Shown here piece after piece: positions 1 to 64,000 of a stretch of DNA of 64,000 nt. Positions within the stretch are counted from its first letter, which is position 1. Each line of letters opens with the position of its first letter. The position numbers were made by a program, and so were the translations under genes. The notes under the pieces were generated by a model that saw only the letters and a list, made by a program, of their open reading frames with translations, was not told the DNA's origin and did not search any database. This DNA comes from Smithellaceae bacterium (GTDB lineage Bacteria; Desulfobacterota; Syntrophia; Syntrophales; Smithellaceae). Where the stretch lies: the NCBI GenBank assembly GCA_035416785.1, contig DAOLNX010000001.1, forward strand, positions 9,790 through 73,789. The letters are read 5' to 3'.

Positions 1-1322
1 TCAACCTGGAAGCCGATAACGTTGGTGTTGCCGTTCTTGGAGAGGTAACCCACATTAAAGAAGGCGATATTGTAAAAAGAACGGGAAAGATTGCTCAGGT
101 GCCCGTCGGTGAAGAATTACTTGGCCGGGTTATTGATGCAACGGGTGCTCCTCTGGACGGCAAAGGACCAATTAATGCGAAAGAATTCCGCCGTATTGAA
201 ATGGTTGCACCCGGTGTGATCGCACGCCAGCCCGTTAATGAACCCATGTATACAGGGCTGAAAGCAATTGATGCCATGACTCCGATTGGACGAGGGCAGA
301 GAGAGCTTGTCATTGGAGATCGCCAGATTGGTAAAACCGCAATTTGTGTTGATGCCATCATTCGGCAGAAAAATACGGGCGTGAAATGTATCTACGTAGC
401 CATTGGACAGAAAAAATCAACGGTAGCACAGGTGGTAGAAAGACTGAAACAAAATGATGCGCTTTCTTACACGTGCATTGTCGCTGGCTGTGCCTCCGAT
501 CCTGCAACTCTTCAGTATATCGCCGCGTATGCCGGATGCAGTATTGGTGAATATTTCCGAGATAAGAGCCAGGATGCATTGATCATTTATGATGATTTGT
601 CCAAGCAGGCAGTCGCGTATCGACAGATTTCGCTCCTACTCCGTCGTCCGCCCGGACGTGAAGCCTATCCTGGTGATATTTTCTATAATCATTCCCGCCT
701 GCTGGAAAGGTCAGCACGCGTCAGCAAGGAGTTGGGTGGCGGTTCACTTACAGCCCTGCCCATTATTGAAACACAGGCGGGTGACGTTTCAGCTTACATT
801 CCCACGAATGTTATTTCTATTACCGATGGACAGGTCTACTTAGAGCCAAGTTTGTTTTTCTCCGGCATCCGACCGGCGATCAACGTTGGTTTGTCAGTAT
901 CCCGCGTTGGTGGTGCTGCACAGGTAAAAGCCATGAAGCAGGTTGCTGGAACTTTAAAACTGGATCTTGCTCAGTATCGAGAACTGGCGGCTTTTGCGCA
1001 GTTCGGATCAGATTTGGACAAATCTACACAGGCGCAGTTGGATCGAGGGGTACGTCTTGTTGAATTGCTGAAGCAACCTCAGTATCAGCCGATGTCGCTG
1101 GGGCAGGAAATTGTGGTGCTGTTTGCAGGAACAAGAGGATTTATTGATAAAGTCGACGTAAGTAAAGTTCAGTCATACGAAAAGCAGTTGTTGAGTTTCG
1201 TGGAAAGTAAACACACAGATATTCTGAAAGAAATTGAAGATAAAAAGGTGATTTCACCCGAACTGGAAAAGAAGATGAAGGACATATTGACGTCCTTTGA
1301 ATCTGTGTTTGTAGCCGAATAA
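1..1322 (+). CDS. atpA: F0F1 ATP synthase subunit alpha (5' end outside window)
   Basis: Frame 3 is open from base 3. It has Walker A GDRQIGKT and an alpha-subunit-like sequence throughout. The gamma, beta and epsilon genes follow. Confidence 0.97.
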
Positions 1323-1353
1323 AGTAAAAATAAACAGTTGAGGAGAATTATCT

Positions 1354-2229
1354 GTGGCCTCGCTTAAAGACATAAAAAGAAAAGTAACTGCGGTTCAAAA
1401 GACGAAGCAAATCACTCGAGCCATGAACATGGTAGCGGCGTCAAAATTTAAGTCGGCGCAATTAAGGATGGAAAATTTCCGGCCTTACGCTGGCAAATTC
1501 ATGGATGTTCTCAATAGCGTGGCATTGCGTGTGGATAGTTCATCTCATCCATTGCTTGCCGTTCGCGATCCCAAGAAGATTCGTGTAATCTGCATGACAT
1601 CCGACCGTGGGCTTTGCGGAGGCTTCAATACAAACTTGATCAAGGCGACGGAAAAATTCATCAAAGAGAAGACGAAGGAAGGCAAAGAAGTCGGTCTCAT
1701 CAATGTCGGAAGGAAAGGTAGAGATTTTTTCCGAAAGAAAGCCAATATCGTTGCGCAAAAAACGGATGTATTGAGTAAATTTGACATGACGCTGGCGGTT
1801 TCGATTGCAGATGAAGTCATTACGCCTTTCGTCAAGGAAGAGTACGACGAACTATATCTGATCTACAATCAGTTTATGAATGTATCCGTCCAGAAGCCGA
1901 GTGTGGTTCGCTTGTTTCCATTACCCTCCATCGGTCAAGAGGCAGACGTTGAAGGTGATAAACGACTGGATTATACGTATGAGCCGTCCGATGAAGTGCT
2001 ACTGCACAAGCTTTTGCCGATGTACGTGCATGTTCTTGTTTACCGGGCACTGCTGGAAACATCTGCAGGTGAAAATGGCGCAAGAATGGCGGCAATGGAT
2101 AATGCAACAAGCAATTGTGAAGAACTGATCAGTAGTTTGACTCTGAAGATGAATAAGGCAAGACAGGCAGCAATCACGGCCGAGTTGATGGATATTGTCG
2201 GTGGTACTGAGGCTTTGGCGAAGGGTTAA
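1354..2229 (+). CDS. atpG: F0F1 ATP synthase subunit gamma
   Basis: GTG start. The N-terminal KTKQITRAMNMVAASK and C-terminal ITAELMDIVGG are typical of gamma. It sits between the alpha and beta genes. Confidence 0.95.
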   Translation: MASLKDIKRKVTAVQKTKQITRAMNMVAASKFKSAQLRMENFRPYAGKFMDVLNSVALRVDSSSHPLLAVRDPKKIRVICMTSDRGLCGGFNTNLIKATEKFIKEKTKEGKEVGLINVGRKGRDFFRKKANIVAQKTDVLSKFDMTLAVSIADEVITPFVKEEYDELYLIYNQFMNVSVQKPSVVRLFPLPSIGQEADVEGDKRLDYTYEPSDEVLLHKLLPMYVHVLVYRALLETSAGENGARMAAMDNATSNCEELISSLTLKMNKARQAAITAELMDIVGGTEALAKG

Positions 2230-3696
<1,467 letters not shown>

Positions 3697-3711
3697 TAAG
3701 CGAGGCATGTA

Positions 3712-4128
3712 ATGGCTGAAGAATTAATTCTTGAAGTAGTTACACCGGAGAAAATTGTTTATTCCGGAAAAGTAGATGAAGTGACGATTCCAGGAACCGA
3801 AGGCGAATTTGGTGTTTTACGAGGACACGAGCCTTTTTTAACATCTGTGGACATTGGAGAACTTTATTACCTGCTGGATGGTAAAAAAACGAATTATGCC
3901 GTCAATACCGGATATGCAGAAGTAACGGCAAGTAAAGTTACGGTATTGATCGAGACAGCTGAGCGGTCAGATGCCATAGACAGGGATAGAGCGCAAAGAG
4001 CAAAAGAAAAGGCGGAGGCCGCTTTGGCTCAGTTAACAAAAGAGCATGATGACTATGAAAAAGTTCGTTTGTCCCTGGCGAGAGCCATAAACAGGATCAG
4101 TGTATCGGAAAAATCCATGCCAATGTGA
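3712..4128 (+). CDS. atpC: F0F1 ATP synthase subunit epsilon
   Basis: 138 aa. The N-terminal beta-sandwich-like sequence and C-terminal helical region match epsilon. It is the last gene of the atp operon. Confidence 0.92.
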
Positions 4129-4144
4129 AATATCCAGAAAAAGG

Positions 4145-4180
4145 AAAAGGCAGCTTTGAACAGGAGCTGCCTTTTTTTTT
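4145..4180. terminator. Rho-independent terminator shared by convergent atpC and greA
   Basis: Stem AAAAGGCAGCT / AGCTGCCTTTT with a 9-nt loop, followed by a T9 run. An A-run on the other side lets it work in both directions. Confidence 0.6.
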
Positions 4181-4199
4181 CCTTATTGCAGGTGCTTTT

Positions 4200-4673
4200 T
4201 TATTTGGCAGAAATATCAACGATCTGAAAATTTCGCGTTCCCCCAGGAGTTTTTACGACAATTTCATTATCAATGCTTTTTCCAATCAATGCTTTACCGA
4301 TTGGCGAAGTTACGGATATTTTATTTTGATTAATGTCTGATTCAAAGGGGCCAACCAACTGATATTTGATTTCCTCTCCGCCGTCTGTGTCGGCTATGGT
4401 CACATAGCATCCAAAAACAACTTTTCCAGTGACTTTTCCCGATAAGGTGATGACGTTGCATGAAGCGAGATTGTTTTCAATTTCCTGTGATTTCCCGTAT
4501 AGATATGACTGACGTTCCTTTGCTGCGGTGTATTCTGCATTTTCGGAAAGGTCTCCATGCGCACGTGCAACTTCGATATCACGAACATTTTCAGGAATGG
4601 AGATGTTTTTAATGAAATCCAACTCCTTTTTTAATTTTTCGAATCCTTCTTTTGTAATTGGTATCTTATCCAT
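4200..4673 (-). CDS. greA: Transcription elongation factor GreA
   Basis: 157 aa with the HGDLSENAEYTAAKERQ motif and a GreA C-terminal domain-like sequence. Confidence 0.93.
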   Translation of the reverse strand: MDKIPITKEGFEKLKKELDFIKNISIPENVRDIEVARAHGDLSENAEYTAAKERQSYLYGKSQEIENNLASCNVITLSGKVTGKVVFGCYVTIADTDGGEEIKYQLVGPFESDINQNKISVTSPIGKALIGKSIDNEIVVKTPGGTRNFQIVDISAK

Positions 4674-4886
4674 AAATTCTCCTGATAATTCTTAACAGTA
4701 TTTCATTAAGCGTATATGCCCACAGAACGAAGTATTTCTATAATCTGGCTCTTTTCTAATCGAGATGAAATGTCCTGTCAAGAAACATATTTCATTGTAT
4801 GAAGAAAGAAGATTACATAGAGAAGGAAAAGGGAAAACCCGAATTATGGGCCAAACATTGTGTTATTGGATGACTTATGCTAGTCA

Positions 4887-5915
4887 ATGACGGTCCTTCA
4901 AGGAAAGGAAATATTTTTACGCATGCTTGATGTCTATGATCGGGAAATTAATTATTTGAGGGTTTCCATAACTGATCGCTGCAATCTGCGCTGCACGTAT
5001 TGCCGTCCAAAAGAAGGAATTTCTCTCAAAGGTCATTACGACATTTTGCGGTATGAGGACATTATCCGTGTCGTTTATCAGTCCGTTAAGCTTGGATTTA
5101 TCAAGATCAGGTTAACTGGCGGCGAACCCCTGGTTCGACGAGGCTTTGTAGAATTCGCAACGGAGTTGAGAAAAATAGCAGGCCTTCAGGACATCAGCCT
5201 TACGACCAACGGTATTTTGCTGGAGCAATATGCGGAAGATATTTATCGTGCAGGAATAACTAGAATCAATATCAGCCTGGATTCACTCAATAAAGATAAA
5301 TATTTTCAGATTACCGGAGGGGGGGATATTGAGAACGTTTTTCGAGGGATTGCGGCTGCTGAAAAAGCAGGTTTTTCTCCGATTAAAATCAATGCGGTTT
5401 TGATCAATGGAATTAATGATGACGAAGTTCTGAAAGCTGTGGAATGGGCTGTGAAAAAACCTTTTCAGATTCGGTTTATTGAAATGATGCCAGTTAGTGA
5501 GGTTTATGAACATCAGAAAGAGAATTTTCTTTCTACAGATCAGCTTCTCCAACAAATCGAAGAACACTTTGAGTTGGAACCCCAATTCGGTAAGAAAGAA
5601 AAATTCGATGGACCGGCACGCATCTATAAAATAAAAGGCGGTTTTGGGGAAATTGGTTTTATCAATCCGGTCAGTAATCATTTCTGTGCGACTTGCAACA
5701 GATTGCGTCTGACGGCTGACGGTAAACTTCGGGCCTGTCTTTTAAAGGATGAAGAAGTTGATTTAAAAGCGGCTCTCGAACGCGGTTGTGGGGATGATGA
5801 ATTATCAGACCTGATTCGGCAGGCAATTCGCCTAAAGCCCAAGCAACATGATCTGGATTGTTCAGACAAACACAGAAAAAAATGTACACGAGATATGTCC
5901 GACATTGGTGGCTGA
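4887..5915 (+). CDS. moaA: GTP 3',8-cyclase (molybdenum cofactor biosynthesis protein A)
   Basis: Radical SAM motif CNLRCTYC inside YLRVSITDRCNLRC. A second cluster is CATCNRLRLTADGKLRAC. The alternative start ATG 4923 is equally plausible. Confidence 0.9.
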   Translation: MTVLQGKEIFLRMLDVYDREINYLRVSITDRCNLRCTYCRPKEGISLKGHYDILRYEDIIRVVYQSVKLGFIKIRLTGGEPLVRRGFVEFATELRKIAGLQDISLTTNGILLEQYAEDIYRAGITRINISLDSLNKDKYFQITGGGDIENVFRGIAAAEKAGFSPIKINAVLINGINDDEVLKAVEWAVKKPFQIRFIEMMPVSEVYEHQKENFLSTDQLLQQIEEHFELEPQFGKKEKFDGPARIYKIKGGFGEIGFINPVSNHFCATCNRLRLTADGKLRACLLKDEEVDLKAALERGCGDDELSDLIRQAIRLKPKQHDLDCSDKHRKKCTRDMSDIGG

Positions 5916-5992
5916 ATTAAGTATTTTCGAAATGACCAAAATGGTATTATTTAGATGCCATTTTCGTCTGTACCGATACAGGAGCCGCAACT

Positions 5993-6733
5993 TTGCAAAC
6001 AGTATTCAGTCAGTTCATATCTTCGCGTCAGGAGACGATCGTCCTTGAGATGGTGAAGCCTTTGGCAGGCGAATCTTTGCTGCACGTAGGCTGTGGAGCG
6101 GGAGAGCTTGCGAGATTATTTCAACTGAAAAAGTGTCTGGTCACGGGCCTGGATGCATCCCCGGATTTGTTGGCGAAAGCGCGCATGAATTTGGGCGTTC
6201 AATGTGAGCTGGTTGAGGGAGATATTGAGAATCTTCCTTTTTCCGACAATGAGTATGACGTTACCGTGATCATCTTCCGACCGGGTATTATGGGCGATCC
6301 ATACAAAGCCATAGCAGAGGCCGTCAGAGTCAGCCGCAAACGAGTTTTTATCGGTTTTTACAACAGGCATTCCTTTGTTGGAACAGAACAGGCGATACGG
6401 GAGTTTTTGGGAGTTCCTGCTGATTCAGCGATGCGTTTCTTCGGGATTGGCGAAATGAAATTCATGGTTAACCAAATCATGGGCAATTCACATCTTACTT
6501 GGGGATCGGTGCTTTGCCTTCCTGTGCCCTTTTGCAGGATTTTTTCAGAAGTGGAGGAATTGTTTCCCATGAAGAATAATCCTTTGGGTGCGTTTGCCGG
6601 CATCGTTTTTCCTGTCTACTATACATATCGAACGCTGCAAAAACCCCTGCTTTCGAAGCTGGATTTAAAAGCAGGAGCGTCCGTGACGGTTCCGGAAACG
6701 GTAAGAAATATGCTTAGAAAGGGTAACGGATGA
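5993..6733 (+). CDS. Class I SAM-dependent methyltransferase
   Basis: Motif I LLHVGCGAGE and motif II-like DVTVI. TTG start 9 nt after AGGAG. Its stop overlaps the next start (ATGA). Confidence 0.7.
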   Translation: MQTVFSQFISSRQETIVLEMVKPLAGESLLHVGCGAGELARLFQLKKCLVTGLDASPDLLAKARMNLGVQCELVEGDIENLPFSDNEYDVTVIIFRPGIMGDPYKAIAEAVRVSRKRVFIGFYNRHSFVGTEQAIREFLGVPADSAMRFFGIGEMKFMVNQIMGNSHLTWGSVLCLPVPFCRIFSEVEELFPMKNNPLGAFAGIVFPVYYTYRTLQKPLLSKLDLKAGASVTVPETVRNMLRKGNG

Positions 6734-7740
6734 TTCGAGAAGCGCTGCTTTACTGTAAACTGGAGAATCAACGTGTGCAGTGTGGAGTTTGTGCTCATCG
6801 CTGCATTATCCATACGGGTCGCCGCGGGTTATGTGGGGTACGTGAAAATAAAAATGGGAAGTTGTATTCTCTGGTTTTCGGGACACTGATTGCAGAGCAT
6901 ATTGATCCTATAGAAAAAAAACCATTTTTTCATGTTTTGCCGGGATCGTTCTCCTATTCCGTCGCTACGGTCGGTTGCAATTTCCGTTGCGGTTTCTGCC
7001 AGAATTCAGAAATATCCCAGATGCCTTCTTCCACGATGATGATTATGGGGGAAGACACGGATCCGGAAACGATGGTTAGGCGCGCCATAGGAAATCATTG
7101 CCAGACGATTTCCTATACTTATACAGAGCCAACGGTTTATCTGGAAACTGTTTTTGAAACAGCGAAGATCGCCTGTGAAAGAGGATTGAGAAACATTCTG
7201 GTGACGAACGGGTTCATGACAACTGAAGCTATCGATATCATTGCTCCTTATGTTTGTGCTGCGAATGTGGATTTGAAGTCTTTTCGGGAAGATTTTTATA
7301 AGAAACATTGCAGCGGAAGACTTTCCCCGGTGTTGGACAGCTTAAAGAAAATGAAACAGATGGGGATTTGGCTGGAAATCACGACGCTTCTCATTCCCGG
7401 ATTGAACGATACAGACGAGGAATTAAATGAAATTGCTTCATTTATCGCCAATTTAGGGGTGGAGACTCCCTGGCATATCAGCAGATTTCATCCGCAATTC
7501 AAAATGCTCGACAGAACAGTGACACCGGTTGCCTCCCTGCATCGCGCCTGCCGGATTGGGAAAGATGCAGGCCTGAATTACGTCTATAGCGGAAATGTTC
7601 CTGGAGACGAATGGGAAAACACCTACTGTGCAAATTGCGGGCATCTTCTTATACAGCGTTGTGGCTTCAGCATCCTGCAGAATCATCTTTTGGAAAATGC
7701 ATGTGTTCAATGTGGGCGAAAAGCGGAGGGTATTTTTTAG
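6730..7740 (+). CDS. AmmeMemoRadiSam-system-type radical SAM enzyme (PflA-like activase fold)
   Basis: N-terminal Cys pattern CGVCAHRCIIHTGRRGLCGVR, DPIEKKPFFH, the radical SAM motif CNFRCGFCQNSEIS, and a C-terminal CANCG...CVQCG. Confidence 0.8.
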   Translation: MIREALLYCKLENQRVQCGVCAHRCIIHTGRRGLCGVRENKNGKLYSLVFGTLIAEHIDPIEKKPFFHVLPGSFSYSVATVGCNFRCGFCQNSEISQMPSSTMMIMGEDTDPETMVRRAIGNHCQTISYTYTEPTVYLETVFETAKIACERGLRNILVTNGFMTTEAIDIIAPYVCAANVDLKSFREDFYKKHCSGRLSPVLDSLKKMKQMGIWLEITTLLIPGLNDTDEELNEIASFIANLGVETPWHISRFHPQFKMLDRTVTPVASLHRACRIGKDAGLNYVYSGNVPGDEWENTYCANCGHLLIQRCGFSILQNHLLENACVQCGRKAEGIF

Positions 7741-7964
7741 ACCGTTATGTAAGCGTGAACCACATGTTGGGAACGTAAAATTGCTGAATCTTCCCCGCTG
7801 CTCCTATTGGGTAGTGAGGATTTCATTTCCAGATATCTTTAATATAACGCTATATGTTGTGGTATAGTTTTCTTACAATACATTTTGTTGTATTTTTTCT
7901 TTACAAAGGATGGTTGTTTTGTTAGGGTCACCGCAAATTGAAACAATTTGGTTGATACGGGAAT

Positions 7965-10900
7965 ATGAAACTGAAACGATTGGAAATAACGGGTTTTAAA
8001 TCTTTTCGAGATAAAATAATTGTAGACTTTTCGCAAGGCGTCAATGCGATTGTTGGACCAAACGGTTGCGGGAAGTCTAACGTGGTGGATGCGATTCGCT
8101 GGGTTATGGGGGAGCAGCGTGTCAAGGCACTGCGTGGAAAAAAGATGGACGATGTCGTTTTCAACGGCAGTGAAGATGCCGCTGCGGTGAGCATGGCGGA
8201 AGTTGTCATGACACTGGCGGTGGGAAATGCGTCAGGCTTTCCGGGGGCCTATAGTGAATTGTCGGAGGTGTCCATTTCTAGGAAAGTCATTCTTGATGGT
8301 GAAAGTGAATATTGCATCAACCGAGTGCCCTGCCGTCTGCTGGATGTGAAAGAATTTTTTATGGGAACGGGAATCGGAGCCAGGACGTATTCACTGGTCG
8401 AGCAGGGATCTGTGGCGACGTTGGTGGAAGCGAAGCCTGAAGACCGCCGCTTGTTTATTGAAGATGCTGCTGGCGTTTCCAAATACAAAAGCCGAAAAGA
8501 GCAGGCAGTTCGCAAAATGGAAGCCACCAAGCAGAACCTCGATCGTCTCAATGACGTTCACAAGGAGGTGAAGCAAAGACTGAATGCGATCACGCGTCAA
8601 GCGAAAAAGGCTGAACAGTACAAAACACTCAAACAGCGCCTTCGGGAAACGGAACTGGCCTTGTCCTGTCATGCGTATGCGGAACTAGCTGATAAAAGAA
8701 GTCTTCTGCAAATTGAACGTGAGCAACTATCCAATCAGACACAAGCTGCCAGAGCGCAGGTGGAGGTAAGAGAATCCGCTCTCTCGGAGAAGAAAGCAAT
8801 ACTATTGGAAAACGATGAGCTTCTCAGTCGTCGTCAGGCCGAGCTTTACGAACAAAAGAATTTCATCAATATCAAAGAAAAGAATGTGGAATTCTCCCGC
8901 CGACGGGTCGCAGAAGCGACGGAGCGCAAACAGAAAAATCAAGCAGAAATTCATTTCATGGAGCAAAGGAAATCCAATCTGCTGTCAGAAATGGAAACCT
9001 TGCGGAAAAGATCAGCCGATGCTGAAGGCCGGATGGAGCAGCTCCAGTCGGAATTGCAGGAAGGCCAGTGTCTCGTTCAGGGGCTCCTGGATGCGGACAA
9101 GGAAAACAACCTTCGTCTGGAAGAACATAAGATCCGCTATCTCGACGTCATGCAGGATTTGGCGAAATTCAATAATGGAATTTCCAGCCTGAAAAAGAAT
9201 ATGGAGGATTTCAAGAAGCGCGAAGAACGGGAAATCCGCGAAATTGAGCAGGATAGAGCCAGACATGCTGAATTAACCGATAAACTACAGATTCTGACAA
9301 GCGGATTGGCGACGGAAGAAGAAGAATTTCTGTCTCTGGTGAACCAGAAAGAAATTCTGGCTGATGAACAGGAAAAGGCCAAGTTCGATCTGCAGACGGT
9401 TGACGAGAGAATTTCGCAAATTAAGGAAGAGATGGGGGGTAAGTCGTCCCGTTTGCAGTCTTTGTCGGAATTTCAGTCTGCATTCAAATGGTCCAATGAT
9501 GGGGTTAGAAAGGTTATTGAATCGCAGGAAGGGCCGGATACGTTTTATGGTGTTGTTGCCGATCATCTCAATGTGCCACGCGAATACGAACCGGCGGTGG
9601 AGGCCGTGCTGGGAGAAAAACTGCAATATGTGGTTGTGAAAAATCAGGAAGAGGGCGTGCGCGCCATTGATTTCTTGAAAAATCATCAGTTGGGGCGCGG
9701 CAGTTTTGTTCCGGTGGAACTGCGTGCCGGCTATGCGGAAACTTACACGGCGGAGCATCTTGTGGAAGCAGAGCCCCTGCTGCGTAAAGTGGCGATAAAA
9801 AACGAATTCAGAAAAATTGCCGATTGCCTGCTGGGTGATGTGCTGCTGACTCCGTCGTTGGAAAGCGGCGTCAATCTTTGGAAGAAAAACGGATTCCGTG
9901 GAACGTTTGTAACGCCGGAGGGAGATACAATCAGTCCGCACGGCGTACTGACTGGCGGCAGCGGCGCTGCGGTCGAGAAAAGCCTGCTGGCCACAAAAAG
10001 AGAAATTGCCGAGTTGGAAACGGATGTTTCCCGTCTTTCATCTGAACTGCAGGAAAATATTCAGGAAAAGAAAAAGTTAACTTCTTTGATTACCCGCTGG
10101 GAGGAAGAACTTTCGGGCCTGAAAAACCGTGCGCACCGTCTGGAAATTGATATTAGTGGCCGGAAAAAAGATATTGAGCGTTTTGAAGATGAAGCAGGAC
10201 GTTTAAGGCAGAGACTTTCTGTTCTTGAATTTAACCGCCAAAACATTCAGGCGGAAGAAAGTCAGGCCAGACAAAAACTGCAGGAGATTCAAGAGGAAGT
10301 GACCCGGAAGGAGGCATCGGAAAAAGAACTCAACGAAATCATTTCCGCATTGAACAGTCGTCGTCAGCAGTCCCGTTCGGCCATAGATGCTCAGGAACGG
10401 CTTCTGACCGAAAAGAAAGTGATGTTGGCTTCGCTGGCCGAAAAAAAGGAAGCGGATTTGAGAGCGGTTACACGCCTGCAGCATGATTTGCAGGCCAATG
10501 AAACTGAATCCACAAGAAAAAAGCAGGAAATTTCCGCCAGTGATCAACAGATTGCCGATTTGTCCGCCGCCATGACCTCGGATGCGATGGAACTTCAGGA
10601 ATTGTACCAGAAGCTCGCTTTGTCTGAGACTGTTTTAACGGAGATGAAAGAAAAGCGAACCCGGGAAGACGAACAGATGAAGATTCAGGAAAATGAAATA
10701 CGCAGCATCAAGAAAGTTTCCGATGATCTGCAAAAGCAACTCAACGAGCTGGAGATGCAATGCCGAGAAACGGCTCTGACGGTTGAGAACCTTCAAAAAG
10801 CCGTGCAAGAGAAGCATCAGGCGGATCTGTCTTCTCTCATGATCGATTTTACCGGTATGGAAAGTGACAAAATTGTCGAACTGGAAGCACTTCTCGAAAA

Positions 10901-11516
10901 AGACCGCCAGAGTCTTGAAAATTTCGGTGAAGTGAACCTGTTGGCCATCAATGAATACGCGGCTCTGGATGAACGTAATCAGTTTTTAACAACACAGTTG
11001 GCCGATCTCCATGAATCCCTATCATCTCTGCAACGAACGATTGCCCGGATTAATAAAATATCCCGTGAAAGGTTTGCCGAAACCTTTGCCGCCATCAACC
11101 TGTGTTTTAAGGAAACCTTTGCTCGTATTTTCCCCGGTGGTCGCGGCGAACTCTTGCTGACGGATGAGAATGACCTCCTGGAAACCGGCGTGGATATCAA
11201 TATTCAGATTCCGGGTAAAAAAGCGCAGAGTGTCAGCTTGCTGTCCGGTGGTGAAAAATCCCTGGCGGCCATCGCGCTGATATTTGCCATTTTACAGTAT
11301 CGTCCGACGCCTTTCCTGATTCTGGATGAAGTGGATGCTGCTCTGGATGACGCGAATACCAATCTGATCAATCATCTGATCCGGGATGTTTCTGAAAAAT
11401 CCCAGGTCATCATGATCACGCATAATAAAAGCACAATGGAAGTGGCCGATACGCTTTTTGGTGTGACCATGCAGAAAAAGGGCATTTCGTCCCTGGTTTC
11501 GGTCAGTTTGAACTGA
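7965..11516 (+). CDS. smc: Chromosome segregation protein SMC
   Basis: 1183 aa. Walker A GPNGCGKSN, long coiled coils, signature LSGGEKSLAAIAL and Walker B LILDEVDAALD. Confidence 0.96.
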   Translation: MKLKRLEITGFKSFRDKIIVDFSQGVNAIVGPNGCGKSNVVDAIRWVMGEQRVKALRGKKMDDVVFNGSEDAAAVSMAEVVMTLAVGNASGFPGAYSELSEVSISRKVILDGESEYCINRVPCRLLDVKEFFMGTGIGARTYSLVEQGSVATLVEAKPEDRRLFIEDAAGVSKYKSRKEQAVRKMEATKQNLDRLNDVHKEVKQRLNAITRQAKKAEQYKTLKQRLRETELALSCHAYAELADKRSLLQIEREQLSNQTQAARAQVEVRESALSEKKAILLENDELLSRRQAELYEQKNFINIKEKNVEFSRRRVAEATERKQKNQAEIHFMEQRKSNLLSEMETLRKRSADAEGRMEQLQSELQEGQCLVQGLLDADKENNLRLEEHKIRYLDVMQDLAKFNNGISSLKKNMEDFKKREEREIREIEQDRARHAELTDKLQILTSGLATEEEEFLSLVNQKEILADEQEKAKFDLQTVDERISQIKEEMGGKSSRLQSLSEFQSAFKWSNDGVRKVIESQEGPDTFYGVVADHLNVPREYEPAVEAVLGEKLQYVVVKNQEEGVRAIDFLKNHQLGRGSFVPVELRAGYAETYTAEHLVEAEPLLRKVAIKNEFRKIADCLLGDVLLTPSLESGVNLWKKNGFRGTFVTPEGDTISPHGVLTGGSGAAVEKSLLATKREIAELETDVSRLSSELQENIQEKKKLTSLITRWEEELSGLKNRAHRLEIDISGRKKDIERFEDEAGRLRQRLSVLEFNRQNIQAEESQARQKLQEIQEEVTRKEASEKELNEIISALNSRRQQSRSAIDAQERLLTEKKVMLASLAEKKEADLRAVTRLQHDLQANETESTRKKQEISASDQQIADLSAAMTSDAMELQELYQKLALSETVLTEMKEKRTREDEQMKIQENEIRSIKKVSDDLQKQLNELEMQCRETALTVENLQKAVQEKHQADLSSLMIDFTGMESDKIVELEALLEKDRQSLENFGEVNLLAINEYAALDERNQFLTTQLADLHESLSSLQRTIARINKISRERFAETFAAINLCFKETFARIFPGGRGELLLTDENDLLETGVDINIQIPGKKAQSVSLLSGGEKSLAAIALIFAILQYRPTPFLILDEVDAALDDANTNLINHLIRDVSEKSQVIMITHNKSTMEVADTLFGVTMQKKGISSLVSVSLN

Positions 11517-11712
11517 CGCTTCTTCAGGGTGGTGTGAAAGCAAACAAGTCTTTTTCGCATGCCCGGTTTCTCTGTTCTTTCTTTGCACAATCCATTTCTT
11601 TACTTTGGTAGAAAAAATCGCTATGAGTGGCCGGAACGTGAAAAAGAAGCATTTGGTAAACTGCCGAGAGCTTCTGAACGGTTGAAGATATGAGGAAAGG
11701 ATCTGGAAAAAA

Positions 11713-12672
11713 GTGGGCTTATTCGACAAAATCAAAGCGGGACTGAGCAGAACGCGAGAAGGTTTGACCAAGACGCGCGAGGTTCTGACCAAAAGTCTGG
11801 ATCAGCTTGTTTTTGGCAAAAGAGTGCTGGATCAGGCGCTTTTTGATGAGTTGGAAGAGATCATGATTTCGGCGGACATGGGTCCGCAGTTTACGTACGA
11901 TCTGATTGATGATGTCAAGCAGCGTGTCAAACGCAAGGAACTCCATGACGCCTCGCAGATCAAAAAAGTTCTGCAGGAAAGAATGATGGCGATTTTGCAA
12001 ACGATGGAAAAACCTCTGGTGATTCCGCCAGATCGTCCCTTTGTCATCATGGCGGTCGGTGTCAATGGTAGCGGTAAAACAACGACGATTGGAAAGTTAT
12101 CCAATATTCTGTGCCAGGATGGTTATCCGATATTATTGGTGGCCGCTGACACATTTCGGGCGGCAGCCATTGAACAGCTGGAAGTTTGGGGTACTCGCGT
12201 GGGTGTGCCTGTAATCAAACAAAAGATGAATTCAGATCCCGCCGCGGTGGTTTTTGATGCCATTGGCAAGATTAAAGCCGGTTTTAACGGGGTTGTCATC
12301 GTGGATACGGCAGGTCGGCTGCATACACGGACCAATCTTATGGAAGAATTGAAAAAAGTGAGAAGAGTGATCAGCAAAGAACTGCCGGGTGCTCCCCACG
12401 AGATATTGCTGGTTCTGGACGCCACCACCGGTCAGAATGCCGTTATGCAGGCAAAAATGTTCAAGGAAGACATCGGGGCTACAGGTATCGTACTGACCAA
12501 GCTTGATGGAACCTCCAAGGGGGGCGTTGTTATCCGAATTGCCAGTGAACTGGGCTTGCCGGTGCGCTTTATCGGGGTGGGTGAAAAACTGGATGATTTG
12601 AGAGTATTCGACAGCAAAGAATTCACGGCCGCCCTGTTGGACGATAATATTTTTGATGACCAGAACAAATGA
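11713..12672 (+). CDS. ftsY: Signal recognition particle receptor FtsY
   Basis: GTG start giving MGLFDKIK. GTPase motifs GVNGSGKTTT, DTAGR and TKLDG. Confidence 0.94.
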   Translation: MGLFDKIKAGLSRTREGLTKTREVLTKSLDQLVFGKRVLDQALFDELEEIMISADMGPQFTYDLIDDVKQRVKRKELHDASQIKKVLQERMMAILQTMEKPLVIPPDRPFVIMAVGVNGSGKTTTIGKLSNILCQDGYPILLVAADTFRAAAIEQLEVWGTRVGVPVIKQKMNSDPAAVVFDAIGKIKAGFNGVVIVDTAGRLHTRTNLMEELKKVRRVISKELPGAPHEILLVLDATTGQNAVMQAKMFKEDIGATGIVLTKLDGTSKGGVVIRIASELGLPVRFIGVGEKLDDLRVFDSKEFTAALLDDNIFDDQNK

Positions 12673-13316
12673 CAAACAGGATATTTGCCATTGGCGACAT
12701 TCATGGCTGCCACGAAAAGCTCCATTACCTTTTGCGACGCATTCCTGCCGATCCGGATTCAGATGAACTAATCTTTATTGGCGATTATATTGACCGTGCA
12801 GTCGGCGGTCCCGAGGTGGTTCGTTGTGTTTTAGAGCTTTGCAGGAGTTTTCGCCGTGTGGTGTGTCTTTGTGGCAACCATGAATCCATGCTGCTGAACT
12901 ATCTGAAAGGCATTGACGAAGATCTTTATCTTGCCAACGGCGGTGTGGCGACGCTGAAAGCATACGGCATCAAATCTTCAGATGCCATGCACGAAAGAAT
13001 CGCCCGGATTCCCGAGGAGCATATGCGCTTTTTCAAGACACTGATGCCCTATTATGAAACAGAACGATTTATTTTTGTGCATGCTGGTCTTTTACCCGGA
13101 AGACCGCTTTCCAGTCAATCTGAATATGACATGCAGTGGATTCGACAGGAATTTATCGAGTCCCGGTATCATTTTGGGAAGAGAGTGGTTTTTGGCCATA
13201 CCCGTTTATCGGAGCCTTTGGTGGCGGAGAATAAAATCGGCATCGATACTGGTGCTGTTTACGGGGGAAAACTGACGTGTGTGGAGTTGCCTTCCATTAG
13301 ATTTTATCAGGTCTGA
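12669..13316 (+). CDS. Metallophosphoesterase (PPP-family Ser/Thr phosphatase-like)
   Basis: Motifs GDIHGC, GDYIDRA and GNHE. Its start overlaps the ftsY stop (ATGA). Confidence 0.8.
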   Translation: MTNRIFAIGDIHGCHEKLHYLLRRIPADPDSDELIFIGDYIDRAVGGPEVVRCVLELCRSFRRVVCLCGNHESMLLNYLKGIDEDLYLANGGVATLKAYGIKSSDAMHERIARIPEEHMRFFKTLMPYYETERFIFVHAGLLPGRPLSSQSEYDMQWIRQEFIESRYHFGKRVVFGHTRLSEPLVAENKIGIDTGAVYGGKLTCVELPSIRFYQV

Positions 13317-13318
13317 AC

Positions 13319-14239
13319 ATGATCGAATGTGTTCCGAATTTCAGCGAAGGACGTGATTGGAAAATTATCGAGGCCATTGCCGGTGTTCTGAAGAAATTTT
13401 CCGGAATTCGTCTGATGAACTACAGTGGCGATGACGATCATAATCGGAGTGTATTCACTTTTCTGGGGAATCAGGAAGATATTGTGGAAGCGGCATTGCG
13501 CGCATCAGACAAAGCGCTGGATTTGATTGATATGCGTGCGCAGACCGGTGTTCATCCGCGTTTGGGTGCTGTGGATGTCGTGCCGTTTGTTCCATTGGGC
13601 AGAACAAAAATGGAAGAGGCGATAGATGCCGCCCATCTTTTTGGAAGGCAATTTTATGAGCGTTTTGGCGTGCCTGTTTATTACTATGGTTTTGCTGCAT
13701 TGAATTCCGGACGCCGTGAGCTGGCTCATGTTCGGAGAGGCGGATATGAGAAACTGGCCGAAAAAATGGCCAATGCCGAGGATACTCCGGATGTCGGAAA
13801 ACCTGTATGGAGACCAGAGTCCGGCGCTACGGCGGTGGGTGCGCGCGATGTGCTGGTGGCTTTCAATATCAATCTGAAAAGTGATGATTTACGCCTGGCG
13901 CAAAAAATCGCATCGCTTATCCGGGAAAAAAACGGCGGATTGCGATCTGTGCGCGCCATTGGCGTTTTTTTAGAAAGCAGGCGTCTGGCGCAGGTTTCCA
14001 TTAATCTGATTCAGTGCCGCGAAACTTCCCTCCAAACGATTTATGACCGGGTGGAGGCTTTATCTGCGGAGCGAGGCGTCGAGATTTTGGAATCGGAACT
14101 GATTGGTCTGGCGCCGAAATGCGCTTTTTCCGGAACGACGCCGGAAAAATTGAAACTGACTGGTTTTGATTCGAGCCGTTTACTGGAAACCCATTTACAG
14201 GATATGGAAATTCTCGAAAACACGAAATGTTTTTGTTGA
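13319..14239 (+). CDS. ftcD: Glutamate formimidoyltransferase
   Basis: The N-terminus MIECVPNFSEGRD and HPRLGAVDVVPFVPL are typical of the formiminotransferase domain. Confidence 0.85.
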   Translation: MIECVPNFSEGRDWKIIEAIAGVLKKFSGIRLMNYSGDDDHNRSVFTFLGNQEDIVEAALRASDKALDLIDMRAQTGVHPRLGAVDVVPFVPLGRTKMEEAIDAAHLFGRQFYERFGVPVYYYGFAALNSGRRELAHVRRGGYEKLAEKMANAEDTPDVGKPVWRPESGATAVGARDVLVAFNINLKSDDLRLAQKIASLIREKNGGLRSVRAIGVFLESRRLAQVSINLIQCRETSLQTIYDRVEALSAERGVEILESELIGLAPKCAFSGTTPEKLKLTGFDSSRLLETHLQDMEILENTKCFC

Positions 14240-14286
14240 CTTCTCGGCATTTTTTTCATTAATTTTTTCCAGGAAGGAACCTGCCC

Positions 14287-14706
14287 ATGATGGACATTGA
14301 ATCACTGATTCCGCATCGGGAACCCATTCGAATCATCACGGAAGTGATCGAAGTGACCGAAGACAACGGCATTGCCGCCGCTGTGGTGAATGAGCGGTGG
14401 CCCTTATATGATGGAAAGGGAGTTCAGGCGATTGTCCTTCTGGAAGCTATTGCCCAGACGGCTGCGATAGTGGAAGGTTATAAGCGCAAGAAAAGCGGCA
14501 AAGACGGCGTCAAGGGCTGGCTGGTCGGAATTAAATCTGCTGATTTTACAAAGGATTTCATTCCTTTGCATACCCGGATCACGGCTTCGGTCCACAGTCT
14601 GTATTCGTTTGAAAAATATGGCGTTACGGAAGGCGTGGTCAAAGAAGGCGATGAAATTTTGCTTTCAGCGGTGCTGCAGGTGATGCGTTTGAATGAAGAC
14701 GTATAA
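14287..14706 (+). CDS. Hotdog-fold (FabA/FabZ-like) 3-hydroxyacyl-ACP dehydratase of the polyene cluster
   Basis: 139 aa. LIPHREPIRIITEV and LLEAIAQTAA resemble FabZ-type dehydratases. This is the first gene of the cluster. Confidence 0.75.
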   Translation: MMDIESLIPHREPIRIITEVIEVTEDNGIAAAVVNERWPLYDGKGVQAIVLLEAIAQTAAIVEGYKRKKSGKDGVKGWLVGIKSADFTKDFIPLHTRITASVHSLYSFEKYGVTEGVVKEGDEILLSAVLQVMRLNEDV

Positions 14707-14728
14707 ATAATCGAGGAGATCGACGGGA

Positions 14729-15466
14729 ATGATGGAAGAGAAAAAGATAGCCCTTGTGACGGGCGCCAGCCGGGGAATCGGGCGGGCAACGGCGGTGGAA
14801 CTGGCAAAAAGCGGGTATGATGTTGTTGTCAATTACAACGCCAGCGAAACGGCGGCACAAGAGACGCTTGCTCAGGTTCAAGCGTCAGGCGCGTCGGGTG
14901 AAATATGTAAGTTCGATGTGGCCAATGCCGAAGAAGTCAAGGAAGCCATAGCCAGGATTGTTGAGGAGCACAAGAAGATTGATGTTCTGGTCAATAATGC
15001 CGGCGTCACGGCTGACGGTCTTTTTATGATGATGGGCGAAGAGGAATGGCACAAGGTTGTAGATACCATTTTGAATGGGTTTTACAATGTGACCAAGCCG
15101 GTTCTTCGCGAAATGGTCAGGAAAAAAAGAGGTGCGATCGTATCGGTTTCATCCATTTCAGCGATGATGCCCAATCGGGGCCAGGCCAATTATGCGGCGG
15201 CCAAAGCTGGCCTGAACGCTGCCATCCGCTCTGTCTCCAAAGAAGTAGCGCGTTTTGGCATCCGGATTAATGCCGTTGCGCCGGGTCCGATTGAAACGGA
15301 TATGTTGAGCGCCATGCCGCTGGATGCCAATACCATAAAAAGTATCATCCCCATGGCCAGAGTGGGAAAACCTGAAGAGGTTGCCCGGGTCATCCGATTT
15401 TTGTGTTCCGACGACGCTTCCTATATTACAGGGCAGGTGATCGGCATTAATGGAGGAATGTTTTAG
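14729..15466 (+). CDS. fabG: 3-oxoacyl-ACP reductase (SDR)
   Basis: TGASRGIGRA cofactor motif, NNAG, and the catalytic YAAAKAG. Confidence 0.9.
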   Translation: MMEEKKIALVTGASRGIGRATAVELAKSGYDVVVNYNASETAAQETLAQVQASGASGEICKFDVANAEEVKEAIARIVEEHKKIDVLVNNAGVTADGLFMMMGEEEWHKVVDTILNGFYNVTKPVLREMVRKKRGAIVSVSSISAMMPNRGQANYAAAKAGLNAAIRSVSKEVARFGIRINAVAPGPIETDMLSAMPLDANTIKSIIPMARVGKPEEVARVIRFLCSDDASYITGQVIGINGGMF

Positions 15467-15475
15467 GAATAAACC

Positions 15476-16093
15476 ATGTCATCAAGAAAATATGCCTCTG
15501 TTTTGTTCATTTTGCTGATGGTTTTGCCGTCTTGTGTCCGTGCGGATGATTTTGAACATTTACGTAAAGATGCGGCGCGGATTTCAACCATTTCAGCTGG
15601 CTTTGTGCAAAAGAAAATCATGAAAATTCTGTCAAAACCTTTGGTCTCGGAAGGTAAATTTTACTTTGCCGCACCGGATTCCATTCGCTGGGAATACCAA
15701 AAACCCGTTAAGAGCCTCGTCATTTCAAATCAAGGGAAGACTAGGCGTTATATCGTGTCCAGGGGGAAATGGATGGAAGACAGAACGGGTGGCGTTCAGG
15801 CGATGAAGATTGTGCTCAATGAGGTGGCAGGATGGATGCGCGGCAAATTTGATTCCAACCCTTCTTTTACCGCCGCCGTCAAAGAAGGAGCGAACATGCA
15901 AATTATTCTGACGCCTGTGGATAAAAGCATGGCTGGCATGATTGAAAAAATTGAGATTACGGTTTCCCGTAAGGACCTGTCTGTGAAATCCGTGCGGATC
16001 ATTGAAAACGCAAGTGCCGAAACGCGCATTGATTTCCATTCCGTAGTCGTCAACCATACCATCGATCCTTCTGTTTTTCAGGATGTTCCATGA
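15476..16093 (+). CDS. LolA-like outer-membrane lipoprotein carrier family protein
   Basis: Signal peptide followed by a LolA-like sequence (FVQKK...SEGKFYFAAPDSIRWEY). This component is typical of aryl-polyene clusters. Confidence 0.7.
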   Translation: MSSRKYASVLFILLMVLPSCVRADDFEHLRKDAARISTISAGFVQKKIMKILSKPLVSEGKFYFAAPDSIRWEYQKPVKSLVISNQGKTRRYIVSRGKWMEDRTGGVQAMKIVLNEVAGWMRGKFDSNPSFTAAVKEGANMQIILTPVDKSMAGMIEKIEITVSRKDLSVKSVRIIENASAETRIDFHSVVVNHTIDPSVFQDVP

Positions 16094-16773
16094 GGGTTTT
16101 TTCCGTTTTAATCGGATTCCTGCTGCTGGTTTCCTGCGCGGCGCTTCCGGCGATCCGGCATCAGGAGGAAGTGGGTGGAAAAAAGTTCGAGTGTCCTTCA
16201 CCATTTCTCCGGGAAAAAACGCGTTTGATCCACGCCATTGAAGTGCATGCAGCAGGTCAGCCACAAACCGTTATGATGGGAGTGACACTGGCTGATCCCG
16301 CCTTTCGGTCATTGTCCTGTGCATTAATGAGCGCAGAAGGAATGGTTCTGCTTGAAGCCTCCTTGAATTCCGACGGTCTGAGGATCAGTCGGGCGTTGCC
16401 GCCTTTTGCAGAGGGCGATTTCATCCGGAAAATGATGGAGGATATTGAATTGATATTTTTTGCGCCACAGGGAGATCCGGTTCAAAAAGGAGTTTTCTCC
16501 GGTGGTGAACCGGTTTGCCGATGGCATTCCCGACTAAGTGGATGGATTGATGCATCAGCTGAGCGTGACGGGTCTATCGTCATTCGGAACTATGCGGAAA
16601 ATGGTGGTCTCAGGCGAAGCGTCCAGTTGGATGTGGCTGCTCGTCCCTATGCAATCATTGAACTTCATGCCTTTGAACGTATTCCTTATTCGCTCGTGAT
16701 GACCCTGATCGAATCCGAGGCTGTCCATGACGATGCTCTGCAACAAAAGAAAAGCCGGGGGGGCTCTCCATGA
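16090..16773 (+). CDS. Lipoprotein of unknown function (DUF3261-like, cluster-associated)
   Basis: Lipobox LLVSC after a short signal peptide. The start overlaps the upstream stop. The family assignment is from memory of aryl-polyene clusters and was not searched. Confidence 0.55.
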   Translation: MRVFSVLIGFLLLVSCAALPAIRHQEEVGGKKFECPSPFLREKTRLIHAIEVHAAGQPQTVMMGVTLADPAFRSLSCALMSAEGMVLLEASLNSDGLRISRALPPFAEGDFIRKMMEDIELIFFAPQGDPVQKGVFSGGEPVCRWHSRLSGWIDASAERDGSIVIRNYAENGGLRRSVQLDVAARPYAIIELHAFERIPYSLVMTLIESEAVHDDALQQKKSRGGSP

Positions 16774-18245
16774 GAAAGCCTCTTGATGGAAAAAACATTA
16801 TGATCATCGGCGCGGGTGTCGGAGGCCTTTCTACGGGAATTTTGCTCAGGAATTTGGGATATCATGTCACCCTCGTGGAAAAGAATCAATTGCCGGGTGG
16901 ATTGATGCGTTCCTATATCCGTCGGGGGATCGACTGCCCAGTGGGTGTGCATTATGTTGGTGCGCTGGGACCGGACGAACCCCTCGGAAAAATGTTTCAC
17001 GTTTTGGGAATATCCGTTAAGGATTTGTTTTTTTCGATGGGCGAAGGCGGAGTGATTGATCGGTATCTCTTTGATGATTTTGTTTTTGATCTGCCGGTGG
17101 GCATTGATGCTTATGAAACTAATTTGAAAAAGACCTTTCCGGGTGAAGAGGATGCGCTGACTGCGCTGATGAAGAGCTTACGTGAAATTGCTGGAAGCAT
17201 GAAGGGATCCTCTTTTTTACTTCATCCGGCAGATCCCTTTCAAAATATGGATTATTTTCGCCCGATGGGCGAACTGCTCGATGAACTCCGGGTATCCGCC
17301 CGATTACGCGCTGTGCTGGCGGTGCCCTGCCAGCTCATTGGCGTGCCACTTTGCGATTGTCCGGTGATTTTTCATCACATGGTTACCTCTGTCTATTTAT
17401 TTTCCTCCTGGCGATTGAAAGAGGGAGGAAGCCGGATGGCGGATGCGTTTACCAAACGTTTTTCTGAAGAGGGCGGCCATCTGCTGGTAAATTCGGCGGT
17501 TCGGGAGATCTGTCTCCATGCGGGACAGGTTTCCGGAGTGATTCTGGAAACGGGAGAAAAAATTCCCGCCGACGCGGTGGTAGCGGCGATTCATCCGAAA
17601 ATTCTGTTGGGCCTTTTGCCCCAAAACGCTTTGCGCGCCAGCCTTCGTGAAAGAATTTTCACGCTTGAGGAAACGGATGGCGTGCTTGCCGTTCAGGCAA
17701 GCTTAGATGCCGATGTGCATGAGGAATTCTCTTATAATCTTTACCGTTTGCATTATGACAGCCGGGGAGAAATTGAAGACGGGGTATTTTACCAGATGCG
17801 CGAAACGGGTGATCCGTCCACCCGTCTTTTGTCAATAATTACCCGTTCTCCCTACAGGGACTGGAGTTCATGGGAACATACGGTTTCGGGAAAGCGAAGC
17901 ACGATGTATTACGAAAAAAAATTGCTGTCAGCCTATGATCTTTTAAAAAAGGCGGAAGCCATTTACGGTCCTTTGAAAAATTTTCGGATTCTGGATGTGT
18001 TCACGCCTCTGACGCTTCGCGATTATATGAATTGTCCCGAAGGATCCTGTTACGGTGTAAAACGATCTGCCCGACAACTTTTAAAAATAGCGTCCTTGAA
18101 TCATTTACCGATTGGTGGCTTGTATCTTGCCGGACAAAACGCACTGGCGCCGGGAGTGATGGGAGCCATGCTGTCATCGTTTTATGCCGTGAGGCAGATG
18201 ATTGGGGAGCAGCGATTTGCCGCGGAATTTGAACGGAAACTCTAA
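16770..18245 (+). CDS. FAD/NAD(P)-dependent oxidoreductase (phytoene-desaturase/amine-oxidase family)
   Basis: Dinucleotide fold IMIIGAGVGGLSTG...VTLVEKNQLPGG. 491 aa. Confidence 0.8.
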   Translation: MRKPLDGKNIMIIGAGVGGLSTGILLRNLGYHVTLVEKNQLPGGLMRSYIRRGIDCPVGVHYVGALGPDEPLGKMFHVLGISVKDLFFSMGEGGVIDRYLFDDFVFDLPVGIDAYETNLKKTFPGEEDALTALMKSLREIAGSMKGSSFLLHPADPFQNMDYFRPMGELLDELRVSARLRAVLAVPCQLIGVPLCDCPVIFHHMVTSVYLFSSWRLKEGGSRMADAFTKRFSEEGGHLLVNSAVREICLHAGQVSGVILETGEKIPADAVVAAIHPKILLGLLPQNALRASLRERIFTLEETDGVLAVQASLDADVHEEFSYNLYRLHYDSRGEIEDGVFYQMRETGDPSTRLLSIITRSPYRDWSSWEHTVSGKRSTMYYEKKLLSAYDLLKKAEAIYGPLKNFRILDVFTPLTLRDYMNCPEGSCYGVKRSARQLLKIASLNHLPIGGLYLAGQNALAPGVMGAMLSSFYAVRQMIGEQRFAAEFERKL

Positions 18246-18397
18246 TGCTGGACGGTTGTACGGATTTATGCTAATTGCCGCACACATGTTTCCTGCCTAT
18301 GGCAAAGGCCCATGGCAGTATATTCCTGAATGGGGAGAGGGGAATGAGGCGCTCCCGGATGCAAAACAGGGAAGGATTAAAGGAGTTGCAAAACTGA

Positions 18398-18670
18398 ATG
18401 ACTCGTCAGGATATTGAAAAAGAAGTCCGCAGGATTTTCCTTGTGGAATTTGAAGTTGATAATCCCGAGATGGATGTCAATCTACGGGAAGCCTATGGGT
18501 TTGACAGTATTGATGCCATTGAACTTTTGCTGGAAATTGAAAAATTTCTCAATTCCGAACTGACGCAGTCGGAGAAAAAAAAGGCGATGGATATTCGGAC
18601 GATGAGGCAAATTATTGACTATATTGAAATGCTGGCCGAGAAGCGCAAGGCCTTGCCGGAGAAAGAATAG
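18398..18670 (+). CDS. Acyl carrier protein
   Basis: 90 aa with the phosphopantetheine attachment motif GFDSIDAIEL. Confidence 0.85.
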   Translation: MTRQDIEKEVRRIFLVEFEVDNPEMDVNLREAYGFDSIDAIELLLEIEKFLNSELTQSEKKKAMDIRTMRQIIDYIEMLAEKRKALPEKE

Positions 18671-18673
18671 AGG

Positions 18674-19912
18674 ATGGAACGTAGGGTTGTCATCACGGCC
18701 TGTTCGGCCATTTCACCCATCGGGCACAGCAAAAGGGAAATTGTGGAAAGCCTGTGCAAAGGAATTTCAGGCGTAAAAACTTTGCCGGAAGATGAATTAA
18801 TCGGCCGCTTTATTCATTCTCGTGTTTATGGCACTGTCAACTACCCCATTGCCTATGATTTTAAGCGCCAGCACCGTAAAACCATGGGGCCGGTGGCCTA
18901 TTATGCCTGTCAGGTGGCCAAGGAGGTTTTACAGCAGGCGCAGCTTCCAGAGAGCTTTGTGACGGGAGGCAGGTTGGGTATTGCTTTCGGGTCGATTCAC
19001 GGGTCGCCCACCGTGCAGCGTGATATTTATAAGATTATCTTCGGTGCAAAAGACAAAGCGGCTTATCAGAATATCGGTGCGGTAGATTATCTGAAATCCA
19101 TGGTGCATACGACAGCGGTCAACATTTCCAAGATGTTCGGCATTACCGGCCGCATTATTTCTTCAGGAACCGCCTGCACTACGGCCAGCCAATCCATTGG
19201 TTACGGTTACGAAGCCGTCAAGTATGGTTTGCAGGATGCCATGCTTTGCGGCGGAGCGGATGAATACGACACTATTACCGTCGCGGTTTTTGATAATTTG
19301 CTGGCGTGTTCCACCTCGTTTAATGACCGGCCTGATCAAACCCCACGCCCATTTGACCAGGCTCGTGACGGGTTGGTGGTTGCTGAAGGCGCAGGCGCTG
19401 TTCTTTTGGAAGACTATGAATCTGCCAAGAAACGAGGTGCGCCCATTTTGGCGGAAGTCATCGGTTTTGCCTGCAATTCCAATGGAGGAGACCTGATCTT
19501 GCCCAATCTGGAGGGCATTACCAAAACCCTTCAACTGGGGCTGGAAAACGCCAAATTGAATGCCTCCGATGTTGATCTGATCAGCGCCCATGCCACAGCC
19601 ACAAAAATGGGAGACATTATTGAAGCCCAGGCCACAGGTTCCGTGTTTGGTTTGCATCCACAAGTCGTGGCCCTGAAAAGTTACATGGGACACACGATGG
19701 CGGCGTGCGGAGGCATAGAAACGGTTTTATGTCTTTACATGATGCAGGAAGGGTTTATTGCGCCGACGCTCCATCTTGAAAATGTTGATGAACGCTGTTC
19801 GATGATTCGTCATGTGCAAAATCTGCTCGAACAAAAATTTACAACTGTCGCTATTCAGAACTTTGCGTTTGGCGGTGTGAATACCAGCCTGCTGATTCGA
19901 AAGTTGACCTAA
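18674..19912 (+). CDS. Beta-ketoacyl-ACP synthase (KS)
   Basis: Active-site Cys in SSGTACTTAS. His motifs SAHATAT and MGHTMAACG. Confidence 0.9.
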   Translation: MERRVVITACSAISPIGHSKREIVESLCKGISGVKTLPEDELIGRFIHSRVYGTVNYPIAYDFKRQHRKTMGPVAYYACQVAKEVLQQAQLPESFVTGGRLGIAFGSIHGSPTVQRDIYKIIFGAKDKAAYQNIGAVDYLKSMVHTTAVNISKMFGITGRIISSGTACTTASQSIGYGYEAVKYGLQDAMLCGGADEYDTITVAVFDNLLACSTSFNDRPDQTPRPFDQARDGLVVAEGAGAVLLEDYESAKKRGAPILAEVIGFACNSNGGDLILPNLEGITKTLQLGLENAKLNASDVDLISAHATATKMGDIIEAQATGSVFGLHPQVVALKSYMGHTMAACGGIETVLCLYMMQEGFIAPTLHLENVDERCSMIRHVQNLLEQKFTTVAIQNFAFGGVNTSLLIRKLT

Positions 19913-19915
19913 AAA

Positions 19916-20707
19916 ATGCTTCCTGTTCATTTTCTCCGGCGTGCCGCGGATTTTGGTTTGACGCTGATTTTGTGGGTGTATTTTCTTTTTGGCTATCCGT
20001 TGCTTCTCCTGATTTTACTTTTTCCCCTGTCCCTTCGCTTAAAAAATGTCGCCGCTGTTATTCAGATGATGCTTCACCTCCATATGAAATATTTTTTTGC
20101 CCTGGTGTGCCTGCTTTTTCCCAAAACAAGCTTTCAAATTACCGAAAATGTTCGCTCCCTCCGCTCGTCCATCATTATCTGCAATCACCTTTCTTATTTA
20201 GACCCCATTTTGCTTGTCTCGCTTTTCCCCCGTCACACAACGATTGTGAAAAAAACTTTTTTCCGCGTCCCCATTTTTGGCTGGTTTTTAAAAAAAGCCG
20301 GTTATATTCCGTCGGCGCCCGCGGAAATGAGCGGTCCGGCCATGATTGACCATCTGGAAAGCATCAAGCGTCATCTGGCGGCGGGCGGCAATTTATTTGT
20401 TTTTCCGGAAGGAACGCGCAGCCGTCATGGTGAAATCAATCCTTTCAACAGGGGGGTATTCAGCATTGCGCGTTACTGCCGCAAGGGCTTGTCTCTGGTT
20501 TTGATCCAAAATACCGACAAGCTATTCCGTCCCGGAACTTTTTCTTTTGCGACGCAGGGAAAGCAGGCCATTACCATGGAACTGATCGGGGCGTTGGAAC
20601 CGGATTACCAGGCGAAAAATTTTTCTCTTTCCGCAGTGGTATCCCAGTCCCGGAAAATTTTTGAGCGGGAAATCGCCGCAAGAAAGCCGGGGCAAGAAAA
20701 ATCTTAA
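19916..20707 (+). CDS. Lysophospholipid (1-acyl-glycerol-3-phosphate type) acyltransferase, membrane-anchored
   Basis: HX4D motif NHLSYLD, the FPEGTRS motif, and N-terminal hydrophobic segments. Confidence 0.85.
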   Translation: MLPVHFLRRAADFGLTLILWVYFLFGYPLLLLILLFPLSLRLKNVAAVIQMMLHLHMKYFFALVCLLFPKTSFQITENVRSLRSSIIICNHLSYLDPILLVSLFPRHTTIVKKTFFRVPIFGWFLKKAGYIPSAPAEMSGPAMIDHLESIKRHLAAGGNLFVFPEGTRSRHGEINPFNRGVFSIARYCRKGLSLVLIQNTDKLFRPGTFSFATQGKQAITMELIGALEPDYQAKNFSLSAVVSQSRKIFEREIAARKPGQEKS

Positions 20708-20849
20708 TTTAAACAAGGCATTCGTCACATCCGGAGAGCTTTGCAAAACCGTCCAATAAATATGAGCTTCCTTCTTTCGAAAACGGGAAGGAAGGCAAGA
20801 TGTGGTTTGGCAAAGGTTTTGCGATGATTGGCACGGCTCGAATATTTAT

Positions 20850-20878
20850 TTGACTTTTTGATGTCTTAATTTTAAATT
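20850..20878 (+). promoter_or_regulatory. Candidate sigma-70 promoter for the second half of the cluster
   Basis: TTGACT, a 17-nt spacer, then TAAATT. It lies in the 207-bp gap upstream of the KS gene at 20915. Confidence 0.3.
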
Positions 20879-20914
20879 TTTTCGCCTATTTTTGAAAACA
20901 GGTTAAAAGAAAGC

Positions 20915-22162
20915 ATGCAGAAAAAACGGATTGTCATTACGGGCATGGGTACGGTAAATGCCATTGGTGGAAACGTCTCGCAATTTGCGGTTTCTTTGCA
21001 AAGCGGTGTCTGCGGCATAACGGATATCGATCTGTTCGACACGGCTGCCTATCGAACCCATAAGGGAGGCCAGATTAAGCATTTTGATCCCCGTCAGTCC
21101 ATTCCGGATACATTTTCAACGAAAAGAATGTCGCGCGCCGATCAACTGGTTTTCGCTGCGACTCTGGAAGCCCTGCGGGATGCCCGTCTCTACCCATTTC
21201 CCGAGCTGTTTCGGGAAAATACAGGTGTGGCCATCGGTGGAGGCGCTGGAGGGCTGTTTGAAGCGGAAGACTTTTATTCAGACCTGTTGAAAAAAGGAGC
21301 AAACCGGGCGAAATTTTCCCGTCTGTCTAGCGTCTATTGTGCGTCTTCCGCTGACCGGATAGCGTCCAATCTGGCTCTTGCCGGCCCGAAGGCTACATTT
21401 ATGACCGCTTGTTCTTCCGGGGCAACCGCTCTGGGATTCGCGAGAGATATCATTGCTTTTGGTCAGGCATCGATGATGGTGGCGGGAGGTGTGGAGCCCA
21501 TGTCCAGGATTACCTATTCAGCTTTCAATGCATTAAAGTCGGTTGACGAAGATGTTTGCCGGCCTTTCGACCGGAATCGTGCCGGCCTTTCCTTGGGGGA
21601 GGCAGCAGCCATTCTCGTTATGGAACCTTTGGAGTCGGCGCTTGACCGGGGAGCGAAAATTTACGGTGAAATTCTGGGATATGGTGTAACCTGCGATTCA
21701 TTTCATATGACCGCTCCGGATGAAAAGGCTTCCGGCGCAGTCCGCTGTATGCAGGCCGCGCTCAAGGACAGCGGACTCACCATCGCAGATATTGATTATA
21801 TCAACGCTCATGGAACCGCCACGCTGGCCAATGACATTACGGAAACCAGGGCTATTAAAGAAGTCTTTGGAAGCCGTGCCTATTCCATCCCGGTGAGCTC
21901 TACAAAATCCATGCACGCTCATCCTCTGGATGCGGCAGGAGCGCTGGAGGCCATTGTCTGCCTGCTCGCTCTGTCGCAGGGGTTTATTCCGCCGACCATC
22001 CATTTGAAGGAGCGGGATCCGGATTGTGACCTGGATTATGTTGCGGAGGGTGCGCGTCAGCGAGAACTGCGCACAGTTCTGTCCAATTCTTTTGCTTTTG
22101 GCGGAAACAATACTACGGTAATTTTTGGGAAATATGAAGGCAGGGGTGCGGTTCATGGATGA
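20915..22162 (+). CDS. Beta-ketoacyl-ACP synthase (KS-alpha of a KS/CLF pair)
   Basis: Active-site Cys in MTACSSGATALG. His motifs NAHGTAT and SMHAHPLDAAG. Confidence 0.9.
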   Translation: MQKKRIVITGMGTVNAIGGNVSQFAVSLQSGVCGITDIDLFDTAAYRTHKGGQIKHFDPRQSIPDTFSTKRMSRADQLVFAATLEALRDARLYPFPELFRENTGVAIGGGAGGLFEAEDFYSDLLKKGANRAKFSRLSSVYCASSADRIASNLALAGPKATFMTACSSGATALGFARDIIAFGQASMMVAGGVEPMSRITYSAFNALKSVDEDVCRPFDRNRAGLSLGEAAAILVMEPLESALDRGAKIYGEILGYGVTCDSFHMTAPDEKASGAVRCMQAALKDSGLTIADIDYINAHGTATLANDITETRAIKEVFGSRAYSIPVSSTKSMHAHPLDAAGALEAIVCLLALSQGFIPPTIHLKERDPDCDLDYVAEGARQRELRTVLSNSFAFGGNNTTVIFGKYEGRGAVHG

Positions 22163-23414
22163 AAAACGGGACGTGCCGATGAAAGAGCGTATTGTTGTGA
22201 CCGGACTCGGGCTTGTCACGCCATTGGGTGTGGGAAAAGATGAATTTTACCAAAGGCTTTTATCAGGTGACGGCGGTATTTCCGGACTGGAGGCGTTTAA
22301 TGCCGACAATGTCGCATCGCATCTGGGCGCGGAAGTCCGAAACTTCAGACCGCGGGATTTTATTTCAACCAAAAATCTGCGAAGGATGGATAAAATATCG
22401 TCTCTGGCGACTGCCGCGGCACGCATGGCGCTGGAGGATGCGGGTATTGTGGTCGGAAGAGAAAACCGTGACCGAGTTGGCATTCTTCTGGGAACGGCTT
22501 TTGGAGCGACGGACGTGACGGTACAGGTGGCCGGCACACTGCTTTCCCAGGGGCCGTCATCGGTCAACCCGATTCTTGTCCCCAATACTGTAATGAATGC
22601 ACCGGCGGCCCACGCATCCATCGAGTTGGGGTTCCGCGGTGTCAATACCACAGTGACCCAATATGCAGTTTCTGCTGAAACAGCCATCGCTTATGCCCTC
22701 TCGGAAATAAAACGAGGTATAGCGGACGTGCTTTTGACCGGTGGAGTGGATATTTTGTCAAAATTTTACTATGAAGCCCTATCCAGGTTTCGAGGTCTTT
22801 CGCCGGACGATGGCGGACGGGAAGGTGCCCGTCCCTTTGATCAAGAGCGAAACGGCTACGTGGCTGGGGAAGGATGCGGCATTCTGTGCCTGGAATCTCT
22901 GGCGTCGGCAAGAGAAAGAGGCGCAAATATCTATTGTGAGATCAGCGGCGCGGGCCTCTGCTCATCTGCCGAGACGCCGACCGGCTGGCCGGAGGATTCC
23001 CAAGGGGTCCGGCAGGCCTTGAGACGGGTTTTGCAACAAGCTGGCATCTCGATAACGGATGTCACGGCAATCATGGCGGCGGCCAATGGAGGGCGCCTCC
23101 TGGATCTGGCGGAGGCGCGGGCGTATGAGGAAGCTTTTGCTTCTTGTGAACAAAAACCGTTTGTTACCTCTATCAAGGGGGCAATCGGTGAAAGTTTTTC
23201 CGGCGGCGGCATACGGGCTTGTTCCCTGGCTTTATCGGTCCAAAACAAATGTCTGCCTCCAACGGTCGGGCTTTCCGATCCGTTGATGCCTTTGAACTTC
23301 GTCATGGAAAAGAAAAAGGAAGTCGTGATCAAAAACGCGGTTCTTGCCGGTGTTTCTTTCGGTGGAACCTATGCTTACTTGGTTTTCAGCGCCTGCGGCG
23401 ACATGAGAGGATAG
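22155..23414 (+). CDS. KS-like chain-length-factor type subunit (no active-site Cys)
   Basis: KS fold, but the Cys position reads TQYAVSAET and the His motifs are absent (AAANGG). The ORF is open from 22125, and starts at 22155 or 22179 are both possible. It overlaps the upstream KS stop. Confidence 0.8.
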   Translation: MDEKRDVPMKERIVVTGLGLVTPLGVGKDEFYQRLLSGDGGISGLEAFNADNVASHLGAEVRNFRPRDFISTKNLRRMDKISSLATAAARMALEDAGIVVGRENRDRVGILLGTAFGATDVTVQVAGTLLSQGPSSVNPILVPNTVMNAPAAHASIELGFRGVNTTVTQYAVSAETAIAYALSEIKRGIADVLLTGGVDILSKFYYEALSRFRGLSPDDGGREGARPFDQERNGYVAGEGCGILCLESLASARERGANIYCEISGAGLCSSAETPTGWPEDSQGVRQALRRVLQQAGISITDVTAIMAAANGGRLLDLAEARAYEEAFASCEQKPFVTSIKGAIGESFSGGGIRACSLALSVQNKCLPPTVGLSDPLMPLNFVMEKKKEVVIKNAVLAGVSFGGTYAYLVFSACGDMRG

Positions 23415-23536
23415 AATTGAATTTTGGAGAATGGGTCGGCAAACGAGCGAGAGTTGCATCGGAAAACCGTTTCTGACGGAAGGGCACAAGCAGGATAACA
23501 ATCTACGAAATAAAACCAGAATCAAATAGGGGAATC

Positions 23537-24766
23537 ATGAAATTTTTATTAATTTACCCAAAGTGGGAAAAACTGGACCGCCAGACGCGCTTTACACTGC
23601 CGCCGCATGGACCGGTGGTGATGGCTGCCGCGCTGCCCGCTGACGTGGAAGTGACGTTTGTTGACGAAAATGTCGAACCGGTCGACTTGAATGCAACTGC
23701 CGATCTGGTGGGGATTTCCATGATGTTGACTGCGCAGGTCCGGCGGGGTTGGGAAATTGCCGACGCCTTCCGTGTCAGGGGCATTAAGGTGATTTGCGGG
23801 GGGATTGCCACCATGCTGCATGCCGAGGAATCTGGTCGACATGCGGATTCCGTATTTTTAGGGGAAGCGGAAGGCCGCATGGAACAGGTTTTTGATGACG
23901 TTAAATTCAACCGCCTGCAACCCGTCTATGACTATATGCAGAAATTTCCGCCCATTGAAAGTGTCGGAACGGCAAGACGGAGCATTTTAAACCGTGCCAT
24001 GTACAATTACCGGGGTGTGCAGATGGTGGATTTGGTGCACGCGTCACGGGGTTGCCGGTTCAACTGTTATCCGTGCGCCGTGAGATTTTTAGGCGGCCGG
24101 AGCTTTCGTCCCCGACCCTTTGAACGGGTTGTTGAAGAACTGGCGTCGATTGACAATAACCGCTTGTTTATCGTGGATAATTCGCTGGCCCAGGATAAAG
24201 ATTGGGAAATGGGATTGTTCAAGGAAATGATTCCGCTGAAAAAGAAATGGTGCAGCCATCCGATTGAAGATGACGATCAGGTGCTGGATTTGGCAGCGCA
24301 GGCCGGCGCCTGGTTTGTCTATCAGGCGATTTTTGATTCTTCCGATTTTATTCGCGACCGCGTCAAGCGCTACCACGACCATGGCATTGCGGTGGAAGGC
24401 AGCATTTTGTTGGGGCTGGATTATCATACGGAGGATTATATCAAGCGCTGGATGGATTTTCTCCTGGAAATTGAACTGGATATGGCGGAATTTACCATTC
24501 TTACACCTTTCCCGCACACACGCACCTTTGATGATTTGCACGGTGCGGGGCGCATTTTTTCCTATGATTGGAATAACTACACATGCGGCAGCGTGGTATT
24601 TCGGCCGAAAATGATGACGCCTGAAAAACTGCAGGAAATGTATTACTACTGTTGGGATCGGTTTTATGAAGAAGAACCGCAAAACTACAAAATGTTTAAA
24701 ATGCTGAAAAATGTGATGGAAAAGGAAAAACGAGACGGAACCTATAAGCCACGAGTGCGTTCGTAG
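23537..24766 (+). CDS. B12-binding-domain radical SAM protein
   Basis: N-terminal B12-type region (PPHGPVVMAAALP...VGISMM) and radical SAM motif SRGCRFNCYPC. 409 aa. Confidence 0.85.
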   Translation: MKFLLIYPKWEKLDRQTRFTLPPHGPVVMAAALPADVEVTFVDENVEPVDLNATADLVGISMMLTAQVRRGWEIADAFRVRGIKVICGGIATMLHAEESGRHADSVFLGEAEGRMEQVFDDVKFNRLQPVYDYMQKFPPIESVGTARRSILNRAMYNYRGVQMVDLVHASRGCRFNCYPCAVRFLGGRSFRPRPFERVVEELASIDNNRLFIVDNSLAQDKDWEMGLFKEMIPLKKKWCSHPIEDDDQVLDLAAQAGAWFVYQAIFDSSDFIRDRVKRYHDHGIAVEGSILLGLDYHTEDYIKRWMDFLLEIELDMAEFTILTPFPHTRTFDDLHGAGRIFSYDWNNYTCGSVVFRPKMMTPEKLQEMYYYCWDRFYEEEPQNYKMFKMLKNVMEKEKRDGTYKPRVRS

Positions 24767-24895
24767 GTGGATAGGGGAAGGGGCTCTGAGTGTGGATAGA
24801 GTGGATGGTGAATGGTGGATAGTGGATAGGGGAGAGAGGCAATGGGCAAGAGGCGATGGACGATAGGAGGGATGGAACTCGTAGCCTTATAGTGC
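24767..24895. repeat. Degenerate heptamer tandem array R1 (units like GGTGGAT / AGGCGAT / GGGCAAT)
   Basis: It starts directly after the TAG stop at 24764-24766. About 15 units of 7 nt are visible by eye. The 3' part is homologous to R2. Confidence 0.6.
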
Positions 24896-25142
24896 GCAAA
24901 CAAAAATGCCGATTGCATCCCCCATGCTTTCCGGGCTGGTTCAATATTGTCAATTGAATCGAAATATTTCTGATCCATCAACATTATTGATCTTGCAGAA
25001 GGCTTGGTTAAAAAGTCACCAAGGTCATAATGTCCTTGAGAGGGATTCATTGATTAAGATTCTAAAATAATTAATTATTCTGTGAAAAAGCAAAAAAGCC
25101 GCTTGCACACCCTACCGACTGGACACAAAGGGAGAGGTAAAA

Positions 25143-25634
25143 ATGAAAGTCGAGTTCTTGAAGGAAAATATCGAATTGATAGAGAAATTGAAGAATGTCT
25201 CGGTGATGCAGTGTTTTGGTAAAAAAGATATTGGTAAGATTTTCAACTCCAGTAATGTAAAAAAATACGCCGAGGGGGAAATCATCATCGAGGAAGGAAG
25301 TTATGATAACTGGATATATTTTTTGATCAGCGGCGGTGTCCGTATTATTAAAAATGGGGCGGAAATTGACACCCTGACGCGAACAGGAGATATCTTCGGA
25401 GAAATGTGTGTGATCGACGGCTGTCCCCGTTCGGCTTCGGTTAAGGCCATTGACAATGTTATCTGTCTGGCAACAGATGTATCCTTTATGGATAGACTTT
25501 ACAATGAGGACAAGGTGGCATTTTGTGCTATATTTTATCAAATGATTGCTGAAGTTTTGGCTTGCCGGCTGCGGGAAACCAGTAGTGAGCTTGCCAAAAA
25601 CAAGGAAGAACTTTATCGGCTGAAAAGCCCCTAG
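25143..25634 (+). CDS. Stand-alone cyclic-nucleotide-binding domain protein
   Basis: 163 aa. cNMP-binding beta-barrel signature GDIFGEMCVIDGCPRSASVKA. GGAGAGG ribosome-binding site upstream. Confidence 0.8.
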   Translation: MKVEFLKENIELIEKLKNVSVMQCFGKKDIGKIFNSSNVKKYAEGEIIIEEGSYDNWIYFLISGGVRIIKNGAEIDTLTRTGDIFGEMCVIDGCPRSASVKAIDNVICLATDVSFMDRLYNEDKVAFCAIFYQMIAEVLACRLRETSSELAKNKEELYRLKSP

Positions 25635-25640
25635 CCGGTA

Positions 25641-25669
25641 GCGTGCACATGGTTTTATCATGTGCACGC
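25641..25669 (+). terminator. Hairpin downstream of the cNMP-binding gene
   Basis: Perfect 11-bp stem GCGTGCACATG / CATGTGCACGC with a 7-nt loop. No clear T-run follows. Confidence 0.4.
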
Positions 25670-25812
25670 GGAATAAATTGATTTCATTGACAATGTAGTG
25701 CGGATTTTTAAATTCATAGCTGGGATGAAATGATTTGGCGCGCAAACGAAAAAACCGTTTGCCCACCCTACAGTAGCACAATAAAAAGGAGTTCATAAAA
25801 ATGCAGTAGAGA

Positions 25813-26001
25813 ATGATTTCTTCAGTGAAGGGCATGGCCTGTACCATCATAGAGAATTTACCAGAGCAGGCAACGATGGATGACATCATGCATGCCCTGT
25901 ATATGCGGGCTAAATTTGAACATGGTGAGCGTGAAATCAGCGATGGTCATGGCATTGCACATGATGAGGCAAAGCAAAAGTTGCGGAAATGGGTAAAGTG
26001 A
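25813..26001 (+). CDS. Antitoxin of a ParE/RelE-type TA pair (probably N-terminally damaged)
   Basis: IIENLPEQATMDDIMHALYMRAKFEHGEREISDGHGIAHDEAKQKLRKWVK resembles the small antitoxins found upstream of ParE. An SD-preceded ATG at 25801 is in frame, but codon 3 is TAG. Confidence 0.6.
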   Translation: MISSVKGMACTIIENLPEQATMDDIMHALYMRAKFEHGEREISDGHGIAHDEAKQKLRKWVK

Positions 26002-26210
26002 TTTAGTCGCCATCTGCTTTGGAGGATGTTGATGCAAATGCAGAATATATTGCGCGTGATTCGGTTGACCATGCTGCTTATTTTGTCTTGAGGTTATTGG
26101 AAGCAACGGATCGTTTGCATTTGTTTCCCAAATCCGGTCGGATAGTTTCTGAAATAGGCAATGCATCCTGCCGTGAAATTATTTGCGGAGATTATAGGGT
26201 AAGTGGATAG
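25998..26210 (+). pseudogene. ParE/RelE-family toxin remnant
   Basis: GTG-ATT-TAG-TCG... reads VI*SPSALEDVDANAEYIARDS...REIICGDYR. TAG sits where family members have Trp (TGG). The C-terminal ~25 aa are replaced by heptamer array R2. Confidence 0.7.
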
Positions 26211-26258
26211 GGGCAAGAGGCGATGGGTGATAGGAGGGATGGAGTGCGAGGCTTTAGA
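26203..26258. repeat. Heptamer array R2 (homologous to the 3' part of R1)
   Basis: GTGGATAGGGGCAAGAGGCGATGGGTGATAGGAGGGATGGAGTGCGAGGC aligns with 24820-24893 apart from one 14-nt indel and a few substitutions. Confidence 0.6.
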
Positions 26259-26364
26259 CCCGCTGTTCCCCTGGTTTGACGGGATAAGTCGATTTAAGTT
26301 TTTCCTTGTCCCTAATTCCTAATCCTTTGCTCCTAGTTTCTCGCAAGGAAAGGAGAATTTTTAA

Positions 26365-27912
26365 ATGAAAAAAATGGGCAAAAAGAACGCTCTGGTGATT
26401 GATGGAGGTCATGTCAGTTTTGCGGAAATGATTGCCGTGGCCAAAGATGGATTGCCGGTGGCCATCAGTGCATCACCCGCTTTTCTGAAACGGATGGCCA
26501 AAACGGAAAAAGCCCTGCAAGATGCGTTGCAAAAGGGGGTTGCCGTTTATGGCGTGAATACGGGTTATGGAAAATCCTGCGGGAACCGGATTGATTTGAA
26601 AACGGCTGAAAAAAACGGTGTCAATATTTTCCGTTTTCATGGGTGCGGCACAGGAGATCCAATTGGCATTGAGGAAACCCGGGCAGCGATGCTGACGCGC
26701 ATTATTTGTCTGGCCAGAGGGTATTCCGGCGTATCGGTTGCTCTGCTCAGGCAGATGGCGGATTTCTTAAACGTTGGTATCACTCCGGTTGTGCCTTGCG
26801 AAGGTTCTGTTGGCGCGTCCGGCGATCTGACACCGATGGCTTACATTGGGGGAGTGCTCAAGGGCGATGGCGATGTCTTTTATGATGACGATGTGATGCC
26901 TGCGGCCAGGGCGATAAAAAAGGCGGGATTGAAACCCTATACATACCGGCCCAAAGAACCGCTTTCCATGGTGAACGGCACCACTGTTATGACGGGAATT
27001 GCAGCGCTGGTTGTGGAGCGCGCGGAAAGGATTCTGGACGCGGCCATTTATGCAACGGCGCTCAGTGTTCACGCCATGAAAGGAAACGCCCATCACTATC
27101 ATCCGGTCATTTCGGAGGCCAAGCCTTTTCCCGGGCAAGCCCATGTCTCCAAAAAGATTGCCCATCTTTTACTTTCGCGCGTCAGCGTCCGCCAATTGGA
27201 AGATGACGCGCTGGAAACGCTGCAGGATCCTTATTCACTGCGTTGCGCGCCGCAGGCGCTGGGGGTCTTGCATGACGCATTGATCTGGATTAAAAAATGG
27301 GTGGAAATGGAAGCCAATTCATCCAACGACAATCCGATCTTTGACCCCGCCACGGGGGAAGTACTCATGGGCGGCAATTTTTACGGTGGCCATATTGCTT
27401 TTGCCATGGACGGACTGAAAGCGGCAGTGGCTTCGGCGGCGGATTTGTGCGATCGCCAGGTGATGCTTTTGGTGAATCCCAATTTAAATCGAGGGCTTCC
27501 GGGAGATTTGGTTTTTCAAAACAACGAGCAGGACGAACTTCATCATGGTTTTAAAGCCATGTCCATTGCGGCTTCGGCCCTGACTGCAGAAGCTTTGAAA
27601 GCGACTATGCCTGCCGCGTCTTTTTCGCGTTCTACAGAATCCCATAACCAGGATAAAGTCAGTATGGGCACCATCGCGGCACGCGATGCGGAGCGGGTCT
27701 GCACGCTTGCGGAACGGGTGGCGGCCATCCATTTGCTGGCGGCGGCGCAGGCCTGCGACCTTCGGAAAAATATCTCGGCGCGGCCGCTGCTGGCGAAAGC
27801 GCTGGGCAATATCCGGCAAGTCAGTGATTCCGTAACCAAAGATCGGCCGCTGGATGAGGACATTGAAAGAATGTGTGTTGTCATTCGCTACACGGATTTT
27901 TTTCGAGGATAA
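26365..27912 (+). CDS. MIO-dependent aromatic amino acid/histidine ammonia-lyase (HAL/TAL/PAL family)
   Basis: MIO-forming GSVGASGDLTPMAY and YGVNTGYG. 515 aa with an AAGGAGA ribosome-binding site. Substrate specificity cannot be assigned from the sequence alone. Confidence 0.9.
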   Translation: MKKMGKKNALVIDGGHVSFAEMIAVAKDGLPVAISASPAFLKRMAKTEKALQDALQKGVAVYGVNTGYGKSCGNRIDLKTAEKNGVNIFRFHGCGTGDPIGIEETRAAMLTRIICLARGYSGVSVALLRQMADFLNVGITPVVPCEGSVGASGDLTPMAYIGGVLKGDGDVFYDDDVMPAARAIKKAGLKPYTYRPKEPLSMVNGTTVMTGIAALVVERAERILDAAIYATALSVHAMKGNAHHYHPVISEAKPFPGQAHVSKKIAHLLLSRVSVRQLEDDALETLQDPYSLRCAPQALGVLHDALIWIKKWVEMEANSSNDNPIFDPATGEVLMGGNFYGGHIAFAMDGLKAAVASAADLCDRQVMLLVNPNLNRGLPGDLVFQNNEQDELHHGFKAMSIAASALTAEALKATMPAASFSRSTESHNQDKVSMGTIAARDAERVCTLAERVAAIHLLAAAQACDLRKNISARPLLAKALGNIRQVSDSVTKDRPLDEDIERMCVVIRYTDFFRG

Positions 27913-27914
27913 TC

Positions 27915-28337
27915 ATGAAGGATGAAAAGAAGAGTTTCGAAGTGAAAATCAGCGTGCCTTTTTTTGATCTGGACCCGATGCAGATTGTCTGGCACGGTAA
28001 TTACCTCAACTACTTTGAGCTGGCGCGGGCGGCTCTTTTTGATCACTATGGCGTTGATCTCTACGCTTACTATGAACGGGAAAAAATCATTTTTCCCATC
28101 ATCCGTACCTCCACCAAGCATATTTTTCCGTTGAGACATCGCGATGAGATTATCTGCAAAGCCGTTTTGGCCGATGCTAACATCAAATTGGTAGTGGATT
28201 TTGAAATCCGTAAGGTGGCCGACAATAGTGTTTGCGCGCGCGGACGTACGGAGCAGGTGGCAGTCAAAACTCCGGAGATGGAAACCCTGTTCAGTCTTCC
28301 TCAGGATATTCGCAATCTCTTGGGGAATGGGGAATAG
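27915..28337 (+). CDS. 4HBT/YbgC-type hotdog thioesterase
   Basis: VPFFDLDPMQIVWHGNYLNYFELAR is typical of acyl-CoA/ACP thioesterases. The ORF is open from 27873, and ATG 27915 follows the lyase stop. Confidence 0.8.
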   Translation: MKDEKKSFEVKISVPFFDLDPMQIVWHGNYLNYFELARAALFDHYGVDLYAYYEREKIIFPIIRTSTKHIFPLRHRDEIICKAVLADANIKLVVDFEIRKVADNSVCARGRTEQVAVKTPEMETLFSLPQDIRNLLGNGE

Positions 28338-28370
28338 GCGATAGGCGATAGGCAATGGGCGATGGGTTAC
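28322..28370. repeat. Heptamer array R3
   Basis: GGGGAAT GGGGAAT AGGCGAT AGGCGAT AGGCAAT GGGCGAT GGGTTAC. It overlaps the last codons and the TAG stop of the thioesterase gene. Confidence 0.65.
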
Positions 28371-28401
28371 AAGCTAAACGTCTTATTATATTTCGTAATT
28401 T

Positions 28402-30108
28402 ATGGATGAACCATTAAGAAAATCGTTTGTGGCCGGTGTGGAGCGTGTGTCTGCCTGGGCGGATTTGCTCGACGCCATTAATGTTTATCCCATTGCGGAT
28501 GGCGATACGGGAAGAAACCTTTCCATCAGTCTTTCTCCTCTCCGGTTTGCCGGAAAGAACAGGAATCAGCTTGTTCGTCAACTTCTTATGGCGGCCCGGG
28601 GGAACTCCGGAAATATTGCAACGCAGTTTTTTGCAGTGCTTTGCGGCCTGGATTCTCTGCATTCCCTAAAAGGCGCCGTTCAGGAAGGAAACATCCGTGC
28701 CTGGAAAGCGGTCAACGAGCCACGTCGGGGAACCATGCTTTCCGTTTTTGATGCGCTTGAGCATAGTTTAGCCAGGTACGAGTTTTTTCCTGATAGCAAA
28801 AGCGCGGCCCGAATCCTTCATTTTCTTGAAGAGGCGGTGCGCCAAACCCAAAATGAGTTGCCGAAATTAAAGCAAGCCGGTGTGGTAGACGCCGGCGCCC
28901 TGGGCATGTACATTTTTTTTGAGGCGTTTTTATATACACTGGCAGGGTGTGGCCATTCCTGTCGGCCGGTGACGGAGGTCTTCAAGAACAGTCTATCCAT
29001 TGTCTCCTCTTTTCAGGAAACGGCAGAAACAGGCTATTGTATTGATTTTGTTATCAAAACGGCTGCAGTGCCGGAAGAACTGGCCGAAATTGCCGGAAGG
29101 CGGGACAGCGCCGTGATGATTCACGAGGGTGACCTGTATAAAATTCATGTGCATACCGACAATAAAGAGGAGATGAAGGCGCAAATCAGCAAGTTGGGTG
29201 ATGTGTTGCGCTGGGAGGACGATGATCTTTCTAAACAAGTCCGGGATTTCCAGGTTGCCCTCCCGAAATCCCCTCTGCATATTATGACGGATGCCGCCGG
29301 GTCTCTAACACGTGATGACGCCAAGAGATACGGATTCACTCTTTTGAACAGTTACCTGAATGTCGGGGAAAAATCTTTGCCGGAAACCTGCTTCCACCCT
29401 GATGAATTATACATCGCCATGCGCAACGGTGTAAAGGTTTCCACGTCCCAGGTGTCCGTTTATGAAAGGCATCAGTCTTATGCAGGCGCTCTGGCTCAGT
29501 TTGAAAATGTTTTGTATTTATGCGTAGGGTCCGTCTATACGGGGAATTATCAGGCGGCGACAGACTGGAAGAAAGAACATGATGCTCAAAATCATTTCAA
29601 GATCATCGATACGGGAGCGGCTTCCGGCCGACTGGGCACCATTGTTTTGTCCACTGTCCAATACCTTGCCAGGACCGGGGATATGGACAAAACCATCGCT
29701 TTTGCGAAAAGCGCATCAGCCAGATGCGAAGAGTATTTGTTTTTAGAAAAACTGGAATATCTCGCCGCAAGTGGACGACTGTCCAAACCCAATGCTTTTT
29801 TCGGCGATTTGTTGAAGATGAAACCCGTGATTTCGCCACGGCCGGAGGGGGCGAAAAAAGTGGGCATGACGCGCAATCCAAGCGAACAAATCGACATGGC
29901 ACTGGAAAAACTATCGGCTTCGCTTGCTCGGGAGTCTGAAGCCATTATTATGCTGGAATATTCCGACAACCTTGGCCAGATCAAGACCGTGCAGGAAATC
30001 CTGAAGGAACGCTATCCGTTAGCGGACATCATTCTGCAGCCTTTGTCATTAACATCGGGCGCGCATATGGGACCGGGGACGTGGGGAGTGGCGTTTATGA
30101 AAATGTAG
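28402..30108 (+). CDS. Dak2(DhaL)-domain / DegV-domain fusion protein (fatty-acid-kinase-like)
   Basis: The N-terminal half has DGDTGRN and ARGNSGN (DhaL/Dak2 nucleotide-binding motifs). The C-terminal half has DegV motifs (TSQVS, TGNYQAA, IIDTGAASGRLG, LEYLAASGRLSKPNAFFGDLLKMKPV). Confidence 0.8.
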   Translation: MDEPLRKSFVAGVERVSAWADLLDAINVYPIADGDTGRNLSISLSPLRFAGKNRNQLVRQLLMAARGNSGNIATQFFAVLCGLDSLHSLKGAVQEGNIRAWKAVNEPRRGTMLSVFDALEHSLARYEFFPDSKSAARILHFLEEAVRQTQNELPKLKQAGVVDAGALGMYIFFEAFLYTLAGCGHSCRPVTEVFKNSLSIVSSFQETAETGYCIDFVIKTAAVPEELAEIAGRRDSAVMIHEGDLYKIHVHTDNKEEMKAQISKLGDVLRWEDDDLSKQVRDFQVALPKSPLHIMTDAAGSLTRDDAKRYGFTLLNSYLNVGEKSLPETCFHPDELYIAMRNGVKVSTSQVSVYERHQSYAGALAQFENVLYLCVGSVYTGNYQAATDWKKEHDAQNHFKIIDTGAASGRLGTIVLSTVQYLARTGDMDKTIAFAKSASARCEEYLFLEKLEYLAASGRLSKPNAFFGDLLKMKPVISPRPEGAKKVGMTRNPSEQIDMALEKLSASLARESEAIIMLEYSDNLGQIKTVQEILKERYPLADIILQPLSLTSGAHMGPGTWGVAFMKM

Positions 30109-30175
30109 ATGGGCAATGGGCAATAGGTGGTATCGAACGCCTCAACATCCGGAGCCATAGGCGATCATTGGAGGA
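30109..30175. repeat. Heptamer array R4 (short, degenerate)
   Basis: GGGCAAT GGGCAAT AGGTGGT lies immediately after the TAG stop at 30106-30108. A further CATAGGCGATCATTGGAGG lies at 30165-30175. Confidence 0.4.
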
Positions 30176-30178
30176 CGC

Positions 30179-30895
30179 ATGGAAAACTCTCAAAACCGTT
30201 TTGCCTTTGTCATTCCGGTTTATAATCATGGCGGGACGGTTTCGATGGTTGTGCGGCAAGCGCAAGCTTTGGGTTATCCCGTTTTTGTGGTGGATGACGG
30301 TTCCACCGACGAAACCCCCTTGCGGTTGGCGGAAATTCAGGGAATTCATCTTTTGAGGCATGCTCAAAACACAGGCAAGGGTGCGGCAATTCTGACCGGT
30401 TTTGCCGCTGTATCTCATGTTGCTGATTTTGCGATTACGATTGATGCCGATGGTCAACATTATCCGGAAGATGCGTTGAAGCTGATTGCCGCCATTCCGG
30501 AAAACAAACGTCCTTTGATTGTTGGAGCGCGGCAGGGGATGGATGCGGTTTCGGGCGCTCATATTCCGTGGACCAGCCGATTCGGAAGGAAGTTTTCCAA
30601 TTTCTGGGTCCGGATGTCGGGCGGGCCGATTCTCTCCGATTCTCAAAGCGGCATGAGAATTTATCCTTTGCCGGAATCTCTGAATCTTGATGTTCAAGCA
30701 CGGCGTTTCCAGTTTGAGGTGGAGGTTCTGGTAAAAGCGAAAAGAAGAGGAATCTCTGTGGTTGAGGTGCCCGTTCGAGTCGTTTATCAAGTTGGCGCAG
30801 CCAGAATTTCCCATTTTCATCCGTTTGTGGATTTTTGGAGAAACGCTAAAACATTTACCCGCCTGATTTTGACCCGGTCGGTTTTACATGATTGA
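30179..30895 (+). CDS. Family 2 glycosyltransferase
   Basis: FVIPVYNHGGTV...VFVVDDGSTDET and the DADGQH motif. Confidence 0.85.
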   Translation: MENSQNRFAFVIPVYNHGGTVSMVVRQAQALGYPVFVVDDGSTDETPLRLAEIQGIHLLRHAQNTGKGAAILTGFAAVSHVADFAITIDADGQHYPEDALKLIAAIPENKRPLIVGARQGMDAVSGAHIPWTSRFGRKFSNFWVRMSGGPILSDSQSGMRIYPLPESLNLDVQARRFQFEVEVLVKAKRRGISVVEVPVRVVYQVGAARISHFHPFVDFWRNAKTFTRLILTRSVLHD

Positions 30896-30990
30896 ACATC
30901 TTGAAATTACAGCTTGAATTTATTCGGGAAAATATGGTAGGCATTTCACCATGTTTTTTTATGCCATGAAAAAGGAAGGAAAATAAAAAA

Positions 30991-31746
30991 TTGCTGGCTG
31001 CCGAAGTTTCCAAACAGGATTTGTTTAAGGCCTGTGAGTCGCTTTTTGGTTCGGATATTGATGTGTCGGTTGAATTTTTGCGTTATCTGAAACCATCCGG
31101 TGTCAAGGCTGCCTATCGCAGGAAAGCTATGGAAACGCATCCGGACCGCGCGGCGGCATTGGACGGCCATGCGGATTTTATGGCGGATCGTTTCAAAGAG
31201 GTTAGTCTGGCCTACCAGTTGCTTCAGGATTTTCTGGCAGCGCCCTGGAAGTATTCGCTGGATGAAAGCGGGACGCTTTACAAACGGAAACCACCTGCCG
31301 AACGTCCAGCGGACAGACGCCGCGAGACTGAACCTGCTCCGAAAGTGGAGCCACACTATGCCGGCCGGATGCCGTCCCGGAGACTCCTGTTTGGTCAGTA
31401 TCTTTATTATGCGGGACATGTTTCACTCTCCACGCTGGTGAAGGCGATTGTCTGGCAGCGGATGCAGCGTCCGTCGGTTGGCGCCATCGCCGTCAGCTGG
31501 GGGTGGCTGGAAGGCGGCGACATCGGAGATATTTTGCGCAACCGGAGATATGGAGAAAAATTTGGAGAATGCGCTTTTCGTCTGGGACGCCTGTCCCGGC
31601 ATCAGTTGGCGCAACTGCTGGAAAAACAAAAACAGTCTCAGCCGTTAATCGGCAAATATTTCATGGAACAAAACATTCTTTCCGCCCAGGATCTGTTTAA
31701 ACGAATCGTGGACATGAAAGTCCATAACAAGAAATTCTGGAAATAA
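30991..31746 (+). CDS. J-domain (DnaJ-like) protein with uncharacterised C-terminal region
   Basis: The HPD motif in KAAYRRKAMETHPDRAA is followed by FKEVSLAYQLL. TTG start after AAGGAAGGA. Confidence 0.7.
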   Translation: MLAAEVSKQDLFKACESLFGSDIDVSVEFLRYLKPSGVKAAYRRKAMETHPDRAAALDGHADFMADRFKEVSLAYQLLQDFLAAPWKYSLDESGTLYKRKPPAERPADRRRETEPAPKVEPHYAGRMPSRRLLFGQYLYYAGHVSLSTLVKAIVWQRMQRPSVGAIAVSWGWLEGGDIGDILRNRRYGEKFGECAFRLGRLSRHQLAQLLEKQKQSQPLIGKYFMEQNILSAQDLFKRIVDMKVHNKKFWK

Positions 31747-31773
31747 GACCGGGAAACCCGGCAAAGAGACAGC

Positions 31774-32673
31774 TTACGAAATACTGGATTTTTCTTCCTT
31801 GGCGCTCTTGGCTTCCTCGGTCGTCGTCTGACGAGTGTCAAGTTGAACGGGTTTTGATTTTTTCCAGAAACGAAGGATTTTTTGCAAAAAACCACCGGAT
31901 TTTCTGACGCTTTCTCCAGCTGTCTGGGGGGTGTTGATCTTCAGCAAATAATCGTAAAAAAGTTTTCCTTCTGTAAATTCGGGATTCAGGCTCAAGGCCT
32001 TGTCGAGGAAATTCTCCGCTTTGTAAGCATCACCTGCCTCAAAATGCGCCCGCCCGATATTGTAATAAAGATTTTCATCTTCCGGGGAGATCAGAAGCAC
32101 TTTGGAATATTTTTCCAAGGCTTCGGTGAATAAGCCGTCTGCCCGACGCTGCATACCCATGTCATTATAATGGTTTGCAACGGCTTCCCGGATATCATCG
32201 CTTTCGTTGATCAGCTCCATGGCCTGGGGTAAATTGTTTTGATCCATATATTCAATGGCTTGGATGATTTTTTGACGAATTTCCTGAAGTTGTTTTTGTT
32301 TTTCCCGGTCTATTTCCAGTCTTTGGACTTCCGCGGCTTCTTCGTCTTTTTTAATACGCTCAATAATCTCTTCTTCCTGGGCCACGATCATGCTTTTGAT
32401 AAATTCCAGGTTGGTATCCAAGTCGGAGTCTCCGAAGGATATTACTCCAAATATTTCCTGAAATTTCTTGTGTTTTGCCAGGTTGTTTAAGAAAATATCG
32501 ATGCCGCCATCGAGTTCTCTCTTTTCTTTATCTGTTTTGGGAATCGAAGGTGTTTTTTCGATCACCTCTTTAAAGGTGATCAGACTGGCGGCGATTTTGC
32601 CCTGTCGAAGCTGCATTTCGCATTGATGGAAGCGATGAAAAAGATCAGCTATCGTTGTGATTTTTGTTGCCAT
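31774..32673 (-). CDS. TPR-repeat/coiled-coil protein
   Basis: 299 aa with C-terminal TPR-like repeats (YYNIGRAHFEAGDAYKAENFLDKALSLNP). It is the last gene of the reverse-strand operon. Confidence 0.6.
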   Translation of the reverse strand: MATKITTIADLFHRFHQCEMQLRQGKIAASLITFKEVIEKTPSIPKTDKEKRELDGGIDIFLNNLAKHKKFQEIFGVISFGDSDLDTNLEFIKSMIVAQEEEIIERIKKDEEAAEVQRLEIDREKQKQLQEIRQKIIQAIEYMDQNNLPQAMELINESDDIREAVANHYNDMGMQRRADGLFTEALEKYSKVLLISPEDENLYYNIGRAHFEAGDAYKAENFLDKALSLNPEFTEGKLFYDYLLKINTPQTAGESVRKSGGFLQKILRFWKKSKPVQLDTRQTTTEEAKSAKEEKSSIS

Positions 32674-32687
32674 TGCCTCTCTCGCAT

Positions 32688-33380
32688 TCAGGGTAAATAA
32701 ATGGAAAAGATGCCGCCGCCCAGAGATCCGCCATTCATAACGGAAATAAAGCCTTTTTTATCGTTGTTGACGTGCATGCCTGCAACCATGAGTGAAAAAT
32801 AAAGACCCAACCCTGTGCTTCCGGTTTTAAAGTCGATTTCCTTCTTGAATTCCGGCTGCTTGTTTTCATTAATCAGCATGGAGGGCGGATAGCCCCTCCC
32901 GTCATCCTCAATTTGCAAAACCAGATAGCCATTTTCTGTAAAGGCTCGGATTTTTACTGTATTCTGTGCGTAGCGGAACGCATTGTTAATGACATTGTCC
33001 AAAACACCCGCTACCAGATTTCTGTCGAATGCCCAGAACAGACCTTCTTCAGACTCGGTGTAAAGGTGGATGCCTCGGGAATTCAGTAAAATTTCATGGG
33101 TTGTGGCCACTTCGTCGAGCACATCCTCAATGGCCTGATAATCGATATTCGCGGAAAGTTGTGATTTTTCCGCCTTGTAAAGCGAAAGCAAACGAATCAG
33201 GCTGTTGTTCAGACGCTGGATTTCGTATTGCATGGCATAAAATTCCTCATGTCTGTCGCAATTCTTTTCACGGCAGCTGACAATAATGTCGTCGATATTG
33301 TTCAATAAAACCCCCAGGGAGTTTTTGGTGTCGTGCAGGGTGGACGCCAGAATGTCGGCAAAATTCATTTTATTATCCAT
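32688..33380 (-). CDS. Small soluble histidine kinase (DHp + HATPase_c, no sensor domain)
   Basis: H-box LHDTKNSL, N-box DNVINNAFRYA, G1 EDDGRGYP and G2 GSTGLGLYFS. Start ATG 33380 overlaps the upstream stop by 8 nt. The ORF-track start at 33497 is probably an upstream extension. Confidence 0.75.
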   Translation of the reverse strand: MDNKMNFADILASTLHDTKNSLGVLLNNIDDIIVSCREKNCDRHEEFYAMQYEIQRLNNSLIRLLSLYKAEKSQLSANIDYQAIEDVLDEVATTHEILLNSRGIHLYTESEEGLFWAFDRNLVAGVLDNVINNAFRYAQNTVKIRAFTENGYLVLQIEDDGRGYPPSMLINENKQPEFKKEIDFKTGSTGLGLYFSLMVAGMHVNNDKKGFISVMNGGSLGGGIFSIYLP

Positions 33381-35013
33381 ATTGTTCCTCAGTGCATAGA
33401 TCCCGGTACATGACCAGCAGGGCGGCCAAGTCGGCATAATTTTCGTCGATTTTCCGGACTTTATCGAGATAGGATTTGGCGCGAGCAAGATACTCATTGT
33501 TTACGCCTGTTTCCCTCATGTAGAGCATGAGAACCTGTGCCGCATTGGCATTGATAATTTTGTTGTCCGGCAGTTGTCCGGCGGCCTTTTCAAAGTAGGC
33601 AATCGCTTCCGTCAGTCTGCCTTCCTGGGCCAGTTTGACGCCTTCATTGTTGAGGCGGATGATTTCGTCTCTTGTGGTTTTAATCAGAGCGTCTCCCTTG
33701 TCGGTCATGCCCATATCTCTGAAAATCATGCGCACGTCATCCAACGCTTTCTCATTGTCATGATTGCTGCTGACGATATTTTTGATAATCGCTTCACCTT
33801 TTTCTTCGTTACCGGTCAGGAAATAGGCTTGAGCCAAATCCAGCGCCAGATGGCTGGGAATGTCCCCTTGCATGTTTTCGGCAAGCTTCTGTGCGTCGGT
33901 TAAAGAGCGCTTGGCCTCGTCGATTTTGTTCATCTTGGTATAGACAAAGCTTTCCGCAACGCTCAAGTGCAATTGCGCATCGTTGTCGTTGGGAAACTCC
34001 TTTGTCGCGCTTCCCAGCACTTTCAAGCCTTCCTCGGCGTTGTCGCAATGAACCAAGGTTTTTGCCAGACTGGTGTAATCGGAAGAATTCTTGTAGCAGG
34101 AATTCTTGCCCTGTTCCACGGCGGCTTTAAAAGAGGTTTCCGCGGTTTTGAAGTCCTCATTTCGGTAGGCGATGTTTCCCAGATTTTTTTGCCGGAGAAG
34201 CGCTCTCGGTGAAATATTCACTGCCTTCATGAGAATTTGCTGTGCTTCCTGCGCATTGTTCAGCTTCAACAGGGTTTCCGCTAGATAATCATAGGCGGGC
34301 ATGAGTTTGTTGTTGTGGGAAATGATGTATTCAAAAATATCTTTTGCCCGTTCATAATTGCCTCTTAATAACTCTACACGCCCCCGACCCAATTGTGCCC
34401 ATCCGACATTGCCCATGCGCATAATCTTGTCATAAAAATCGGCCGCGCGCGGATAATCCGCCTTTTTCAGAAGCACTTCTCCCTTGAGAGACATAATTTC
34501 CGAAAGGTTTCCGGGATTTGTCGCCAGTAATTCGTCACATATCCGCAGTGCGCTGTCAAAATCCTTGTTCAGAATTGCTCTTTCCACATCGCGGATATTT
34601 TCCTTCTTTGCAGCAATGTTTTTGATTCTTTTTTCCAGAACTTCCTTGGCGAAAGGTTTCATGATGTAAGAATCCGGTTGATATTCCATTGCACTCATGA
34701 TCATTTCCGCCGTATTTTCCGCGGTAATCATGATGAAGATACTGGAATATCCGATGTAGCCGCGGAATTTTCCTTCTTCCAGAACCTGCTGACCTGATTT
34801 TCCCGAACCCAGATTATAATCACACAGAACAATGTCAAATCGGCGAAGCGCTAATTTCCGCACCGCTTCTTCTCCGCTCGCGGCGTCATCAATATACATG
34901 ATGCCGAAAGACCTTAACATATTCTTAATGGTCAGCCGGAAATTGAAGAAATCATCAACAACCAGGACCCTTTTCATCTTTAGATTAATCAGTGGTTTGT
35001 CATCTGTTTTCAC
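33373..35013 (-). CDS. Response regulator receiver domain fused to a long TPR array
   Basis: REC domain (MKRVLVVDD...DIVLCDYNL...IMITA...KPF) followed by about 10 TPR-like repeats. Starts at GTG 35013 or ATG 34977 are both possible. Confidence 0.85.
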   Translation of the reverse strand: MKTDDKPLINLKMKRVLVVDDFFNFRLTIKNMLRSFGIMYIDDAASGEEAVRKLALRRFDIVLCDYNLGSGKSGQQVLEEGKFRGYIGYSSIFIMITAENTAEMIMSAMEYQPDSYIMKPFAKEVLEKRIKNIAAKKENIRDVERAILNKDFDSALRICDELLATNPGNLSEIMSLKGEVLLKKADYPRAADFYDKIMRMGNVGWAQLGRGRVELLRGNYERAKDIFEYIISHNNKLMPAYDYLAETLLKLNNAQEAQQILMKAVNISPRALLRQKNLGNIAYRNEDFKTAETSFKAAVEQGKNSCYKNSSDYTSLAKTLVHCDNAEEGLKVLGSATKEFPNDNDAQLHLSVAESFVYTKMNKIDEAKRSLTDAQKLAENMQGDIPSHLALDLAQAYFLTGNEEKGEAIIKNIVSSNHDNEKALDDVRMIFRDMGMTDKGDALIKTTRDEIIRLNNEGVKLAQEGRLTEAIAYFEKAAGQLPDNKIINANAAQVLMLYMRETGVNNEYLARAKSYLDKVRKIDENYADLAALLVMYRDLCTEEQYG

Positions 35014-35253
35014 TTTACACCCAAAAAGATGTATGGATTAAAGTTGCCGTATCTGCACAACATAAAAAACTTGTTCGTCCGAAACAATTGAGCACTTCTT
35101 TAGAATATTTTTCAGAAAAACGCCAGAGCATTCAAACCCATTTTTTCTTTCTGTCTGTCAATGCGTTTTCAAGCTTTTTCTTGCACCGGCTGAGAAAATA
35201 TGTTTGTAAATCAGCGTGTAATTAATAATTTTATTGTTATTATATGGATTTAC

Positions 35254-38200
35254 ATGCCACAACAGTCGTATCACATCCGATGGTCCATTGTTTTTTTTAC
35301 CGCTGTTATCGTCGGGCTGCTTTTCTTTTGGGAAACTACCCATTTAAAAATTGAAACGGACATTCTGGAATCCATGCCGCATTCCGATCCGGTTTTAAAT
35401 GACGCTCGTCAGGTGATCACACATTTACCTGTTCAGGACCGGGTATTTCTTGATTTGGAACAGGCTGTTCCCGATCGCGACAAGTTGGCTGGGGCGGCCG
35501 GCTTTGTTACCAGGAAGTTGAAAGAAAGCGGCTTGTTTTCTAAGGTTGGAGTTGGTGATGAAGCCAGTCATTTTCCGGAGCTGATCGCTCATGTCCACAA
35601 CCATCTGCCATCCCTTTTGAGTCAATCTGATCTGGAACAAAGAATCCAGCCGCTTCTGCAACCGGAAAAAATTCGACAGGTGATGATGCAAAACCGGCAA
35701 AGTTTAGAGCAGCTTGAGGGAATTGGTCGGGCGGAGATGATGGCCAAGGATCCTCTGGGTTTTTCCGGTTTGATTCTGGAGCGGTTATCTGTTCTGCTTC
35801 CATCTGGCGGTGTTCAATATCATCAGGGGCAGCTGCTTTCCGCCGATGGCCGGCACGCGTTGATAATTGCGCGCATCAAAGGGTCGGGGACAGATTCGGT
35901 TCGCGCTGCTCAAATTGAAAAACTTCTTGCGGATTGCAGGAAAGAACTGGCACTTTATGATCATAGCCCAAATCAGTATCTTTTGTCTTCTGTTGGATCT
36001 TATCGGGCGGCATTGGACAATGAAACCATTGCCAGACGCGACACGCGTCTGGCAATCATATTGACAACGCTCGTGATCGGTCTGCTGCTCATCCTGGCGT
36101 TTCCCCGTCCGCTTATCGGCCTTTTGGCTCTTCTGCCCTCGTCTGTGGGTGCGATTGCGGCCTTGTTCGTCTGTTCCTGGCTGTTTCCATCTATGTCTTT
36201 ACTGGCAGTAGGTTTTGGTGGCGCCATTATGGCATTTACCGTTGATCTTGGACTAACGTATCTGCTGTTTTTGGACAGGTCTTACGCCACTTTAGGGAAA
36301 CAGGCGGCGCGGGAGGTCTGGTTGGCGGAATTAACGGCAGTGATGACAACGGTAGGTGCGTTTCTGACGCTTTTGATCAGCGATTTTCGCATTATGGCCC
36401 AGATTGGCGTATTTGCCGCCTTGGGCGTGACTTTTACTTTTACCTTTGTCCATTTTGTTTTTCCGAAAATTTTTCCGGCCATGCCACCGGCAAGGTCCCG
36501 CACCAACCGTTTTCTGCAAAGTGTGGTGGAAAAATTTGCGGCGCCAGCAAAGTGGAAACTGGCTGGAGCCTTCGGTTTTGCCTTGGTCATGTTGATCTTT
36601 GCCAAGCCGGTGTTCCATGTTGATCTCCAGGCGATGAATTCCGTGAGTCCTGAAACGCTTAAAGCGGAAAAAAAAATACAAGAGATCTGGGGAAATCTGT
36701 CCGGTAAATGCTATGTTCTGCTCGAAGCTCCAACCATCGAGAATCTGAGGCAAAAGGACGAACGATTGTCGGCTTTTCTGGCAGAGGCCATGAATCAGGA
36801 GAAGATTAAAAGCGCTATGCTGCCGTCGGTGCTTTTTCCATCGGATGAGGCGGCGCGCCGCAATTTTGCAGCCTGGCAAACATTCTGGACGCCCGGACGT
36901 CTTGGCGCGCTCGAAAATGCTTTGCATGATGCCGCAGGAGAAAATGGTTTTGCCGTTGATGCGTTTGATTCTTTTTGGAAAATGATGACCTCCTCCGGAC
37001 CGGTTTCCTCTCCAATACCGAAAACTTATTTTGATATGTTGGGCATTGCAAAAACGGCAGATGGATTTGCGCAAGTGACTCTGGTATCCGTTGGTTCTCA
37101 TTACAACGCCGAGGAGTTCTTTTCATTTCTTCATCAAAACAGCCTGGCCAGATTGTTTGATGCCGGTTTATTCAGCAGGCAGCTGGGGAATTTACTCAAA
37201 AGCCTGTTCATCAAAATTGCCCTGATGGTTACGATTGGCATTATTGCACTCATTTTTCTTTTCTTTTTGGATTGGCGTTTGTCTCTAGCTGTGCTTTTAC
37301 CAAGCGCCTTTGCGCTTTGCGCCACAATGGGTACGCTGCGAATGATCGGTCATCCGCTGGATATTCCCGGTATTATGCTCTGGATTGTCATTTTGGGCAT
37401 GGGAATCGACTATGCCTTGTATTATGTATGTTCTTATCAGCGACATCCCGATGAGAACTCTCCGACAATCAAGACCATTCAATTGTCCATTTTTCTGTCT
37501 GCCGCCACAACGTTCATCGGTTTTGGCGTGCTGGCCCTGGCTGAGCATTCGCTATTGCGAAGCATTGGTCTTGTGTCTCTTGCCGGTATTGGTTACTCCC
37601 TGATCGGCGTATATTTTATCCTGCCCACACTGATGCAGAAGATCTTTGCGCCCTATCCGTTTCCGGAAAGCGACGTTTTAGCCGGTTCCCAAGAGCATTT
37701 GCGGCGGACGGTGTTACGATACCGGCATTTGCCCGGATATCACAGAGTATTTGCACGTTTGAAAATTCTAATGGATCCGATGTTTCGGGAGCTGCACCAA
37801 TATGTAAAGAATCCCCGAAGGATTATCGACATTGGTTGTGGCTACGGCGTTCCTTCGACATGGCTTCTGGAAATTTATCCGCAGGCCAAAGTTTTCGGTC
37901 TGGAACCGGATGAGGAAAGAGTGCTGATCGCCAATCGCGTTATCGGCACGCGAGGATATGTGGAAACAGGTGCCGCGCCCAATCTTCCTTTCGTGGAAGG
38001 TCGGGTTGATTACGCACTGATGCTGGATATGCTACATTTTTTAACTGCGGAGGAAATGCGTCTGGTGTTCGATCGGATTTACCGGAAATTGGATGAAGGC
38101 GGCACGCTGCTGATCCGTACGACGATTCCTTCAGAGATCAAAGTGCCTTGGAAACGATGGCTTGAAGTGGTGCGGCTGAAAATGACAGGCATACGGGAGC

Positions 38201-38331
38201 ATTTCCATCAGGAAAATGAGATCACGGGCTTAATGACGGCTGCCGGATTTTCTGCTGTCGTTCATCCTTCTTGCCGCTCGGGTGTGGAAGAAAAGTGGTT
38301 TGTGGGGAAAAAGGTGCAGGTTGAAAACTGA
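35254..38331 (+). CDS. MMPL/RND-superfamily exporter fused to a C-terminal class I SAM methyltransferase
   Basis: Two blocks of multiple hydrophobic helices separated by large loops (MMPL architecture). The last ~230 aa carry motif I IIDIGCGYG and DEGGTLLIRT. The ORF is open from 35200. Confidence 0.85.
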   Translation: MPQQSYHIRWSIVFFTAVIVGLLFFWETTHLKIETDILESMPHSDPVLNDARQVITHLPVQDRVFLDLEQAVPDRDKLAGAAGFVTRKLKESGLFSKVGVGDEASHFPELIAHVHNHLPSLLSQSDLEQRIQPLLQPEKIRQVMMQNRQSLEQLEGIGRAEMMAKDPLGFSGLILERLSVLLPSGGVQYHQGQLLSADGRHALIIARIKGSGTDSVRAAQIEKLLADCRKELALYDHSPNQYLLSSVGSYRAALDNETIARRDTRLAIILTTLVIGLLLILAFPRPLIGLLALLPSSVGAIAALFVCSWLFPSMSLLAVGFGGAIMAFTVDLGLTYLLFLDRSYATLGKQAAREVWLAELTAVMTTVGAFLTLLISDFRIMAQIGVFAALGVTFTFTFVHFVFPKIFPAMPPARSRTNRFLQSVVEKFAAPAKWKLAGAFGFALVMLIFAKPVFHVDLQAMNSVSPETLKAEKKIQEIWGNLSGKCYVLLEAPTIENLRQKDERLSAFLAEAMNQEKIKSAMLPSVLFPSDEAARRNFAAWQTFWTPGRLGALENALHDAAGENGFAVDAFDSFWKMMTSSGPVSSPIPKTYFDMLGIAKTADGFAQVTLVSVGSHYNAEEFFSFLHQNSLARLFDAGLFSRQLGNLLKSLFIKIALMVTIGIIALIFLFFLDWRLSLAVLLPSAFALCATMGTLRMIGHPLDIPGIMLWIVILGMGIDYALYYVCSYQRHPDENSPTIKTIQLSIFLSAATTFIGFGVLALAEHSLLRSIGLVSLAGIGYSLIGVYFILPTLMQKIFAPYPFPESDVLAGSQEHLRRTVLRYRHLPGYHRVFARLKILMDPMFRELHQYVKNPRRIIDIGCGYGVPSTWLLEIYPQAKVFGLEPDEERVLIANRVIGTRGYVETGAAPNLPFVEGRVDYALMLDMLHFLTAEEMRLVFDRIYRKLDEGGTLLIRTTIPSEIKVPWKRWLEVVRLKMTGIREHFHQENEITGLMTAAGFSAVVHPSCRSGVEEKWFVGKKVQVEN

Positions 38332-38344
38332 ATCGCGGTGCGTT

Positions 38345-38382
38345 GGTCCAATGCAGAGATGAATGCGTCTCTGCATTGGACC
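38345..38382. terminator. Bidirectional hairpin between convergent genes
   Basis: Perfect 15-bp stem GGTCCAATGCAGAGA / TCTCTGCATTGGACC with an 8-nt loop. Confidence 0.6.
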
Positions 38383-38405
38383 ATTCTGCTTCCTGAAGGA
38401 TTTGG

Positions 38406-38735
38406 CTATTTAAAAATGGAGAAGACGGCATTTCGAATCTTTTCGATACCGCTTTTGTCCTTCATAATGGCTTCCAGTTCTCCCGCGTCAAGATGTACAG
38501 CCCCGCATTTATCGTTGATGCACACATCAATTTTTACATTTCCATAATCAATTTCCGCCAGGCTTTGCGTGCCGCACCGGAAACAGTGGTTTCGGTGTTC
38601 TTCCTGGTATTTTTGATTCATTTCCTGCGAGATTTTTTCTCGCAACATCTTAATTTTCTTCTGTTCTTGTTCCTTGAAGTATAGATCTTCATGATCTCCC
38701 GTGCTGATTTTTACATTTAATTTCTCCTGCGCCAT
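38406..38735 (-). CDS. Zinc-ribbon (zf-TFIIB-like) domain protein
   Basis: CFRCGT...CINDKCGAVHLDAGELEAI matches the four-Cys ribbon plus the 'LD.GEL' motif of this small-protein family. The ORF is open from 38819, and ATG 38735 is likely. Confidence 0.6.
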   Translation of the reverse strand: MAQEKLNVKISTGDHEDLYFKEQEQKKIKMLREKISQEMNQKYQEEHRNHCFRCGTQSLAEIDYGNVKIDVCINDKCGAVHLDAGELEAIMKDKSGIEKIRNAVFSIFK

Positions 38736-39006
38736 TCCATCCTCCTTTTTATTGATGCTGTGGTGACCTTCAACCCACTTTTGTTGTATGAATTTTTTGC
38801 AATGAAAGTATATGCACAAGATCCTCCCATGTCAAATCAATATTGGGCAAAACCCTATTGGAAACGGGAATGAAGAAATCATGTATTTATTATACATGAA
38901 TAATCCACGAAAAATCACCAAATGTAGATATTGACAATACCTTTTCCTATCAGTAAGAAACCATATACATGATATGGATATTTAAGAAGATAAAGGGAAT
39001 GATTTT

Positions 39007-40278
39007 ATGGAAAATTTGAAAAAAGTACTCAACGATGGTGGTCGAAAAGTTTTCGAGTCGGATAACCTTTCACCCCGTGTAAAAGTTGGATTGTCCTCTG
39101 TTTCTTCTGATGACATCTACCGCATGCTTTTTCGTATGTCTCCCTACATGATTCTTCTGACCAGGCTGGGAGATGGAGAAATATATGATGTCAGTGATGT
39201 GTTTTGTCAAGTCATTGGATTCAAAAGAGAAGAATCCATTGGCAAGACCACTGTCCAACTGGGATTATGGCCGGACCAGGATAGGGGAAAAATGGTCAAA
39301 GTTCTTTTGCGGGATGGGGGATTCCGGAATATGGAGATTCGGCATCGTAAGAAAGACGGTGCAATCGTGAGCTTTTTGGTTTCCGGGGAATTGCTTCTGA
39401 CCGGCAATGAACACTACGTTCTTTCGGTCTCCGTGGATGTTACCGAACGGAAAGACCTGGAGAGTAAATTGCTGTCCATGCAGGCGTTCAACGATGCCGC
39501 GATTAACAGCATGCCGGGATTATTTTATGTTGTGGATGAGAATTTCAGATTTCTTCAATGGAATGAGAGTTTGCCGAATATCACCGGTTATACAAATGAA
39601 GAAATTCGCGATATGCAGGTTTTGGATCTTCATTCTGAAGAGATGCGCCTTACAATAGCCGAAGAGATAAAAAAGGTTTTCCAAAAGGGCGAGCATACCG
39701 CAGAAGCGAGTATGCGGTTGAAAGACGGCAGTGTGAAAATCTTTCTCTTTAACTCCAAAAGCATGCGTTATCAGGGGAAAAACTGCGTTATCGGCACGGC
39801 CACCGATATTACCGAGCTCAAGCAGGCCGAAAAGGAGATGACGCAATTTGCTAAAAATCTTGAAGATGCCAATACCGCCCTGCGTATTCTGATGCAGCAT
39901 AGGGACATGGCGCAAAAGGAAACGGAAGCAAAATTGCAGGCGAACATCAATGATCTTGTTATTCCCTATTTGAAAAAGCTGCAGAAAGCCTATCCGGACG
40001 AACGTTATCGTAGTTACCTGAATATTCTGGAGCAGAATCTTCGCAATGCCCTGTCCCCATTTATGAAAGATTTTCTGTCCTTTCATACAAACTTGACGAC
40101 TCAGGAAATTCACATTATCGATCTGATCAAAAAAGGGAAAAACACCAGTGAAATTGCCGCTATTCTCAGTTCCTCCGCGAAAACGGTGGCAACCCATAGA
40201 AACAATATCCGAAAAAAACTGAATCTGGTGAATTCAAAAACGAATCTTCGCTCGTACCTGCAGTCATCCTGGAAATAA
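39007..40278 (+). CDS. PAS-domain sensor / LuxR-family HTH transcriptional regulator
   Basis: Two PAS-like modules, then a C-terminal LuxR HTH (LTTQEIHIIDLIKKGKNTSEIAAILSSSAKTVATHRNNIRKKL). Confidence 0.85.
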   Translation: MENLKKVLNDGGRKVFESDNLSPRVKVGLSSVSSDDIYRMLFRMSPYMILLTRLGDGEIYDVSDVFCQVIGFKREESIGKTTVQLGLWPDQDRGKMVKVLLRDGGFRNMEIRHRKKDGAIVSFLVSGELLLTGNEHYVLSVSVDVTERKDLESKLLSMQAFNDAAINSMPGLFYVVDENFRFLQWNESLPNITGYTNEEIRDMQVLDLHSEEMRLTIAEEIKKVFQKGEHTAEASMRLKDGSVKIFLFNSKSMRYQGKNCVIGTATDITELKQAEKEMTQFAKNLEDANTALRILMQHRDMAQKETEAKLQANINDLVIPYLKKLQKAYPDERYRSYLNILEQNLRNALSPFMKDFLSFHTNLTTQEIHIIDLIKKGKNTSEIAAILSSSAKTVATHRNNIRKKLNLVNSKTNLRSYLQSSWK

Positions 40279-40376
40279 TGCATGATGGAGAACTGTTGAA
40301 AATTCCTTTCTCATCTTGCTTTGGTTAAAGGAGGTTTATGGTTTTCAACCAGTCCCCGGTTGACTATTAAGAAATT

Positions 40377-41117
40377 ATGTGTCAAAACCCGGCCAAAAGC
40401 TTGGCGGTAACGGTTATGATCCAGGAAAGGATTCCAAACGTGAATATTCAAACGGGAAATCATTCCCATCAATGTCCGGGACTGCTTTTTGGTACGTTGC
40501 TTCGAATAAGATTTGAAGGGTTCAGCACGATTCTGACCAACCTGATCGGCTTGGAAGAGGGATTGCATCTGATTATCAAAACTCCGCCGATCCCGGAAAT
40601 CGGAACAAAGCTATTTCAGAAAAATAATATTATTATTCAGTATTTGTATTCCGGACAAGTTTTCGGTTTTCGAACAACCTTGCTTGGTTTGGTCAATGAT
40701 CCTTTCCGTTATGCCATCTTGGCGTATCCGACGAAGGTCGAAAAAGTCAACATCCGTAAGCACGAAAGAATTAACTGCATGCTGCCCGCCAAACTTCAGA
40801 TGTCCCGTGAAACTTTTGCCGTTTTAATTGAAGACATCAGCGAAGGAGGCTGTTATTTTGAAGTAACCGCTTCCAAGGATGGAAAATTTCCTCTTATGCG
40901 CATCGGAGAGGAGGCGCAGCTCATTGTGACTTTACCGGGCATGATGGAAAGTATCACCCTCATTATTCTGGTGCGAACCATTAAGTGCGATATTCGCACG
41001 ATGAAAATCGGTGTTCAGTTCAAGCGTCCGGATAAACGAAGTGATGAAGTCCTAAACTTTGAGGCCATTAAAAATTACATTGAACATTTTCAGATGAGGG
41101 ATTGGTCGGAAACATAA
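40377..41117 (+). CDS. PilZ-domain (c-di-GMP-binding, YcgR-like) protein
   Basis: RxxxR motif RKHER and DISEGG in the C-terminal half. The start is uncertain (40377 or 40416). Confidence 0.7.
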   Translation: MCQNPAKSLAVTVMIQERIPNVNIQTGNHSHQCPGLLFGTLLRIRFEGFSTILTNLIGLEEGLHLIIKTPPIPEIGTKLFQKNNIIIQYLYSGQVFGFRTTLLGLVNDPFRYAILAYPTKVEKVNIRKHERINCMLPAKLQMSRETFAVLIEDISEGGCYFEVTASKDGKFPLMRIGEEAQLIVTLPGMMESITLIILVRTIKCDIRTMKIGVQFKRPDKRSDEVLNFEAIKNYIEHFQMRDWSET

Positions 41118-41119
41118 CT

Positions 41120-42604
41120 TCAGCCAATGTCTTTGAAAATATTAACACCGGCCTGATGCTTCATTTCCTTGCGGTAACGCTCTTTCCAGCCTTTATCCGT
41201 CAGGTTGTCTCTGAAAATAAGTTTCAGAAGCGGTTTGACAGCGTATGTCCAGATCGGGATCCAAAGATGTCCCTGACTTTTGGATTGCGCGGAAGGTTCC
41301 CACCAGCCCAGAATTTTCTGACGATGCAGCCAAACCAGGTATTGCAATTGATCGGTGTCGAGATGCTTGGTTTTGACATTGGCCCAGATACCGTTGTACC
41401 ATTTGTAATCCTCGGGATTTGTGACCAGTCCTTGTTCCAGAAGTTCCCTGCGCATTAATGTTTTTGGATAGGGGGTCAGAATCTGGCAATAGGCGCTGTC
41501 GGCATCCAATGATTTCAGAAATCTGTAATTTTCCATAATGTCTTCTTCATTATCGTCCGGAAATCCGAAAATAAGTCCGGCAACCACCATAATGTTGTAT
41601 TTGTGGCATAATTGCACCGCCTGACGTGAGGCGTTGACGATGTCACCTTTGTGTGCCGCTACCAGATTTTTCCTCGATACATTTTCAATGCCCAGAAAGA
41701 TGGATCGAATTCCCGCCAGAGACATTTTGCGGACCATCTCTTCGTTCCTGGACATGGAAACGCAATCTGCCTGAATAATGAATTTCAAGCCCCGGTAATT
41801 GCGAGCAATAATGGCGTCACAAAGGTCGATCACCCGTTCCGGATTCAGCACCAGATTATCATCCGAGACAAAAATCCAGCGTGTCCGACGCTTGAAATAA
41901 ATGTCGTCAATATCTTCCAGCACTCTTTGAATTGGAAAGGTCCGAAACGTCTTACCATACATATGCTTCATACTGCAAAAGGAGCAGGCGCGCGTGCAGC
42001 CGCGAGAGGTTTCCATCACCTCGACTTTAGACAGCATGACATGATAGCCGGACGTTAAACGTCTGTTATCCCGGATGGGAATTTTAAGACGGGCAAGATC
42101 AAGGAGTTTTCCTGCCGGATTATGGATAAATTGATTCCTATGTTTATAGGACAGAGACGGAATATCCTGGACCCGGCCCGCGCCGGAAAGAGACTGAATC
42201 AGACGCCGGAAGCATTCTTCCCCTTCTCCACGGACCATATAATCAATTAGGCCGGATTCTGCGGAGGAGGCAATTTCTTCGTACATCAGCGTTGCATGAT
42301 AACCGCCGATCACAATGGTCGCTTCAGGTAAGAGACGCTTGATCAAACGTATCAGCGCCACGCAGGTTTCATACTGCCAGGCCATAGCGGATAACCCCAC
42401 GACTTGCGGACGGATTTTCAGAAGAATTTTTTGCAGGTACCGGGCGAGCTGTTTGCGTTTCCGGATCAGATCGGCAATAAAAACTTCATGTCCTTCATCA
42501 ATGTTTGCTCCGACACTGGCGATACCGCAATTGGGCATGTGAAACGCGCTTTCACGCATGATGACCGGGGCCACGTCCGGCATGGACAGAAGAAGAATTT
42601 TCAC
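41120..42604 (-). CDS. B12-binding-domain radical SAM protein
   Basis: N-terminal B12-type fold (VGLSAMAWQ...IVIGGYHATL) and radical SAM motif SRGCTRACSFCS. GTG start after GAGAGG. Confidence 0.85.
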   Translation of the reverse strand: MKILLLSMPDVAPVIMRESAFHMPNCGIASVGANIDEGHEVFIADLIRKRKQLARYLQKILLKIRPQVVGLSAMAWQYETCVALIRLIKRLLPEATIVIGGYHATLMYEEIASSAESGLIDYMVRGEGEECFRRLIQSLSGAGRVQDIPSLSYKHRNQFIHNPAGKLLDLARLKIPIRDNRRLTSGYHVMLSKVEVMETSRGCTRACSFCSMKHMYGKTFRTFPIQRVLEDIDDIYFKRRTRWIFVSDDNLVLNPERVIDLCDAIIARNYRGLKFIIQADCVSMSRNEEMVRKMSLAGIRSIFLGIENVSRKNLVAAHKGDIVNASRQAVQLCHKYNIMVVAGLIFGFPDDNEEDIMENYRFLKSLDADSAYCQILTPYPKTLMRRELLEQGLVTNPEDYKWYNGIWANVKTKHLDTDQLQYLVWLHRQKILGWWEPSAQSKSQGHLWIPIWTYAVKPLLKLIFRDNLTDKGWKERYRKEMKHQAGVNIFKDIG

Positions 42605-42624
42605 GAATGCTGCCTCTCGAATGA

Positions 42625-42846
42625 TTATATTTTCCCTGCAGCCACCAGCCTGGAAAAATGCTCAAATGACCGGTCATATGTTTTTTCCGCCTCTTTCGGA
42701 AAAAAGCATCCGGGAATCTGCCTTTTGGAAAGATGATAAGTGATGCAATCACAGCAGACCCCCTTTCGCGGGCATGGCTCATAGGTGCAATTGCATTTTT
42801 TCAGATGGTTTTCCTTTTTGCATTCCATAATTTTTATCCCAACCAT
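42625..42846 (-). CDS. Small cysteine-rich protein (DUF6485-like from memory)
   Basis: MECKKENHLKKCNCTYEPCPRKGVCCDCITYHLSKRQIPGCFFP has 8 Cys in about 40 aa. It lies 20 nt upstream of the radical SAM gene on the same strand. Alternative start at 42828. Confidence 0.55.
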   Translation of the reverse strand: MVGIKIMECKKENHLKKCNCTYEPCPRKGVCCDCITYHLSKRQIPGCFFPKEAEKTYDRSFEHFSRLVAAGKI

Positions 42847-42999
42847 AGTTTGTGTGCGGGGTTTTTTTTAGAGTGATTCAGTTTAACTGATTCTTCGGAA
42901 GATAGCAAAGATAATTTCTTGCAAATTAGACGGGATGGGATAATGAACAATCGGCCATATCCGATGAAAAAGGAGATGGGTACAGCCTGACCAGACTCT

Positions 43000-44268
43000 G
43001 TGGCTGAAAGAAGGAAAAGGATGACCAGAAAAAAAAAATCTGCAAGCAGAAAGCGCTCCGTGTCGGATGTTCCTCTTCTGGGATTACTATCCGTCCTGTA
43101 TTTTGCGCAAGGTTTGCCTTCAGGACTTCTGGGGAAAGCCCTGCCCTCCCTTTTACGCGAACAGGGGATATCCTTGTCCGCTATCGGTTTTACTGCGATG
43201 CTAGCCCTTCCGTGGACATTGAAATTTCTTTGGGCGCCTTTTCTGGACCGATTCTGGACGAGGCGTGGCTGGCTTTTAACACTCAATCTGACAACCTGCC
43301 TCATCATGCTATTGATCGCTGCCCGCGATTTCAGTCTGTGGGTAACACAATGTTTTTCTGTCCTGCTGGTTCTACTTTTCGGAATGAATCTGGTAGCCGC
43401 TACTCAAGACATTGCCACAGATGCCCTGGCGGTCAGCAGGCTTTCTCCTTCCCATCGAGGTTTGGGAAACAGTGTTCAAGTAATCGGTTATAAAGTCGGG
43501 ATGATGATCGGGGGCGGGCTTTTGCTGTGGCTGGTTTCCCGCTTCGGGTGGCCATGTTCCTATGGTGCGCTTGCTCTTTTGATCATCCCGGTTCTCATTT
43601 GTGTCTGGTTCATGAAAGATGAATCATCTTTGGATGAATGTACGGCCAATCGTCCAGTGTGGTGTGGCTTTCGGGGGTATCGGCATTTATTTGCCGATTT
43701 TCTGCACCGTCCACGGATGGGATGGTGGCTGATGACCGTGGCTTTTTTCAAAGCGGGCGATTCGCTGGCGTCGCGAATGATCGGGCCGTTTTTGACCGAT
43801 CAGGGAATGCCCCTCGCGGACATTGGACTTTTAACGGGGATCGTCGGTGCTTTTGCCGGATTGGCCGGCGCTCTCCTGGGTGGTTTGTATCTGACGCGCT
43901 GGTCGCGACGCAGTGCACTCATTTTATTTGGTGGTTTACAGGCGGCGGGTTTTGCCGGCTATCTGCTGATTTCCAACGGTTCATGGAGTGGTAATAATCT
44001 TTTGTATGCCGTTATTTGCGTGGAACAGTTTGCCGATGGACTTTCAACGGTAGCGCTGTTTACGGCGATGATGGATGTTTGCCGTCCACAATCGCCAGGT
44101 TCTGATTACACCCTACAGGCGGCATGTCAGGTGACGGTTTCCGGCCTGGCTGCGCTGGTGAGTGGCATTTTTGCACAGGCCTTCGGATATGCCGCTCTTT
44201 TTGCCACTGGAAGTTTTGTAACGCTTTGTGCTCTTGTGCCGGTTTTGATGTTTTATCGGAACAGGTAA
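43000..44268 (+). CDS. MFS transporter (AmpG/PAT-like)
   Basis: About 12 hydrophobic segments with AmpG-like N-terminal motifs (YFAQGLPSGL, PWTLKFLWAPFLDR). Start at GTG 43000 or ATG 43021. Confidence 0.8.
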   Translation: MAERRKRMTRKKKSASRKRSVSDVPLLGLLSVLYFAQGLPSGLLGKALPSLLREQGISLSAIGFTAMLALPWTLKFLWAPFLDRFWTRRGWLLTLNLTTCLIMLLIAARDFSLWVTQCFSVLLVLLFGMNLVAATQDIATDALAVSRLSPSHRGLGNSVQVIGYKVGMMIGGGLLLWLVSRFGWPCSYGALALLIIPVLICVWFMKDESSLDECTANRPVWCGFRGYRHLFADFLHRPRMGWWLMTVAFFKAGDSLASRMIGPFLTDQGMPLADIGLLTGIVGAFAGLAGALLGGLYLTRWSRRSALILFGGLQAAGFAGYLLISNGSWSGNNLLYAVICVEQFADGLSTVALFTAMMDVCRPQSPGSDYTLQAACQVTVSGLAALVSGIFAQAFGYAALFATGSFVTLCALVPVLMFYRNR

Positions 44269-44285
44269 ATTCATTTGCTGATATT

Positions 44286-44541
44286 TCAAGAGCTTAACGG
44301 TTTCCGGATTTTCATTCCGATGAGCAATACGTTATGCAACATGGGCATAACGGCGACCGCGGTCTCACACATTAAGATCCATGAGCGTCATGTGGTAGTG
44401 ATTAGGGAGCATTACGGCAATGGTCATCAATCCCAAAGGTGGCATAACCGTTTTGAATCCGGCGGCTTTGAGAGCACTTTCATGGCTCCAGAAAGTTTGA
44501 GGAGTCTTGGGGTGTATTATTAATGCTTTGATTTTATTCAT
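44286..44541 (-). pseudogene. 5' remnant of a B12-binding radical SAM gene (frameshifted and truncated)
   Basis: MNKIKALIIHPKTPQTFWSHESALKAAGFKTVMPPLGLMTIAVMLPNHYHMTLMDLNV* is a textbook N-terminus for this family. Weak homology (VLLIGMKIRK) continues in another frame, then stops. No radical SAM core follows. Confidence 0.6.
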
Positions 44542-44738
44542 ATTGTCATCATTGAGTCATTTTGTGAATTTACTATAACTAAAGGCATAACATATGCCAA
44601 TATATAAGCATATAAATTAGCATATATAAATGCTATAATAATAGCCTTATTGTGGCAAATAAAACGTTATAATAATATAGACGAGATGATGGCATTTAAT
44701 ATATGTAAAAATTAACAAAAAAAATTCAGGAGGGGACA

Positions 44739-44969
44739 ATGACTGTTATTCGGAAAGAGCAAAAAGAACGATTAAAAAATGTTTTGCTAAGGGTAAGCAT
44801 ACCCGCGCAATTGATGAGCGAATTAAAAAAAACGCAAAAGCTTTGCCGGGAGAATAAATTATATTTTGATGTTAAGCCGGATATTATTGCTGCCGTGGAA
44901 AAAGCAATTGAAGAGGCGTTGGTTATTGTCAGTGAAGAAAAGAAAAGACAGTCTGAAAAAAATGCATGA
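44739..44969 (+). CDS. Hypothetical small protein (possible ribbon-helix-helix)
   Basis: 76 aa. A strong ribosome-binding site AGGAGGGGA lies 4 nt upstream. VLLRVSIPAQLMSELKK resembles an RHH beta-strand/helix. No further support. Confidence 0.4.
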   Translation: MTVIRKEQKERLKNVLLRVSIPAQLMSELKKTQKLCRENKLYFDVKPDIIAAVEKAIEEALVIVSEEKKRQSEKNA

Positions 44970-45149
44970 AGGATGATCTGTGAAGAAAATGCTATGACTC
45001 AAACGGTTTTTTTAAGCATATTTTTTTTGCCGGTCATCCTTCATGAGGATATTTTCGTACAGGAAAAGAGCCATGATGATTTCACGCCTGGCCTGATTGG
45101 AAAGCGAAGCGATACCTCATCATGGCTTGGGTTCAATTTTTTTTGATGG

Positions 45150-45464
45150 TTAATTGGCGATAGCGGTTCCTACGGCCTTTCCGTCCTTGAAAAGGATGAC
45201 ATACATCATATCCATGGTGTTTGAAGACTTGTAGTAGCGCTCTTCCAGGCTGTTGCTCAGTTTTACAATTTTCACCGGTTTCACAAAATCACTTTCGATA
45301 TCGGCTACTGATTTTCCGGACAGAGACATTGCCGGCATTAATCGCACGCTTTCATTGGTTGGCAACGTTCCTTCCGATGCAAATGCTGAAAAGCTACCCA
45401 GAGTCAGAGCCATCACGGATGCAAGGATCACAACTGCTTTTTTCTTCTTTGATAAATTTTTCAT
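45150..45464 (-). CDS. Small secreted protein of unknown function (copy 1)
   Basis: 104 aa. Signal peptide MKNLSKKKKAVVILASVMALTLGSFSAFA/SE, GGAGGA ribosome-binding site and a sigma-54 promoter upstream. Identical to 55911-56225. Confidence 0.65.
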   Translation of the reverse strand: MKNLSKKKKAVVILASVMALTLGSFSAFASEGTLPTNESVRLMPAMSLSGKSVADIESDFVKPVKIVKLSNSLEERYYKSSNTMDMMYVILFKDGKAVGTAIAN

Positions 45465-45526
45465 TTTATTTCCTCCGATTTTTTTATTTTCTTTTTTTTC
45501 ATTTTTTTCTCTTTGTCATTATCATC

Positions 45527-45542
45527 AGCAAGGGTTGTGCCA
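45527..45542 (-). promoter_or_regulatory. Sigma-54 (-24/-12) promoter, copy 1
   Basis: The minus strand reads TGGCAC-AACCC-TTGCT, about 60 nt upstream of the start codon at 45464. Confidence 0.6.
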
Positions 45543-45807
45543 TAGAAGAATAGATAAAATATAATGTTTATTATCTAATATTTACGAAGATAACGCCTGC
45601 AAAGCCGCTTATGGATGTGCAGAATAGCGGAGAAAAGGTGTTTCATTATGGTAAAATATTATCATTATGATATAAGAAAGGCAGAAGGTTTGGTATTTCT
45701 AAAGAATATGTTGCTACGAAGCTGTGCCAAATTGATTTCCTGATCAGCTTTCTTTTCCATGCCGGTACCGAAGGTCTTAAGCAGTAAATAAGTGGTAAAA
45801 ATCGGAT

Positions 45808-45850
45808 CAGAAAAGACAAAAGGTTTAAGCGATAATCGCCTAAACCTTTG
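45808..45850 (-). terminator. Terminator hairpin downstream of tRNA-Arg(CCT)
   Basis: The minus strand reads AAAGGTTTAGGCG-ATTAT-CGCTTAAACCTTT followed by TGTCTTTTCTG. Confidence 0.5.
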
Positions 45851-45857
45851 TTTTTAT

Positions 45858-45934
45858 TGGTGCCCCTGGCGTGAGTCGAACACGCGGCACACGGATTAGG
45901 AATCCGTTGCTCTATCCTACTGAGCTACAGGGGC
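45858..45934 (-). tRNA. tRNA-Arg (anticodon CCT)
   Basis: A 77-nt cloverleaf folded by hand: acceptor GCCCCTG/CAGGGGC, D arm GCTC/GAGC, anticodon stem ACGGA/TCCGT with loop TTCCTAA, T arm GCGTG-TTCGACT-CACGC. The CCA end is encoded. Confidence 0.93.
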
Positions 45935-46781
45935 GTCCGTTTCTTTATTCCCATTGTAACGTGACGCGGTTTAACATTCTTTCATCTGACTGTCAACAAA
46001 GGGACTCGTGTTTTTGTCATGATTGACAATGTAAAAAAAATTTTTGATGTCATCATGCCAAGTTCCATCATAATTGAAATGCTCGTCTTCCCGCTTTACA
46101 AATATGCGAGTGCGATAACCGGAAGCCCAGACACAGAACGCGGAAATATCGATAAAATCGTTCAAGTGTTAGATGTCGCTTCCGCTTGAGTTTTGGCGGA
46201 TCTTGCCGGTATCATTCAGATGGGCTAATTGCGTCTGCGATAGCGCCTGCCCGTCCGCGTACCTCCTCCTTCTACATTAATTGCCGCAATAGCGCTTGGT
46301 GTCAAAATAGTCAGTTTTGGACCCATTGTCCCGGTTGACTCACCTCAAATTAGTCTTGGTATCCAGGACGGTTCCGCTTGGATGAGCCACAAAGGTTCCT
46401 CCCTCAGGATTTTGCCGACCGCGGGAGCTGACGGCTGCTGTTCCATGGTCAGGTTTTGTATTCGTGCTTGTTCGGCTTGTTCTCGCGTCTTCTGATCGGT
46501 GTCTATTTCGGTTTTTTAGGCACAAAAGGCTTTTCGGGCGCCAGCAAAGCATTGCTTGCCTTTCGATTGTTTTTCCGCCATTACCGCCGGTAAAAATAAA
46601 AGTTGCCCTGCAACAAAGACGATTCCCAAGGCCATGTTTCTATACATCGGCCCATGGAATGTCGCAATAATTCCAATGCCTCACGATTGCGGGGATGACG
46701 GTCATGAAAAAAGGGCGTCTTATCCCTCCGGTCAGTTCTCAAAAAGTGCCGAACGGAGATAACGGGGCAGTCTGAAAACGA

Positions 46782-47492
46782 TCAGTGCATGATTTCGGGT
46801 AAGCCGGGCCAGTTTTCATTGTTGATTGGTTTGGGATAACCAGAATCAGTTCTGTCTGCTCCGATATCGTAACGAATATATGCGTTACCTGTGAAGAAAT
46901 AGGCTTTTCCGTTGCCCCAGTTCACGGCGGTATCGATTCCGTCCATCCAGGGGATGCCGGGCCAGGTTTTGTTGTTGATCGGTTTGGGATAACCAGGGTC
47001 AGCTCTGTCGGTTCTGATGTCGTAACGGATATACTGGGGCCCCTTAAAGAAGAAAGCTTTTCCGTTTCCCCAGTTTACGACGGCGTCGATTTCGTTCCAG
47101 GGGATGCCGGGCCACGTTTCGTTGTTGATCGGCTGGGGATAACCGGGATCTATTCTGTCGGCGCTGATATCATAGCGGATATACTGGTTAGCCTTGAAGA
47201 AATAGGCTTTTCCGTTGTCCCAGTTTACGGCAGCGTCGATTTCATTCCAAGGGATGCCGGGCCAGGTTTCTTTATTAATCGGTTTGGGATAACCGGGATC
47301 CATTCTGTCGGCCTTGATATCGTAGCGGATATACTGGTTAGCCTTGAAGAAATAGGCTTTTCCGTTATCCCAGAGCACGACGGCGTCAATGGATTTTCCG
47401 TTGCCGAAACTTTCGGCAAAAGCGGGTACTCCCCTTACGATACTGAACAGCATAAGTATCAGGAACAAATGGGTGTAGATCGATCTTTTCAT
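46782..47492 (-). CDS. Secreted four-repeat hemopexin-like (beta-propeller) protein
   Basis: Signal peptide ending AFA/ES, then 4 x 50-aa repeats of the form IDAxVNWxNGKAYFFKxxQYIRYDIxxDRxDPGYPKPINxxTWPGIPW. Confidence 0.85.
   Translation of the reverse strand: MKRSIYTHLFLILMLFSIVRGVPAFAESFGNGKSIDAVVLWDNGKAYFFKANQYIRYDIKADRMDPGYPKPINKETWPGIPWNEIDAAVNWDNGKAYFFKANQYIRYDISADRIDPGYPQPINNETWPGIPWNEIDAVVNWGNGKAFFFKGPQYIRYDIRTDRADPGYPKPINNKTWPGIPWMDGIDTAVNWGNGKAYFFTGNAYIRYDIGADRTDSGYPKPINNENWPGLPEIMH
46788..47387 (-). repeat. Intragenic 150-bp tandem repeat x4 (hemopexin blades)
   Basis: The period of 150 nt is visible at DNA level. For example, GATATACTGGTTAGCCTTGAAGAAATAGGCTTTTCCGTT occurs twice, 150 nt apart. 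Confidence 0.8.
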
Positions 47493-47574
47493 AGCAGGCC
47501 CTCCTGGTTAGTTTATGCATCTTCGATGCAGATGCGAGGAATGATAATCAATCATCATATGTAAATACGAAGCC

Positions 47575-48294
47575 TTAACCTCCAAGGTACGCTTCTCGGA
47601 CTCGGGGATTTCCCGTCAGCTCTTTGCCTGTTCCGGAAAGCACGATGTGCCCGTTTTCCAAAACGTATCCCCGCGAGGCGATATGCAAGGACATGTTGGC
47701 GTTTTGTTCAACCAGCAGGAGGGTTTTTCCAGCAGCGTTGATGTCCTGGATGATCTTGAAAATATCCCGTACCAAAACGGGCGAGAGGCCCATGGAAGGT
47801 TCATCCAGCAGGAGCATCTGTGCATCCGTCATGAGTGCGCGCCCCACAGCCAGCATTTGCTGCTCGCCGCCGGAAAGCATGCCGCCTTGCTGTCTGCTTC
47901 TTTCTTTGAGGCGGGGAAACAGGTCATAGACGTGCAGGAGATCATCTCGGATCTTTGCCTTATCTTTACGTTGCCATGTAGCCAGTAGCAGATTTTCCCT
48001 GACGGTGAGGTTGCCAAAAATCCCTCGACCTTCCGGGACATGAGCGATACCTGCGGCGACAATTTGATCGGTGGTTCGGTTCTTCAAATTTTGTCCTGTA
48101 TACGTGATGGTTCCGGAAAAAGGAATCAGGCCGGAGATGGCTCTCAGAATGGATGATTTGCCCGCGCCGTTGGCACCGATGAGAGTAACGATTTCTCCAT
48201 GTGCGACGTCGAACGAGAGATGGTCCACGGCCTTAATGTTGTCGTAAGAGACCTGAAGATCGATGACGGACAGCAGACATTTGGAGAGAATCAT
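47575..48294 (-). CDS. livF: Branched-chain amino acid ABC transporter ATP-binding protein
   Basis: Walker A GANGAGKSS, signature LSGGEQQML and Walker B LLLDEPS. Confidence 0.9.
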   Translation of the reverse strand: MILSKCLLSVIDLQVSYDNIKAVDHLSFDVAHGEIVTLIGANGAGKSSILRAISGLIPFSGTITYTGQNLKNRTTDQIVAAGIAHVPEGRGIFGNLTVRENLLLATWQRKDKAKIRDDLLHVYDLFPRLKERSRQQGGMLSGGEQQMLAVGRALMTDAQMLLLDEPSMGLSPVLVRDIFKIIQDINAAGKTLLLVEQNANMSLHIASRGYVLENGHIVLSGTGKELTGNPRVREAYLGG

Positions 48295-49061
48295 GATGTA
48301 ACCTCCTCGCCCAGATAAGCTTCCATTACTTTGGGATTGGTTTGGATTTCAGCCGGTAGCCCGGCGGCAATGTTCGCGCCGAAATCCAATACAACGAGGC
48401 GTTCACAGATTCCCATCACGAGGCGCATCTGATGTTCGATTAGAATAATGGTGACAGAAAATGTTTTACGAATCCAGTGAATCAAATCCATCAGTTGCAG
48501 GATTTCATTGGGATTCATGCCGGCGGCCGGTTCATCGAGCAAGAGCAGTTTGGGTTTTGTGGCCAAAGCCCGGGCCATTTCCAGGCGACGCTGTAAACCG
48601 TATGGCAGATTCTTAGCCTTTTCGCCTGATGCGTCATCAAGATTGAAAATCGACAGTAGGTCGAGCGACTGGGTGGTGATACGGTTTTCCTCAGTGCGGA
48701 ATCGACCGATATGCAAAAGTGCTTCGATGGGTGTGTAGGCAATCTGGCCGTAATGCGCAATGCGGATGTTGTCCAGAACGGAGAGTTCACGAAAGAGGCG
48801 GATGTTTTGAAACGTCCGGGCAATGCCTAAGGAAGTAATCTGGTGTGGGGTCAGGCCGACCAGTTCCCGGCCGCTAAGTTTGATGCTGCCTTCGCTTGCG
48901 CGATAGACGCCGGTGATTAAGTTGAAGACGGTGGTTTTGCCCGCGCCGTTGGGGCCGATGATGCCGATCAGCTCCTGCGGTTTTACGGTAAAGCTAAAAT
49001 CGGATACTGCGCAAAGGCCGGCAAAGCGGTGTGTGAGGTTGATGATTTCAAGGAGCGGCAT
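48291..49061 (-). CDS. livG: Branched-chain amino acid ABC transporter ATP-binding protein
   Basis: Walker A GPNGAGKTT, LLLDEPAAGMNP, and a LivG-type C-terminus (EAYLGE). Confidence 0.9.
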   Translation of the reverse strand: MPLLEIINLTHRFAGLCAVSDFSFTVKPQELIGIIGPNGAGKTTVFNLITGVYRASEGSIKLSGRELVGLTPHQITSLGIARTFQNIRLFRELSVLDNIRIAHYGQIAYTPIEALLHIGRFRTEENRITTQSLDLLSIFNLDDASGEKAKNLPYGLQRRLEMARALATKPKLLLLDEPAAGMNPNEILQLMDLIHWIRKTFSVTIILIEHQMRLVMGICERLVVLDFGANIAAGLPAEIQTNPKVMEAYLGEEVTS

Positions 49062-50091
49062 CCGGAGCCTCCTTTTTCTTCTGACGCCAGCGTTTTTCCG
49101 TAATCAGGTCGCGAAGCGGCTCAAACAGCCGGACTTCTTTTAAACCCAGAATGCCGTGCGGGCGGTAAATCATCAGAAGAACCAGCATAAGCGGCATAAA
49201 AACCATTCGCCAGACACCCAGCGGGCGCAGGATTTCCAGCAGGATGGTGTAGATTACAGCACCGACGATCGATCCGGAGATAGAAGCGATACCGCCTAAG
49301 TAAACCATAATCAGAATATCGGTGGACTTGATTATGTCGAACATGCGTGGGTTGATGAACTGCAGGGCGTGTGCAAACAGGCCCCCGGCAATGCCTGCGA
49401 AAAAAGACGAAACGACGAACGCAATCATTTTTACCTGGCGCGTATTGACACTCATCAGGTCGCTCGCGATTTCATCCTCGCGGATAGACAAAACACCGCG
49501 TCCGAAATTCGAATAAACCAGGTTACGGATGACCCAAACGGAAAGGGCCGCCCAGAAAAAAACCCAGGGCAGCGTAGTGAGCTTTTCCATACCTAACAAT
49601 CCGCGCGGTCCGCCGACAGCATCGATATTTTCCAGCACGGATTTCACAATCATGCAAAAGGCCAGCGTGACGATGGCGAGATAATCGCCGCGCGTTTTGA
49701 AGGAAGGGATGGCTACAAGAAATCCGATCAGTCCTGCGCCCAAACCGCCTGCCAGAATCGCCAACGGAAAAAGGAAGTCGGATGCTCCGACGGGGAAAAC
49801 GTGCACCGTGAGGAGCGAGGCGAGATAAGCGCCCACGGCCATGAAGCCGGCATGGCCGACGGAAAATTCGCCCATATAGCCGTTGATCAGATTCAGGCTG
49901 ACGGTGAGAATAATGTTGATACCGACATAAATTAAAATCAGTTGAAGGTATAAATCCAGAAAATCGTAGATGTTGATGGCGACGCAAAACGAAAGCCCCG
50001 CGATCATGAAACTAGGCCAGAAAAAGGTGTGTCCGGTCAGCGTGTGCCAGCGTTTCAGCAGTGCCTGATAAATGGAAAGAACAGTTGCCAT
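49048..50091 (-). CDS. livM: Branched-chain amino acid ABC transporter permease
   Basis: Polytopic membrane protein with LivM-like motifs (GYMGEFSVGHAGFMAVGAY). Confidence 0.88.
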   Translation of the reverse strand: MATVLSIYQALLKRWHTLTGHTFFWPSFMIAGLSFCVAINIYDFLDLYLQLILIYVGINIILTVSLNLINGYMGEFSVGHAGFMAVGAYLASLLTVHVFPVGASDFLFPLAILAGGLGAGLIGFLVAIPSFKTRGDYLAIVTLAFCMIVKSVLENIDAVGGPRGLLGMEKLTTLPWVFFWAALSVWVIRNLVYSNFGRGVLSIREDEIASDLMSVNTRQVKMIAFVVSSFFAGIAGGLFAHALQFINPRMFDIIKSTDILIMVYLGGIASISGSIVGAVIYTILLEILRPLGVWRMVFMPLMLVLLMIYRPHGILGLKEVRLFEPLRDLITEKRWRQKKKEAPDAAP

Positions 50092-50093
50092 GA

Positions 50094-50969
50094 TTATACC
50101 TTTTGCGGCTGGGGTTTTCCCAGGATGCCGTAAGGCCGGAAAATGAGAAGAATCAAAAGCAGGGTGAAAGCCACAAAGTCGCGATAAGTGGAGGGGAAAA
50201 ACGCGGCCACCAGAATTTCCACACCGCCCAGGATAAAGCCGCCGATCATAGCGCCGCGGATGTTGCCGATGCCGCCGACAACCGCGGAAATAAAGGCTTT
50301 CCAGCCGACCATGATGCCCATATACGGATCAATGACCGGATAAGCGAGTCCATACATCATTCCGGCTGCGCCTCCCAGGCCCGTACCGATGGCAAAGGTC
50401 AGCGAGATGATTTTATTGACCGGCACGCCCATCAGCGGAACAATGGTCTTGTCCCAGGATATGGCGCGCATGGCCATGCCGGCCTTGGTATGCTGGACGA
50501 CAAAGTCCAGAATCAGCATCAGAATGAGAGAAAGGAGGATGACAATGACTTGCAGAGACGAGATGGAAAGCGAGCCGACGGTCCAAGTGGTGTTGGTCAA
50601 AAGCGCCGGGATGTGTTTGGGGTAGGGAGACAAAGCCAGTGTAAAGTTTTCCAGAAAGAGACCGACGCCCAGGGCCGTGATGATGGCGGAGACCCGCGGG
50701 GCGTTGCGCAAGGGCTTGTAGGCCATCCTTTCAATGATGACGCCCAGAAAGGCCACGCCCAGCATGGACAATAAAAGCGTCGGAATAAAGGATAGGTTCA
50801 AATATACGGCCAGAAGGAAGCAGAAGAATGCGCCAACCATGAACAAGTCGCCATGGGCAAAATTGATCATGGTCAGAATGCCGTAAACCATTGTATAGCC
50901 CAGGGCAATCAGGGCGTAGATGCTGCCCAACTGTAGGGCATTGAGTGCTTGCTGAAAAAAATAGGCCAT
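50094..50969 (-). CDS. livH: Branched-chain amino acid ABC transporter permease
   Basis: N-terminus QQALNALQLGSIYALIALGYTMVYG is typical of LivH. Confidence 0.9.
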   Translation of the reverse strand: MAYFFQQALNALQLGSIYALIALGYTMVYGILTMINFAHGDLFMVGAFFCFLLAVYLNLSFIPTLLLSMLGVAFLGVIIERMAYKPLRNAPRVSAIITALGVGLFLENFTLALSPYPKHIPALLTNTTWTVGSLSISSLQVIVILLSLILMLILDFVVQHTKAGMAMRAISWDKTIVPLMGVPVNKIISLTFAIGTGLGGAAGMMYGLAYPVIDPYMGIMVGWKAFISAVVGGIGNIRGAMIGGFILGGVEILVAAFFPSTYRDFVAFTLLLILLIFRPYGILGKPQPQKV

Positions 50970-50975
50970 AAATGT

Positions 50976-52142
50976 TTAGGGTTTGGCGTTGGCAAACCAC
51001 GTAAATTTGCCATCCCTAATTTTTAAAATGACCGCACTTTTCACCGGGTCGCCTGAGCCTTCCTGAAACTGCATATTGCCCGTCACACCTTCATGCTGCG
51101 GAATTTTGGCAAGGGTGTCACGCACTGCCTGACGGTTGTTCTTTCCGGCGGTTTTGATGGCTTTCCAAAGCAATCCGAAAGAGTCATACGTCAAAGCGGC
51201 AACGTCATCCGGTGTCGTACCGTATTTGGCTTTATAGTTGGCGATGAATTTCTTGGTGACATCTGTCGCCGCGTCGGCGGCGTAATGGGTGCTGAAATAG
51301 TAATCATTGCAATCGGCGCCGCAGAGCTTGACCAGATCGGAGCTTCCCCAGGCGTCGGCGCCGATGAACGGCACGGTGATGCCCAATCGTTTGGCCTGCT
51401 GGATTTGCAGAGGGATTTCGCTGTAGTAGTTGGGCAGAAAAATGATTTCCGGCCCGGCCTTTTTAATTTTGGTGAGCTGCGAGGAAAAATCCTTGTCATT
51501 GGTGGTGTAGGTTTCAAAAGAGACCACTTTGCCGCCGTTTTTTTCGTAAACGTCTCTGAAAATCTCGGCAATGCCCTTGTTGTATTCGGATGCAACGTCA
51601 TAAAGCACGGCTGCTTTTTTCAGATTCAAATGATTCAGGGTAAATTTGGCCAGAACGCCGCCCTGGAAGGGATCGATAAAGCAGGAGCGGAAAACAAATT
51701 TTTTAGGAGCCCCTGTCTTAGAATCCAGCGTTGTTTTGGGAGCGGTTGACCAGGGGGTGATCAGCACGACTTTACTGGATTCGGCAATTTCTGCTGCGGG
51801 CAGAGCGTAACGGCTGGCGTTTGGACCGATGATGGCGAGGACCTTGTTTTGTGTGATCAACTTCTGAGCCGCCGAGACCGACTGATCAGCTTTTCCTGCA
51901 TTGTCCTCGATGATCAGTTTAACTTTATATTTCTTATCACCCAATAGAATGCCGCCTGCGTCGTTGATTTCGGCGGCGGCCATTTCCGCCGCATTTTTAC
52001 AGGATGCGCCGACAGCGGGTATATCGCCCGTCAGTTCAGCAATGACGCCGACTTTGATTTGGGAAGAATCCTCTTTGCCGCAACTGCAAAGACCAAGAGA
52101 GCAAATCACCAAAAGGATTATTGAAACAATCGTTTTTTTCAT
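50976..52142 (-). CDS. ABC transporter substrate-binding lipoprotein (LivK/LivJ family)
   Basis: Lipobox LGLCSCG and a type I periplasmic binding protein sequence. It is the first gene of the liv-type operon. The ligand is not assignable. Confidence 0.85.
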   Translation of the reverse strand: MKKTIVSIILLVICSLGLCSCGKEDSSQIKVGVIAELTGDIPAVGASCKNAAEMAAAEINDAGGILLGDKKYKVKLIIEDNAGKADQSVSAAQKLITQNKVLAIIGPNASRYALPAAEIAESSKVVLITPWSTAPKTTLDSKTGAPKKFVFRSCFIDPFQGGVLAKFTLNHLNLKKAAVLYDVASEYNKGIAEIFRDVYEKNGGKVVSFETYTTNDKDFSSQLTKIKKAGPEIIFLPNYYSEIPLQIQQAKRLGITVPFIGADAWGSSDLVKLCGADCNDYYFSTHYAADAATDVTKKFIANYKAKYGTTPDDVAALTYDSFGLLWKAIKTAGKNNRQAVRDTLAKIPQHEGVTGNMQFQEGSGDPVKSAVILKIRDGKFTWFANAKP

Positions 52143-52439
52143 GAACTGTCTCCTTACCGGACCAGATGTTTTGTCGACCGCTTATAGGGGAAGGTCAACG
52201 CTCTGTCAACGAAAAAGAAGGATTTGCCCATGACACAGCGCAGGGGGGCCGAGGCGGATGGGACCTCACTAACCCAAAATGATCATCATGATCATGGATA
52301 AGAAGGATCAATATGACAAAGGCTATATTATTCAATAATTTATCGTGGAAGATGGTTATTCCGTCTCTTAAGCAAAACCAGTATTGATTTTTCGATTGTT
52401 TTTTTATAAGTTTATAAAAAATATTGAGTAGTACTTCTG

Positions 52440-53813
52440 ATGACCCCGGAAAAAAAAGATCCCTTTGTTGCCGCCTGCAAAAAAATTCTGGTTCCCTCAA
52501 AAACGGTTTATAAGAAAGAGTTTACATATTCAGGGTATACTTATGAAGACATTTTTGAGCTGGCTGCCGGTTTAAAACAGACACTGGGAAACGGTGGAAT
52601 GGAAAAATCAGTTTGTCTTTGCACGGAAAACAAAGCGGTGCTTGCAGCTTCCATTATCGCTTCCCTTCACGGCGCCTGCAATCTGATTCTTCCGTATGCT
52701 TATTCAATTCCTGCTCTGATGGAGTTGCGTGATGCGGCTGGTTTTGACATCGCAATTGCCGACCATCCTGAAGACGTGCCCGGTGTGGAAATAATCAATC
52801 CGCATGCCGGAGATTTGCGCTACTTGAATTCTGGAGACATTCGTGATCCCGATCAGCCTTTTTTGAGACTTTTCACGGGCGGATCAACGGGTAAACCCAG
52901 AGTGTGGTCCAAAACGCCGCGCAATCTGCTTAGCGAGGCCTTGTATCTTTGCACAAAATTCAATATAAAATCGCAAGATGTATTTCTTTCCACTGTTCCG
53001 CCTTATCATATTTACGGACTGCTATTTTCCATTCTGCTGCCTTTTGTAGCCCGCGCGAGAGTCCTGCCGGAAATTTACACTTTTCCCCAGGAAATTATTT
53101 CCACGATTAATCGGCACCAAGCCACCGTGCTGGTGAGTATCCCGATTCATTACCGGTCTTTGCATGTTGAGGACTTGTCCGTTTTTTCACTGAAAAAGGC
53201 TTTTTCATCCGCCGGCTTTTTAGATCGGTCCGACGCTTCTCATTTCCTGGAGAAAACGGGTATCGGTATCAGTGAAATTTACGGCTCCACTGAAACGGGT
53301 GGGATTGCCTTCCGCAGTGTTACAGAAAAGAAAGAGAGCTGGCAACCAGCGGATTCGGTTCAATGGCGTTTATCCGGCAGTCGACTGGCCGTTAAATCCG
53401 ATTTTACCTCTTGCGAAATGGAAAGAGACGCTGACGGCTTTTGTATTACCGGAGATGAAGTCTGTCCCGAAGATAACAACCGGTTTGTGCTGCTAGGTCG
53501 TTCAGACGGCATTGTCAAAATTGCTGGCAAGCGGGTGGATCTTCTTGATATTCAGAATAAAATCAAGACATTACATTGTGTGCGGGATGTGGTGGTCATG
53601 GCGCTTCCGACTGAAACAGGTCGCGACAATATTGTTGTGGCGCTCATAGCCGGCGATCTGTCCGAAGTCGAGCTTCGCAAAATGATGATGGAAAAGCTTG
53701 ATCCGTATGCTGTGCCGAGACGAATAAAAGTTGTGCAGGCCATCAAACGAAGCGCCACAGGTAAAATTGAATACCGGCGAGTGGAACAGATGTTTCGGGA
53801 TCAGGAAAAGTAG
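52440..53813 (+). CDS. Short AMP-dependent synthetase/ligase (adenylating enzyme)
   Basis: Core motifs TGGSTGKPR, YGSTETG, TGDE, GRSDGIVKIAGKRV and a terminal SATGKIEYRR. It is only 457 aa. Confidence 0.85.
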   Translation: MTPEKKDPFVAACKKILVPSKTVYKKEFTYSGYTYEDIFELAAGLKQTLGNGGMEKSVCLCTENKAVLAASIIASLHGACNLILPYAYSIPALMELRDAAGFDIAIADHPEDVPGVEIINPHAGDLRYLNSGDIRDPDQPFLRLFTGGSTGKPRVWSKTPRNLLSEALYLCTKFNIKSQDVFLSTVPPYHIYGLLFSILLPFVARARVLPEIYTFPQEIISTINRHQATVLVSIPIHYRSLHVEDLSVFSLKKAFSSAGFLDRSDASHFLEKTGIGISEIYGSTETGGIAFRSVTEKKESWQPADSVQWRLSGSRLAVKSDFTSCEMERDADGFCITGDEVCPEDNNRFVLLGRSDGIVKIAGKRVDLLDIQNKIKTLHCVRDVVVMALPTETGRDNIVVALIAGDLSEVELRKMMMEKLDPYAVPRRIKVVQAIKRSATGKIEYRRVEQMFRDQEK

Positions 53814-53973
53814 ATAAAGGTATGCCATAATGCAAATGAAGATAAAGAAAAAACGGGATACAGGGACTTCCTGTTTTTTGGGCAAGACTTCCGGTGCTAT
53901 TTCGAGGTCCCCTGTTGCATCATGAAATGAAATTTACTGAAGGGAGGGGTATCGTGGGTTCCAAGAAAAACTC

Positions 53974-54002
53974 TTGACAGAGGCTAATGATTCATATAGC
54001 AT
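53974..54002 (+). promoter_or_regulatory. Candidate sigma-70 promoter of rho (long leader)
   Basis: TTGACA, a 17-nt spacer, then TAGCAT, about 190 nt upstream of the rho start. Confidence 0.3.
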
Positions 54003-54195
54003 GATTACCAACTTGTCAGAGGCCTTATTGGCCCTGCCCTTTGGAGCGTTTTCAAGTATTCAAACAAACTAATCGATATTTATCCGTAGCTGCTGTAAAA
54101 TCGTGAGTATCCCCACGTATTTTTTGAAAAAATGCAGTCAATCTCTCTGCAACTTCATTATCGATCATTGACTAACCCAAATTAAGGAAACATTT

Positions 54196-55443
54196 ATGAA
54201 CATCGAAGACATCAAACGGTTGCCCATTAGCGAACTCAACAACATGGCCAAAAACCTGGAGGTGCCGGGTGCAAGCGGAATGCGCCGTCAGGATCTCATT
54301 TTTGCAATTCTGCAAACACAGGCTGAACAAAACGGTGTGATCTCCGGGTCCGGCGTTCTGGAAATCCTTCCGGACGGGTTCGGTTTTTTGCGTGCTGTCG
54401 ATTATAATTATCTGCCCAGTCCGGATGATATTTACATTTCACCCTCGCAGATTCGACGTTTTAATCTACGAACCGGCGACACCATTTCGGGTGAGGTGCG
54501 TCCTCCCAAGGAAGGAGAAAAATATTTTGCCCTGCTCAAAGTGGATGAGGTCAATTTTGAAAGCCCGGAACAGGCACGCGATAAAATCTTGTTTGACAAT
54601 CTGACGCCTCTTTATCCTGATGAAAAGCTAAACCTTGAATTTGAATCAGAAAATTATTCAACCCGCATGCTGGATTTATTTGCTCCCATCGGTAAGGGGC
54701 AGCGCGCTCTGATCGTCTCGCCGCCAAGAGCTGGAAAGACAGTCCTTTTGCAGGATATTGCACACAGCATAACAGCCAATCATAAAGAAGTGGTTTTGAT
54801 GGTGCTTTTAATCGACGAGCGGCCCGAAGAAGTCACCGATATGCAACGCAGCGTCAAAGGCGAGGTCATCTCATCTACCTTTGATGAACCAGCCACGCGC
54901 CACGTCCAGGTAGCCGAGATGGTCATTGAAAAAGCCAAGCGTCTGGTGGAGCATAAGAAAGATGTGGTTATTCTTCTGGATTCGATTACACGTCTGGCGC
55001 GTGCCTACAACACGGTCGTTCCCCCCTCCGGAAAAGTGCTTTCCGGAGGGGTGGATTCCAATGCCCTGCACAAACCCAAACGTTTCTTCGGCGCAGCCCG
55101 AAATATTGAAAATGGTGGAAGTCTGACGATTATTTCCACAGCGCTGATTGACACAGGCAGTCGCATGGACGAGGTGATTTTTGAAGAATTCAAAGGAACC
55201 GGCAACATGGAACTGCATCTGGATCGCCGCATTGCCGACCGACGCATTTTCCCCGCATTTGACCTTATTCGGTCCGGTACACGTAAGGAAGAACTTCTGA
55301 TTCCTAAAGCCATTCTCAACCGTGTCTGGATTTTGCGTCGCCTTTTACAGGAAATGAATCCAGTCGATGCGATGGAATTCATTACCGGGAAGATCAGAAA
55401 AACCGAAACCAATAAGGAATTTCTGGAATCCATGAATTCCTAG
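54196..55443 (+). CDS. rho: Transcription termination factor Rho
   Basis: N-terminal [14 protein letters not shown]-binding GFGFLR, Walker A PPRAGKT, and a Rho C-terminus. Confidence 0.97.
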
Positions 55444-55521
55444 CGAAATCATGGATTCAGTTCAGAAAAATCCTTTTTCATGTTGAGAGGATAAGAATAA
55501 GCGCAGGAGGAAGAAGAAAAA

Positions 55522-55761
55522 ATGAAAGAAGGTATTCATCCGGACTACAAGGAAACCACCATCACATGTGTTTGCGGCAATGTGATTGAAACCAAGTCTA
55601 CGAAAAAAGACATAAAGATTGAAATCTGTTCCAACTGCCATCCGTTCATGACCGGGAAACAGAAAATTATCGATACGGCGGGACGAGTGGAAAAGTTCAA
55701 GAAAAAATACGCAAGCCAAGGCGATACTGTACCGTCAAAAAAGGAATCTAAAAAGAAATAA
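55522..55761 (+). CDS. rpmE: 50S ribosomal protein L31 (Zn-ribbon type A)
   Basis: [12 protein letters not shown]... with the CVC...CSNCHPF cysteines. Confidence 0.95.
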
Positions 55762-55910
55762 AACGCACGGATGCCGGAAATTACTGGAAGTATGAAAATA
55801 TATCAAGCAATGTTTTCGTACAGGAAAAGAGCCATGATGATTTCACGCCTGGCCTGATTGGAAAGCGAAGCGATACCTCATCATGGCTTGGGTTCAATTT
55901 TTTTTGATGG

Positions 55911-56225
55911 TTAATTGGCGATAGCGGTTCCTACGGCCTTTCCGTCCTTGAAAAGGATGACATACATCATATCCATGGTGTTTGAAGACTTGTAGTAGCG
56001 CTCTTCCAGGCTGTTGCTCAGTTTTACAATTTTCACCGGTTTCACAAAATCACTTTCGATATCGGCTACTGATTTTCCGGACAGAGACATTGCCGGCATT
56101 AATCGCACGCTTTCATTGGTTGGCAACGTTCCTTCCGATGCAAATGCTGAAAAGCTACCCAGAGTCAGAGCCATCACGGATGCAAGGATCACAACTGCTT
56201 TTTTCTTCTTTGATAAATTTTTCAT
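55911..56225 (-). CDS. Small secreted protein of unknown function (copy 2)
   Basis: Identical to 45150-45464. It is divergent from the sigma-54 activator gene. Confidence 0.65.
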   Translation of the reverse strand: MKNLSKKKKAVVILASVMALTLGSFSAFASEGTLPTNESVRLMPAMSLSGKSVADIESDFVKPVKIVKLSNSLEERYYKSSNTMDMMYVILFKDGKAVGTAIAN

Positions 56226-56287
56226 TTTATTTCCTCCGATTTTTTTATTTTCTTTTTTTTCATTTTTTTCTCTTTGTCATTATCATC

Positions 56288-56303
56288 AGCAAGGGTTGTG
56301 CCA
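56288..56303 (-). promoter_or_regulatory. Sigma-54 (-24/-12) promoter, copy 2
   Basis: The minus strand reads TGGCAC-AACCC-TTGCT. AGATAA-N13-TTATCT-N11-AGATAA half-sites lie just upstream at 56313-56354. Confidence 0.6.
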
Positions 56304-56459
56304 TAGAAGAATAGATAAAATATAATGTTTATTATCTAATATTTACGAAGATAACGCCTGCAAAGCCGCTTATGGATGTGCAGAATAGCGGAGAAAAGGT
56401 GTTTCATTATGGTAAAATATTATCATTATGATATAAGAAAGGCAGAAGGAGGGTCCTGG

Positions 56460-58085
56460 ATGCTGGCGGAACTGATTAAAAGTAGTGAACTGTTACACTT
56501 TGATGAACTGACAGGATTTCCGATCCTGGGTCATAATCATCGGTGTCTTATCATCGTTGTGGCCGCTCTCGTCAGATTGAGAGATGATTTAATTACCTCA
56601 GTAGGTATGGAACGGGCATCAGTGATCATGACCCGCTACGGATATCAAACGGGTATCGAAACGGCCATGAAAATGGCCGAGCTGTATGAATTTGACACAC
56701 TGGAAGAATGGTTTTATGCGGGAATTCGTATGCAGTCGATGTCGGGAATGGCCAATACAGAAATATCCGAGCTGGAAATTGACAAGGAATCAAAATCCAT
56801 GTCGTTTTCGGGAAAATGGAGAAATTCCATAGAAGCGACATTTGCCAGTGAAAATCCGATTTGTCTGATCGCGACCGGTTATTTGAGTGGCTATGCCAGT
56901 GCCATTATTGGAGAAGAAGTTCTAGTACGTGAACTTTCCTGTCAGGCGCAAGGTCATCCCACTTGCAAGTTTGAGGGGAAAACGCTGTCGCAATGGGGTG
57001 AAGATGGAGAAAGTCTGCGTCAAAACATGTATGTTGATCGTCTGGCTGACGAAGTTGCCTGTTTGCGGGAAATCATGGAAGAAGAGAAAGCAAGACTGGA
57101 GAGCCAGCGGCAGGAGATCTTCGCTTTAAAAGAGCACCTTGCAAAATCTGTTACGGACTCTGATATCATTTTTCGCAGTGAATCCATGGAAAAGTTGTTA
57201 CTACTGGCTGAAAAGGTGGCTCCCACTCCTTCCACCGTTTTAATCCAGGGTGAAAGTGGAACGGGCAAGGAACTTATCGCCCGTTTTATTCATCGGCGTT
57301 CCGGAAAAGCCGACAAACCCTTTATGGCGATCAATTGTGCCGCCCTTCCTCACAATCTTTTGGAATCTGAGCTTTTTGGACATGTCAAAGGAGCGTTTAC
57401 AGGAGCGGACAGGGACAAGGCGGGTCTGTTTACCGAAGCGGCTGATGGAACTCTGTTTATGGATGAAATCGGCGAGTTGCCGCTGGATATTCAGGCCAAG
57501 TTGCTTCGCGCTCTTCAGGAAAAGGAAGTTCGCCCGCTGGGTGGATTGAAAAACTTTCCCATCAAGGCCCGCATTATTGCCGCGACGAACCGGGATTTGC
57601 GCAATATGGTTACAGACGGACGATTCCGTGAGGATTTATATTACCGATTTTCTGTGTTTCCCTTGTCCTTGCCGCCTCTTAAAGAGAGAAGACAGGACAT
57701 TTTATTGATTGCCCGCTATTTTCTCAATCGTCTGGATGCCGACCATCCGGGTTTTGATCCGAAAACGGTTCGTCTTCTTGAAAAGTATTCTTGGCCGGGC
57801 AATGTTCGGGAACTGGAAAATTGTGTTGAATATGCGGTGATTCTTTCCGGTAAAGAAATGATTCTGCCCTTGCATTTGCCTCCTGCGATAGCATCGCCGC
57901 CTACCGACTCTCTTTCTTCCATTGCCGCGGATATGCCGACCTTTGCGGAACTTCAGAATCGTTACGTGAAGCTTGTCCTGGAACATACTAACCAGGACCG
58001 CATTGAAGCTGCACGTATTCTGGATATCGGCACGGCCACTATTTACCGATGGTTAAAATCGGAAAACGCTTGCCAAAAGAAGTGA
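56460..58085 (+). CDS. Sigma-54-dependent transcriptional activator with XylR-N/V4R sensor domain
   Basis: ATG 56460 sits 8 nt after GAAGGAGGG (the ORF is open from 56376). N-terminal XylR-N/V4R-like region, AAA+ Walker A GESGTGKE, the GAFTGA loop, ESELFGH and a C-terminal Fis-type HTH. Confidence 0.9.
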
Positions 58086-58197
58086 TTCTCCTGTCGGGTG
58101 CAGATGCATTTTGATGTATGAACAAGGGGGAAAAGAGTGGGGGACGCATTTTGCGAAATAAAAGATTGAGGAAACGGGCTTAAGTCATTGTTTTTAT

Positions 58198-58274
58198 TGG
58201 TGGGCGATGTGAGACTCGAACTCACGGCACCTGGCTTCGGAGGCCAGTACTCTATCCATCTGAGCTAATCGCCC
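58198..58274 (-). tRNA. tRNA-Arg (anticodon CCG)
   Basis: A 77-nt cloverleaf folded by hand: acceptor GGGCGAT/ATCGCCC, anticodon stem CTGGC/GCCAG with loop CTCCGAA, T arm GTGAG-TTCGAGT-CTCAC. The CCA end is encoded. Confidence 0.93.
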
Positions 58275-58396
58275 TTTATTGGCTGTCTCTACTATATCCG
58301 GGCGCAATCTTCAATGAATAAATGATTCCGATCACTGTAAATTTACTTTCCTTCAAAGGAATGGTTTGTCCACAACATTTTCTGTCGGAAACGAGG

Positions 58397-59959
58397 TTAT
58401 CCCTTAGGCTTGCCGGCCGGTTGTGTGACCTGCTTTTGGGAAGTATGGTCTTTCCCGGAATAATAGTTGCTCCACGATGAGGTTTGGTGCAGATCCCAGT
58501 TGCACGGAGGAACGATGTTGTTCTCCAGTTGCCTTTCCTCTTGATGATTCTTTAATCTGGCGTATGCCCGAACGTATATACATTGCCTTTTCCCGGGATA
58601 AACTTCGCACCATCCCTGAAAGCTTCCGCCACAGGGGCCGTTGCGTTGCTTCTTGGGACACTGCGACATCGGACACAGATAGGCTGTGTCGATCAAAGCG
58701 CAGTCTCCACAGTCCTGACAATCAAAAAGAAGAACTTTGGTTAAATGCTCCATTTTATGTAAAGGATTTTCTAAACGGGTTTTCCGGACCTTGTTGAAAA
58801 ACTTCTGAGAAGTACCGTAGAGTTTTTTCCCCGGTTCGAACATCAGTGCATGAAAAAAACGTGAAACTTCGTATGAATAGGGAACCGGGGAATCAAGCGG
58901 CCGCTTCTGACGCTCTGTCGGGGTTTCCCGATTGAGTCCCGTTACCGGATCTTTTTCGAAAAAGTAGAAGCCTCCGTCTACAGGATAATCAAAAAAACGA
59001 AGCAGATCGGGCCATTGGGACACAAGATCTTCTCCCTGCCGGATAATGGTTTCCACCTGTTCATATGCGATATTATGTCCGCCGATGTGAACACCGTTGT
59101 ATCCCATTCCTTTAAGAATGGCGTACATGCGGGCGGCGCGCAGCATTCTGGCTTCTTCTCCCTTATCAGGTTCTGTGCGCTCCCGGTCGATTTCTGCAAG
59201 AAGTTGATCTGTGACAACGGATCCAGGCAGATCATTGCGGTTCATCATTTTGGCTGCGCCATAAGGGAGAATGTAAATATTACCGATCAGAGGAATCTTG
59301 AGACCGTTAAATTTCAGGAAAAGAAGAAGTTCATGAAATTTTCTTGCGTCATACCCCAGCTGTGTGACAATGAACTGTGCTCCCGCGTCAATCTTCTTCA
59401 TTAATTTATAATATTGACCTATCAATTCCGCTTCCGTCGTCTTGAAGGGGGATACGACGGCTCCGGCAAAGAAATCGAAGGGTTTTTGCCGGACCATGCC
59501 CCTGATACTCTGAAATTCAAGGCCACGGTTCATTTCCGTAATTAATTGAAGGACATGAATGGGGTCCAGATCAAAAACCGGATGGGGTCTTCCCTGGTAA
59601 CCGGAGACGGGATAATCGCCCGTCATAATTAGAAGATTTTTTATTCCGGCACGGGCCAGGGCGTATAGCTGACTTTCAATGGCGTTGCGGTTTCTGTCTT
59701 TACATGTCAGATGCACAAGAGGTTCAATGTCCAGCCGGACAATTTCGCTTCCCATGAAATCTGCAGACATCGCCGGGGATCCTCCGGGATTGTCTGTGAG
59801 TGTCAGTGCATGAATCCGTCCACCCGCAGCCGCCTGTCCGGCCAGCGCGATGGCCTTGTCCTGTGCCGCTTCTTTCGCACCTCTTCCCGGCACCAACTCC
59901 CAGGTAACGGAAAAATTTTCATTACGTAATAATGTTTCTTTGAAACGATTGCCTTTCAT
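58397..59959 (-). CDS. metF: Methylenetetrahydrofolate reductase fused to a C-terminal Cys-rich (MetV-like) domain
   Basis: MTHFR core (WELVPGRG...HLTCKD...LLIMTGD) plus a C-terminal CQDCGDCALIDTAYLCPMSQCPKKQRNGPCGG. Probable start at ATG 59959, though the ORF is open to 60139. Confidence 0.85.
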   Translation of the reverse strand: MKGNRFKETLLRNENFSVTWELVPGRGAKEAAQDKAIALAGQAAAGGRIHALTLTDNPGGSPAMSADFMGSEIVRLDIEPLVHLTCKDRNRNAIESQLYALARAGIKNLLIMTGDYPVSGYQGRPHPVFDLDPIHVLQLITEMNRGLEFQSIRGMVRQKPFDFFAGAVVSPFKTTEAELIGQYYKLMKKIDAGAQFIVTQLGYDARKFHELLLFLKFNGLKIPLIGNIYILPYGAAKMMNRNDLPGSVVTDQLLAEIDRERTEPDKGEEARMLRAARMYAILKGMGYNGVHIGGHNIAYEQVETIIRQGEDLVSQWPDLLRFFDYPVDGGFYFFEKDPVTGLNRETPTERQKRPLDSPVPYSYEVSRFFHALMFEPGKKLYGTSQKFFNKVRKTRLENPLHKMEHLTKVLLFDCQDCGDCALIDTAYLCPMSQCPKKQRNGPCGGSFQGWCEVYPGKRQCIYVRAYARLKNHQEERQLENNIVPPCNWDLHQTSSWSNYYSGKDHTSQKQVTQPAGKPKG

Positions 59960-60150
59960 GAAAAACGATATCCAGCCTTTCTTCTCAATAGGTTGAAACT
60001 TGCATTTACCTCTGGCCTTGTCAACAGATAACATCAATGTGATTGATTTTCTATAGCTACACCAATAGACAAATGAACCGGTAACCACGCTCAAGGCGTT
60101 ACTGAGCATGATTCTGTTTATTAATTTGTTGATTAGCACAAGGAGACGTT

Positions 60151-60707
60151 ATGAAAAAAACGTGGAGCGGATTCACTTGGTTTCTGGTGGCTTTATCGGT
60201 CATGTTGCTTTCTCTGGATGAGCCGGCCAGGGAGTAAAGCTATCAGTATGTCACCCAGCGGGGAACAAGGGGTGATGGAGACGGACAATTTGAGTCGCCC
60301 CGAGGCATTGCCGTGGATACCTCCGGCAATGTTTATAACCGGATTCAGAAGTTTTCTCTTGCTGAAAACGAAAAAAGCGGATGTTTAATCGCAACTGCCG
60401 CCTCTGGTTCCCATCTTCATCCGTGTTTGCAGATTCTCTGTCAGTGCCGGGATGATGTCATCAAAAAGGCCGTTTCGGTAAAATATTGGTTGACTGGTAC
60501 TACCGGGTGTCTCCTGGTGCTGACAAAGTTATCGAAAACGATTATGTTGCCAAAGCTGTTGTTCGCACGGTGCTTCTCCCGGCCATCGGTTTTGGCTACC
60601 TGTGCCTGAAGGTGTGGGTGTTTCCGGCTTTGCTGATGCTGATGATTTTGGGGATTATTGTAGGAATGGGTACCGTAAAAATTTATAGTGACCGGAAAAT
60701 GCGATGA
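60151..60707 (+). pseudogene. Decayed secreted NHL-repeat protein with GCLIATAA-type C-terminal domain
   Basis: AGGAGA ribosome-binding site, ATG, and a 28-aa signal-like peptide. An in-frame TAA follows at 60235. Then come one NHL repeat (GDGDGQFESPRGIAVDTSGNVY..RIQKF) and GCLIATAASGS. The frame then shifts at the A5 run 60463-60467 into GRFGKILVDWYYRVSP... Confidence 0.65.
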
Positions 60708-60755
60708 ATTTCTGAGAGACGGACCGGGAATAGCTTTCTCTGAGCAACGGCTGAG

Positions 60756-61472
60756 CTACAGACGCCGCCATTTCAGCCGGGCCCGAACGCGAGTCTCATC
60801 GAACCATTCAGGGGGAATATCGGCCGGCTCATAGGTCTTGCCGAGGTTTTCGATCTCCAGCGGCAGGTTGAGAGCCCGGGCGACTCGGGCCCCCACATGC
60901 TGGGCCTGGTCTTCAAACATTGCCGCATTAATCATGGGAGTGGTGTAGAAGAAGAAACGGGAATTTCGCGGCTTTTCCGGAGGATAGCCGATCACGGTGA
61001 GGAGTGCTTCCTGTCCTTTCATGCACCAGACGGGATAGGCTTCGTCGGCCACGAAAGCGGTTGAGGAATCAGGAGCGATGGCCAGCTTTATCATTCCCAC
61101 CTTGATGCGGTCCGTTCCTTCCAGACGGTGATTCCTGGTTAGAAAGGAAATGCGTCCGAAGAGCTTCCAGGACACCGTAGCTTCGGGCCGCTGTGAGGAG
61201 AAGATGATGACCCGCTCCAGGAATCCCAGGACAATGCCGCCGGTGAAAATGATGGAAAAGGAGAGCAGGAGTTCGGGAGACTGTCCTCCCTGATTGGCTA
61301 AGATGAGCCAGGCCAGCGGTGCGGCCAAGAGCAGGCTAAGACCGGCGAGTCCCAGTCGGAGTTTCCGGAAGGGAGGACGGATGATCAAATCCCTGATAAC
61401 CGGGCAAGTGTGCGAGTGACCTCCGTCTTTCCCGGCGGAATCCATTGTTATGTCTGTTTTATTCTGAACCAT
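60756..61472 (-). CDS. Hypothetical membrane protein
   Basis: 238-aa ORF with two predicted hydrophobic helices (LGLAGLSLLLAAPLAWLIL, LLLSFSIIFTGGIVLGFL). No recognisable motif. Confidence 0.45.
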   Translation of the reverse strand: MVQNKTDITMDSAGKDGGHSHTCPVIRDLIIRPPFRKLRLGLAGLSLLLAAPLAWLILANQGGQSPELLLSFSIIFTGGIVLGFLERVIIFSSQRPEATVSWKLFGRISFLTRNHRLEGTDRIKVGMIKLAIAPDSSTAFVADEAYPVWCMKGQEALLTVIGYPPEKPRNSRFFFYTTPMINAAMFEDQAQHVGARVARALNLPLEIENLGKTYEPADIPPEWFDETRVRARLKWRRL

Positions 61473-61603
61473 CCGTTTTCCTATTCTGGATTGGTTATGG
61501 GGTGCGTCTATGACGAACAGGCCCTTCGGGATCCGGAAGTCCCGAAACCGGTATCTTCTGAAAAAGCTGCTTCCCCGTTACTTCAAGTAGATCGGGGCAT
61601 TCA

Positions 61604-62662
61604 TCAACTTTGTCTTGCGCCAGCAATCATGTCGATGTGCGCCTTGTCAATGGTCATCGGATTGCAGGAGGTCATGCTGCCGATACCTTTGACAAAGAGA
61701 CGCTGATACTCCTTCGGACGCAGGCCGGTGTGCCGCTGGAAGATCTTCCGAAAGGAGCTGATGTCTTCGTATCCCACATGATAGGTGACTTCTTCAAAGG
61801 TTGTATAGGGTTTTTCCAATAGAGCCTTCGCGGCATTGATCCGCACCTTCTGCAGATAGACGAGTGGAGAGCTTCCCGTTGCCTGCTTGAAACGACGCTC
61901 TAAGGTGCGATGACTCATGGCGTATCTTTCGGCAAGCATGGAAATAGTGATGCCCTCCCTGTAATTCTCCTCGATCCACCGCTGGATGGCTAGGATATCC
62001 TGCTCGTGATGGCTTTTCGGGAACTGGACAGCCGCATAAGGGGCCTGGGTGGAGCGACCAAAGTCTTGGATCATCGCTTTTGCACACTGTACCGCAACCT
62101 CACGGCTGCTTAGCTTTTCTATAAGATAAAATGACAGGTCATTGAAGGAGTTTGAACCGCCTGAACAGTAAAGATCCCCTTCGTCCGTCAACATCGCCTC
62201 CGGCCTGAGATGCACAAGAGGATATCTGCTGCGGAATAGATCGATAAATCCCCAGTGGGTCGTGGCTGTTTTTCCATCCAGGAGTCCTGTTTCGGCAAGC
62301 AGAAATGCACCGGTGCAGATACTGGCGATCTGGACCCCCGATCGATATTGCTGTTTCAACCAGTCAAGAACTTCTCCATTTCTTTCGATGACCCTTCTGA
62401 CATCACCCGTAATGGCGGAAATGATAATCAAATCTGTTCCTGTCACTTCATGAATGGCACAATGGGGTTTGATATAGAGCCGATTGGCACATTTCACTCC
62501 TTTGCCGTCCGGCGAGGCGACAATAACCTCGAAACAGGGAGAAGCTTGTTCGCCGCAGGCAATATTCCAGAGAACACCGGCAAAAAGGAAAGCATCCATG
62601 GGGCCGGTTATGCTGGATGCCTGGGCGCCGCGCAATGCGAGAATGGTCACTTTCTTCATCAT
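61604..62662 (-). CDS. GlxA-family regulator (DJ-1/PfpI domain + AraC-type HTH)
   Basis: The nucleophile-elbow-like IASICTGAFLLAETGLLDG is followed by a C-terminal AraC HTH (ISMLAERYAMSHRTLERRFKQATG...GYEDISSFRKIFQRHTG). Confidence 0.88.
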   Translation of the reverse strand: MMKKVTILALRGAQASSITGPMDAFLFAGVLWNIACGEQASPCFEVIVASPDGKGVKCANRLYIKPHCAIHEVTGTDLIIISAITGDVRRVIERNGEVLDWLKQQYRSGVQIASICTGAFLLAETGLLDGKTATTHWGFIDLFRSRYPLVHLRPEAMLTDEGDLYCSGGSNSFNDLSFYLIEKLSSREVAVQCAKAMIQDFGRSTQAPYAAVQFPKSHHEQDILAIQRWIEENYREGITISMLAERYAMSHRTLERRFKQATGSSPLVYLQKVRINAAKALLEKPYTTFEEVTYHVGYEDISSFRKIFQRHTGLRPKEYQRLFVKGIGSMTSCNPMTIDKAHIDMIAGARQS

Positions 62663-62745
62663 CGCCTCCTCTGGTAACTATGTCGTTAATCCCCTCTTTT
62701 TTGTCAATTATGCCACTTCTGTTTTCCTAATGCAAGGGATAGGAT

Positions 62746-63180
62746 GTGAGCCAAGAAAAAAATGAGGAGGAAAAAAACATGATGACAAAAGATGAAGCAA
62801 GAGAGTTTGCCTCCCGCTGGCTTCCGGCATGGACCGGAAACAACCCGGAGAAGCTAGCTGCCTTCTATGCCGACGATGCCCTGTACTCCGATCACCTCGT
62901 TCCAAAAGGTGTTATCGGCAAAGTGAAGATCTTGGCACACTTCCGCAAATTGCTGGGGCAGAATCCCGAATGGGTATGGACGCTCATTGAGGCAATTCCC
63001 ATGGAAGGCGGATTCCTCTGCAAGTGGTTGGCTAGGATACCCGTGGTGCAAAAGGTTGTTCAGGTCATCGGGGTTTGACTGGTCCAGTTTGATGATCTCG
63101 GGAAGATCAGACGCAATGAGGTGTATTTTGATCCCCGTGAAGTTGTGGCGGAGATCATGCGGTATCAAAAGCAAAGATGA
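62746..63180 (+). pseudogene. NTF2/SnoaL-like protein interrupted by one in-frame TGA
   Basis: The frame reads ...IPVVQKVVQVIGV-TGA(63076)-LVQFDDLGKIRRNEVYFDPREVVAEIMRYQKQR*. Both halves together (from ATG 62779) give a normal ~133-aa NTF2-like protein. Confidence 0.55.
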
Positions 63181-63192
63181 AACACGGGAAGC

Positions 63193-63342
63193 ATGTATCA
63201 CTATTTTACGAATAAAGAGCAACTAGCGGCGGTGGTTCTGGAAGGAATTGCCGATTATCAAGCAGTATTCATGGAAGAACTGGATCATCATGAAGACGTC
63301 CAAAATAGCATCTTGGCCGTTATTCAAAACTGTCTGAAGTGA
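63193..63342 (+). pseudogene. TetR-family regulator fragment lacking the N-terminal HTH
   Basis: NTGSMYHYFTNKEQLAAVVLEGI matches the end of the TetR HTH (S.GTLYHYF.SKE.L). The preceding ~45 aa are missing and the ORF stops after 49 aa. Confidence 0.4.
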
Positions 63343-63489
63343 GTCGAACAGTATCCCGATTGATTCCGGTTCCTTTTCCAGAAACGGTACGCGGAATTCA
63401 TCGGGGAAAGAAAAGAGGAACAGAATCGACTGAATGCCTTTTTCAAGCTAATTCTTGCAGTTGATGGAGAAATTTGTTAATTCTTCTGC

Positions 63490-64000
63490 ATGTTTCGTCA
63501 AAAAGTAAATATTCTATGGCAATTATGGGCTTATCTGGTGATTCTGATCGTTGGCACGGGTCCGTCAGAATGTTTTGCCGTTACGGAAATATCCAATGTC
63601 CGTTACTGGACAGCGCCCGACCAGACACGCATCGTATTTGATTTAAGCAAAGAGCCGGACTATCAGTTTCAGATCAAGGAAAATGAAATTCGTCTGGTTT
63701 TTTTCAACGCTTCTTTATCCCCGTCCCTGCCAGTCGAAAAAAAAATCAGAAAACCGGGTGTCCATAAGATTCTCTTCAAATCTACGGAAGATCATACCTG
63801 TAAAATCAAAATCATCTTGAGTGGCCATTCAACAGCTGAAGTCTTTAAGCTGAAAAAATTCATGGAAAAGCCGGACCGGGTGGTTGTCGATATTGTTCCG
63901 GAAGAGGCTGAAATGAAAAAAACATCCAGGGAACAGAAGCCTGCAACCAGAAAAAAAAGGATTATTGTTGTAGATCCCGGACATGGTGGAGAGGATCCTG
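63490..64000 (+). CDS. amiC: N-acetylmuramoyl-L-alanine amidase with AMIN domain (3' end outside window)
   Basis: Signal peptide, AMIN-domain sequence VRYWTAPDQTRIVFDL...IRLVFFNA, then the start of the Amidase_3 domain IIVVDPGHGGEDP. The frame stays open to the window end. Confidence 0.85.
   Translation, partial: MFRQKVNILWQLWAYLVILIVGTGPSECFAVTEISNVRYWTAPDQTRIVFDLSKEPDYQFQIKENEIRLVFFNASLSPSLPVEKKIRKPGVHKILFKSTEDHTCKIKIILSGHSTAEVFKLKKFMEKPDRVVVDIVPEEAEMKKTSREQKPATRKKRIIVVDPGHGGEDP

Follow-up and report, generated by a model that had tools for sequence, protein, structure and literature searches.

A probable aryl-polyene/flexirubin-type outer-membrane lipid gene cluster with radical-SAM and fatty-acid-kinase-like genes in an uncultured Smithellaceae bacterium

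In this study, we report the analysis of a 64,000-nucleotide stretch of DNA (the window) from the MAG of an uncultured Smithellaceae bacterium. Domains were called with Pfam and NCBIfam models, and the comparison with the Ape proteins relied on blastp best pairs and family HMMs. Every gene listed by a previous sequence-only reading between positions 14287 and 38331 was found at its given position and strand, with Pfam and NCBIfam domains that agree (Table 1). The gene set reaches beyond this main run and includes two outlying members, a radical-SAM enzyme and an AMP-ligase. Terminator-like hairpins, such as the one behind the exporter gene, were no more numerous across the region than in shuffled sequences. 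The host had been taken for a likely strict anaerobe, in agreement with its placement in the Smithellaceae, a lineage of strictly anaerobic syntrophs.

Table 1. Genes and features of the cluster (positions refer to the window).
Feature	Position	Strand	Evidence
Hotdog dehydratase, ApeP-like	14287-14706	+	Weak FabZ match, 33.6 bits
SDR ketoreductase, FabG/FlxB/ApeQ-like	14729-15466	+	adh_short_C2, 208 bits
LolA-like periplasmic carrier, ApeL/LolA2_flexi-like	15476-16093	+	Pfam LolA, 65 bits
Lipobox lipoprotein, possible LolB-like/DUF3261 (ApeN) analogue	16090-16773	+	LLLVSC lipobox
FAD oxidoreductase, phytoene-desaturase (CrtD/CrtI)-like	16770-18245	+	Amino_oxidase, 52 bits
ACP, single copy	18398-18670	+	PP-binding; DSID serine present
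KS1, active ketosynthase, ApeR type	18674-19912	+	Cys-His-His intact
LPLAT lysophospholipid acyltransferase, ApeD-like	19916-20707	+	Pfam Acyltransferase, 80.8 bits
KS2, active FabF-like ketosynthase	20915-22162	+	Cys-His-His intact; gene overlaps dead KS gene
Dead KS, chain-length-factor-like	22155-23414	+	Ala/Ala/Glu replace Cys163/His/His
Radical-SAM enzyme 1, N-terminal B12-binding-like domain	23537-24766	+	CxxxCxxC, C173/C177/C180
cNMP-binding protein	25143-25634	+	cNMP_binding, 56 bits; absent from the sequence-only list
MIO aromatic amino-acid ammonia-lyase, TAL/PAL-type	26365-27912	+	Lyase_aromatic, 513 bits; ASG motif
4HBT-type thioesterase, ApeK-like	27915-28337	+	4HBT_2
FakA-DegV fusion, single-chain fatty-acid-kinase-like	28402-30108	+	Dak2 55, FakA-like_M 34, DegV 144 bits
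GT2 glycosyltransferase	30179-30895	+	Glycos_transf_2
Regulatory block	30991-35013	mixed	J-domain protein (+); TPR, GHKL ATPase, REC-TPR (all -)
J-domain protein	30991-31746	+	HPD motif; C-terminal MshEN-type c-di-GMP-binding motif
TPR / HATPase_c / REC-TPR genes	31774-35013	-	Domain calls
MMPL/HpnN-like RND exporter (ApeM-like) fused to class I SAM methyltransferase	35200-38331	+	MMPL, Methyltransf_25
Terminator-like hairpin, 18-bp stem	38344-38383	+	Directly 3' of exporter gene
Radical-SAM enzyme 2, BchE/HpnR-like, outlying	41120-42604	-	B12-binding 68.6, Radical_SAM 63.1 bits
ApeH-like aryl/acyl AMP-ligase, outlying	52440-53813	+	AMP-binding

The hotdog dehydratase was 24% identical to ApeP (blastp, 3e-12), and an HMM built from 45 orthologues gave 64.0 bits on E. 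coli ApeP vs. 40.8 on FabZ; a match to PF22817 (ApeP-like) stood in a precomputed list and was not reproduced by the local Pfam scan. The ketoreductase shared 42% identity with ApeQ and scored 295.7 on FlxB_rubin_SDR, under its cut-off of 340. The sequence-only reading had seen one ACP and one dehydratase, and no further copy of either was found across the whole window; the family HMM of the ACP scored ApeF (32.5) above ApeE (11.5). The best NCBIfam model of KS1 was PRK09116 (392 bits; FabF, 275), to which E. coli ApeR itself belongs (779 bits), and KS1 was 38% identical to ApeR. KS2, in turn, scored 412 bits on PRK07314 (cut-off 387) vs. 291 on PRK09185, the ApeO family. By these scores, KS2 favoured FabF models over the ApeO model. 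The Cys-less ketosynthase, of which KS2 is the probable partner, had correctly been described as chain-length-factor-like, with Ala, Ala and Glu at the Cys/His/His positions. It is full length, while ApeC has 240 aa, and its His-to-Glu change is the one reported for anammox Kuste3606/2805. In the Pfam and NCBIfam scans, none of the cluster proteins matched an enoyl-reductase-specific model.

Regarding lipid assembly and export, the LPLAT protein was 30% identical to ApeD and the thioesterase 28% identical to ApeK. The GT2 resembled the N-terminal domain of ApeJ (34% identity to residues 8-230), its best NCBIfam model being the polyprenyl-phospho-GalNAc synthase PpgS (93 bits). The FakA-DegV protein joins the N-terminal and middle domains of FakA to a full DegV (FakB-like) domain; it exceeded the NCBIfam DegV cut-off (152.9 over 99.7), and in the PDB it matched the N-domain of S. 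aureus FakA as well as DegV structures. The LolA-like carrier reached 119.3 on NF053544 (LolA2_flexi), with a cut-off of 125. In relatives the lipoprotein gene always adjoins the LolA gene, and the link of this lipoprotein to DUF3261/ApeN was not significant (E≤1 in 6 of 14 orthologues, best 7e-4; hhalign probability against ApeN, 6%). The exporter-methyltransferase fusion contained a DIGCGYG motif.

Radical-SAM enzyme 1 had been labelled a B12-radical-SAM protein. The CxxxCxxC motif, NCBIfam B12-radical-SAM matches (about 1e-12) and a B12-radical-SAM-like fold, nearest to AprD4, MgmA and OxsB in a low-confidence model, agree with that label, while both Pfam domains remained sub-threshold (B12-binding, 30.0 < 32.1; Radical_SAM, 20.6 < 29.5); its use of cobalamin is therefore putative. 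C-methylation is the commonest activity for the B12-binding plus radical-SAM architecture; the best fold match, AprD4, is a non-methylating radical dehydratase. In 12 relatives, an orthologue of radical-SAM enzyme 2 (56-71% identity) immediately follows the LPLAT gene. The FAD oxidoreductase scored 78 bits on the CrtD model, far under its cut-off, and was present in 8 of the 80 relatives' loci (L016, L026, L037, L070, L073, L075, L076, and L083).

The ammonia-lyase had been proposed as a flexirubin-like starter supply. Its top NCBIfam match was hutH, under the cut-off (420 vs. 539), and it reached 310 on the FlxA model (cut-off 700). Motif 1 is F-H, invariant across 10 orthologues, and motif 2 carries Gln (HNQD), not Glu; FlxA, a characterised TAL, also has Gln in motif 2 alongside a HAL-like motif 1. 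For the C-terminal segment, SgTAM and RsTAL ranked above the true HALs, which came last. Motif 2 and this ranking favour a TAL/PAL-type enzyme and the proposed role, and flexirubin initiation in Chitinophaga uses a TAL/PAL-type lyase plus a ligase. The lyase is restricted to Syntrophales loci and missing from most loci, so that other loci may use a different aryl starter or none. The distant ligase, also assigned to the pathway beforehand, proved a true orthologue of cluster-embedded ligases: it scored 545 bits on an HMM from 24 of them, on which ApeH obtained 174 and unrelated ligases 16-90. In a full-length alignment with ApeH, its identity was 26%.

Orthologues of radical-SAM enzyme 1 (66-88% identity) occurred in 80 other species, spread over Desulfobacterota, Bacteroidota, Spirochaetota, and Myxococcota; at 74 of these loci they were accompanied by at least two other cluster genes. 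Carriers in culture include Desulfobacter curvatus DSM 3379, Desulforhopalus sp. IMCC35007, Hydrosulfovibrio ferrireducens, and Desulfotalea psychrophila. Given this recurrence at the loci compared, the gene run goes far beyond chance. The recurring order is dehydratase, ketoreductase, LolA, lipoprotein, radical-SAM 1, (ligase), (thioesterase), FakA-DegV, GT2 ... ACP, KS1, LPLAT, radical-SAM 2. Alongside radical-SAM 1, FakA-DegV was found at 36, GT2 at 33 and the exporter-methyltransferase at 16 of the 80 loci, the fusion being kept in L007, L010-12, L016, L033, L039, L041, L045, and L081. Consequently, the radical-SAM, Dak2-DegV and exporter-methyltransferase genes, counted by the sequence-only reading among additions to the standard set, are conserved in clusters of this kind, and the J-domain gene and the reverse-strand block, also in that list, are confined to this species. 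The regulatory block occurred only in same-species contigs (L001-L006) and the cNMP-binding ORF was not present in other species' clusters; in other Smithellaceae the GT2 gene is followed directly by the exporter-methyltransferase gene and the cluster is contiguous, without inserted genes. The J-domain protein, the block and the cNMP-binding ORF thus appear to be species-specific inserted regulators. The block had been described as a two-component operon; a receiver domain and a GHKL ATPase are there, but a HisKA domain was not detected. In addition, some relatives carry DarB, the dialkylresorcinol hallmark of flexirubins (L070 and L073), or, beside the same core, the TIGR04072 "lipid biosynthesis B12-binding/radical SAM protein" (392, over the cut-off of 360). 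Neither these two nor the LpxL-like acyltransferase of relatives lies in the window, where radical-SAM enzymes 2 and 1 reached 96.7 and 44.4 on TIGR04072, both under 360, and no DarA or DarB homologue was found across the 64 kb.

In attention to the observed gene complement, its family matches and its co-conservation across species, the locus probably encodes an aryl-polyene/flexirubin-type outer-membrane lipid pathway, of a subfamily whose members all came, in this analysis, from lineages with a known anaerobic lifestyle. In this pathway, the lyase would convert tyrosine (or phenylalanine) to coumarate (or cinnamate), which the ApeH-like ligase would adenylate and load on the single ACP. The KS2/dead KS pair, KS1, the ketoreductase and the dehydratase would extend it with malonyl units, and the chain would stay conjugated since no enoyl reductase is present. 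The FAD desaturase-like protein and the two radical-SAM enzymes may act on the chain or the ring through radical chemistry that needs no oxygen; for the radical-SAM enzymes, dehydration or C-C bond formation is as open as C-methylation. The thioesterase could edit or release the chain, and the FakA-DegV fusion could re-activate the free acid to acyl-phosphate for lipid assembly. LPLAT and GT2 would build the anchor, a glyco(phospho)lipid like that of APE lipids, and the exporter fusion, LolA-like protein and lipoprotein would take the product to the outer membrane, with the cNMP, c-di-GMP and receiver-domain genes as species-specific regulators.

Three other explanations must be considered. 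In a "ladderane-like" anaerobic lipid pathway (Rattray et al., 2009), the lyase would be peripheral; the product, built by FabF paralogues together with the phytoene-desaturase-like and radical-SAM enzymes, would be a hydrocarbon or fatty acyl chain, non-aromatic and polyunsaturated, branched or cyclised by radical chemistry. The TIGR04072 enzyme of relatives, the Kuste-like His-to-Glu change, the loci devoid of lyase, and the synteny and hydrocarbons described for Desulfotalea psychrophila speak for it, as do ladderane-type BGC calls reported in Desulfobacterota and Myxococcota, without assigned function. However, the cluster family has kept an aryl ligase, its Syntrophales members include a TAL/PAL-type lyase, LolA, MMPL, GT2 and LPLAT make up the APE set for export and anchoring, L070 with its DarB suggests flexirubin-type chemistry, and TIGR04072 has no member in the window; we consider this pathway unlikely.

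A true flexirubin cluster, with the aryl-polyene acid esterified to a dialkylresorcinol, is quite improbable. It would explain the Chitinophaga-like initiation genes, the near-cut-off LolA2_flexi and FlxB scores, the DarB genes of related loci and the radical-SAM gene adjoining flexirubin-like genes in Bacteroidota loci, but it conflicts with the lack of DarA/DarB in the window and with flexirubin equivalog scores that, FlxA included, are all sub-cut-off. Finally, fatty-acid-synthesis paralogues, a histidine-utilisation lyase and unrelated neighbours might lie together by chance, since KS2 and the ketoreductase pass FabF/FabG-type NCBIfam cut-offs, hutH heads the lyase matches and a formiminotransferase gene of histidine catabolism (FTCD) lies upstream (13319-14239). 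This is hardly credible: synteny across four phyla already contradicts it, FTCD adjoins the cluster in this species only, motif 2 and the C-terminal segment separate the lyase from true HALs, and neither hutU nor hutI was found among the window ORFs scanned (a part of all ORFs).

With respect to known systems, the aryl-polyene/flexirubin-type assignment of the sequence-only reading was supported by domain, Ape-counterpart and synteny comparisons; its interpretation stood for cluster type, host, lyase and ligase, and not for the list of additions. Counterparts were found for 11 of the 18 Ape proteins of E. coli CFT073, by pairwise best matches and family HMMs, the latter reaching 361 bits on ApeR, 260 on ApeQ, 176 on ApeH, 174 on ApeJ, 157 on ApeM, 108 on ApeK, 97 on ApeD, 64 on ApeP, 52 on ApeL, and 32 on ApeF (for Ape roles and APE-lipid structure, see bioRxiv 10.1101/2020.12.19.423268; PMC8253772). 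ApeI, a second ACP, ApeG, ApeA and an ApeB-type methyltransferase were not found, and the locus matches the canonical APE core incompletely, because KS2 leans towards FabF and both ApeI and the second ACP are absent. LolA, SDR and the MIO lyase bear flexirubin-type signatures, although every flexirubin-specific NCBIfam score was under its curated cut-off, those of LolA2 and FlxB being near. As early as 2009 the family had drawn attention as "ladderane-like" FASII clusters of Desulfotalea and anammox bacteria, to which DarB and TIGR04072 in relatives link it; radical-SAM, phenylacetyl-CoA ligase, glycosyltransferase, oxidoreductase and phytoene dehydrogenase genes were syntenic between D. psychrophila and Kuenenia, and polyunsaturated hydrocarbons were reported in the former (Rattray et al., 2009). 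The cluster appears to be a widespread, anaerobe-only version of the APE/flexirubin-like type, with the radical-SAM and fatty-acid-kinase genes as its conserved hallmarks.

The gene run at 14287–38331 was checked by ORF listing together with Pfam and NCBIfam scans, and both agreed with the gene content described in the sequence-only reading; the cNMP-binding ORF listed below was absent from that earlier gene list. A single ACP and a single dehydratase were detectable across the entire 64-kb window, as had been stated, with no second ACP found in the 64 kb. The reverse-strand genes embedded in the run had been called a two-component operon. REC and HATPase_c domains were present, but no HisKA domain was detected. 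The hairpin located past the exporter gene likely marks the end of the operon. The counts of promoter-like and terminator-like sequences showed no excess over shuffles, and an Rfam scan of the window gave two tRNAs and nothing else. Beyond the run, an ORF-poor stretch is followed by a gene for a protein made of hemopexin repeats, which are best known from animal proteins and uncommon in bacteria.

Features of the window, in order along the sequence, and of related loci (loci with an rSAM1 orthologue, numbered L)
Feature	Position	Strand	Remarks
Hotdog dehydratase (DH)	14287–14706		First gene of the run
SDR ketoreductase (KR)			
LolA-like protein			
Lipobox protein (lipoprotein)			227 aa; LLLVSC lipobox
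CrtD/amine-oxidase-like flavoenzyme			
ACP			
Ketosynthase KS1	18674–19912		
LPLAT acyltransferase			
Ketosynthase KS2	20915–22162		
KS-like protein (dead KS)	22155–23414		Overlaps KS2
Radical-SAM enzyme rSAM1	23537–24766		
cNMP-binding ORF	25143–25634		
MIO lyase			
4HBT thioesterase (TE)			
Dak2+FakA_M+DegV fusion (FakA-DegV)			
GT2 glycosyltransferase			
J-domain/MshEN protein	30991–31746		HPD present; C-terminal MshEN-type c-di-GMP-binding motif (NF053729, 41.5 > 38)
TPR protein		reverse	
HATPase_c protein		reverse	
REC-TPR protein		reverse	
Exporter (MMPL-MT)			1043-aa MMPL with C-terminal class I methyltransferase domain, DIGCGYG motif
Hairpin	38344–38383		Perfect 18-bp stem, 13 nt past the stop of the exporter-methyltransferase gene
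PAS-LuxR protein	39007–40278		
PilZ/YcgR-like protein	40377–41117		
Radical-SAM enzyme rSAM2	41120–42604	minus	
ORF-poor stretch	44300–46750		~2.4 kb without any ORF ≥130 aa, flanked by genes for an MFS transporter and the hemopexin-repeat protein
tRNA	45861–45934	minus	Within the ORF-poor stretch
Hemopexin-repeat protein	46782–47492	minus	236 aa; four repeats (PF00045, 170.7 bits)
ApeH-like ligase	52440–53813		
KS2 in L003 (GCA_035358835.1)	7580–8626		Called as two ORFs, 157 + 158 aa
rSAM1 orthologues in L007–L086	~10001–11227		Position in full-length loci
DarB in L070 (Desulforhopalus)	150–1307		
PEMT-like membrane methyltransferase in L070	1344–1892		
TIGR04072 protein in L070	3421–4773		
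SPASM radical-SAM enzyme in L070	19974–21011		
AMP-ligase and acyl-CoA dehydrogenase in L089	7303–9974		Between dead KS and rSAM1; AMP-ligase of 507 aa

The host had been described as a putative anaerobe, and homologues and taxonomy both point to Smithellaceae, within Syntrophales (Thermodesulfobacteriota). Among the matches listed for rSAM1, all were at least 80% identical, the best homologues were named Syntrophaceae, Smithellaceae or Smithella, and the named ones came from Smithellaceae/Syntrophaceae MAGs. Since Smithellaceae are obligately anaerobic syntrophs, the anaerobe reading holds. The locus was identical on contigs of several metagenomes and in the MAGs GCA_035358835.1 and GCA_029558685.1; in the former the KS2 gene is split, probably by a frameshift or through faulty assembly.

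A blastn search of KS1 against E. coli genomes gave no match. The reference for protein comparisons was the characterised aryl-polyene (APE) cluster of E. coli CFT073, which was taken by its coordinates and compared pairwise with the proteins of the window. Alignment with E. coli ApeR and ApeO showed that the Cys-His-His residues are kept in KS1 and KS2, whereas the third ketosynthase has Ala, Ala and Glu at these positions. KS1 had ApeR as its best Ape match (38% identity) and NF006587/PRK09116 as its best model (392 bits vs. 275 for FabF), a family to which E. coli ApeR belongs (779 bits), while E. coli ApeO is a member of PRK09185. Given that its score is under the equivalog cut-off of 470, KS1 is of ApeR type at family level and no equivalog. 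KS2 is of the active type and overlaps the full-length dead KS (419 aa), following a KS-CLF logic; the latter gave no match to the 240-aa ApeC. In L070 and similar relatives, an ApeO-like ketosynthase is fused to a CLF.

The alternative in which the KS, CLF and ACP genes are those of ordinary fatty-acid synthesis was weighed on the same scores. KS1 and the accessory set separate from it, but KS2 does so only in part, since it passed the subfamily cut-off of FabF-type models with a score of 412 and scored lower, 291, on the ApeO family PRK09185. The ACP was nearer to ApeF than to ApeE by family HMM, and the KR was 42% identical to ApeQ. DH had ApeP as its best match, and the HMM of its orthologues gave ApeP 64.0 bits, more than the 40.8 of E. 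coli FabZ. This HMM was used in place of PF22817 (ApeP-like), a model which appeared for DH in the precomputed Pfam list and gave no match in the local scan even at E ≤ 1; the model is present in the local library, where E. coli ApeP scores 141 bits. No ApeI homologue was found in the window, nor by family HMM, and no protein of the cluster matched the enoyl-reductase-specific models of Pfam and NCBIfam.

The remaining best Ape matches were LolA with ApeL, ACP with ApeF, LPLAT with ApeD (30% identity), TE with ApeK (28%), GT2 with the N-domain of ApeJ (34%, GT2 domain only) and MMPL with ApeM. HMMs built from the anaerobe orthologues agreed with these pairings; the scores lay between 361 bits (ApeR) and 32 (ApeF), with 174 for ApeJ, 157 for ApeM, 108 for ApeK, 97 for ApeD and 52 for ApeL. 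The best specific model for GT2 was a polyprenyl-phospho-GalNAc synthase. The lipoprotein adjoining LolA has a lipobox, its DUF3261 signal being below significance, and no significant link to DUF3261/ApeN was obtained by Pfam on 14 orthologues, by hhalign or by family HMM. The ApeH-like ligase, encoded 14 kb away from the main run, had ApeH as its best Ape match (26% identity, full length). An HMM built from 24 cluster-embedded ligases, this one left out, gave it 545 bits and unrelated ligases 16–90. It is therefore an orthologue of the cluster-embedded ligases and belongs to the gene set. The FakA-DegV fusion resembles FakA in its N-terminal Dak2 and middle domains and ends in a full DegV/FakB fold; its PDB matches were the N-domain of S. 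aureus FakA and DegV structures. Its scores were far under the FakA and FakB equivalog cut-offs (94 < 975 and 61 < 350, respectively).

The MIO lyase contains the ASG motif and a Gln (HNQD) at selectivity motif 2. Its motif 1 is F-H, invariant in all 10 cluster-linked orthologues, and corresponds in the alignment to S-H in SgTAM and a HAL-like structure and to F-L in parsley PAL. When PDB structures were ranked by the motif-2 segment, SgTAM came before RsTAL, followed by PALs, with true histidine ammonia-lyases last. A HAL-like motif 1 combined with the TAL/PAL Gln at motif 2 has been reported for FlxA, the flexirubin tyrosine ammonia-lyase, which has a 1000-fold preference for tyrosine (PMC3992019); on the FlxA model NF053541 the lyase scored 310 against a cut-off of 700. 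From these motifs we conclude that it is a predicted Tyr/Phe-type lyase or else possibly an aminomutase; HutH, a histidine ammonia-lyase, was rejected on the Gln at motif 2 and on the segment ranking. A link to a hut operon through the upstream FTCD gene was likewise rejected, as that gene is adjacent only in the window's species among the loci listed. The lyase itself is restricted to Syntrophales among these loci.

The first radical-SAM enzyme, rSAM1, had been read as a B12-radical-SAM protein. Its CxxxCxxC motif and NCBIfam B12-radical-SAM matches near 1e-12 are in agreement, but both Pfam domains were below cut-off. In rSAM2, which is BchE/HpnR-like by NCBIfam, both class B features were clear (68.6 and 63.1 bits). 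Both enzymes were under the cut-off of 360 of TIGR04072 (96.7 for rSAM2 and 44.4 for rSAM1) and fall in orthologous groups without a family name, other than TIGR04072. A search of 1.8 billion representatives showed that the rSAM1 orthologous group is narrow; beyond it lies a large unnamed B12-radical-SAM family at ~35% identity, and NCBIfam assigned no named family to the distant relatives. The AF2 model of rSAM1 has a confident N-domain, and its fold ranking (AprD4, then MgmA, OxsB and CysS) does not discriminate a methylase from a dehydratase because the model is poor outside residues 1–135 (pLDDT 61). AprD4 is a radical diol dehydratase that has the B12-type N-domain and is not known to use cobalamin. 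Outside the window, a 1210-aa protein (P0255) is a fusion in which an MMPL/HAE3 RND transporter carries a B12-radical-SAM domain, 34% identical to rSAM1, at its C-terminus. This fusion is a Rosetta-stone-type hint that the enzyme family of rSAM1 works with lipid exporters, and its parallel with the exporter-methyltransferase fusion of the window hints at action on a membrane lipid.

The conservation of the locus was studied with one genome per species, in a scan that yielded at least 80 loci with rSAM1 orthologues (66–88% identical), which were then searched with the window's proteins by tblastn and HMM. The hosts were Smithella/Syntrophales, Desulfobacterales and Desulfobulbales, including the cultured Desulfobacter curvatus DSM 3379 and Desulforhopalus sp. 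IMCC35007, Hydrosulfovibrio ferrireducens, Spirochaetota, Myxococcales MAGs and anaerobic Bacteroidota (Draconibacterium, Rikenellaceae and Paludibacter). At least two other cluster genes were present in 74 of the 80 loci listed, and the recurring order was DH-KR-LolA-lipoprotein-rSAM1-[ligase]-[TE]-FakA/DegV-GT2 ... ACP-KS1-LPLAT-rSAM2. In other Smithellaceae, KS2, CLF, rSAM1, MIO lyase, TE, FakA/DegV, GT2 and MMPL-MT are contiguous. The sequence-only reading had set rSAM1, FakA-DegV and the exporter-methyltransferase apart from a standard set as non-canonical additions. This division had to be abandoned, since their recurrence across the loci makes them conserved members of the family. rSAM2 is 56–71% identical to the gene that follows LPLAT in 12 loci and therefore belongs to the gene set. 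rSAM1 was conserved as much as KS1 and more than KR, DH or LolA, and this speaks for a core function and against a decorative one. Across Desulfobacterota, Bacteroidota, Spirochaetota and Myxococcota (L007–L086), its orthologues were 66–73% identical, while the neighbouring DH, LolA and lipoprotein were only 25–45% identical; either a very strong constraint or horizontal transfer could account for the high identity.

By contrast with these conserved genes, the cNMP-binding ORF and the block of J-domain, TPR, ATPase and REC-TPR genes were found only on same-species contigs among the loci listed. The locus is surrounded by c-di-GMP/cNMP regulators, and four second-messenger regulators crowd the cluster (the cNMP-binding, J-domain/MshEN, PAS-LuxR and PilZ/YcgR-like proteins). 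None of them was kept in the clusters of other species among these loci, and they may tie the lipid to the control of aggregation or biofilm formation in a syntroph. Relatives carry additions of their own. The Desulforhopalus locus L070 adds a StlD/DarB ketosynthase (534 > 450), which is a hallmark of flexirubins and stands for their dialkylresorcinol part, an LpxL-like acyltransferase, a SPASM radical-SAM enzyme and a TIGR04072 "lipid biosynthesis B12-binding/radical SAM protein" (392 > 360), with four radical-SAM genes within one lipid cluster. TIGR04072-type genes occurred in ~17 further loci (46–67% identity to the L070 protein) and not in the window. The insertion in L089, from a relative with a closed 5.2-Mb genome, was not seen in the window either.

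In the pathway that we propose, the lyase would provide coumarate or cinnamate, which the ApeH-like ligase would load onto the ACP; ApeH loads its ACP directly, with no CoA intermediate (PMC8253772). KS2 with the dead KS, KS1, KR and the ApeP-like DH would elongate the chain without enoyl reduction, and TE would edit or release it. LPLAT and GT2 may build a glycolipid anchor of the kind found in APE lipids, and the exporter-methyltransferase, LolA and the lipoprotein would carry the product to the outer membrane. The FakA-DegV fusion would phosphorylate a free acid, released by the neighbouring TE or scavenged, and so feed lipid assembly. It is no substitute for the ligase, because both genes stand side by side in relatives.

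APE clusters are regarded as the family of biosynthetic gene clusters with the widest distribution among bacteria, and the functions ascribed to their products are protection against reactive oxygen and a contribution to biofilms. An APE-like cluster in a Desulfobacterota MAG would by itself be no surprise to a specialist. Judged on the gene content of the loci listed, the variant described here appears to be a radical-SAM-bearing APE/flexirubin type restricted to anaerobes, widespread and previously glimpsed. The conservation of radical-SAM enzymes at the level of the ketosynthase in lineages that avoid oxygen raises the question of what role such lipids have without oxygen, and of which radical chemistry acts on the polyene chain; cell aggregation is a candidate role in a syntroph. 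What makes this a concrete, testable question is that radical-SAM enzymes and an acyl kinase form a conserved core, that the cluster is restricted to anaerobes and that it is homologous to candidate ladderane loci; cultured carriers exist, so that the product can be looked for. A more far-reaching proposal, which we consider rather unlikely, is that an APE/flexirubin lipid branch which needs no oxygen is common to strict anaerobes from at least four phyla, with at least two radical-SAM enzymes and a single-chain acyl kinase as core catalysts that turn polyene-ACP into methylated or radical-cyclised outer-membrane lipids of an unseen class. If it were true, the same gene set, being syntenic with candidate anammox ladderane loci, would make cultivable sulfate reducers a tractable model of the ladderane pathway.

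The classification as APE/flexirubin type is upheld by the Ape counterparts, but not every canonical APE core feature, as listed in bioRxiv 10.1101/2020.12.19.423268, is present; the cluster would work like an APE cluster while missing some of these features. With the apeA-R clusters of E. coli CFT073 and Xenorhabdus doucetiae it has in common counterparts of ApeR (KS1), ApeD, ApeF, ApeH, ApeJ (GT2 domain), ApeK, ApeL, ApeM, ApeP and ApeQ, a KS2 that may correspond to ApeO/R, with a dead KS in the putative role of ApeC, the lack of an enoyl reductase, and the logic of lipid anchoring with LolA/RND export to the outer membrane. ApeA, ApeG, ApeI and an ApeB-type methyltransferase have no counterpart in the window, which has one ACP and one DH where apeA-R has two of each. 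In addition, its dead KS is longer than ApeC, KS2 is more FabF-like than ApeO-like, and its methyltransferase is of a different family and fused to the exporter. The starter would come from an MIO lyase and not from chorismate-derived 4-hydroxybenzoate, two radical-SAM enzymes, the FakA-DegV fusion and the CrtD-like flavoenzyme are added, and two of the genes, those for the ligase and rSAM2, are separate from the main run.

With respect to the flexirubin clusters of Chitinophaga pinensis and Flavobacterium johnsoniae (flxA-flxY, darA/darB), the cluster shares a predicted initiation by a TAL-type MIO lyase and an aryl ligase, the lyase being comparable to FlxA in the His at the second motif-1 position and the Gln at motif 2. 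It also shares the type-II-FAS-like KS/KR/DH/TE set and acyltransferase, LolA, glycosyltransferase and exporter genes. LolA2_flexi and FlxB were the best or near-best specific models in the window, with all flexirubin equivalog cut-offs missed (FlxB 295.7 < 340; LolA2_flexi 119.3 < 125, which is close). It differs in its strictly anaerobic host and in the presence of radical-SAM enzymes and FakA-DegV. The darA/darB genes are not in the window, where tblastn found no DarB homologue, and DarB is present in the relatives L070, L073 and L069. Compared with the FakA/FakB pair of Firmicutes, the fusion has the same Dak2, middle and DegV/FakB domains, but in one polypeptide instead of two, with DegV in place of the FakA C-domain; its host is a Gram-negative anaerobe, in which it is part of a polyketide-like lipid cluster. 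In the searched literature, no paper was found on flexirubin together with radical SAM, on Smithella with aryl polyenes, or linking the window's cluster family with flexirubin or APE chemistry.

Ladderanes are, to our knowledge, known only from anammox bacteria. FASII clusters with SAM-radical enzymes, phytoene-dehydrogenase-like genes, a phenylacetyl-CoA ligase and a glycosyltransferase were described in Desulfotalea psychrophila, Geobacter, Pelobacter and Kuenenia stuttgartiensis, with FabF paralogues of dead active sites including His333 → Glu; the function proposed for these clusters was to make ladderanes or, anaerobically, PUFAs (Rattray et al., 2009; PMC2649909). Ladderane-type cluster calls in Desulfobacterota and Myxococcota MAGs have been reported without an assigned function (PMC9902471). 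The window's cluster is thus a member of a family that earlier work had already glimpsed. This link rests on NCBIfam membership shared by relatives and on published gene lists. The Desulfobulbales relatives hold a bona fide TIGR04072 protein, which the window does not. Shared with the "ladderane-like" clusters are the dead-site FabF paralogue, whose His → Glu change is the same in the window's dead KS, the radical-SAM enzymes, the phytoene-desaturase-like and phenylacetyl-CoA-ligase-like enzymes and the glycosyltransferase, and the non-anammox clusters of this kind can be re-read as APE/flexirubin-type clusters for outer-membrane lipids.

Follow-up and report, generated by a model that had tools for sequence, protein, structure and literature searches.

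A single-chain fatty acid kinase-type protein in aryl polyene-like lipid clusters, and a possible acyl-phosphate step in assembly of the lipids

Gene clusters resembling those for aryl polyene (APE) lipids form a widespread family that is chemically uncharacterised, and one of them lies in the window (the whole 64-kb stretch of DNA analysed here). It includes a gene for a single polypeptide in which a Dak2 domain is joined to a DegV domain. Fatty acid kinase (Fak) is usually treated as a two-protein system for Gram-positive salvage, while the one-chain form is conserved in APE-like clusters of sulfate-reducing and syntrophic lineages, anaerobic Desulfobacterota and their allies. What does such a protein do in a cluster of this kind? 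The first-pass annotation suggested that the fusion could be a self-contained carboxylate kinase, which might activate the polyene acid or a partner fatty acid for transfer by the neighbouring LPLAT acyltransferase or GT2 glycosyltransferase. The features on which the analysis draws are listed in Table 1.

Table 1. Fusion gene, its domains and the surrounding cluster genes (window coordinates)
Feature	Position	Strand	Evidence
Type II PKS/FAS-like core, gene block	14287..23414	+	Pfam, NCBIfam
FabZ-like DH	14287-14706	+	core gene
FabG	14729-15466	+	core gene
LolA-like	15476-16093	+	core gene
Conserved unknown	16090-16773	+	core gene
FAD oxidoreductase	16770-18245	+	core gene
ACP	18398-18670	+	core gene
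KS	18674-19912	+	core gene, before LPLAT
LPLAT/PlsC-family acyltransferase (ApeD-like)	19916..20707	+	Pfam PF01553; NCBIfam AGP_acyltrn domain, under cutoff
KS	20915-22162	+	core gene, after LPLAT
KS/CLF	22125-23414	+	core gene
B12-binding/radical-SAM protein, CX3CX2C motif, sequence GCRFNCYPC	23537..24766	+	weak Pfam; weak NCBIfam including TIGR04072 'lipid biosynthesis B12/rSAM'
Aromatic amino acid ammonia-lyase (HAL/TAL type)	26365..27912	+	Pfam Lyase_aromatic 1e-153
4HBT-type thioesterase (ApeK-like), directly upstream of fusion	27915..28337	+	Pfam 4HBT_2, 4HBT; YbgC/FadM-like (NCBIfam, under cutoffs)
Single-chain Fak, Dak2(FakA_N)-FakA_M-DegV fusion, 568 aa	28402..30108	+	ATG start; ORF, Pfam, NCBIfam, PDB matches, AF2/Foldseek
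Dak2/FakA_N ATP-Mg binding domain, aa 30-177	28489..28932	+	Pfam PF02734; alignment to S. aureus FakA_N 8vip/7rm7
FakA middle (FakA_L/M) domain, aa 210-281	29029..29244	+	Pfam PF21645
DegV/FakB-type fatty-acid-binding domain, aa 292-567, in FakA_C position	29275..30102	+	Pfam PF02645, TIGR00762, structure matches
GT2 glycosyltransferase (ApeJ-like), directly downstream of fusion	30179..30895	+	Pfam Glycos_transf_2
MMPL/RND transporter fused to SAM methyltransferase (ApeM-like + ApeB-like)	35200..38331	+	Pfam; NCBIfam HpnN-like

Domains, fold and predicted catalytic residues

The open reading frame and its motifs DGDTGRN (residues 33-39) and ARGNSGN (residues 65-71) are present exactly as first annotated, and both halves named there are real. 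Dak2 matches above its cutoff (E 1.1e-14, 55 bits, cutoff 27), as does DegV (E 7e-42, 144.1 bits, cutoff 27), the latter over profile positions 2-279 of 280 and with a score of 152.9 against a cutoff of 99.7 for the NCBIfam DegV model. The two-part description nevertheless missed a third domain between them, FakA-like_M (E 2e-8, 34.3 bits, cutoff 24.9), which carries the catalytic Cys/His/His. The NCBIfam YloV/FakA models match the fusion only over model positions 2-299 of 530 and 13-313 of 549, and its scores against the equivalog models for FakA (NF038248, 94.2 bits) and FakB1 (NF038249, 60.9 bits) are far under the cutoffs of 975 and 350. The FakB-docking FakA_C domain was not found by NCBIfam, Pfam or structure matches, the C-terminal half being DegV.

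Searches against PDB sequences aligned S. aureus FakA_N to residues 9-182 (E 1e-20) and fatty-acid-loaded DegV structures to residues 291-566 (E 1e-16). An AF2 model of moderate overall confidence (pLDDT 77.8, pTM 0.68), in which residues 455-489 around R459 are under pLDDT 50, matches full-length S. suis FakA (7w7h_A) in Foldseek with E 1e-21. Its N-terminal domain resembles FakA_N (TM 0.75), and its C-terminal half fatty-acid-loaded FakB/DegV structures (TM 0.77-0.82), with TM 0.74-0.80 to those of FakB1 and FakB2, consistent with the two folds proposed from the primary sequence. An assembly or frameshift artefact joining two genes was ruled out because the 120 best database homologues (60-99% identity, 555-584 aa) have the same architecture, with all three Pfam domains in 118 of them. 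For the other two, P0096 and P0116, no middle domain is recorded. The names of the homologues point to an uncultured Smithella/Syntrophaceae-like bacterium as the host of the window.

The residues known to matter in Fak are conserved in each of the three domains. N27, D33, D35, T36, N68 and D163 of the fusion align with N32, D38, D40, T41, N82 and D185, the ADP-(Mg2+)2 ligands of S. aureus FakA (PMC9136124), and are invariant or nearly so in 23 fusions with identities down to 22%. The middle domain can be aligned with S. suis FakA at the 'GYC' and 'HVHT' motifs of the latter, and its C213, H249 and H251, invariant across the aligned fusions, correspond to S. aureus C240, H282 and H284, mutation of which lowers activity about 100-fold or more (more than two orders of magnitude for C240A; PMC9136124). 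Alignment of the DegV half to 2dt8, 1pzx and FakB1 places T348, T380, R459 and H555 at T61, S93, R170 and H264 of S. suis FakB2, with spacings equal or within two residues. In FakB2 these form the carboxylate site, a Thr/Ser/His hydrogen-bond network with the Arg at the tunnel mouth (PMC10848957). T348, R459 and H555 are invariant across the aligned fusions, and the S93 equivalent is Thr in the window's clade and a DegV-like Ser in part of a more distant clade. The DegV domain has an intact predicted carboxylate-binding site.

An alternative is that the protein is a non-catalytic lipid-binding, chaperone or regulatory factor, its DegV domain handing lipid to LolA-like or MMPL export and its Dak2 domain doing no more than sensing nucleotide. 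Uncharacterised lipid binders are common among DegV proteins, regulatory effects of Fak are known in S. aureus, and export genes lie nearby. However, the Mg ligands, the Cys/His/His and the FakB arginine are invariant across very divergent fusions, and this invariance of phosphotransfer residues argues for selection for catalysis, making a purely non-catalytic protein highly improbable.

The FakA/FakB systems of Firmicutes (S. aureus, S. suis; PDB 7w7h, 7rm7, 6w6b, 5uto) share with the fusion the Dak2-type ATP/Mg domain, the middle domain with its catalytic Cys/His/His, the DegV fold with a Thr, Ser(Thr), His and Arg carboxylate site and, presumably, the chemistry ATP + R-COOH -> R-CO-OPO3. 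They consist of two chains, whereas the window protein is one, with a real DegV domain replacing the FakB-docking EDD domain FakA_C. FakA_NL, which lacks FakA_C, stays active, with a Km for FakB of 0.99 uM in place of 0.09 uM (PMC9136124), and a tethered DegV is mechanistically sensible since FakA_C is dispensable for catalysis. By homology, the Dak2 domain would bind ATP together with two Mg2+, the middle domain would supply the Cys-His-His required in FakA catalysis, a free acid bound by the DegV domain would be converted to acyl-phosphate, and the covalent tether would stand in for the docking function of FakA_C. Dihydroxyacetone kinases (DhaK/DhaL) likewise combine a Dak2 (DhaL) nucleotide domain with an EDD-fold substrate domain (PMC10848957; PMC9136124), but the fusion has no Pfam match to Dak1/DhaK at E<=0.1, and its substrate domain is a DegV with a carboxylate site in place of DhaK's hemiaminal-forming His. 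As far as residue conservation can tell, the fusion appears to have everything that a self-contained carboxylate (fatty acid) kinase needs, in line with the original proposal. The protein could serve as a compact tool for preparing acyl-phosphates in vitro, and it is a natural experiment on why FakA has a degenerate DegV-like C-terminal domain.

A clade of fusions fixed in APE-like clusters

Novelty of the Dak2-DegV architecture itself was ruled out by earlier literature and by database searches: such fusions were already noted by Erni et al. 2006, according to a citation in bioRxiv 10.1101/2021.02.16.431466, and at least 256 50%-identity clusters match the window protein at E<=1e-30. A search for exactly the sequence of the window protein had no match among recorded proteins. 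It is the genomic context, not the architecture, that appears new. No paper linking fatty acid kinase or DegV with aryl polyenes, flexirubin or ladderanes was found in the literature searched, in agreement with the remark in the first-pass annotation that no such step was known to have been described for APE-type pathways.

In a co-occurrence survey of the kind suggested in the first-pass annotation, we compared synteny at 80 genome loci, 38 of them with fusions 37-68% identical to the window protein and 42 with fusions at 23-29%. The former, the window's clade, come from Syntrophales, Desulfobacterales, Desulfobulbales, SAR324, one myxobacterium and one spirochaete, and the latter from Gemmatimonadota, Gammaproteobacteria, Thermotogota, Spirochaetota and others. 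The distant fusions have the identical three-domain architecture, align over their full length and keep the same invariant residues. Cluster genes nevertheless adjoin the fusion in 36 of the 38 closer loci (the other two are contigs of about 2-3 kb without flanking sequence), whereas none of the 42 distant loci has an APE-like cluster beside it. These are often housekeeping contexts, with ribosomal protein L9, RsfS and PlsY; PlsY, an acyl-phosphate-dependent acyltransferase, lies directly downstream on the same strand in eight of the 42. Restriction of the fusion to APE-like clusters thus holds for the clade and fails for the architecture as a whole, since the distant clade sits in housekeeping contexts without a pigment cluster.

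Within the window's clade the usual gene order is thioesterase, fusion, GT2 and MMPL-methyltransferase. Among 39 related loci, the thioesterase immediately precedes the fusion in 25, often with the two genes abutting, and the GT2 immediately follows it in 26; the MMPL-methyltransferase comes after the GT2 in many of the loci, and an LPLAT directly follows the fusion in three (L026, L034 and L035). Other upstream neighbours include an AMP-ligase in Desulfobulbus (L029, by Pfam), an AMP-ligase-like gene in Desulfobulbales-type loci L028 and L042 (by tblastn) and an LpxL-like acyltransferase in L021. Type II PKS/FAS-like core genes also adjoin the fusion in other lineages. The B12-binding/radical-SAM (B12-rSAM) protein is the most conserved member of the cluster (59-85% identity across orders), and the ammonia-lyase accompanies the fusion in some lineages only. 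Membership of APE-like polyene-lipid clusters is a fixed trait of the window's clade. Intergenic GGCRATR heptamer arrays had no matches across all 87 loci searched, and the arrays are therefore lineage-specific and unrelated to the conservation of the fusion.

This synteny bears on the simplest alternative, in which the fusion is a housekeeping fatty acid kinase that salvages free fatty acids to phospholipid via PlsY/PlsX and its adjacency to the cluster is incidental. Such a role would agree with the contexts of the distant clade, which shares the architecture, with the conservation of all general Fak residues, and with the near-universal presence of PlsX and PlsY in bacteria. However, the association with the thioesterase, GT2, MMPL-methyltransferase and B12-rSAM genes has been retained in Syntrophales, Desulfobacterales, Desulfobulbales, SAR324, Myxococcota and a spirochaete, through extensive rearrangement of the cluster and at 37-68% protein identity. 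A bystander would not be expected to persist under these conditions, and incidental adjacency is unlikely. Fak has been described as a Gram-positive strategy (PMC10146087) and FakA/FakB serves phospholipid salvage; by contrast, the fusions of the window's clade occur in Gram-negative anaerobes and the window protein is embedded in a specialised-lipid cluster.

Gene content of the window cluster and the loss of its ligase

The first-pass placement of the fusion inside an APE-like cluster is borne out by gene content, which includes the APE-type core set of KS, CLF, ACP, KR (FabG), DH (FabZ-like), RND/MMPL, LPLAT, GT2, thioesterase and LolA-like genes. Canonical APE clusters (apeA-R; E. coli CFT073, Xenorhabdus doucetiae) share KS/CLF, ACP, KR and DH with it, as well as a methyltransferase and counterparts of ApeD, ApeJ, ApeK, ApeL (LolA-like) and ApeM (RND/MMPL). 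Unlike the window, they have no Dak2/DegV gene, no B12-rSAM gene and no ammonia-lyase, and start from 4-hydroxybenzoate through ApeH; the window differs further in its fused transporter and methyltransferase and in the loss of the ApeH-like ligase. The best NCBIfam matches of the GT2 (PpgS, AglJ and ArnC-type) are all under cutoff, its best named relatives being lipid-phosphate sugar transferases, and the ammonia-lyase is under cutoff against hutH, BagA-TAL and FlxA-TAL. For the thioesterase, the mechanical reading frame begins at a GTG at 27873, and the ATG at 27915 suits the 138-aa homologues.

A deletion between the CLF and B12-rSAM genes has removed the AMP-ligase and acyl-CoA dehydrogenase found in relatives, leaving of the ligase only a remnant at 23417-23544. 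An unrelated AMP-binding gene is present at 52440-53813. With the AMP-ligase lost, we considered whether the fusion activates an aromatic starter acid (p-coumarate or similar, from the ammonia-lyase) in place of the missing acyl-ACP/CoA ligase. The lyase, thioesterase and fusion are contiguous in the window, and locus L006 likewise has no ligase. However, ligase and fusion are both present in most relatives, and fusion-bearing clusters L013, L022, L023, L029, L030, L031, L037 and L039 have no lyase, so this possibility was down-weighted. DegV pockets are, moreover, long acyl-chain tunnels that hold C14-C18 acids in solved structures, and no encoded route leads from acyl-phosphate to the ACP of the cluster. 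Starter activation is thus very unlikely.

Candidate consumers of an acyl-phosphate and the proposed role

If the fusion does make an acyl-phosphate, which enzyme would use it? One answer, close to that of the first-pass annotation, is that an acyl-phosphate such as polyenoyl phosphate is the direct donor for the neighbouring GT2 or LPLAT, or serves to O-acylate the sugar head group. The position of the GT2 immediately downstream of the fusion in 26 of 39 loci, and of the LPLAT in three, is in keeping with such a use, as is the proposal that Xenorhabdus ApeJ is a glycosyl- and acyl-transferase attaching APE to GalNAc, and no PlsY-like gene or paralogue was found within the 64-kb window. However, no LPLAT/PlsC-family or GT2 enzyme is known to use an acyl-phosphate donor, the Xenorhabdus model employs ACP-bound APE, and the genes recurring beside fusions are of PlsY type. 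Direct use by the GT2 or LPLAT is accordingly quite unlikely, and known chemistry does not support either as the consumer.

Genes for PlsY paralogues (PF02660, E 1e-32 to 1e-36) are present inside fusion-bearing APE-like clusters L024, L032, L035, L038 and L087, the only five clusters with such a gene within 10 kb; the L024 copy lies at 17422-18012 of that locus. A reciprocal survey from the paralogue family gave partial support, the fusion being present in one of three contexts examined (L087); in spirochaete loci L085 and L086 the paralogue belongs to a different KS/4HBT/PS-DH lipid cluster without a fusion. PlsY-type enzymes fit better as acyl-phosphate consumers than the LPLAT or GT2, and PlsY and PlsX are known to use acyl-phosphates (PMC9136124).

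The context of the window's clade suggests an unrecognised acyl-phosphate step in the making of pigment lipids. On balance, the one-chain Fak-type kinase, as predicted from its residues, is probably a dedicated enzyme of the APE-like cluster that converts a free acid to acyl-phosphate, re-activating it for assembly of the lipid anchor. Judging by gene order, the free acid may be released from the carrier protein by the adjacent 4HBT thioesterase; candidates are a partner fatty acid and an acid of polyenoic or aryl-polyene type. With less certainty, the acyl-phosphate would be consumed by a PlsY-type glycerol-3-phosphate acyltransferase, encoded in the cluster in some relatives and perhaps the housekeeping PlsY in the window's genome. 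The resulting 1-acyl-glycerol-3-phosphate could then pass to the LPLAT and the lipid-phosphate-type GT2 to give the glycerol-phosphate-sugar anchor that has been described for the APE lipids of Xenorhabdus, in which a glycerol-phosphate-GalNAc backbone is built by ApeD (LPLAT) and ApeJ (GT). Against this role, the canonical E. coli and Xenorhabdus APE clusters work without any Fak, and E. coli ApeK has been proposed as a proofreading thioesterase rather than one for product release.

In a more specific and tentative version, which is possible but doubtful, the thioesterase frees the polyenoic or aryl-polyene acid of the cluster, the single-chain kinase converts it to polyenoyl phosphate, and a PlsY-type enzyme loads it onto glycerol-3-phosphate, or possibly onto a sugar head group. 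If this version is true, specialised (non-housekeeping) biosynthesis of lipids or pigments would have its first step that depends on an acyl-phosphate, and Fak enzymes their first biochemical role in Gram-negative bacteria. The broader role of the kinase in anchor assembly, if true, would add acyl-phosphate to acyl-ACP, acyl-CoA and acyl-AMP as activated intermediates of specialised lipid assembly, and would give the conserved thioesterase a clear role in releasing the acid before its re-activation. Public records call these fusion proteins "DegV family". Even if the model fails, that label can be replaced by "single-chain Fak-type kinase, APE-cluster clade", which sets these proteins apart from the PlsY-linked housekeeping clade.

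Domain architecture and predicted chemistry of the fusion protein

The Dak2-DegV fusion in the aryl polyene (APE)-like cluster of the window has three Pfam domains, not two (Table). Both halves recognized in the first-pass annotation are supported, as are its two sequence motifs; the additional domain is FakA-like_M. The fusion scores over the cutoff of the NCBIfam DegV model, while the YloV and FakA models align to it only through their first ~300 positions, indicating that it has the FakA N-terminal and middle domains without the C-terminal domain. In sequence searches of solved structures, Staphylococcus aureus FakA_N was matched at E 1e-20, Streptococcus suis FakA aligned as far as residue 279, and residues 291-566 matched fatty-acid-loaded DegV proteins. 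The structure prediction proposed earlier also gave a FakA- and FakB/DegV-like result: an AlphaFold2 model built from 30 homologues (mean pLDDT 77.8, pTM 0.68; residues 455-489 of low confidence) matched full-length FakA (7w7h_A) at E 1e-21 in Foldseek against the PDB, with its N-terminal domain resembling FakA_N (TM ~0.75) and its C-terminal half FakB/DegV structures (TM 0.74-0.82). An artefactual fusion is ruled out by the best 120 database matches, which have identical architecture (60-99% identity, 555-584 aa); the middle-domain Pfam match is not on record for 2 of them.

Carrying the FakA N-terminal and middle domains plus a FakB domain, the protein is predicted to work like fatty acid kinase (Fak), from which it differs in having no separate FakB docked via FakA_C and in scoring below the equivalog cutoffs. 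It is a bona fide member of the DegV family and, because the Dak1 domain is absent, not a DhaK/DhaL kinase. Among 23 full-length fusions (lowest identity to the window protein 22%), the invariant alignment columns are exactly the residues known to matter in two-component Fak (Table). Mutation of S. aureus FakA C240, H282, or H284 lowers activity ~100-fold or more in each case (PMC9136124). The T348-T380 spacing of 32 residues equals that of T61-S93 in FakB2, the remaining two spacings differ by at most 2 residues, and the FakB2 serine position (S93) is threonine in the window's clade. Kinase activity survives removal of the FakA C-terminal domain (FakA_NL), with the Km for FakB worsening ~11-fold (0.09 to 0.99 uM), and FakA_C functions in FakB binding (PMC9136124). 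Since FakA_NL is active and FakA_C serves to dock FakB, exchanging FakA_C for a fatty-acid-binding domain is a coherent one-chain design. The domains and invariant residues support the earlier suggestion of a self-contained carboxylate kinase, with the chemistry predicted from homology. They also bear on a role as a non-catalytic lipid chaperone, which is argued against by the invariance of the catalytic residues.

Features of the fusion protein, the window cluster, and related loci
Feature	Location	Details
Fusion ORF	window 28402-30108 (+)	ATG-initiated, 568 aa
Dak2	fusion residues 30-177	Pfam, E 1e-14
FakA-like_M	fusion residues 210-281	Pfam, E 2e-8, exceeds gathering score
DegV	fusion residues 292-567	Pfam, E 7e-42, nearly entire profile covered
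DGDTGRN	fusion residues 33-39
ARGNSGN	fusion residues 65-71
ADP-(Mg2+)2 ligands	N27, D33, D35, T36, N68, D163	S. aureus FakA N32, D38, D40, T41, N82, D185 (PMC9136124; alignment)
Middle-domain catalytic triad	C213, H249, H251	S. aureus FakA C240, H282, H284 (PMC9136124)
Carboxylate-binding set	T348, T380, R459, H555	S. suis FakB2 T61, S93, R170, H264 (PMC10848957)
PlsY paralogue	L024 (SAR324) 17422-18012	PF02660
PlsY paralogue	L032 17515-18090	PF02660
PlsY paralogue	L035 2558-3127	PF02660
PlsY paralogue	L038 (Polyangiaceae) 1718-2296	PF02660
PlsY paralogue	L087 10001-10594	PF02660
AMP-binding ligase remnant	window 23417-23544	between the KS/CLF gene (end 23414) and the B12-rSAM gene (start 23537)
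B12-binding/radical-SAM protein	window 23537-24766 (+)	motif GCRFNCYPC
Insert	window 24830-26256	~1.4 kb, AT-richer
Direct repeat at insert ends	window 24830-24889 / 26197-26256	60 nt, imperfect, 77% identity
ORF in insert	window 25143-25634 (+)	163 aa, cyclic-nucleotide-binding domain (Pfam E 3.6e-15)
Longer ORF in insert	window 25071-25889 (-)	no family match
GGCRATR tandem 7-nt repeats	window 24831-24867, 26212-26234, 28323-28366, 30105-30127	+ strand
Ammonia-lyase	window 26365-27912 (+)
Regulatory block	window 31774-35013 (-) and 39007-41117 (+)
MMPL/RND-type transporter (HpnN-like) with C-terminal SAM methyltransferase domain	window 35200-38331 (+)	1043 aa
AMP-binding gene	window 52440-53813	unrelated gene

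The architecture itself is not new, as earlier literature and many homologue clusters demonstrate. In bioRxiv 10.1101/2021.02.16.431466, Dak2-DegV fusions are credited to Erni et al. 2006 and are described near heliorhodopsin genes of Chloroflexi and Firmicutes. Searched exhaustively with HMMER, 1.84 billion representatives yielded at least 256 clusters (50%-identity level, E<=1e-30) in two tiers, one of full-length matches with 35-47% identity and the other with 24-34%, and the database name of the homologues is only "DegV family (EDD domain) protein". Our literature search found no biochemical study of the single-chain Fak form and no paper tying Fak or DegV to aryl polyene, flexirubin, xanthomonadin, or ladderane clusters.

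Genomic linkage to APE-like clusters

The placement in a pigment cluster was borne out by gene content, which is that of an APE-like type II PKS/lipid cluster: FabZ-like DH, FabG, LolA-like, conserved unknown, FAD oxidoreductase, ACP, KS, LPLAT acyltransferase, KS, KS/CLF, B12/radical-SAM protein, a 1.4-kb insert, aromatic amino acid ammonia-lyase, 4HBT thioesterase, fusion, GT2, and DnaJ-domain protein. Three opposite-strand regulatory genes separate the last of these from the MMPL transporter-methyltransferase gene. The nearest named relatives of the GT2 are the lipid-phosphate sugar transferases PpgS, AglJ, and ArnC, every one below cutoff (NCBIfam). Homologue names suggest a Smithella/Syntrophaceae-like host. 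Canonical APE clusters, unlike that of the window, are without Fak.

We scanned a GTDB set of one genome per species with the fusion alignment, retained 80 loci with flanks of up to 10 kb per side, and called neighbours by tblastn with the window's cluster proteins (>=40% query coverage, E<=1e-5). All loci are MAG contigs, so their taxon labels are possibly imperfect. Two fusion clades split cleanly by neighbourhood. The window's clade (37-68% identity, 38 loci) spans Smithella/Syntrophaceae, Desulfobacteraceae, Desulfobulbus/Desulfocapsa/Desulfopila, SAR324, a Polyangiaceae MAG, a Spirochaetota MAG, and one bin labelled archaeon; cluster genes lie beside the fusion in 36 loci, and the remaining 2 are contigs of ~2-3 kb. 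The distant clade (23-29% identity, 42 loci) includes Gemmatimonadota, Gammaproteobacteria, Thermotogota, Zixibacteria, Caldithrix, and others, and tblastn detected no APE-like neighbourhood within the flanks of any of these loci. Absence of linkage to lipid or pigment clusters, named in the first-pass annotation as evidence against its reading, thus holds for the architecture at large and not for the window's clade, in which the fusion is dedicated to the cluster.

Across 39 listed loci, the next upstream gene is the thioesterase in 25, often abutting the fusion start codon, and the next downstream gene is GT2 in 26, commonly followed by MMPL-methyltransferase. Variant orders still place the fusion among late-stage lipid enzymes, with an AMP-ligase (Desulfobulbus L029, Pfam), an AMP-ligase-like gene (Desulfobulbales-type L028 and L042, tblastn), or an LpxL-like acyltransferase (L021) upstream, or LPLAT downstream (L026, L034, L035). 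Maintenance of this synteny across phyla despite rearrangement makes a housekeeping salvage kinase unlikely. It is tempting to suppose that the fusion activates an aromatic starter acid, as the AMP-ligase and acyl-CoA dehydrogenase genes found in relatives between the CLF and B12-rSAM genes have been lost from the window. However, ligase and fusion are both present in most relatives, and many fusion-bearing clusters are without the lyase, which accompanies the fusion in some lineages only.

FakAB is presented in a review as the strategy of Gram-positives, Gram-negatives using acyl-CoA/ACP synthetases (PMC10146087); because of this assignment, a Fak clade that is a fixed part of clusters in Gram-negative anaerobes falls outside the textbook picture. 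The element that appears novel is the recruitment of a single-chain Fak clade to a specialised lipid pathway.

Candidate acceptors of the acyl-phosphate

PlsY acylates glycerol-3-phosphate from acyl-phosphate. When distant-clade neighbours were clustered to find recurring families, most were housekeeping (ribosomal protein L9, RsfS, type II secretion proteins), and PlsY (PF02660, E 3e-41) recurred directly downstream on the same strand. It begins within a few tens of bases of the fusion in 8 loci (L055, L057, L059, L063, L069, L070, L077, L083) from Spirochaetota, Caldithrix, Thermotogota, Cytophagia, and Neomarinimicrobiota. This arrangement suggests that single-chain Fak and PlsY form a two-gene module for fatty acid salvage in these taxa, and it provides independent genomic support for acyl-phosphate formation by single-chain Dak2-DegV proteins.

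PlsY paralogues also occur in fusion-bearing APE-like clusters (Table). Those of L024, L032, L035, and L038 match Pfam at E 1e-32 to 1e-36; that of L024, the only one scanned against NCBIfam, scores 108.6 bits versus a PlsY equivalog cutoff of 137.2. A reciprocal search with the paralogue family recovered L087, ordered LolA-like, unknown, fusion, GT2, MMPL-MT, LpxL-like, LPLAT, PlsY paralogue, AMP-ligase, B12-rSAM, and ApeI-like DH. It also recovered the spirochaete loci L085 and L086, where the paralogue belongs to a lipid cluster of another type (KS/4HBT/PS-DH/AT) that has no fusion. The 64-kb window contains no PlsY-like gene, and a housekeeping PlsY would have to serve the fusion in this organism. 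The first-pass annotation had proposed the LPLAT or GT2 as acyl-phosphate user. This is doubtful, though least so for sugar O-acylation: such use by either enzyme has no known precedent, whereas PlsY-type genes recur beside fusions, making a PlsY-type acceptor more likely.

For Desulfobacterota-type clusters, we propose that the thioesterase would free a polyene or ordinary fatty acid from its ACP, the DegV domain would capture it, and the Dak2 and middle domains would phosphorylate it. A PlsY-type enzyme would then convert the acyl-phosphate to 1-acyl-glycerol-3-phosphate, for elaboration by LPLAT and GT2. Gene order is the basis on which we infer the thioesterase as acid source and the PlsY route. 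In canonical APE clusters the ApeK thioesterase may act either in release or in proofreading. Only one APE lipid, that of Xenorhabdus, has a full structure: on a glycerol-phosphate-GalNAc backbone, the sugar carries the aryl polyene as an ester, and the glycerol bears two acyl chains, one saturated and one conjugated (C26:5). Its assembly is attributed to ApeD (LPLAT) and ApeJ (GT2-type).

Other features of the window cluster

The ligase remnant comprises the first ~43 codons, in two short tblastn segments (58% and 37% identity). An AMP-binding ligase occupies this spot in L001, L002, L005, and L007-L009, accompanied in most by an acyl-CoA dehydrogenase; Smithella locus L006 has neither. The window cluster may be deficient in starter activation or reliant on a ligase elsewhere. 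The ammonia-lyase scores 420 bits to hutH (cutoff 539), close to the 412 bits to BagA/FevW tyrosine ammonia-lyase, and lower to flexirubin FlxA (310 bits); its substrate would determine the aryl starter.

No protein of the cluster family is more conserved than the B12-rSAM protein, which keeps 59-85% identity between orders (37-68% for the fusion). It falls below all curated family cutoffs, and its weak best matches include TIGR04072 'lipid biosynthesis B12-binding/radical SAM'. Its gene adjoins the ammonia-lyase gene in relatives, without the insert, whose longer ORF looks spurious. The GGCRATR repeats fill four intergenic operon spacers, where they directly follow or surround stop codons; the thioesterase and fusion genes are among those concerned (two-unit pattern, 13 matches versus 0.44 expected). 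No arrays were found elsewhere in the 64 kb or in 87 related loci; an RNA-level element and a lineage-specific repeat are possibilities.

The transporter-methyltransferase fusion is kept in related clusters, whereas canonical APE clusters have separate genes, ApeM and ApeB. The conserved regulatory block between the GT2/DnaJ and MMPL-MT genes, also present in L001 and L002, encodes a TPR protein, a protein with HATPase_c, and a TPR-repeat protein that includes a fused response-regulator receiver, and is followed by a PAS-LuxR regulator and a PilZ-domain protein.

Follow-up and report, generated by a model that had tools for sequence, protein, structure and literature searches.

A stand-alone four-bladed hemopexin-type propeller protein from a Smithellaceae bacterium and its proposed role as an exported binding module

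In the window, a stretch of 64,000 nucleotides of DNA from a Smithellaceae bacterium (a member of Syntrophales, Thermodesulfobacteriota), a short gene on the minus strand appears to encode a signal peptide, four closely similar repeats resembling those of hemopexin and the matrix metalloproteinases (MMPs), and no enzyme to go with them. The locus therefore raises the question of whether this is indeed a hemopexin-type propeller, whether it is a rarity among bacteria or part of something larger, and what a propeller exported on its own, without a catalytic partner, would do for such an organism.

A signal peptide and four hemopexin-type blades

The open reading frame spans exactly 46782..47492 (minus strand), starts with ATG, ends with the stop codon at 46782-46784 and encodes a pre-protein of 236 amino acids; a Shine-Dalgarno-like AGGAGG, recognised by reading the sequence, stands 7 nt 5' of the ATG (47500..47505, minus strand). 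Besides the open reading frame list and the domain match given below, the coding sequence is backed by a 100% identical protein that is already in public collections (P0001). Its first 26 residues (47415..47492, minus strand) form a predicted Sec (type I) signal peptide. By sequence rules, the N-terminus, MKRSIYTHLFLILMLFSIVRGVPAFA followed by ESF, has basic residues in its n-region, then a hydrophobic core and an A-F-A motif for cleavage, expected between A26 and E27, but no lipobox Cys. In line with this, the AlphaFold model places a lone helix at residues 2-25, followed by a linker (residues 26-29) with pLDDT below 50, and equivalent N-terminal hydrophobic segments, closing with AxAE, are found in 34 aligned homologues. 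Only eight residues separate the signal peptide from the first blade. The mature chain, of ~24 kDa, is acidic (19 Asp and 7 Glu, pI about 5.2) and is predicted to be exported, to the periplasm by default and possibly with onward release.

The first-pass annotation of this DNA, made from the letters alone, had described a signal peptide followed by four 50-residue repeats with the hemopexin blade signature, in a protein that stands alone without a protease domain, and the analysis bears this out. Pfam PF00045 (Hemopexin) matches in four stretches with E=5.6e-51 and 170.7 bits (cutoff 21.3), and it is the sole Pfam domain found in the 236 residues, where neither Peptidase_M10 nor PA-IIL gave a match; among NCBIfam models none matched the protein. 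The repeats, 50 or 51 residues long and all encoded on the minus strand, correspond to blade 1 at residues 35-84 (47241..47390, from the Pfam stretches and with model strands at 36-40, 44-49 and 52-57) and, as delimited by blade comparison and the AlphaFold model, to blade 2 at residues 85-134 (47091..47240), blade 3 at residues 135-185 (51 residues, 46938..47090) and blade 4, together with a short C-terminal helix, at residues 186-236 (46785..46937). They are apparent also in the DNA itself, where Tandem Repeats Finder reports a repeat with a period of 150, 3.9 copies and 82% matches (46803..47387, score 721). The best sequence matches in the PDB are the hemopexin-like domains of MMP-14 (E=8e-22) and vitronectin (E=1e-19, over all four blades, residues 31-232), along with MMP-2, MMP-1, MMP-12, MMP-13 and hemopexin itself, while plant albumins of the hemopexin fold match only marginally (E=1e-3 to 0.04). 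An AlphaFold2 model computed from an alignment of 35 sequences has a mean pLDDT of 93.3, a pTM of 0.83 and four strand groups, and the top 30 Foldseek matches to it in the PDB are all hemopexin-fold structures, led by 3c7x (TM 0.82, target-normalised; rmsd 2.1 Å; 32% identity); propellers of other types appear in this ranking only with TM below 0.45. Neither an assignment of the repeats to another propeller family nor a fold other than that of hemopexin came out of these searches. The identity of the product as a four-blade hemopexin-type propeller protein is essentially certain, and we are confident that the model predicts one closed four-bladed β-propeller of the hemopexin fold.

The residues that are kept across the blades point to how this propeller may be held together. 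The blades start at residues 35, 85, 135 and 186 with IDAVV, IDAAV, IDAVV and IDTAV, respectively, so that each blade has an Asp where its innermost strand begins (IDAxV, a DAA-type motif); D85, D135 and D186 vary hardly or not at all in 35 homologues. In hemopexin-fold proteins, the DAA motif lines the central ion channel. Vitronectin hemopexin-like domains that bind Ca2+ and Na+ are among the Foldseek matches (7rj9, 7u68), and the channel of the plant proteins CP4 and LS24 holds Ca, Na and Cl (PMC6934871). Because the blade Asp is kept and the channels of solved relatives hold Ca2+, Na+ or Cl-, an ion-filled central channel can reasonably be inferred for the window protein by analogy. Animal hemopexin-like domains, moreover, have a single disulfide that joins blade I to blade IV; Cys is absent from the entire 236-residue protein, which therefore lacks this bond.

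The same residues bear on haem, one of the ligands considered in the annotation. Serum hemopexin has two propellers joined by a linker and grips haem between them by means of two His residues (structures 1qhu/1qjs). Here, His is found only at residue 8, within the signal peptide, and at residue 236, the C-terminus, which leaves the mature chain with one, and the alignment of the 35 homologues has no conserved column of His, Cys or Met. With a single propeller and no usable His, bis-His haem binding in the manner of hemopexin is therefore excluded, and this part of the earlier proposal falls; the sequence may be compatible with haem binding by other modes, for example through Tyr.

The bacterial family and the history of its blades

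Sequence searches place the protein in a family that is sparse per genome yet phylogenetically broad and that already has a name. NCBI already lists the identical protein as 'hemopexin repeat-containing protein', and the cluster to which it belongs at ≥90% identity has members that go by 'hemopexin repeat-containing protein [Smithellaceae bacterium]' (HQM44257.1) and by 'hypothetical protein [Syntrophaceae bacterium]'. A word-indexed protein search returned at least 878 homologues at E<=1e-3, the best 120 of which all have E<1e-66, an exhaustive search of representatives at 50% identity returned 3,513 clusters at E<=1e-3, of which 613 remain when the cutoff is set to E<=1e-30, and a pattern scan with a single genome for each species (185,579 representatives) brought up relatives in no fewer than 214 species. 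These are spread over Syntrophales, Geobacter, Desulfovibrionaceae, Acidobacteriota, Bacteroidota, Myxococcota, Planctomycetota, Spirochaetota, Bacillota, Actinomycetota (Arthrobacter, Kitasatospora, Mycobacterium), and Alpha- and Gammaproteobacteria, and 11 plasmids encode relatives under the same RefSeq name. Among 50,697 phage records, on the other hand, tblastn found no match to the protein; the viral fold matches are to insect-virus MMPs only. Within the window, a family-profile hmmsearch of the six-frame translation found no second hemopexin open reading frame. The view that bacterial examples are only scattered, from which the annotation had started, has to be given up in the face of these numbers: far from being an animal and plant speciality with bacterial oddities, hemopexin repeats define a bacterial family of considerable size, made up of exported proteins and domain fusions. 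The window protein is a member of this known, database-named family, and its novelty is low. The literature we searched yielded only mentions of photopexins and plant structures; it contained no experiments on stand-alone hemopexin proteins of bacteria, and no member of the bacterial family appears to have been characterised experimentally in it. The family would matter only if the ligand of the propeller were determined.

The close resemblance of the blades to each other had suggested a recent expansion or concerted evolution, with neighbouring blades estimated by eye at 85-90% DNA identity. That range describes blades 1 and 2 (88% identity at the amino acid and 87% at the DNA level), but it is too high for blades 2 and 3 (82% DNA identity) and blades 3 and 4 (78%); all pairs other than 1-2 are in the range of 67-76% at the amino acid and 76-82% at the DNA level. 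Even in the most similar pair, 9 synonymous and 6 non-synonymous codon differences have built up among 47 codons, and the event that homogenised it is therefore not recent. Blades 1 and 2 are mutually nearest, at 88% identity compared with 82% and 80% for the closest blades in other proteins. We cut 35 aligned proteins into 140 blades and found a mean identity of 0.66 between blades within one protein, 0.60 between blades at the same position in different proteins, and 0.58 between blades at different positions in different proteins; between proteins, the position of a blade thus makes almost no difference. For 42 of the 140 blades the nearest neighbour lies within the same protein. The family-wide consensus blade is IDAAVNWGNGKAYFFKGGQYIRYDIKADRADPGYPKPINNETWPGLPW.

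Clearer cases come from other members of the order. Blades 2 and 3 of a Smithella orthologue match at 150 of 150 nucleotides, although an artefact of short-read assembly is possible there, and in another Syntrophales orthologue the same two blades are identical at 143 of 150 nucleotides and at all 50 amino acids. With the pair 1-2 homogenised in the window protein and the pair 2-3 in the orthologues, different blade pairs thus seem to have been homogenised in different lineages. Judged from these sequences, blade homogenisation, that is, concerted evolution, does occur in the bacterial hemopexin family, and this part of the earlier suggestion stands for the family, while its recency does not stand for the window gene. 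With such blades, the family would be a clear-cut natural case of a propeller that evolves as its blades are amplified and homogenised.

Fusion partners, gene context and the proposed binding role

Most members of the family carry no partner domain, but those that do are informative about what the propeller may be for. Among the best 120 matches, 9 are close propellers (about 50-70% identity) fused to a CsgG/TolB_N/LpoB-like N-terminal domain, and other propellers of ~50-70% identity are fused to Phage_lysozyme, NLPC_P60, CAP, Trypsin_2, FecR or DUF4114. The partners in 90 multi-domain representatives include Peptidase_M23, Amidase_2, PG_binding_1 and Peptidase_M10/M35/C1, as well as PI-PLC-X, PLDc_2, Laminin_G_3 and WSC, and a TcA-like Tc-toxin subunit of 4,751 residues contains at least 10 hemopexin stretches. 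Four families of peptidoglycan hydrolases (lysozyme, NlpC/P60, M23 and Amidase_2) thus recur among the partners, along with a peptidoglycan-binding and an LpoB-like domain, which weakly suggests cell wall or envelope polymer as one class of ligand. As a whole, the heterogeneity of the partners backs a generic binding module far better than it backs any particular ligand. Fusion to enzymes that cleave peptidoglycan, proteins or lipids and to Tc-toxin subunits suggests a general targeting module.

We consider it somewhat more probable than not (a probability of roughly 0.55) that the window protein is an exported, non-catalytic and multivalent binding module for a repetitive ligand of the envelope or the extracellular space. 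A role as a binding module is likely by analogy, because relatives fuse the propeller to secreted enzymes and toxins, where targeting would be its sole role, comparable to the exosite function of the hemopexin domain in MMPs. In the mechanism we propose, a cleavable Sec signal peptide would lead to export to the periplasm, possibly with release further out, where ions in the central channel, and not a disulfide between blades I and IV, would hold the propeller together. In the topology of hemopexin blades, the 1-2 and 3-4 loops come out on one side of the propeller, and by this generic topology four near-identical copies of the charged loops WGNGK and D-x-x-D-R-x-D would be displayed on one face. 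Four near-equivalent blades with conserved loops suggest that a repetitive ligand would be bound multivalently, most likely a glycan or peptidoglycan-associated polymer, with a protein partner as the alternative; that the ligand is an envelope glycan or peptidoglycan is a guess. Folding rather than binding may account for the conservation of the blades, since most of the residues that are kept belong to the structural motif of hemopexin.

Other roles and origins have to be weighed against this proposal. A set of liv-type ABC transporter genes (47575..52142, minus strand; open reading frame list and domain/model matches) lies 5' of the hemopexin gene and consists of a LivK-like Peripla_BP_6 substrate-binding protein (50976-52142, minus strand, by domain match), two BPD_transp_2 permeases, and LivG-like and LivF-like ATPases, whose model matches (E=4.9e-85 and E=2.3e-74, respectively) are both below the equivalog cutoffs. 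The hemopexin gene follows the LivF-like gene on the same strand after a gap of 82 nt (47493-47574), in which the scan found no promoter-like or terminator-like site and the fold is unremarkable (z-score -0.37); the terminator candidates 3' of the hemopexin gene are weak (fold z-scores -1.55 and 0.07), and co-transcription with the liv set is possible. The protein could then be a ligand-capture accessory of this transporter for branched-chain amino acids or similar substrates, encoded by the last gene of the operon, all the more as the arrangement recurs in two other contigs. Both of these, however, encode a 100% identical protein and so come from the same population, and orthologues of 59-69% identity are found in unrelated contexts (MoxR/VWA and MFS genes; unknown genes and an aldo-keto reductase; amino-acid oxidoreductases). 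A tblastn search with the five liv proteins detected livH, livM or livK homologues in 0 of 80 genome loci and ABC ATPases in one only, and the operon has a substrate-binding protein of its own. A functional link to the operon was rejected on these grounds, as it is not conserved across four homologue contigs and the 80 loci: the liv association is incidental, and an accessory role in transport is highly improbable. Of the earlier placement at the end of a liv-type operon region, the position directly 3' of the set and on the same strand is right, but the arrangement is not conserved. All-against-all clustering of the flanking open reading frames of the 80 loci recovered one conserved block only, LysM-NlpC/P60 / MtgA-FprA-HX-rubrerythrin-...-MutS-MltB-like, which is found around a 243-residue paralogue in about 14 Syntrophus-clade loci. 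Three of the neighbours in this block are peptidoglycan enzymes. The block probably reflects shared ancestry and, with housekeeping genes mixed in, was set aside as functional evidence; across the examined loci, gene neighbourhoods gave no consistent functional clue. Recent acquisition from a eukaryote, through an animal or plant hemopexin or matrixin gene, could be read from the history of the family, which was first known from eukaryotes, and from its patchy spread in bacteria (214 of 185,579 species representatives match the search patterns). Yet the gene has a GC of 0.489 and a GC3 of 0.60 (against 0.59 in livF and 0.58 in livK), and because both match the neighbouring genes, nothing indicates a recent transfer into the Smithellaceae genome; the horizontal acquisition considered in the annotation is left without compositional backing. 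Moreover, hundreds of bacterial relatives are 50-70% identical to the protein, whereas the best eukaryotic match in the PDB reaches about 30%, and the bacterial members have architectures of their own and lack the eukaryotic disulfide, all of which makes such a transfer extremely unlikely.

The remaining alternatives concern the ligand. Scavenging of haem or iron, as in serum hemopexin, would be in keeping with the family-level homology to hemopexin (in Pfam and in PDB sequence matches) and with the report of some plant hemopexin-fold proteins as haem binders. The photopexins, too, 'are believed to be involved in iron scavenging' (PMC2422844), although this claim was itself a prediction. A single Cys-free domain in which the only mature His is the last residue, without a conserved His, Cys or Met column in its homologues and without haem or iron uptake genes adjoining its gene, makes a poor candidate, and we regard this function as very unlikely. 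Binding of small cations or polyamines through an acidic channel or acidic loops, as in plant albumins of the LS-24/PA2 type, is still unlikely but has rather more to commend it: those proteins, too, are stand-alone single propellers without a disulfide, the model matches the folds of LS24, CP4, chickpea albumin and Dolichos DC25 (TM 0.72-0.76), LS24 forms dimers with spermine bound (PMC6934871), and the window protein is acidic, with three Asp in the 3-4 loop of each blade. Against it, the plant proteins are only marginally similar in sequence, with the MMP and vitronectin domains far closer, and they reside in the cytosol of seeds, in contrast to the predicted export of the window protein; the fusions to secreted hydrolases, moreover, favour macromolecular targets. 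Finally, the propeller could be an adaptor or regulator that acts in trans on a secreted or periplasmic enzyme, as MMP domains do with TIMPs and substrates. The complex of the MMP-2 hemopexin domain with TIMP-2 (1gxd) is among the structural matches, and what many family members do through enzymes fused in cis a free copy could do in trans; no neighbouring enzyme gene is conserved across the orthologues, however, and four near-identical blades suggest a repetitive ligand over one asymmetric protein interface, so that we see in it a minor possibility, though one to be kept in mind.

Should the window protein indeed be an exported binding module, a bolder generalisation would be that bacterial propellers with near-identical blades form a widespread, unrecognised class of multivalent envelope- or glycan-binding proteins, lectin-like and targeted to the cell wall, whose four-fold symmetry is kept by ongoing intragenic gene conversion. 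We offer this as speculation and think it rather doubtful. If true, free exported copies would be at work in the periplasm or at the cell surface of syntrophs, for example in peptidoglycan remodelling or in cell-cell and matrix adhesion within syntrophic aggregates.

Comparison with known hemopexin-fold systems

The nearest known system is the bacterial 'hemopexin repeat-containing protein' family itself (e.g., HQM44257.1 and HOI73644.1, and members in Nostoc, Streptomyces and Maridesulfovibrio), from which the window protein, as a member, does not differ; the family name is that of RefSeq/PGAP, and the protein is 50-70% identical to hundreds of others. Outside this family, it most resembles the C-terminal HX/PEX domain of MMPs (MMP-14, 3c7x; MMP-2, 1rtg and 1gen), which has the same fold, four PF00045 blades of ~45-50 residues, a DAA-type motif at the blade start and a non-catalytic role in binding substrates and partners, such as we propose here. 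Unlike MMPs, it lacks the N-terminal catalytic domain of matrixins (Peptidase_M10), the hinge and the disulfide between blades I and IV, it is bacterial with a signal peptide of its own, and its blades are far more alike (67-88% at the amino acid level) than those of MMPs. The hemopexin-like domain of vitronectin (6o5e, 7rj9, 7u68), which aligns over all four blades (residues 31-232, E=1e-19) and holds Ca2+ and Na+ in its central channel, differs in being part of a multidomain animal glycoprotein and in having long insertions and disulfides. Serum hemopexin (1qhu, 1qjs) shares the repeat family and the blade fold, but has two propellers with a two-His haem clamp, for which the window protein, with its single propeller, offers no suitable His.

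Two further systems come closer in one respect each. The plant albumins and lectins (LS-24, 3lp9; CP4, 3oyo; chickpea, 3s18/3v6n; DC25, 6ix1) are likewise single propellers, of ~225 residues, and superpose with TM 0.72-0.76, but they are only 22-24% identical, with marginal E-values, and are seed proteins that lack a signal peptide. The photopexins PpxA and PpxB and the protein Plu1645 of Photorhabdus are, like the window protein, hemopexin-repeat proteins of bacteria; the photopexins are presented in PMC2422844 as the first prokaryotic hemopexin-like proteins, with two HX domains and a PA-IIL lectin domain. Going by this description, the window protein differs from the photopexins in having a single HX domain and no lectin domain, and in belonging to an anaerobic syntroph rather than to an insect pathogen.

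Homogenisation of blades in separate lineages

Near-identical hemopexin blades are also found in two orthologues of the window gene, although not between the same blades. In the Smithella MAG orthologue (P0004; locus L003, 5340-6056), blade 2 does not differ from blade 3 at any of 150 nt, and in that from a Syntrophales MAG (P0130; locus L004, 8001-8717) the same two blades match at 143 of 150 nt and all 50 residues, while in the window gene the closest pair is 1-2. Because the top pair thus differs between these orthologues and the window gene, homogenisation has acted on different blade pairs in separate lineages. The blade identity in the L003 and L004 orthologues may, alternatively, be an artefact of short-read assembly.

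The repeat structure also gives rise to long spurious ORFs that overlap the hemopexin gene in another frame, such as 47225-47419 (-) in the window, or run antisense to it, as in about 23 related loci. Neighbourhood clustering grouped these ORFs into an apparent family because the hemopexin repeats are conserved, and we rejected this family as a product of the repeats.

Neighbouring genes in the window

At lower window coordinates lie genes for a PilZ/YcgR-like protein (40377-41117, +), a B12-binding radical SAM protein (41120-42604, -), which is BchE/HpnR-like yet scores far under the equivalog cutoffs, and an MFS transporter (43000-44268, +), which resembles the AmpG muropeptide (220 bits) and RhtX/FptX siderophore (185 bits) transporter families, in both cases under the curated cutoff. 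Within 44270-45934, a tRNA-Arg (CCT; 45858-45934, -) is adjoined by a stretch of low GC content (31-41%, against 47% for the window) that holds small orphan ORFs. Among them are a 76-aa ORF (44739-44969, +) and one of 104 aa (45150-45464, -) whose product begins with a signal-peptide-like segment; neither has a match in Pfam or NCBIfam. This stretch may be a small remnant integrated at the tRNA.

Hemopexin relatives in other contexts

In Syntrophus/Syntrophaceae (loci L019-L034 and L061), a 243-aa paralogue with an insertion in blade 1 sits in a conserved gene order of LysM-NlpC/P60, MtgA, flavodiiron protein, hemopexin protein, rubrerythrin, small membrane protein, MutS and MltB-like, named here by reading the sequences rather than by profile searches; three of its block neighbours are peptidoglycan enzymes.

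An exhaustive search of 50%-identity representatives further yielded eight giant proteins. Seven of these, of ∼3,400-5,000 aa (P0196, P0220, P0227, P0235, P0258, P0264 and P0265), have 9-12 matched hemopexin stretches. The eighth, P0179 (4,751 aa), on which a domain scan was run, carries at least 10, together with VRP1, ABC_toxin_N, Neuraminidase-like and TcA_TcB_BD domains. Judged by this domain composition, P0179 is a TcA-like subunit of a Tc toxin, and its hemopexin propellers are suggestive of inserted receptor-binding domains.
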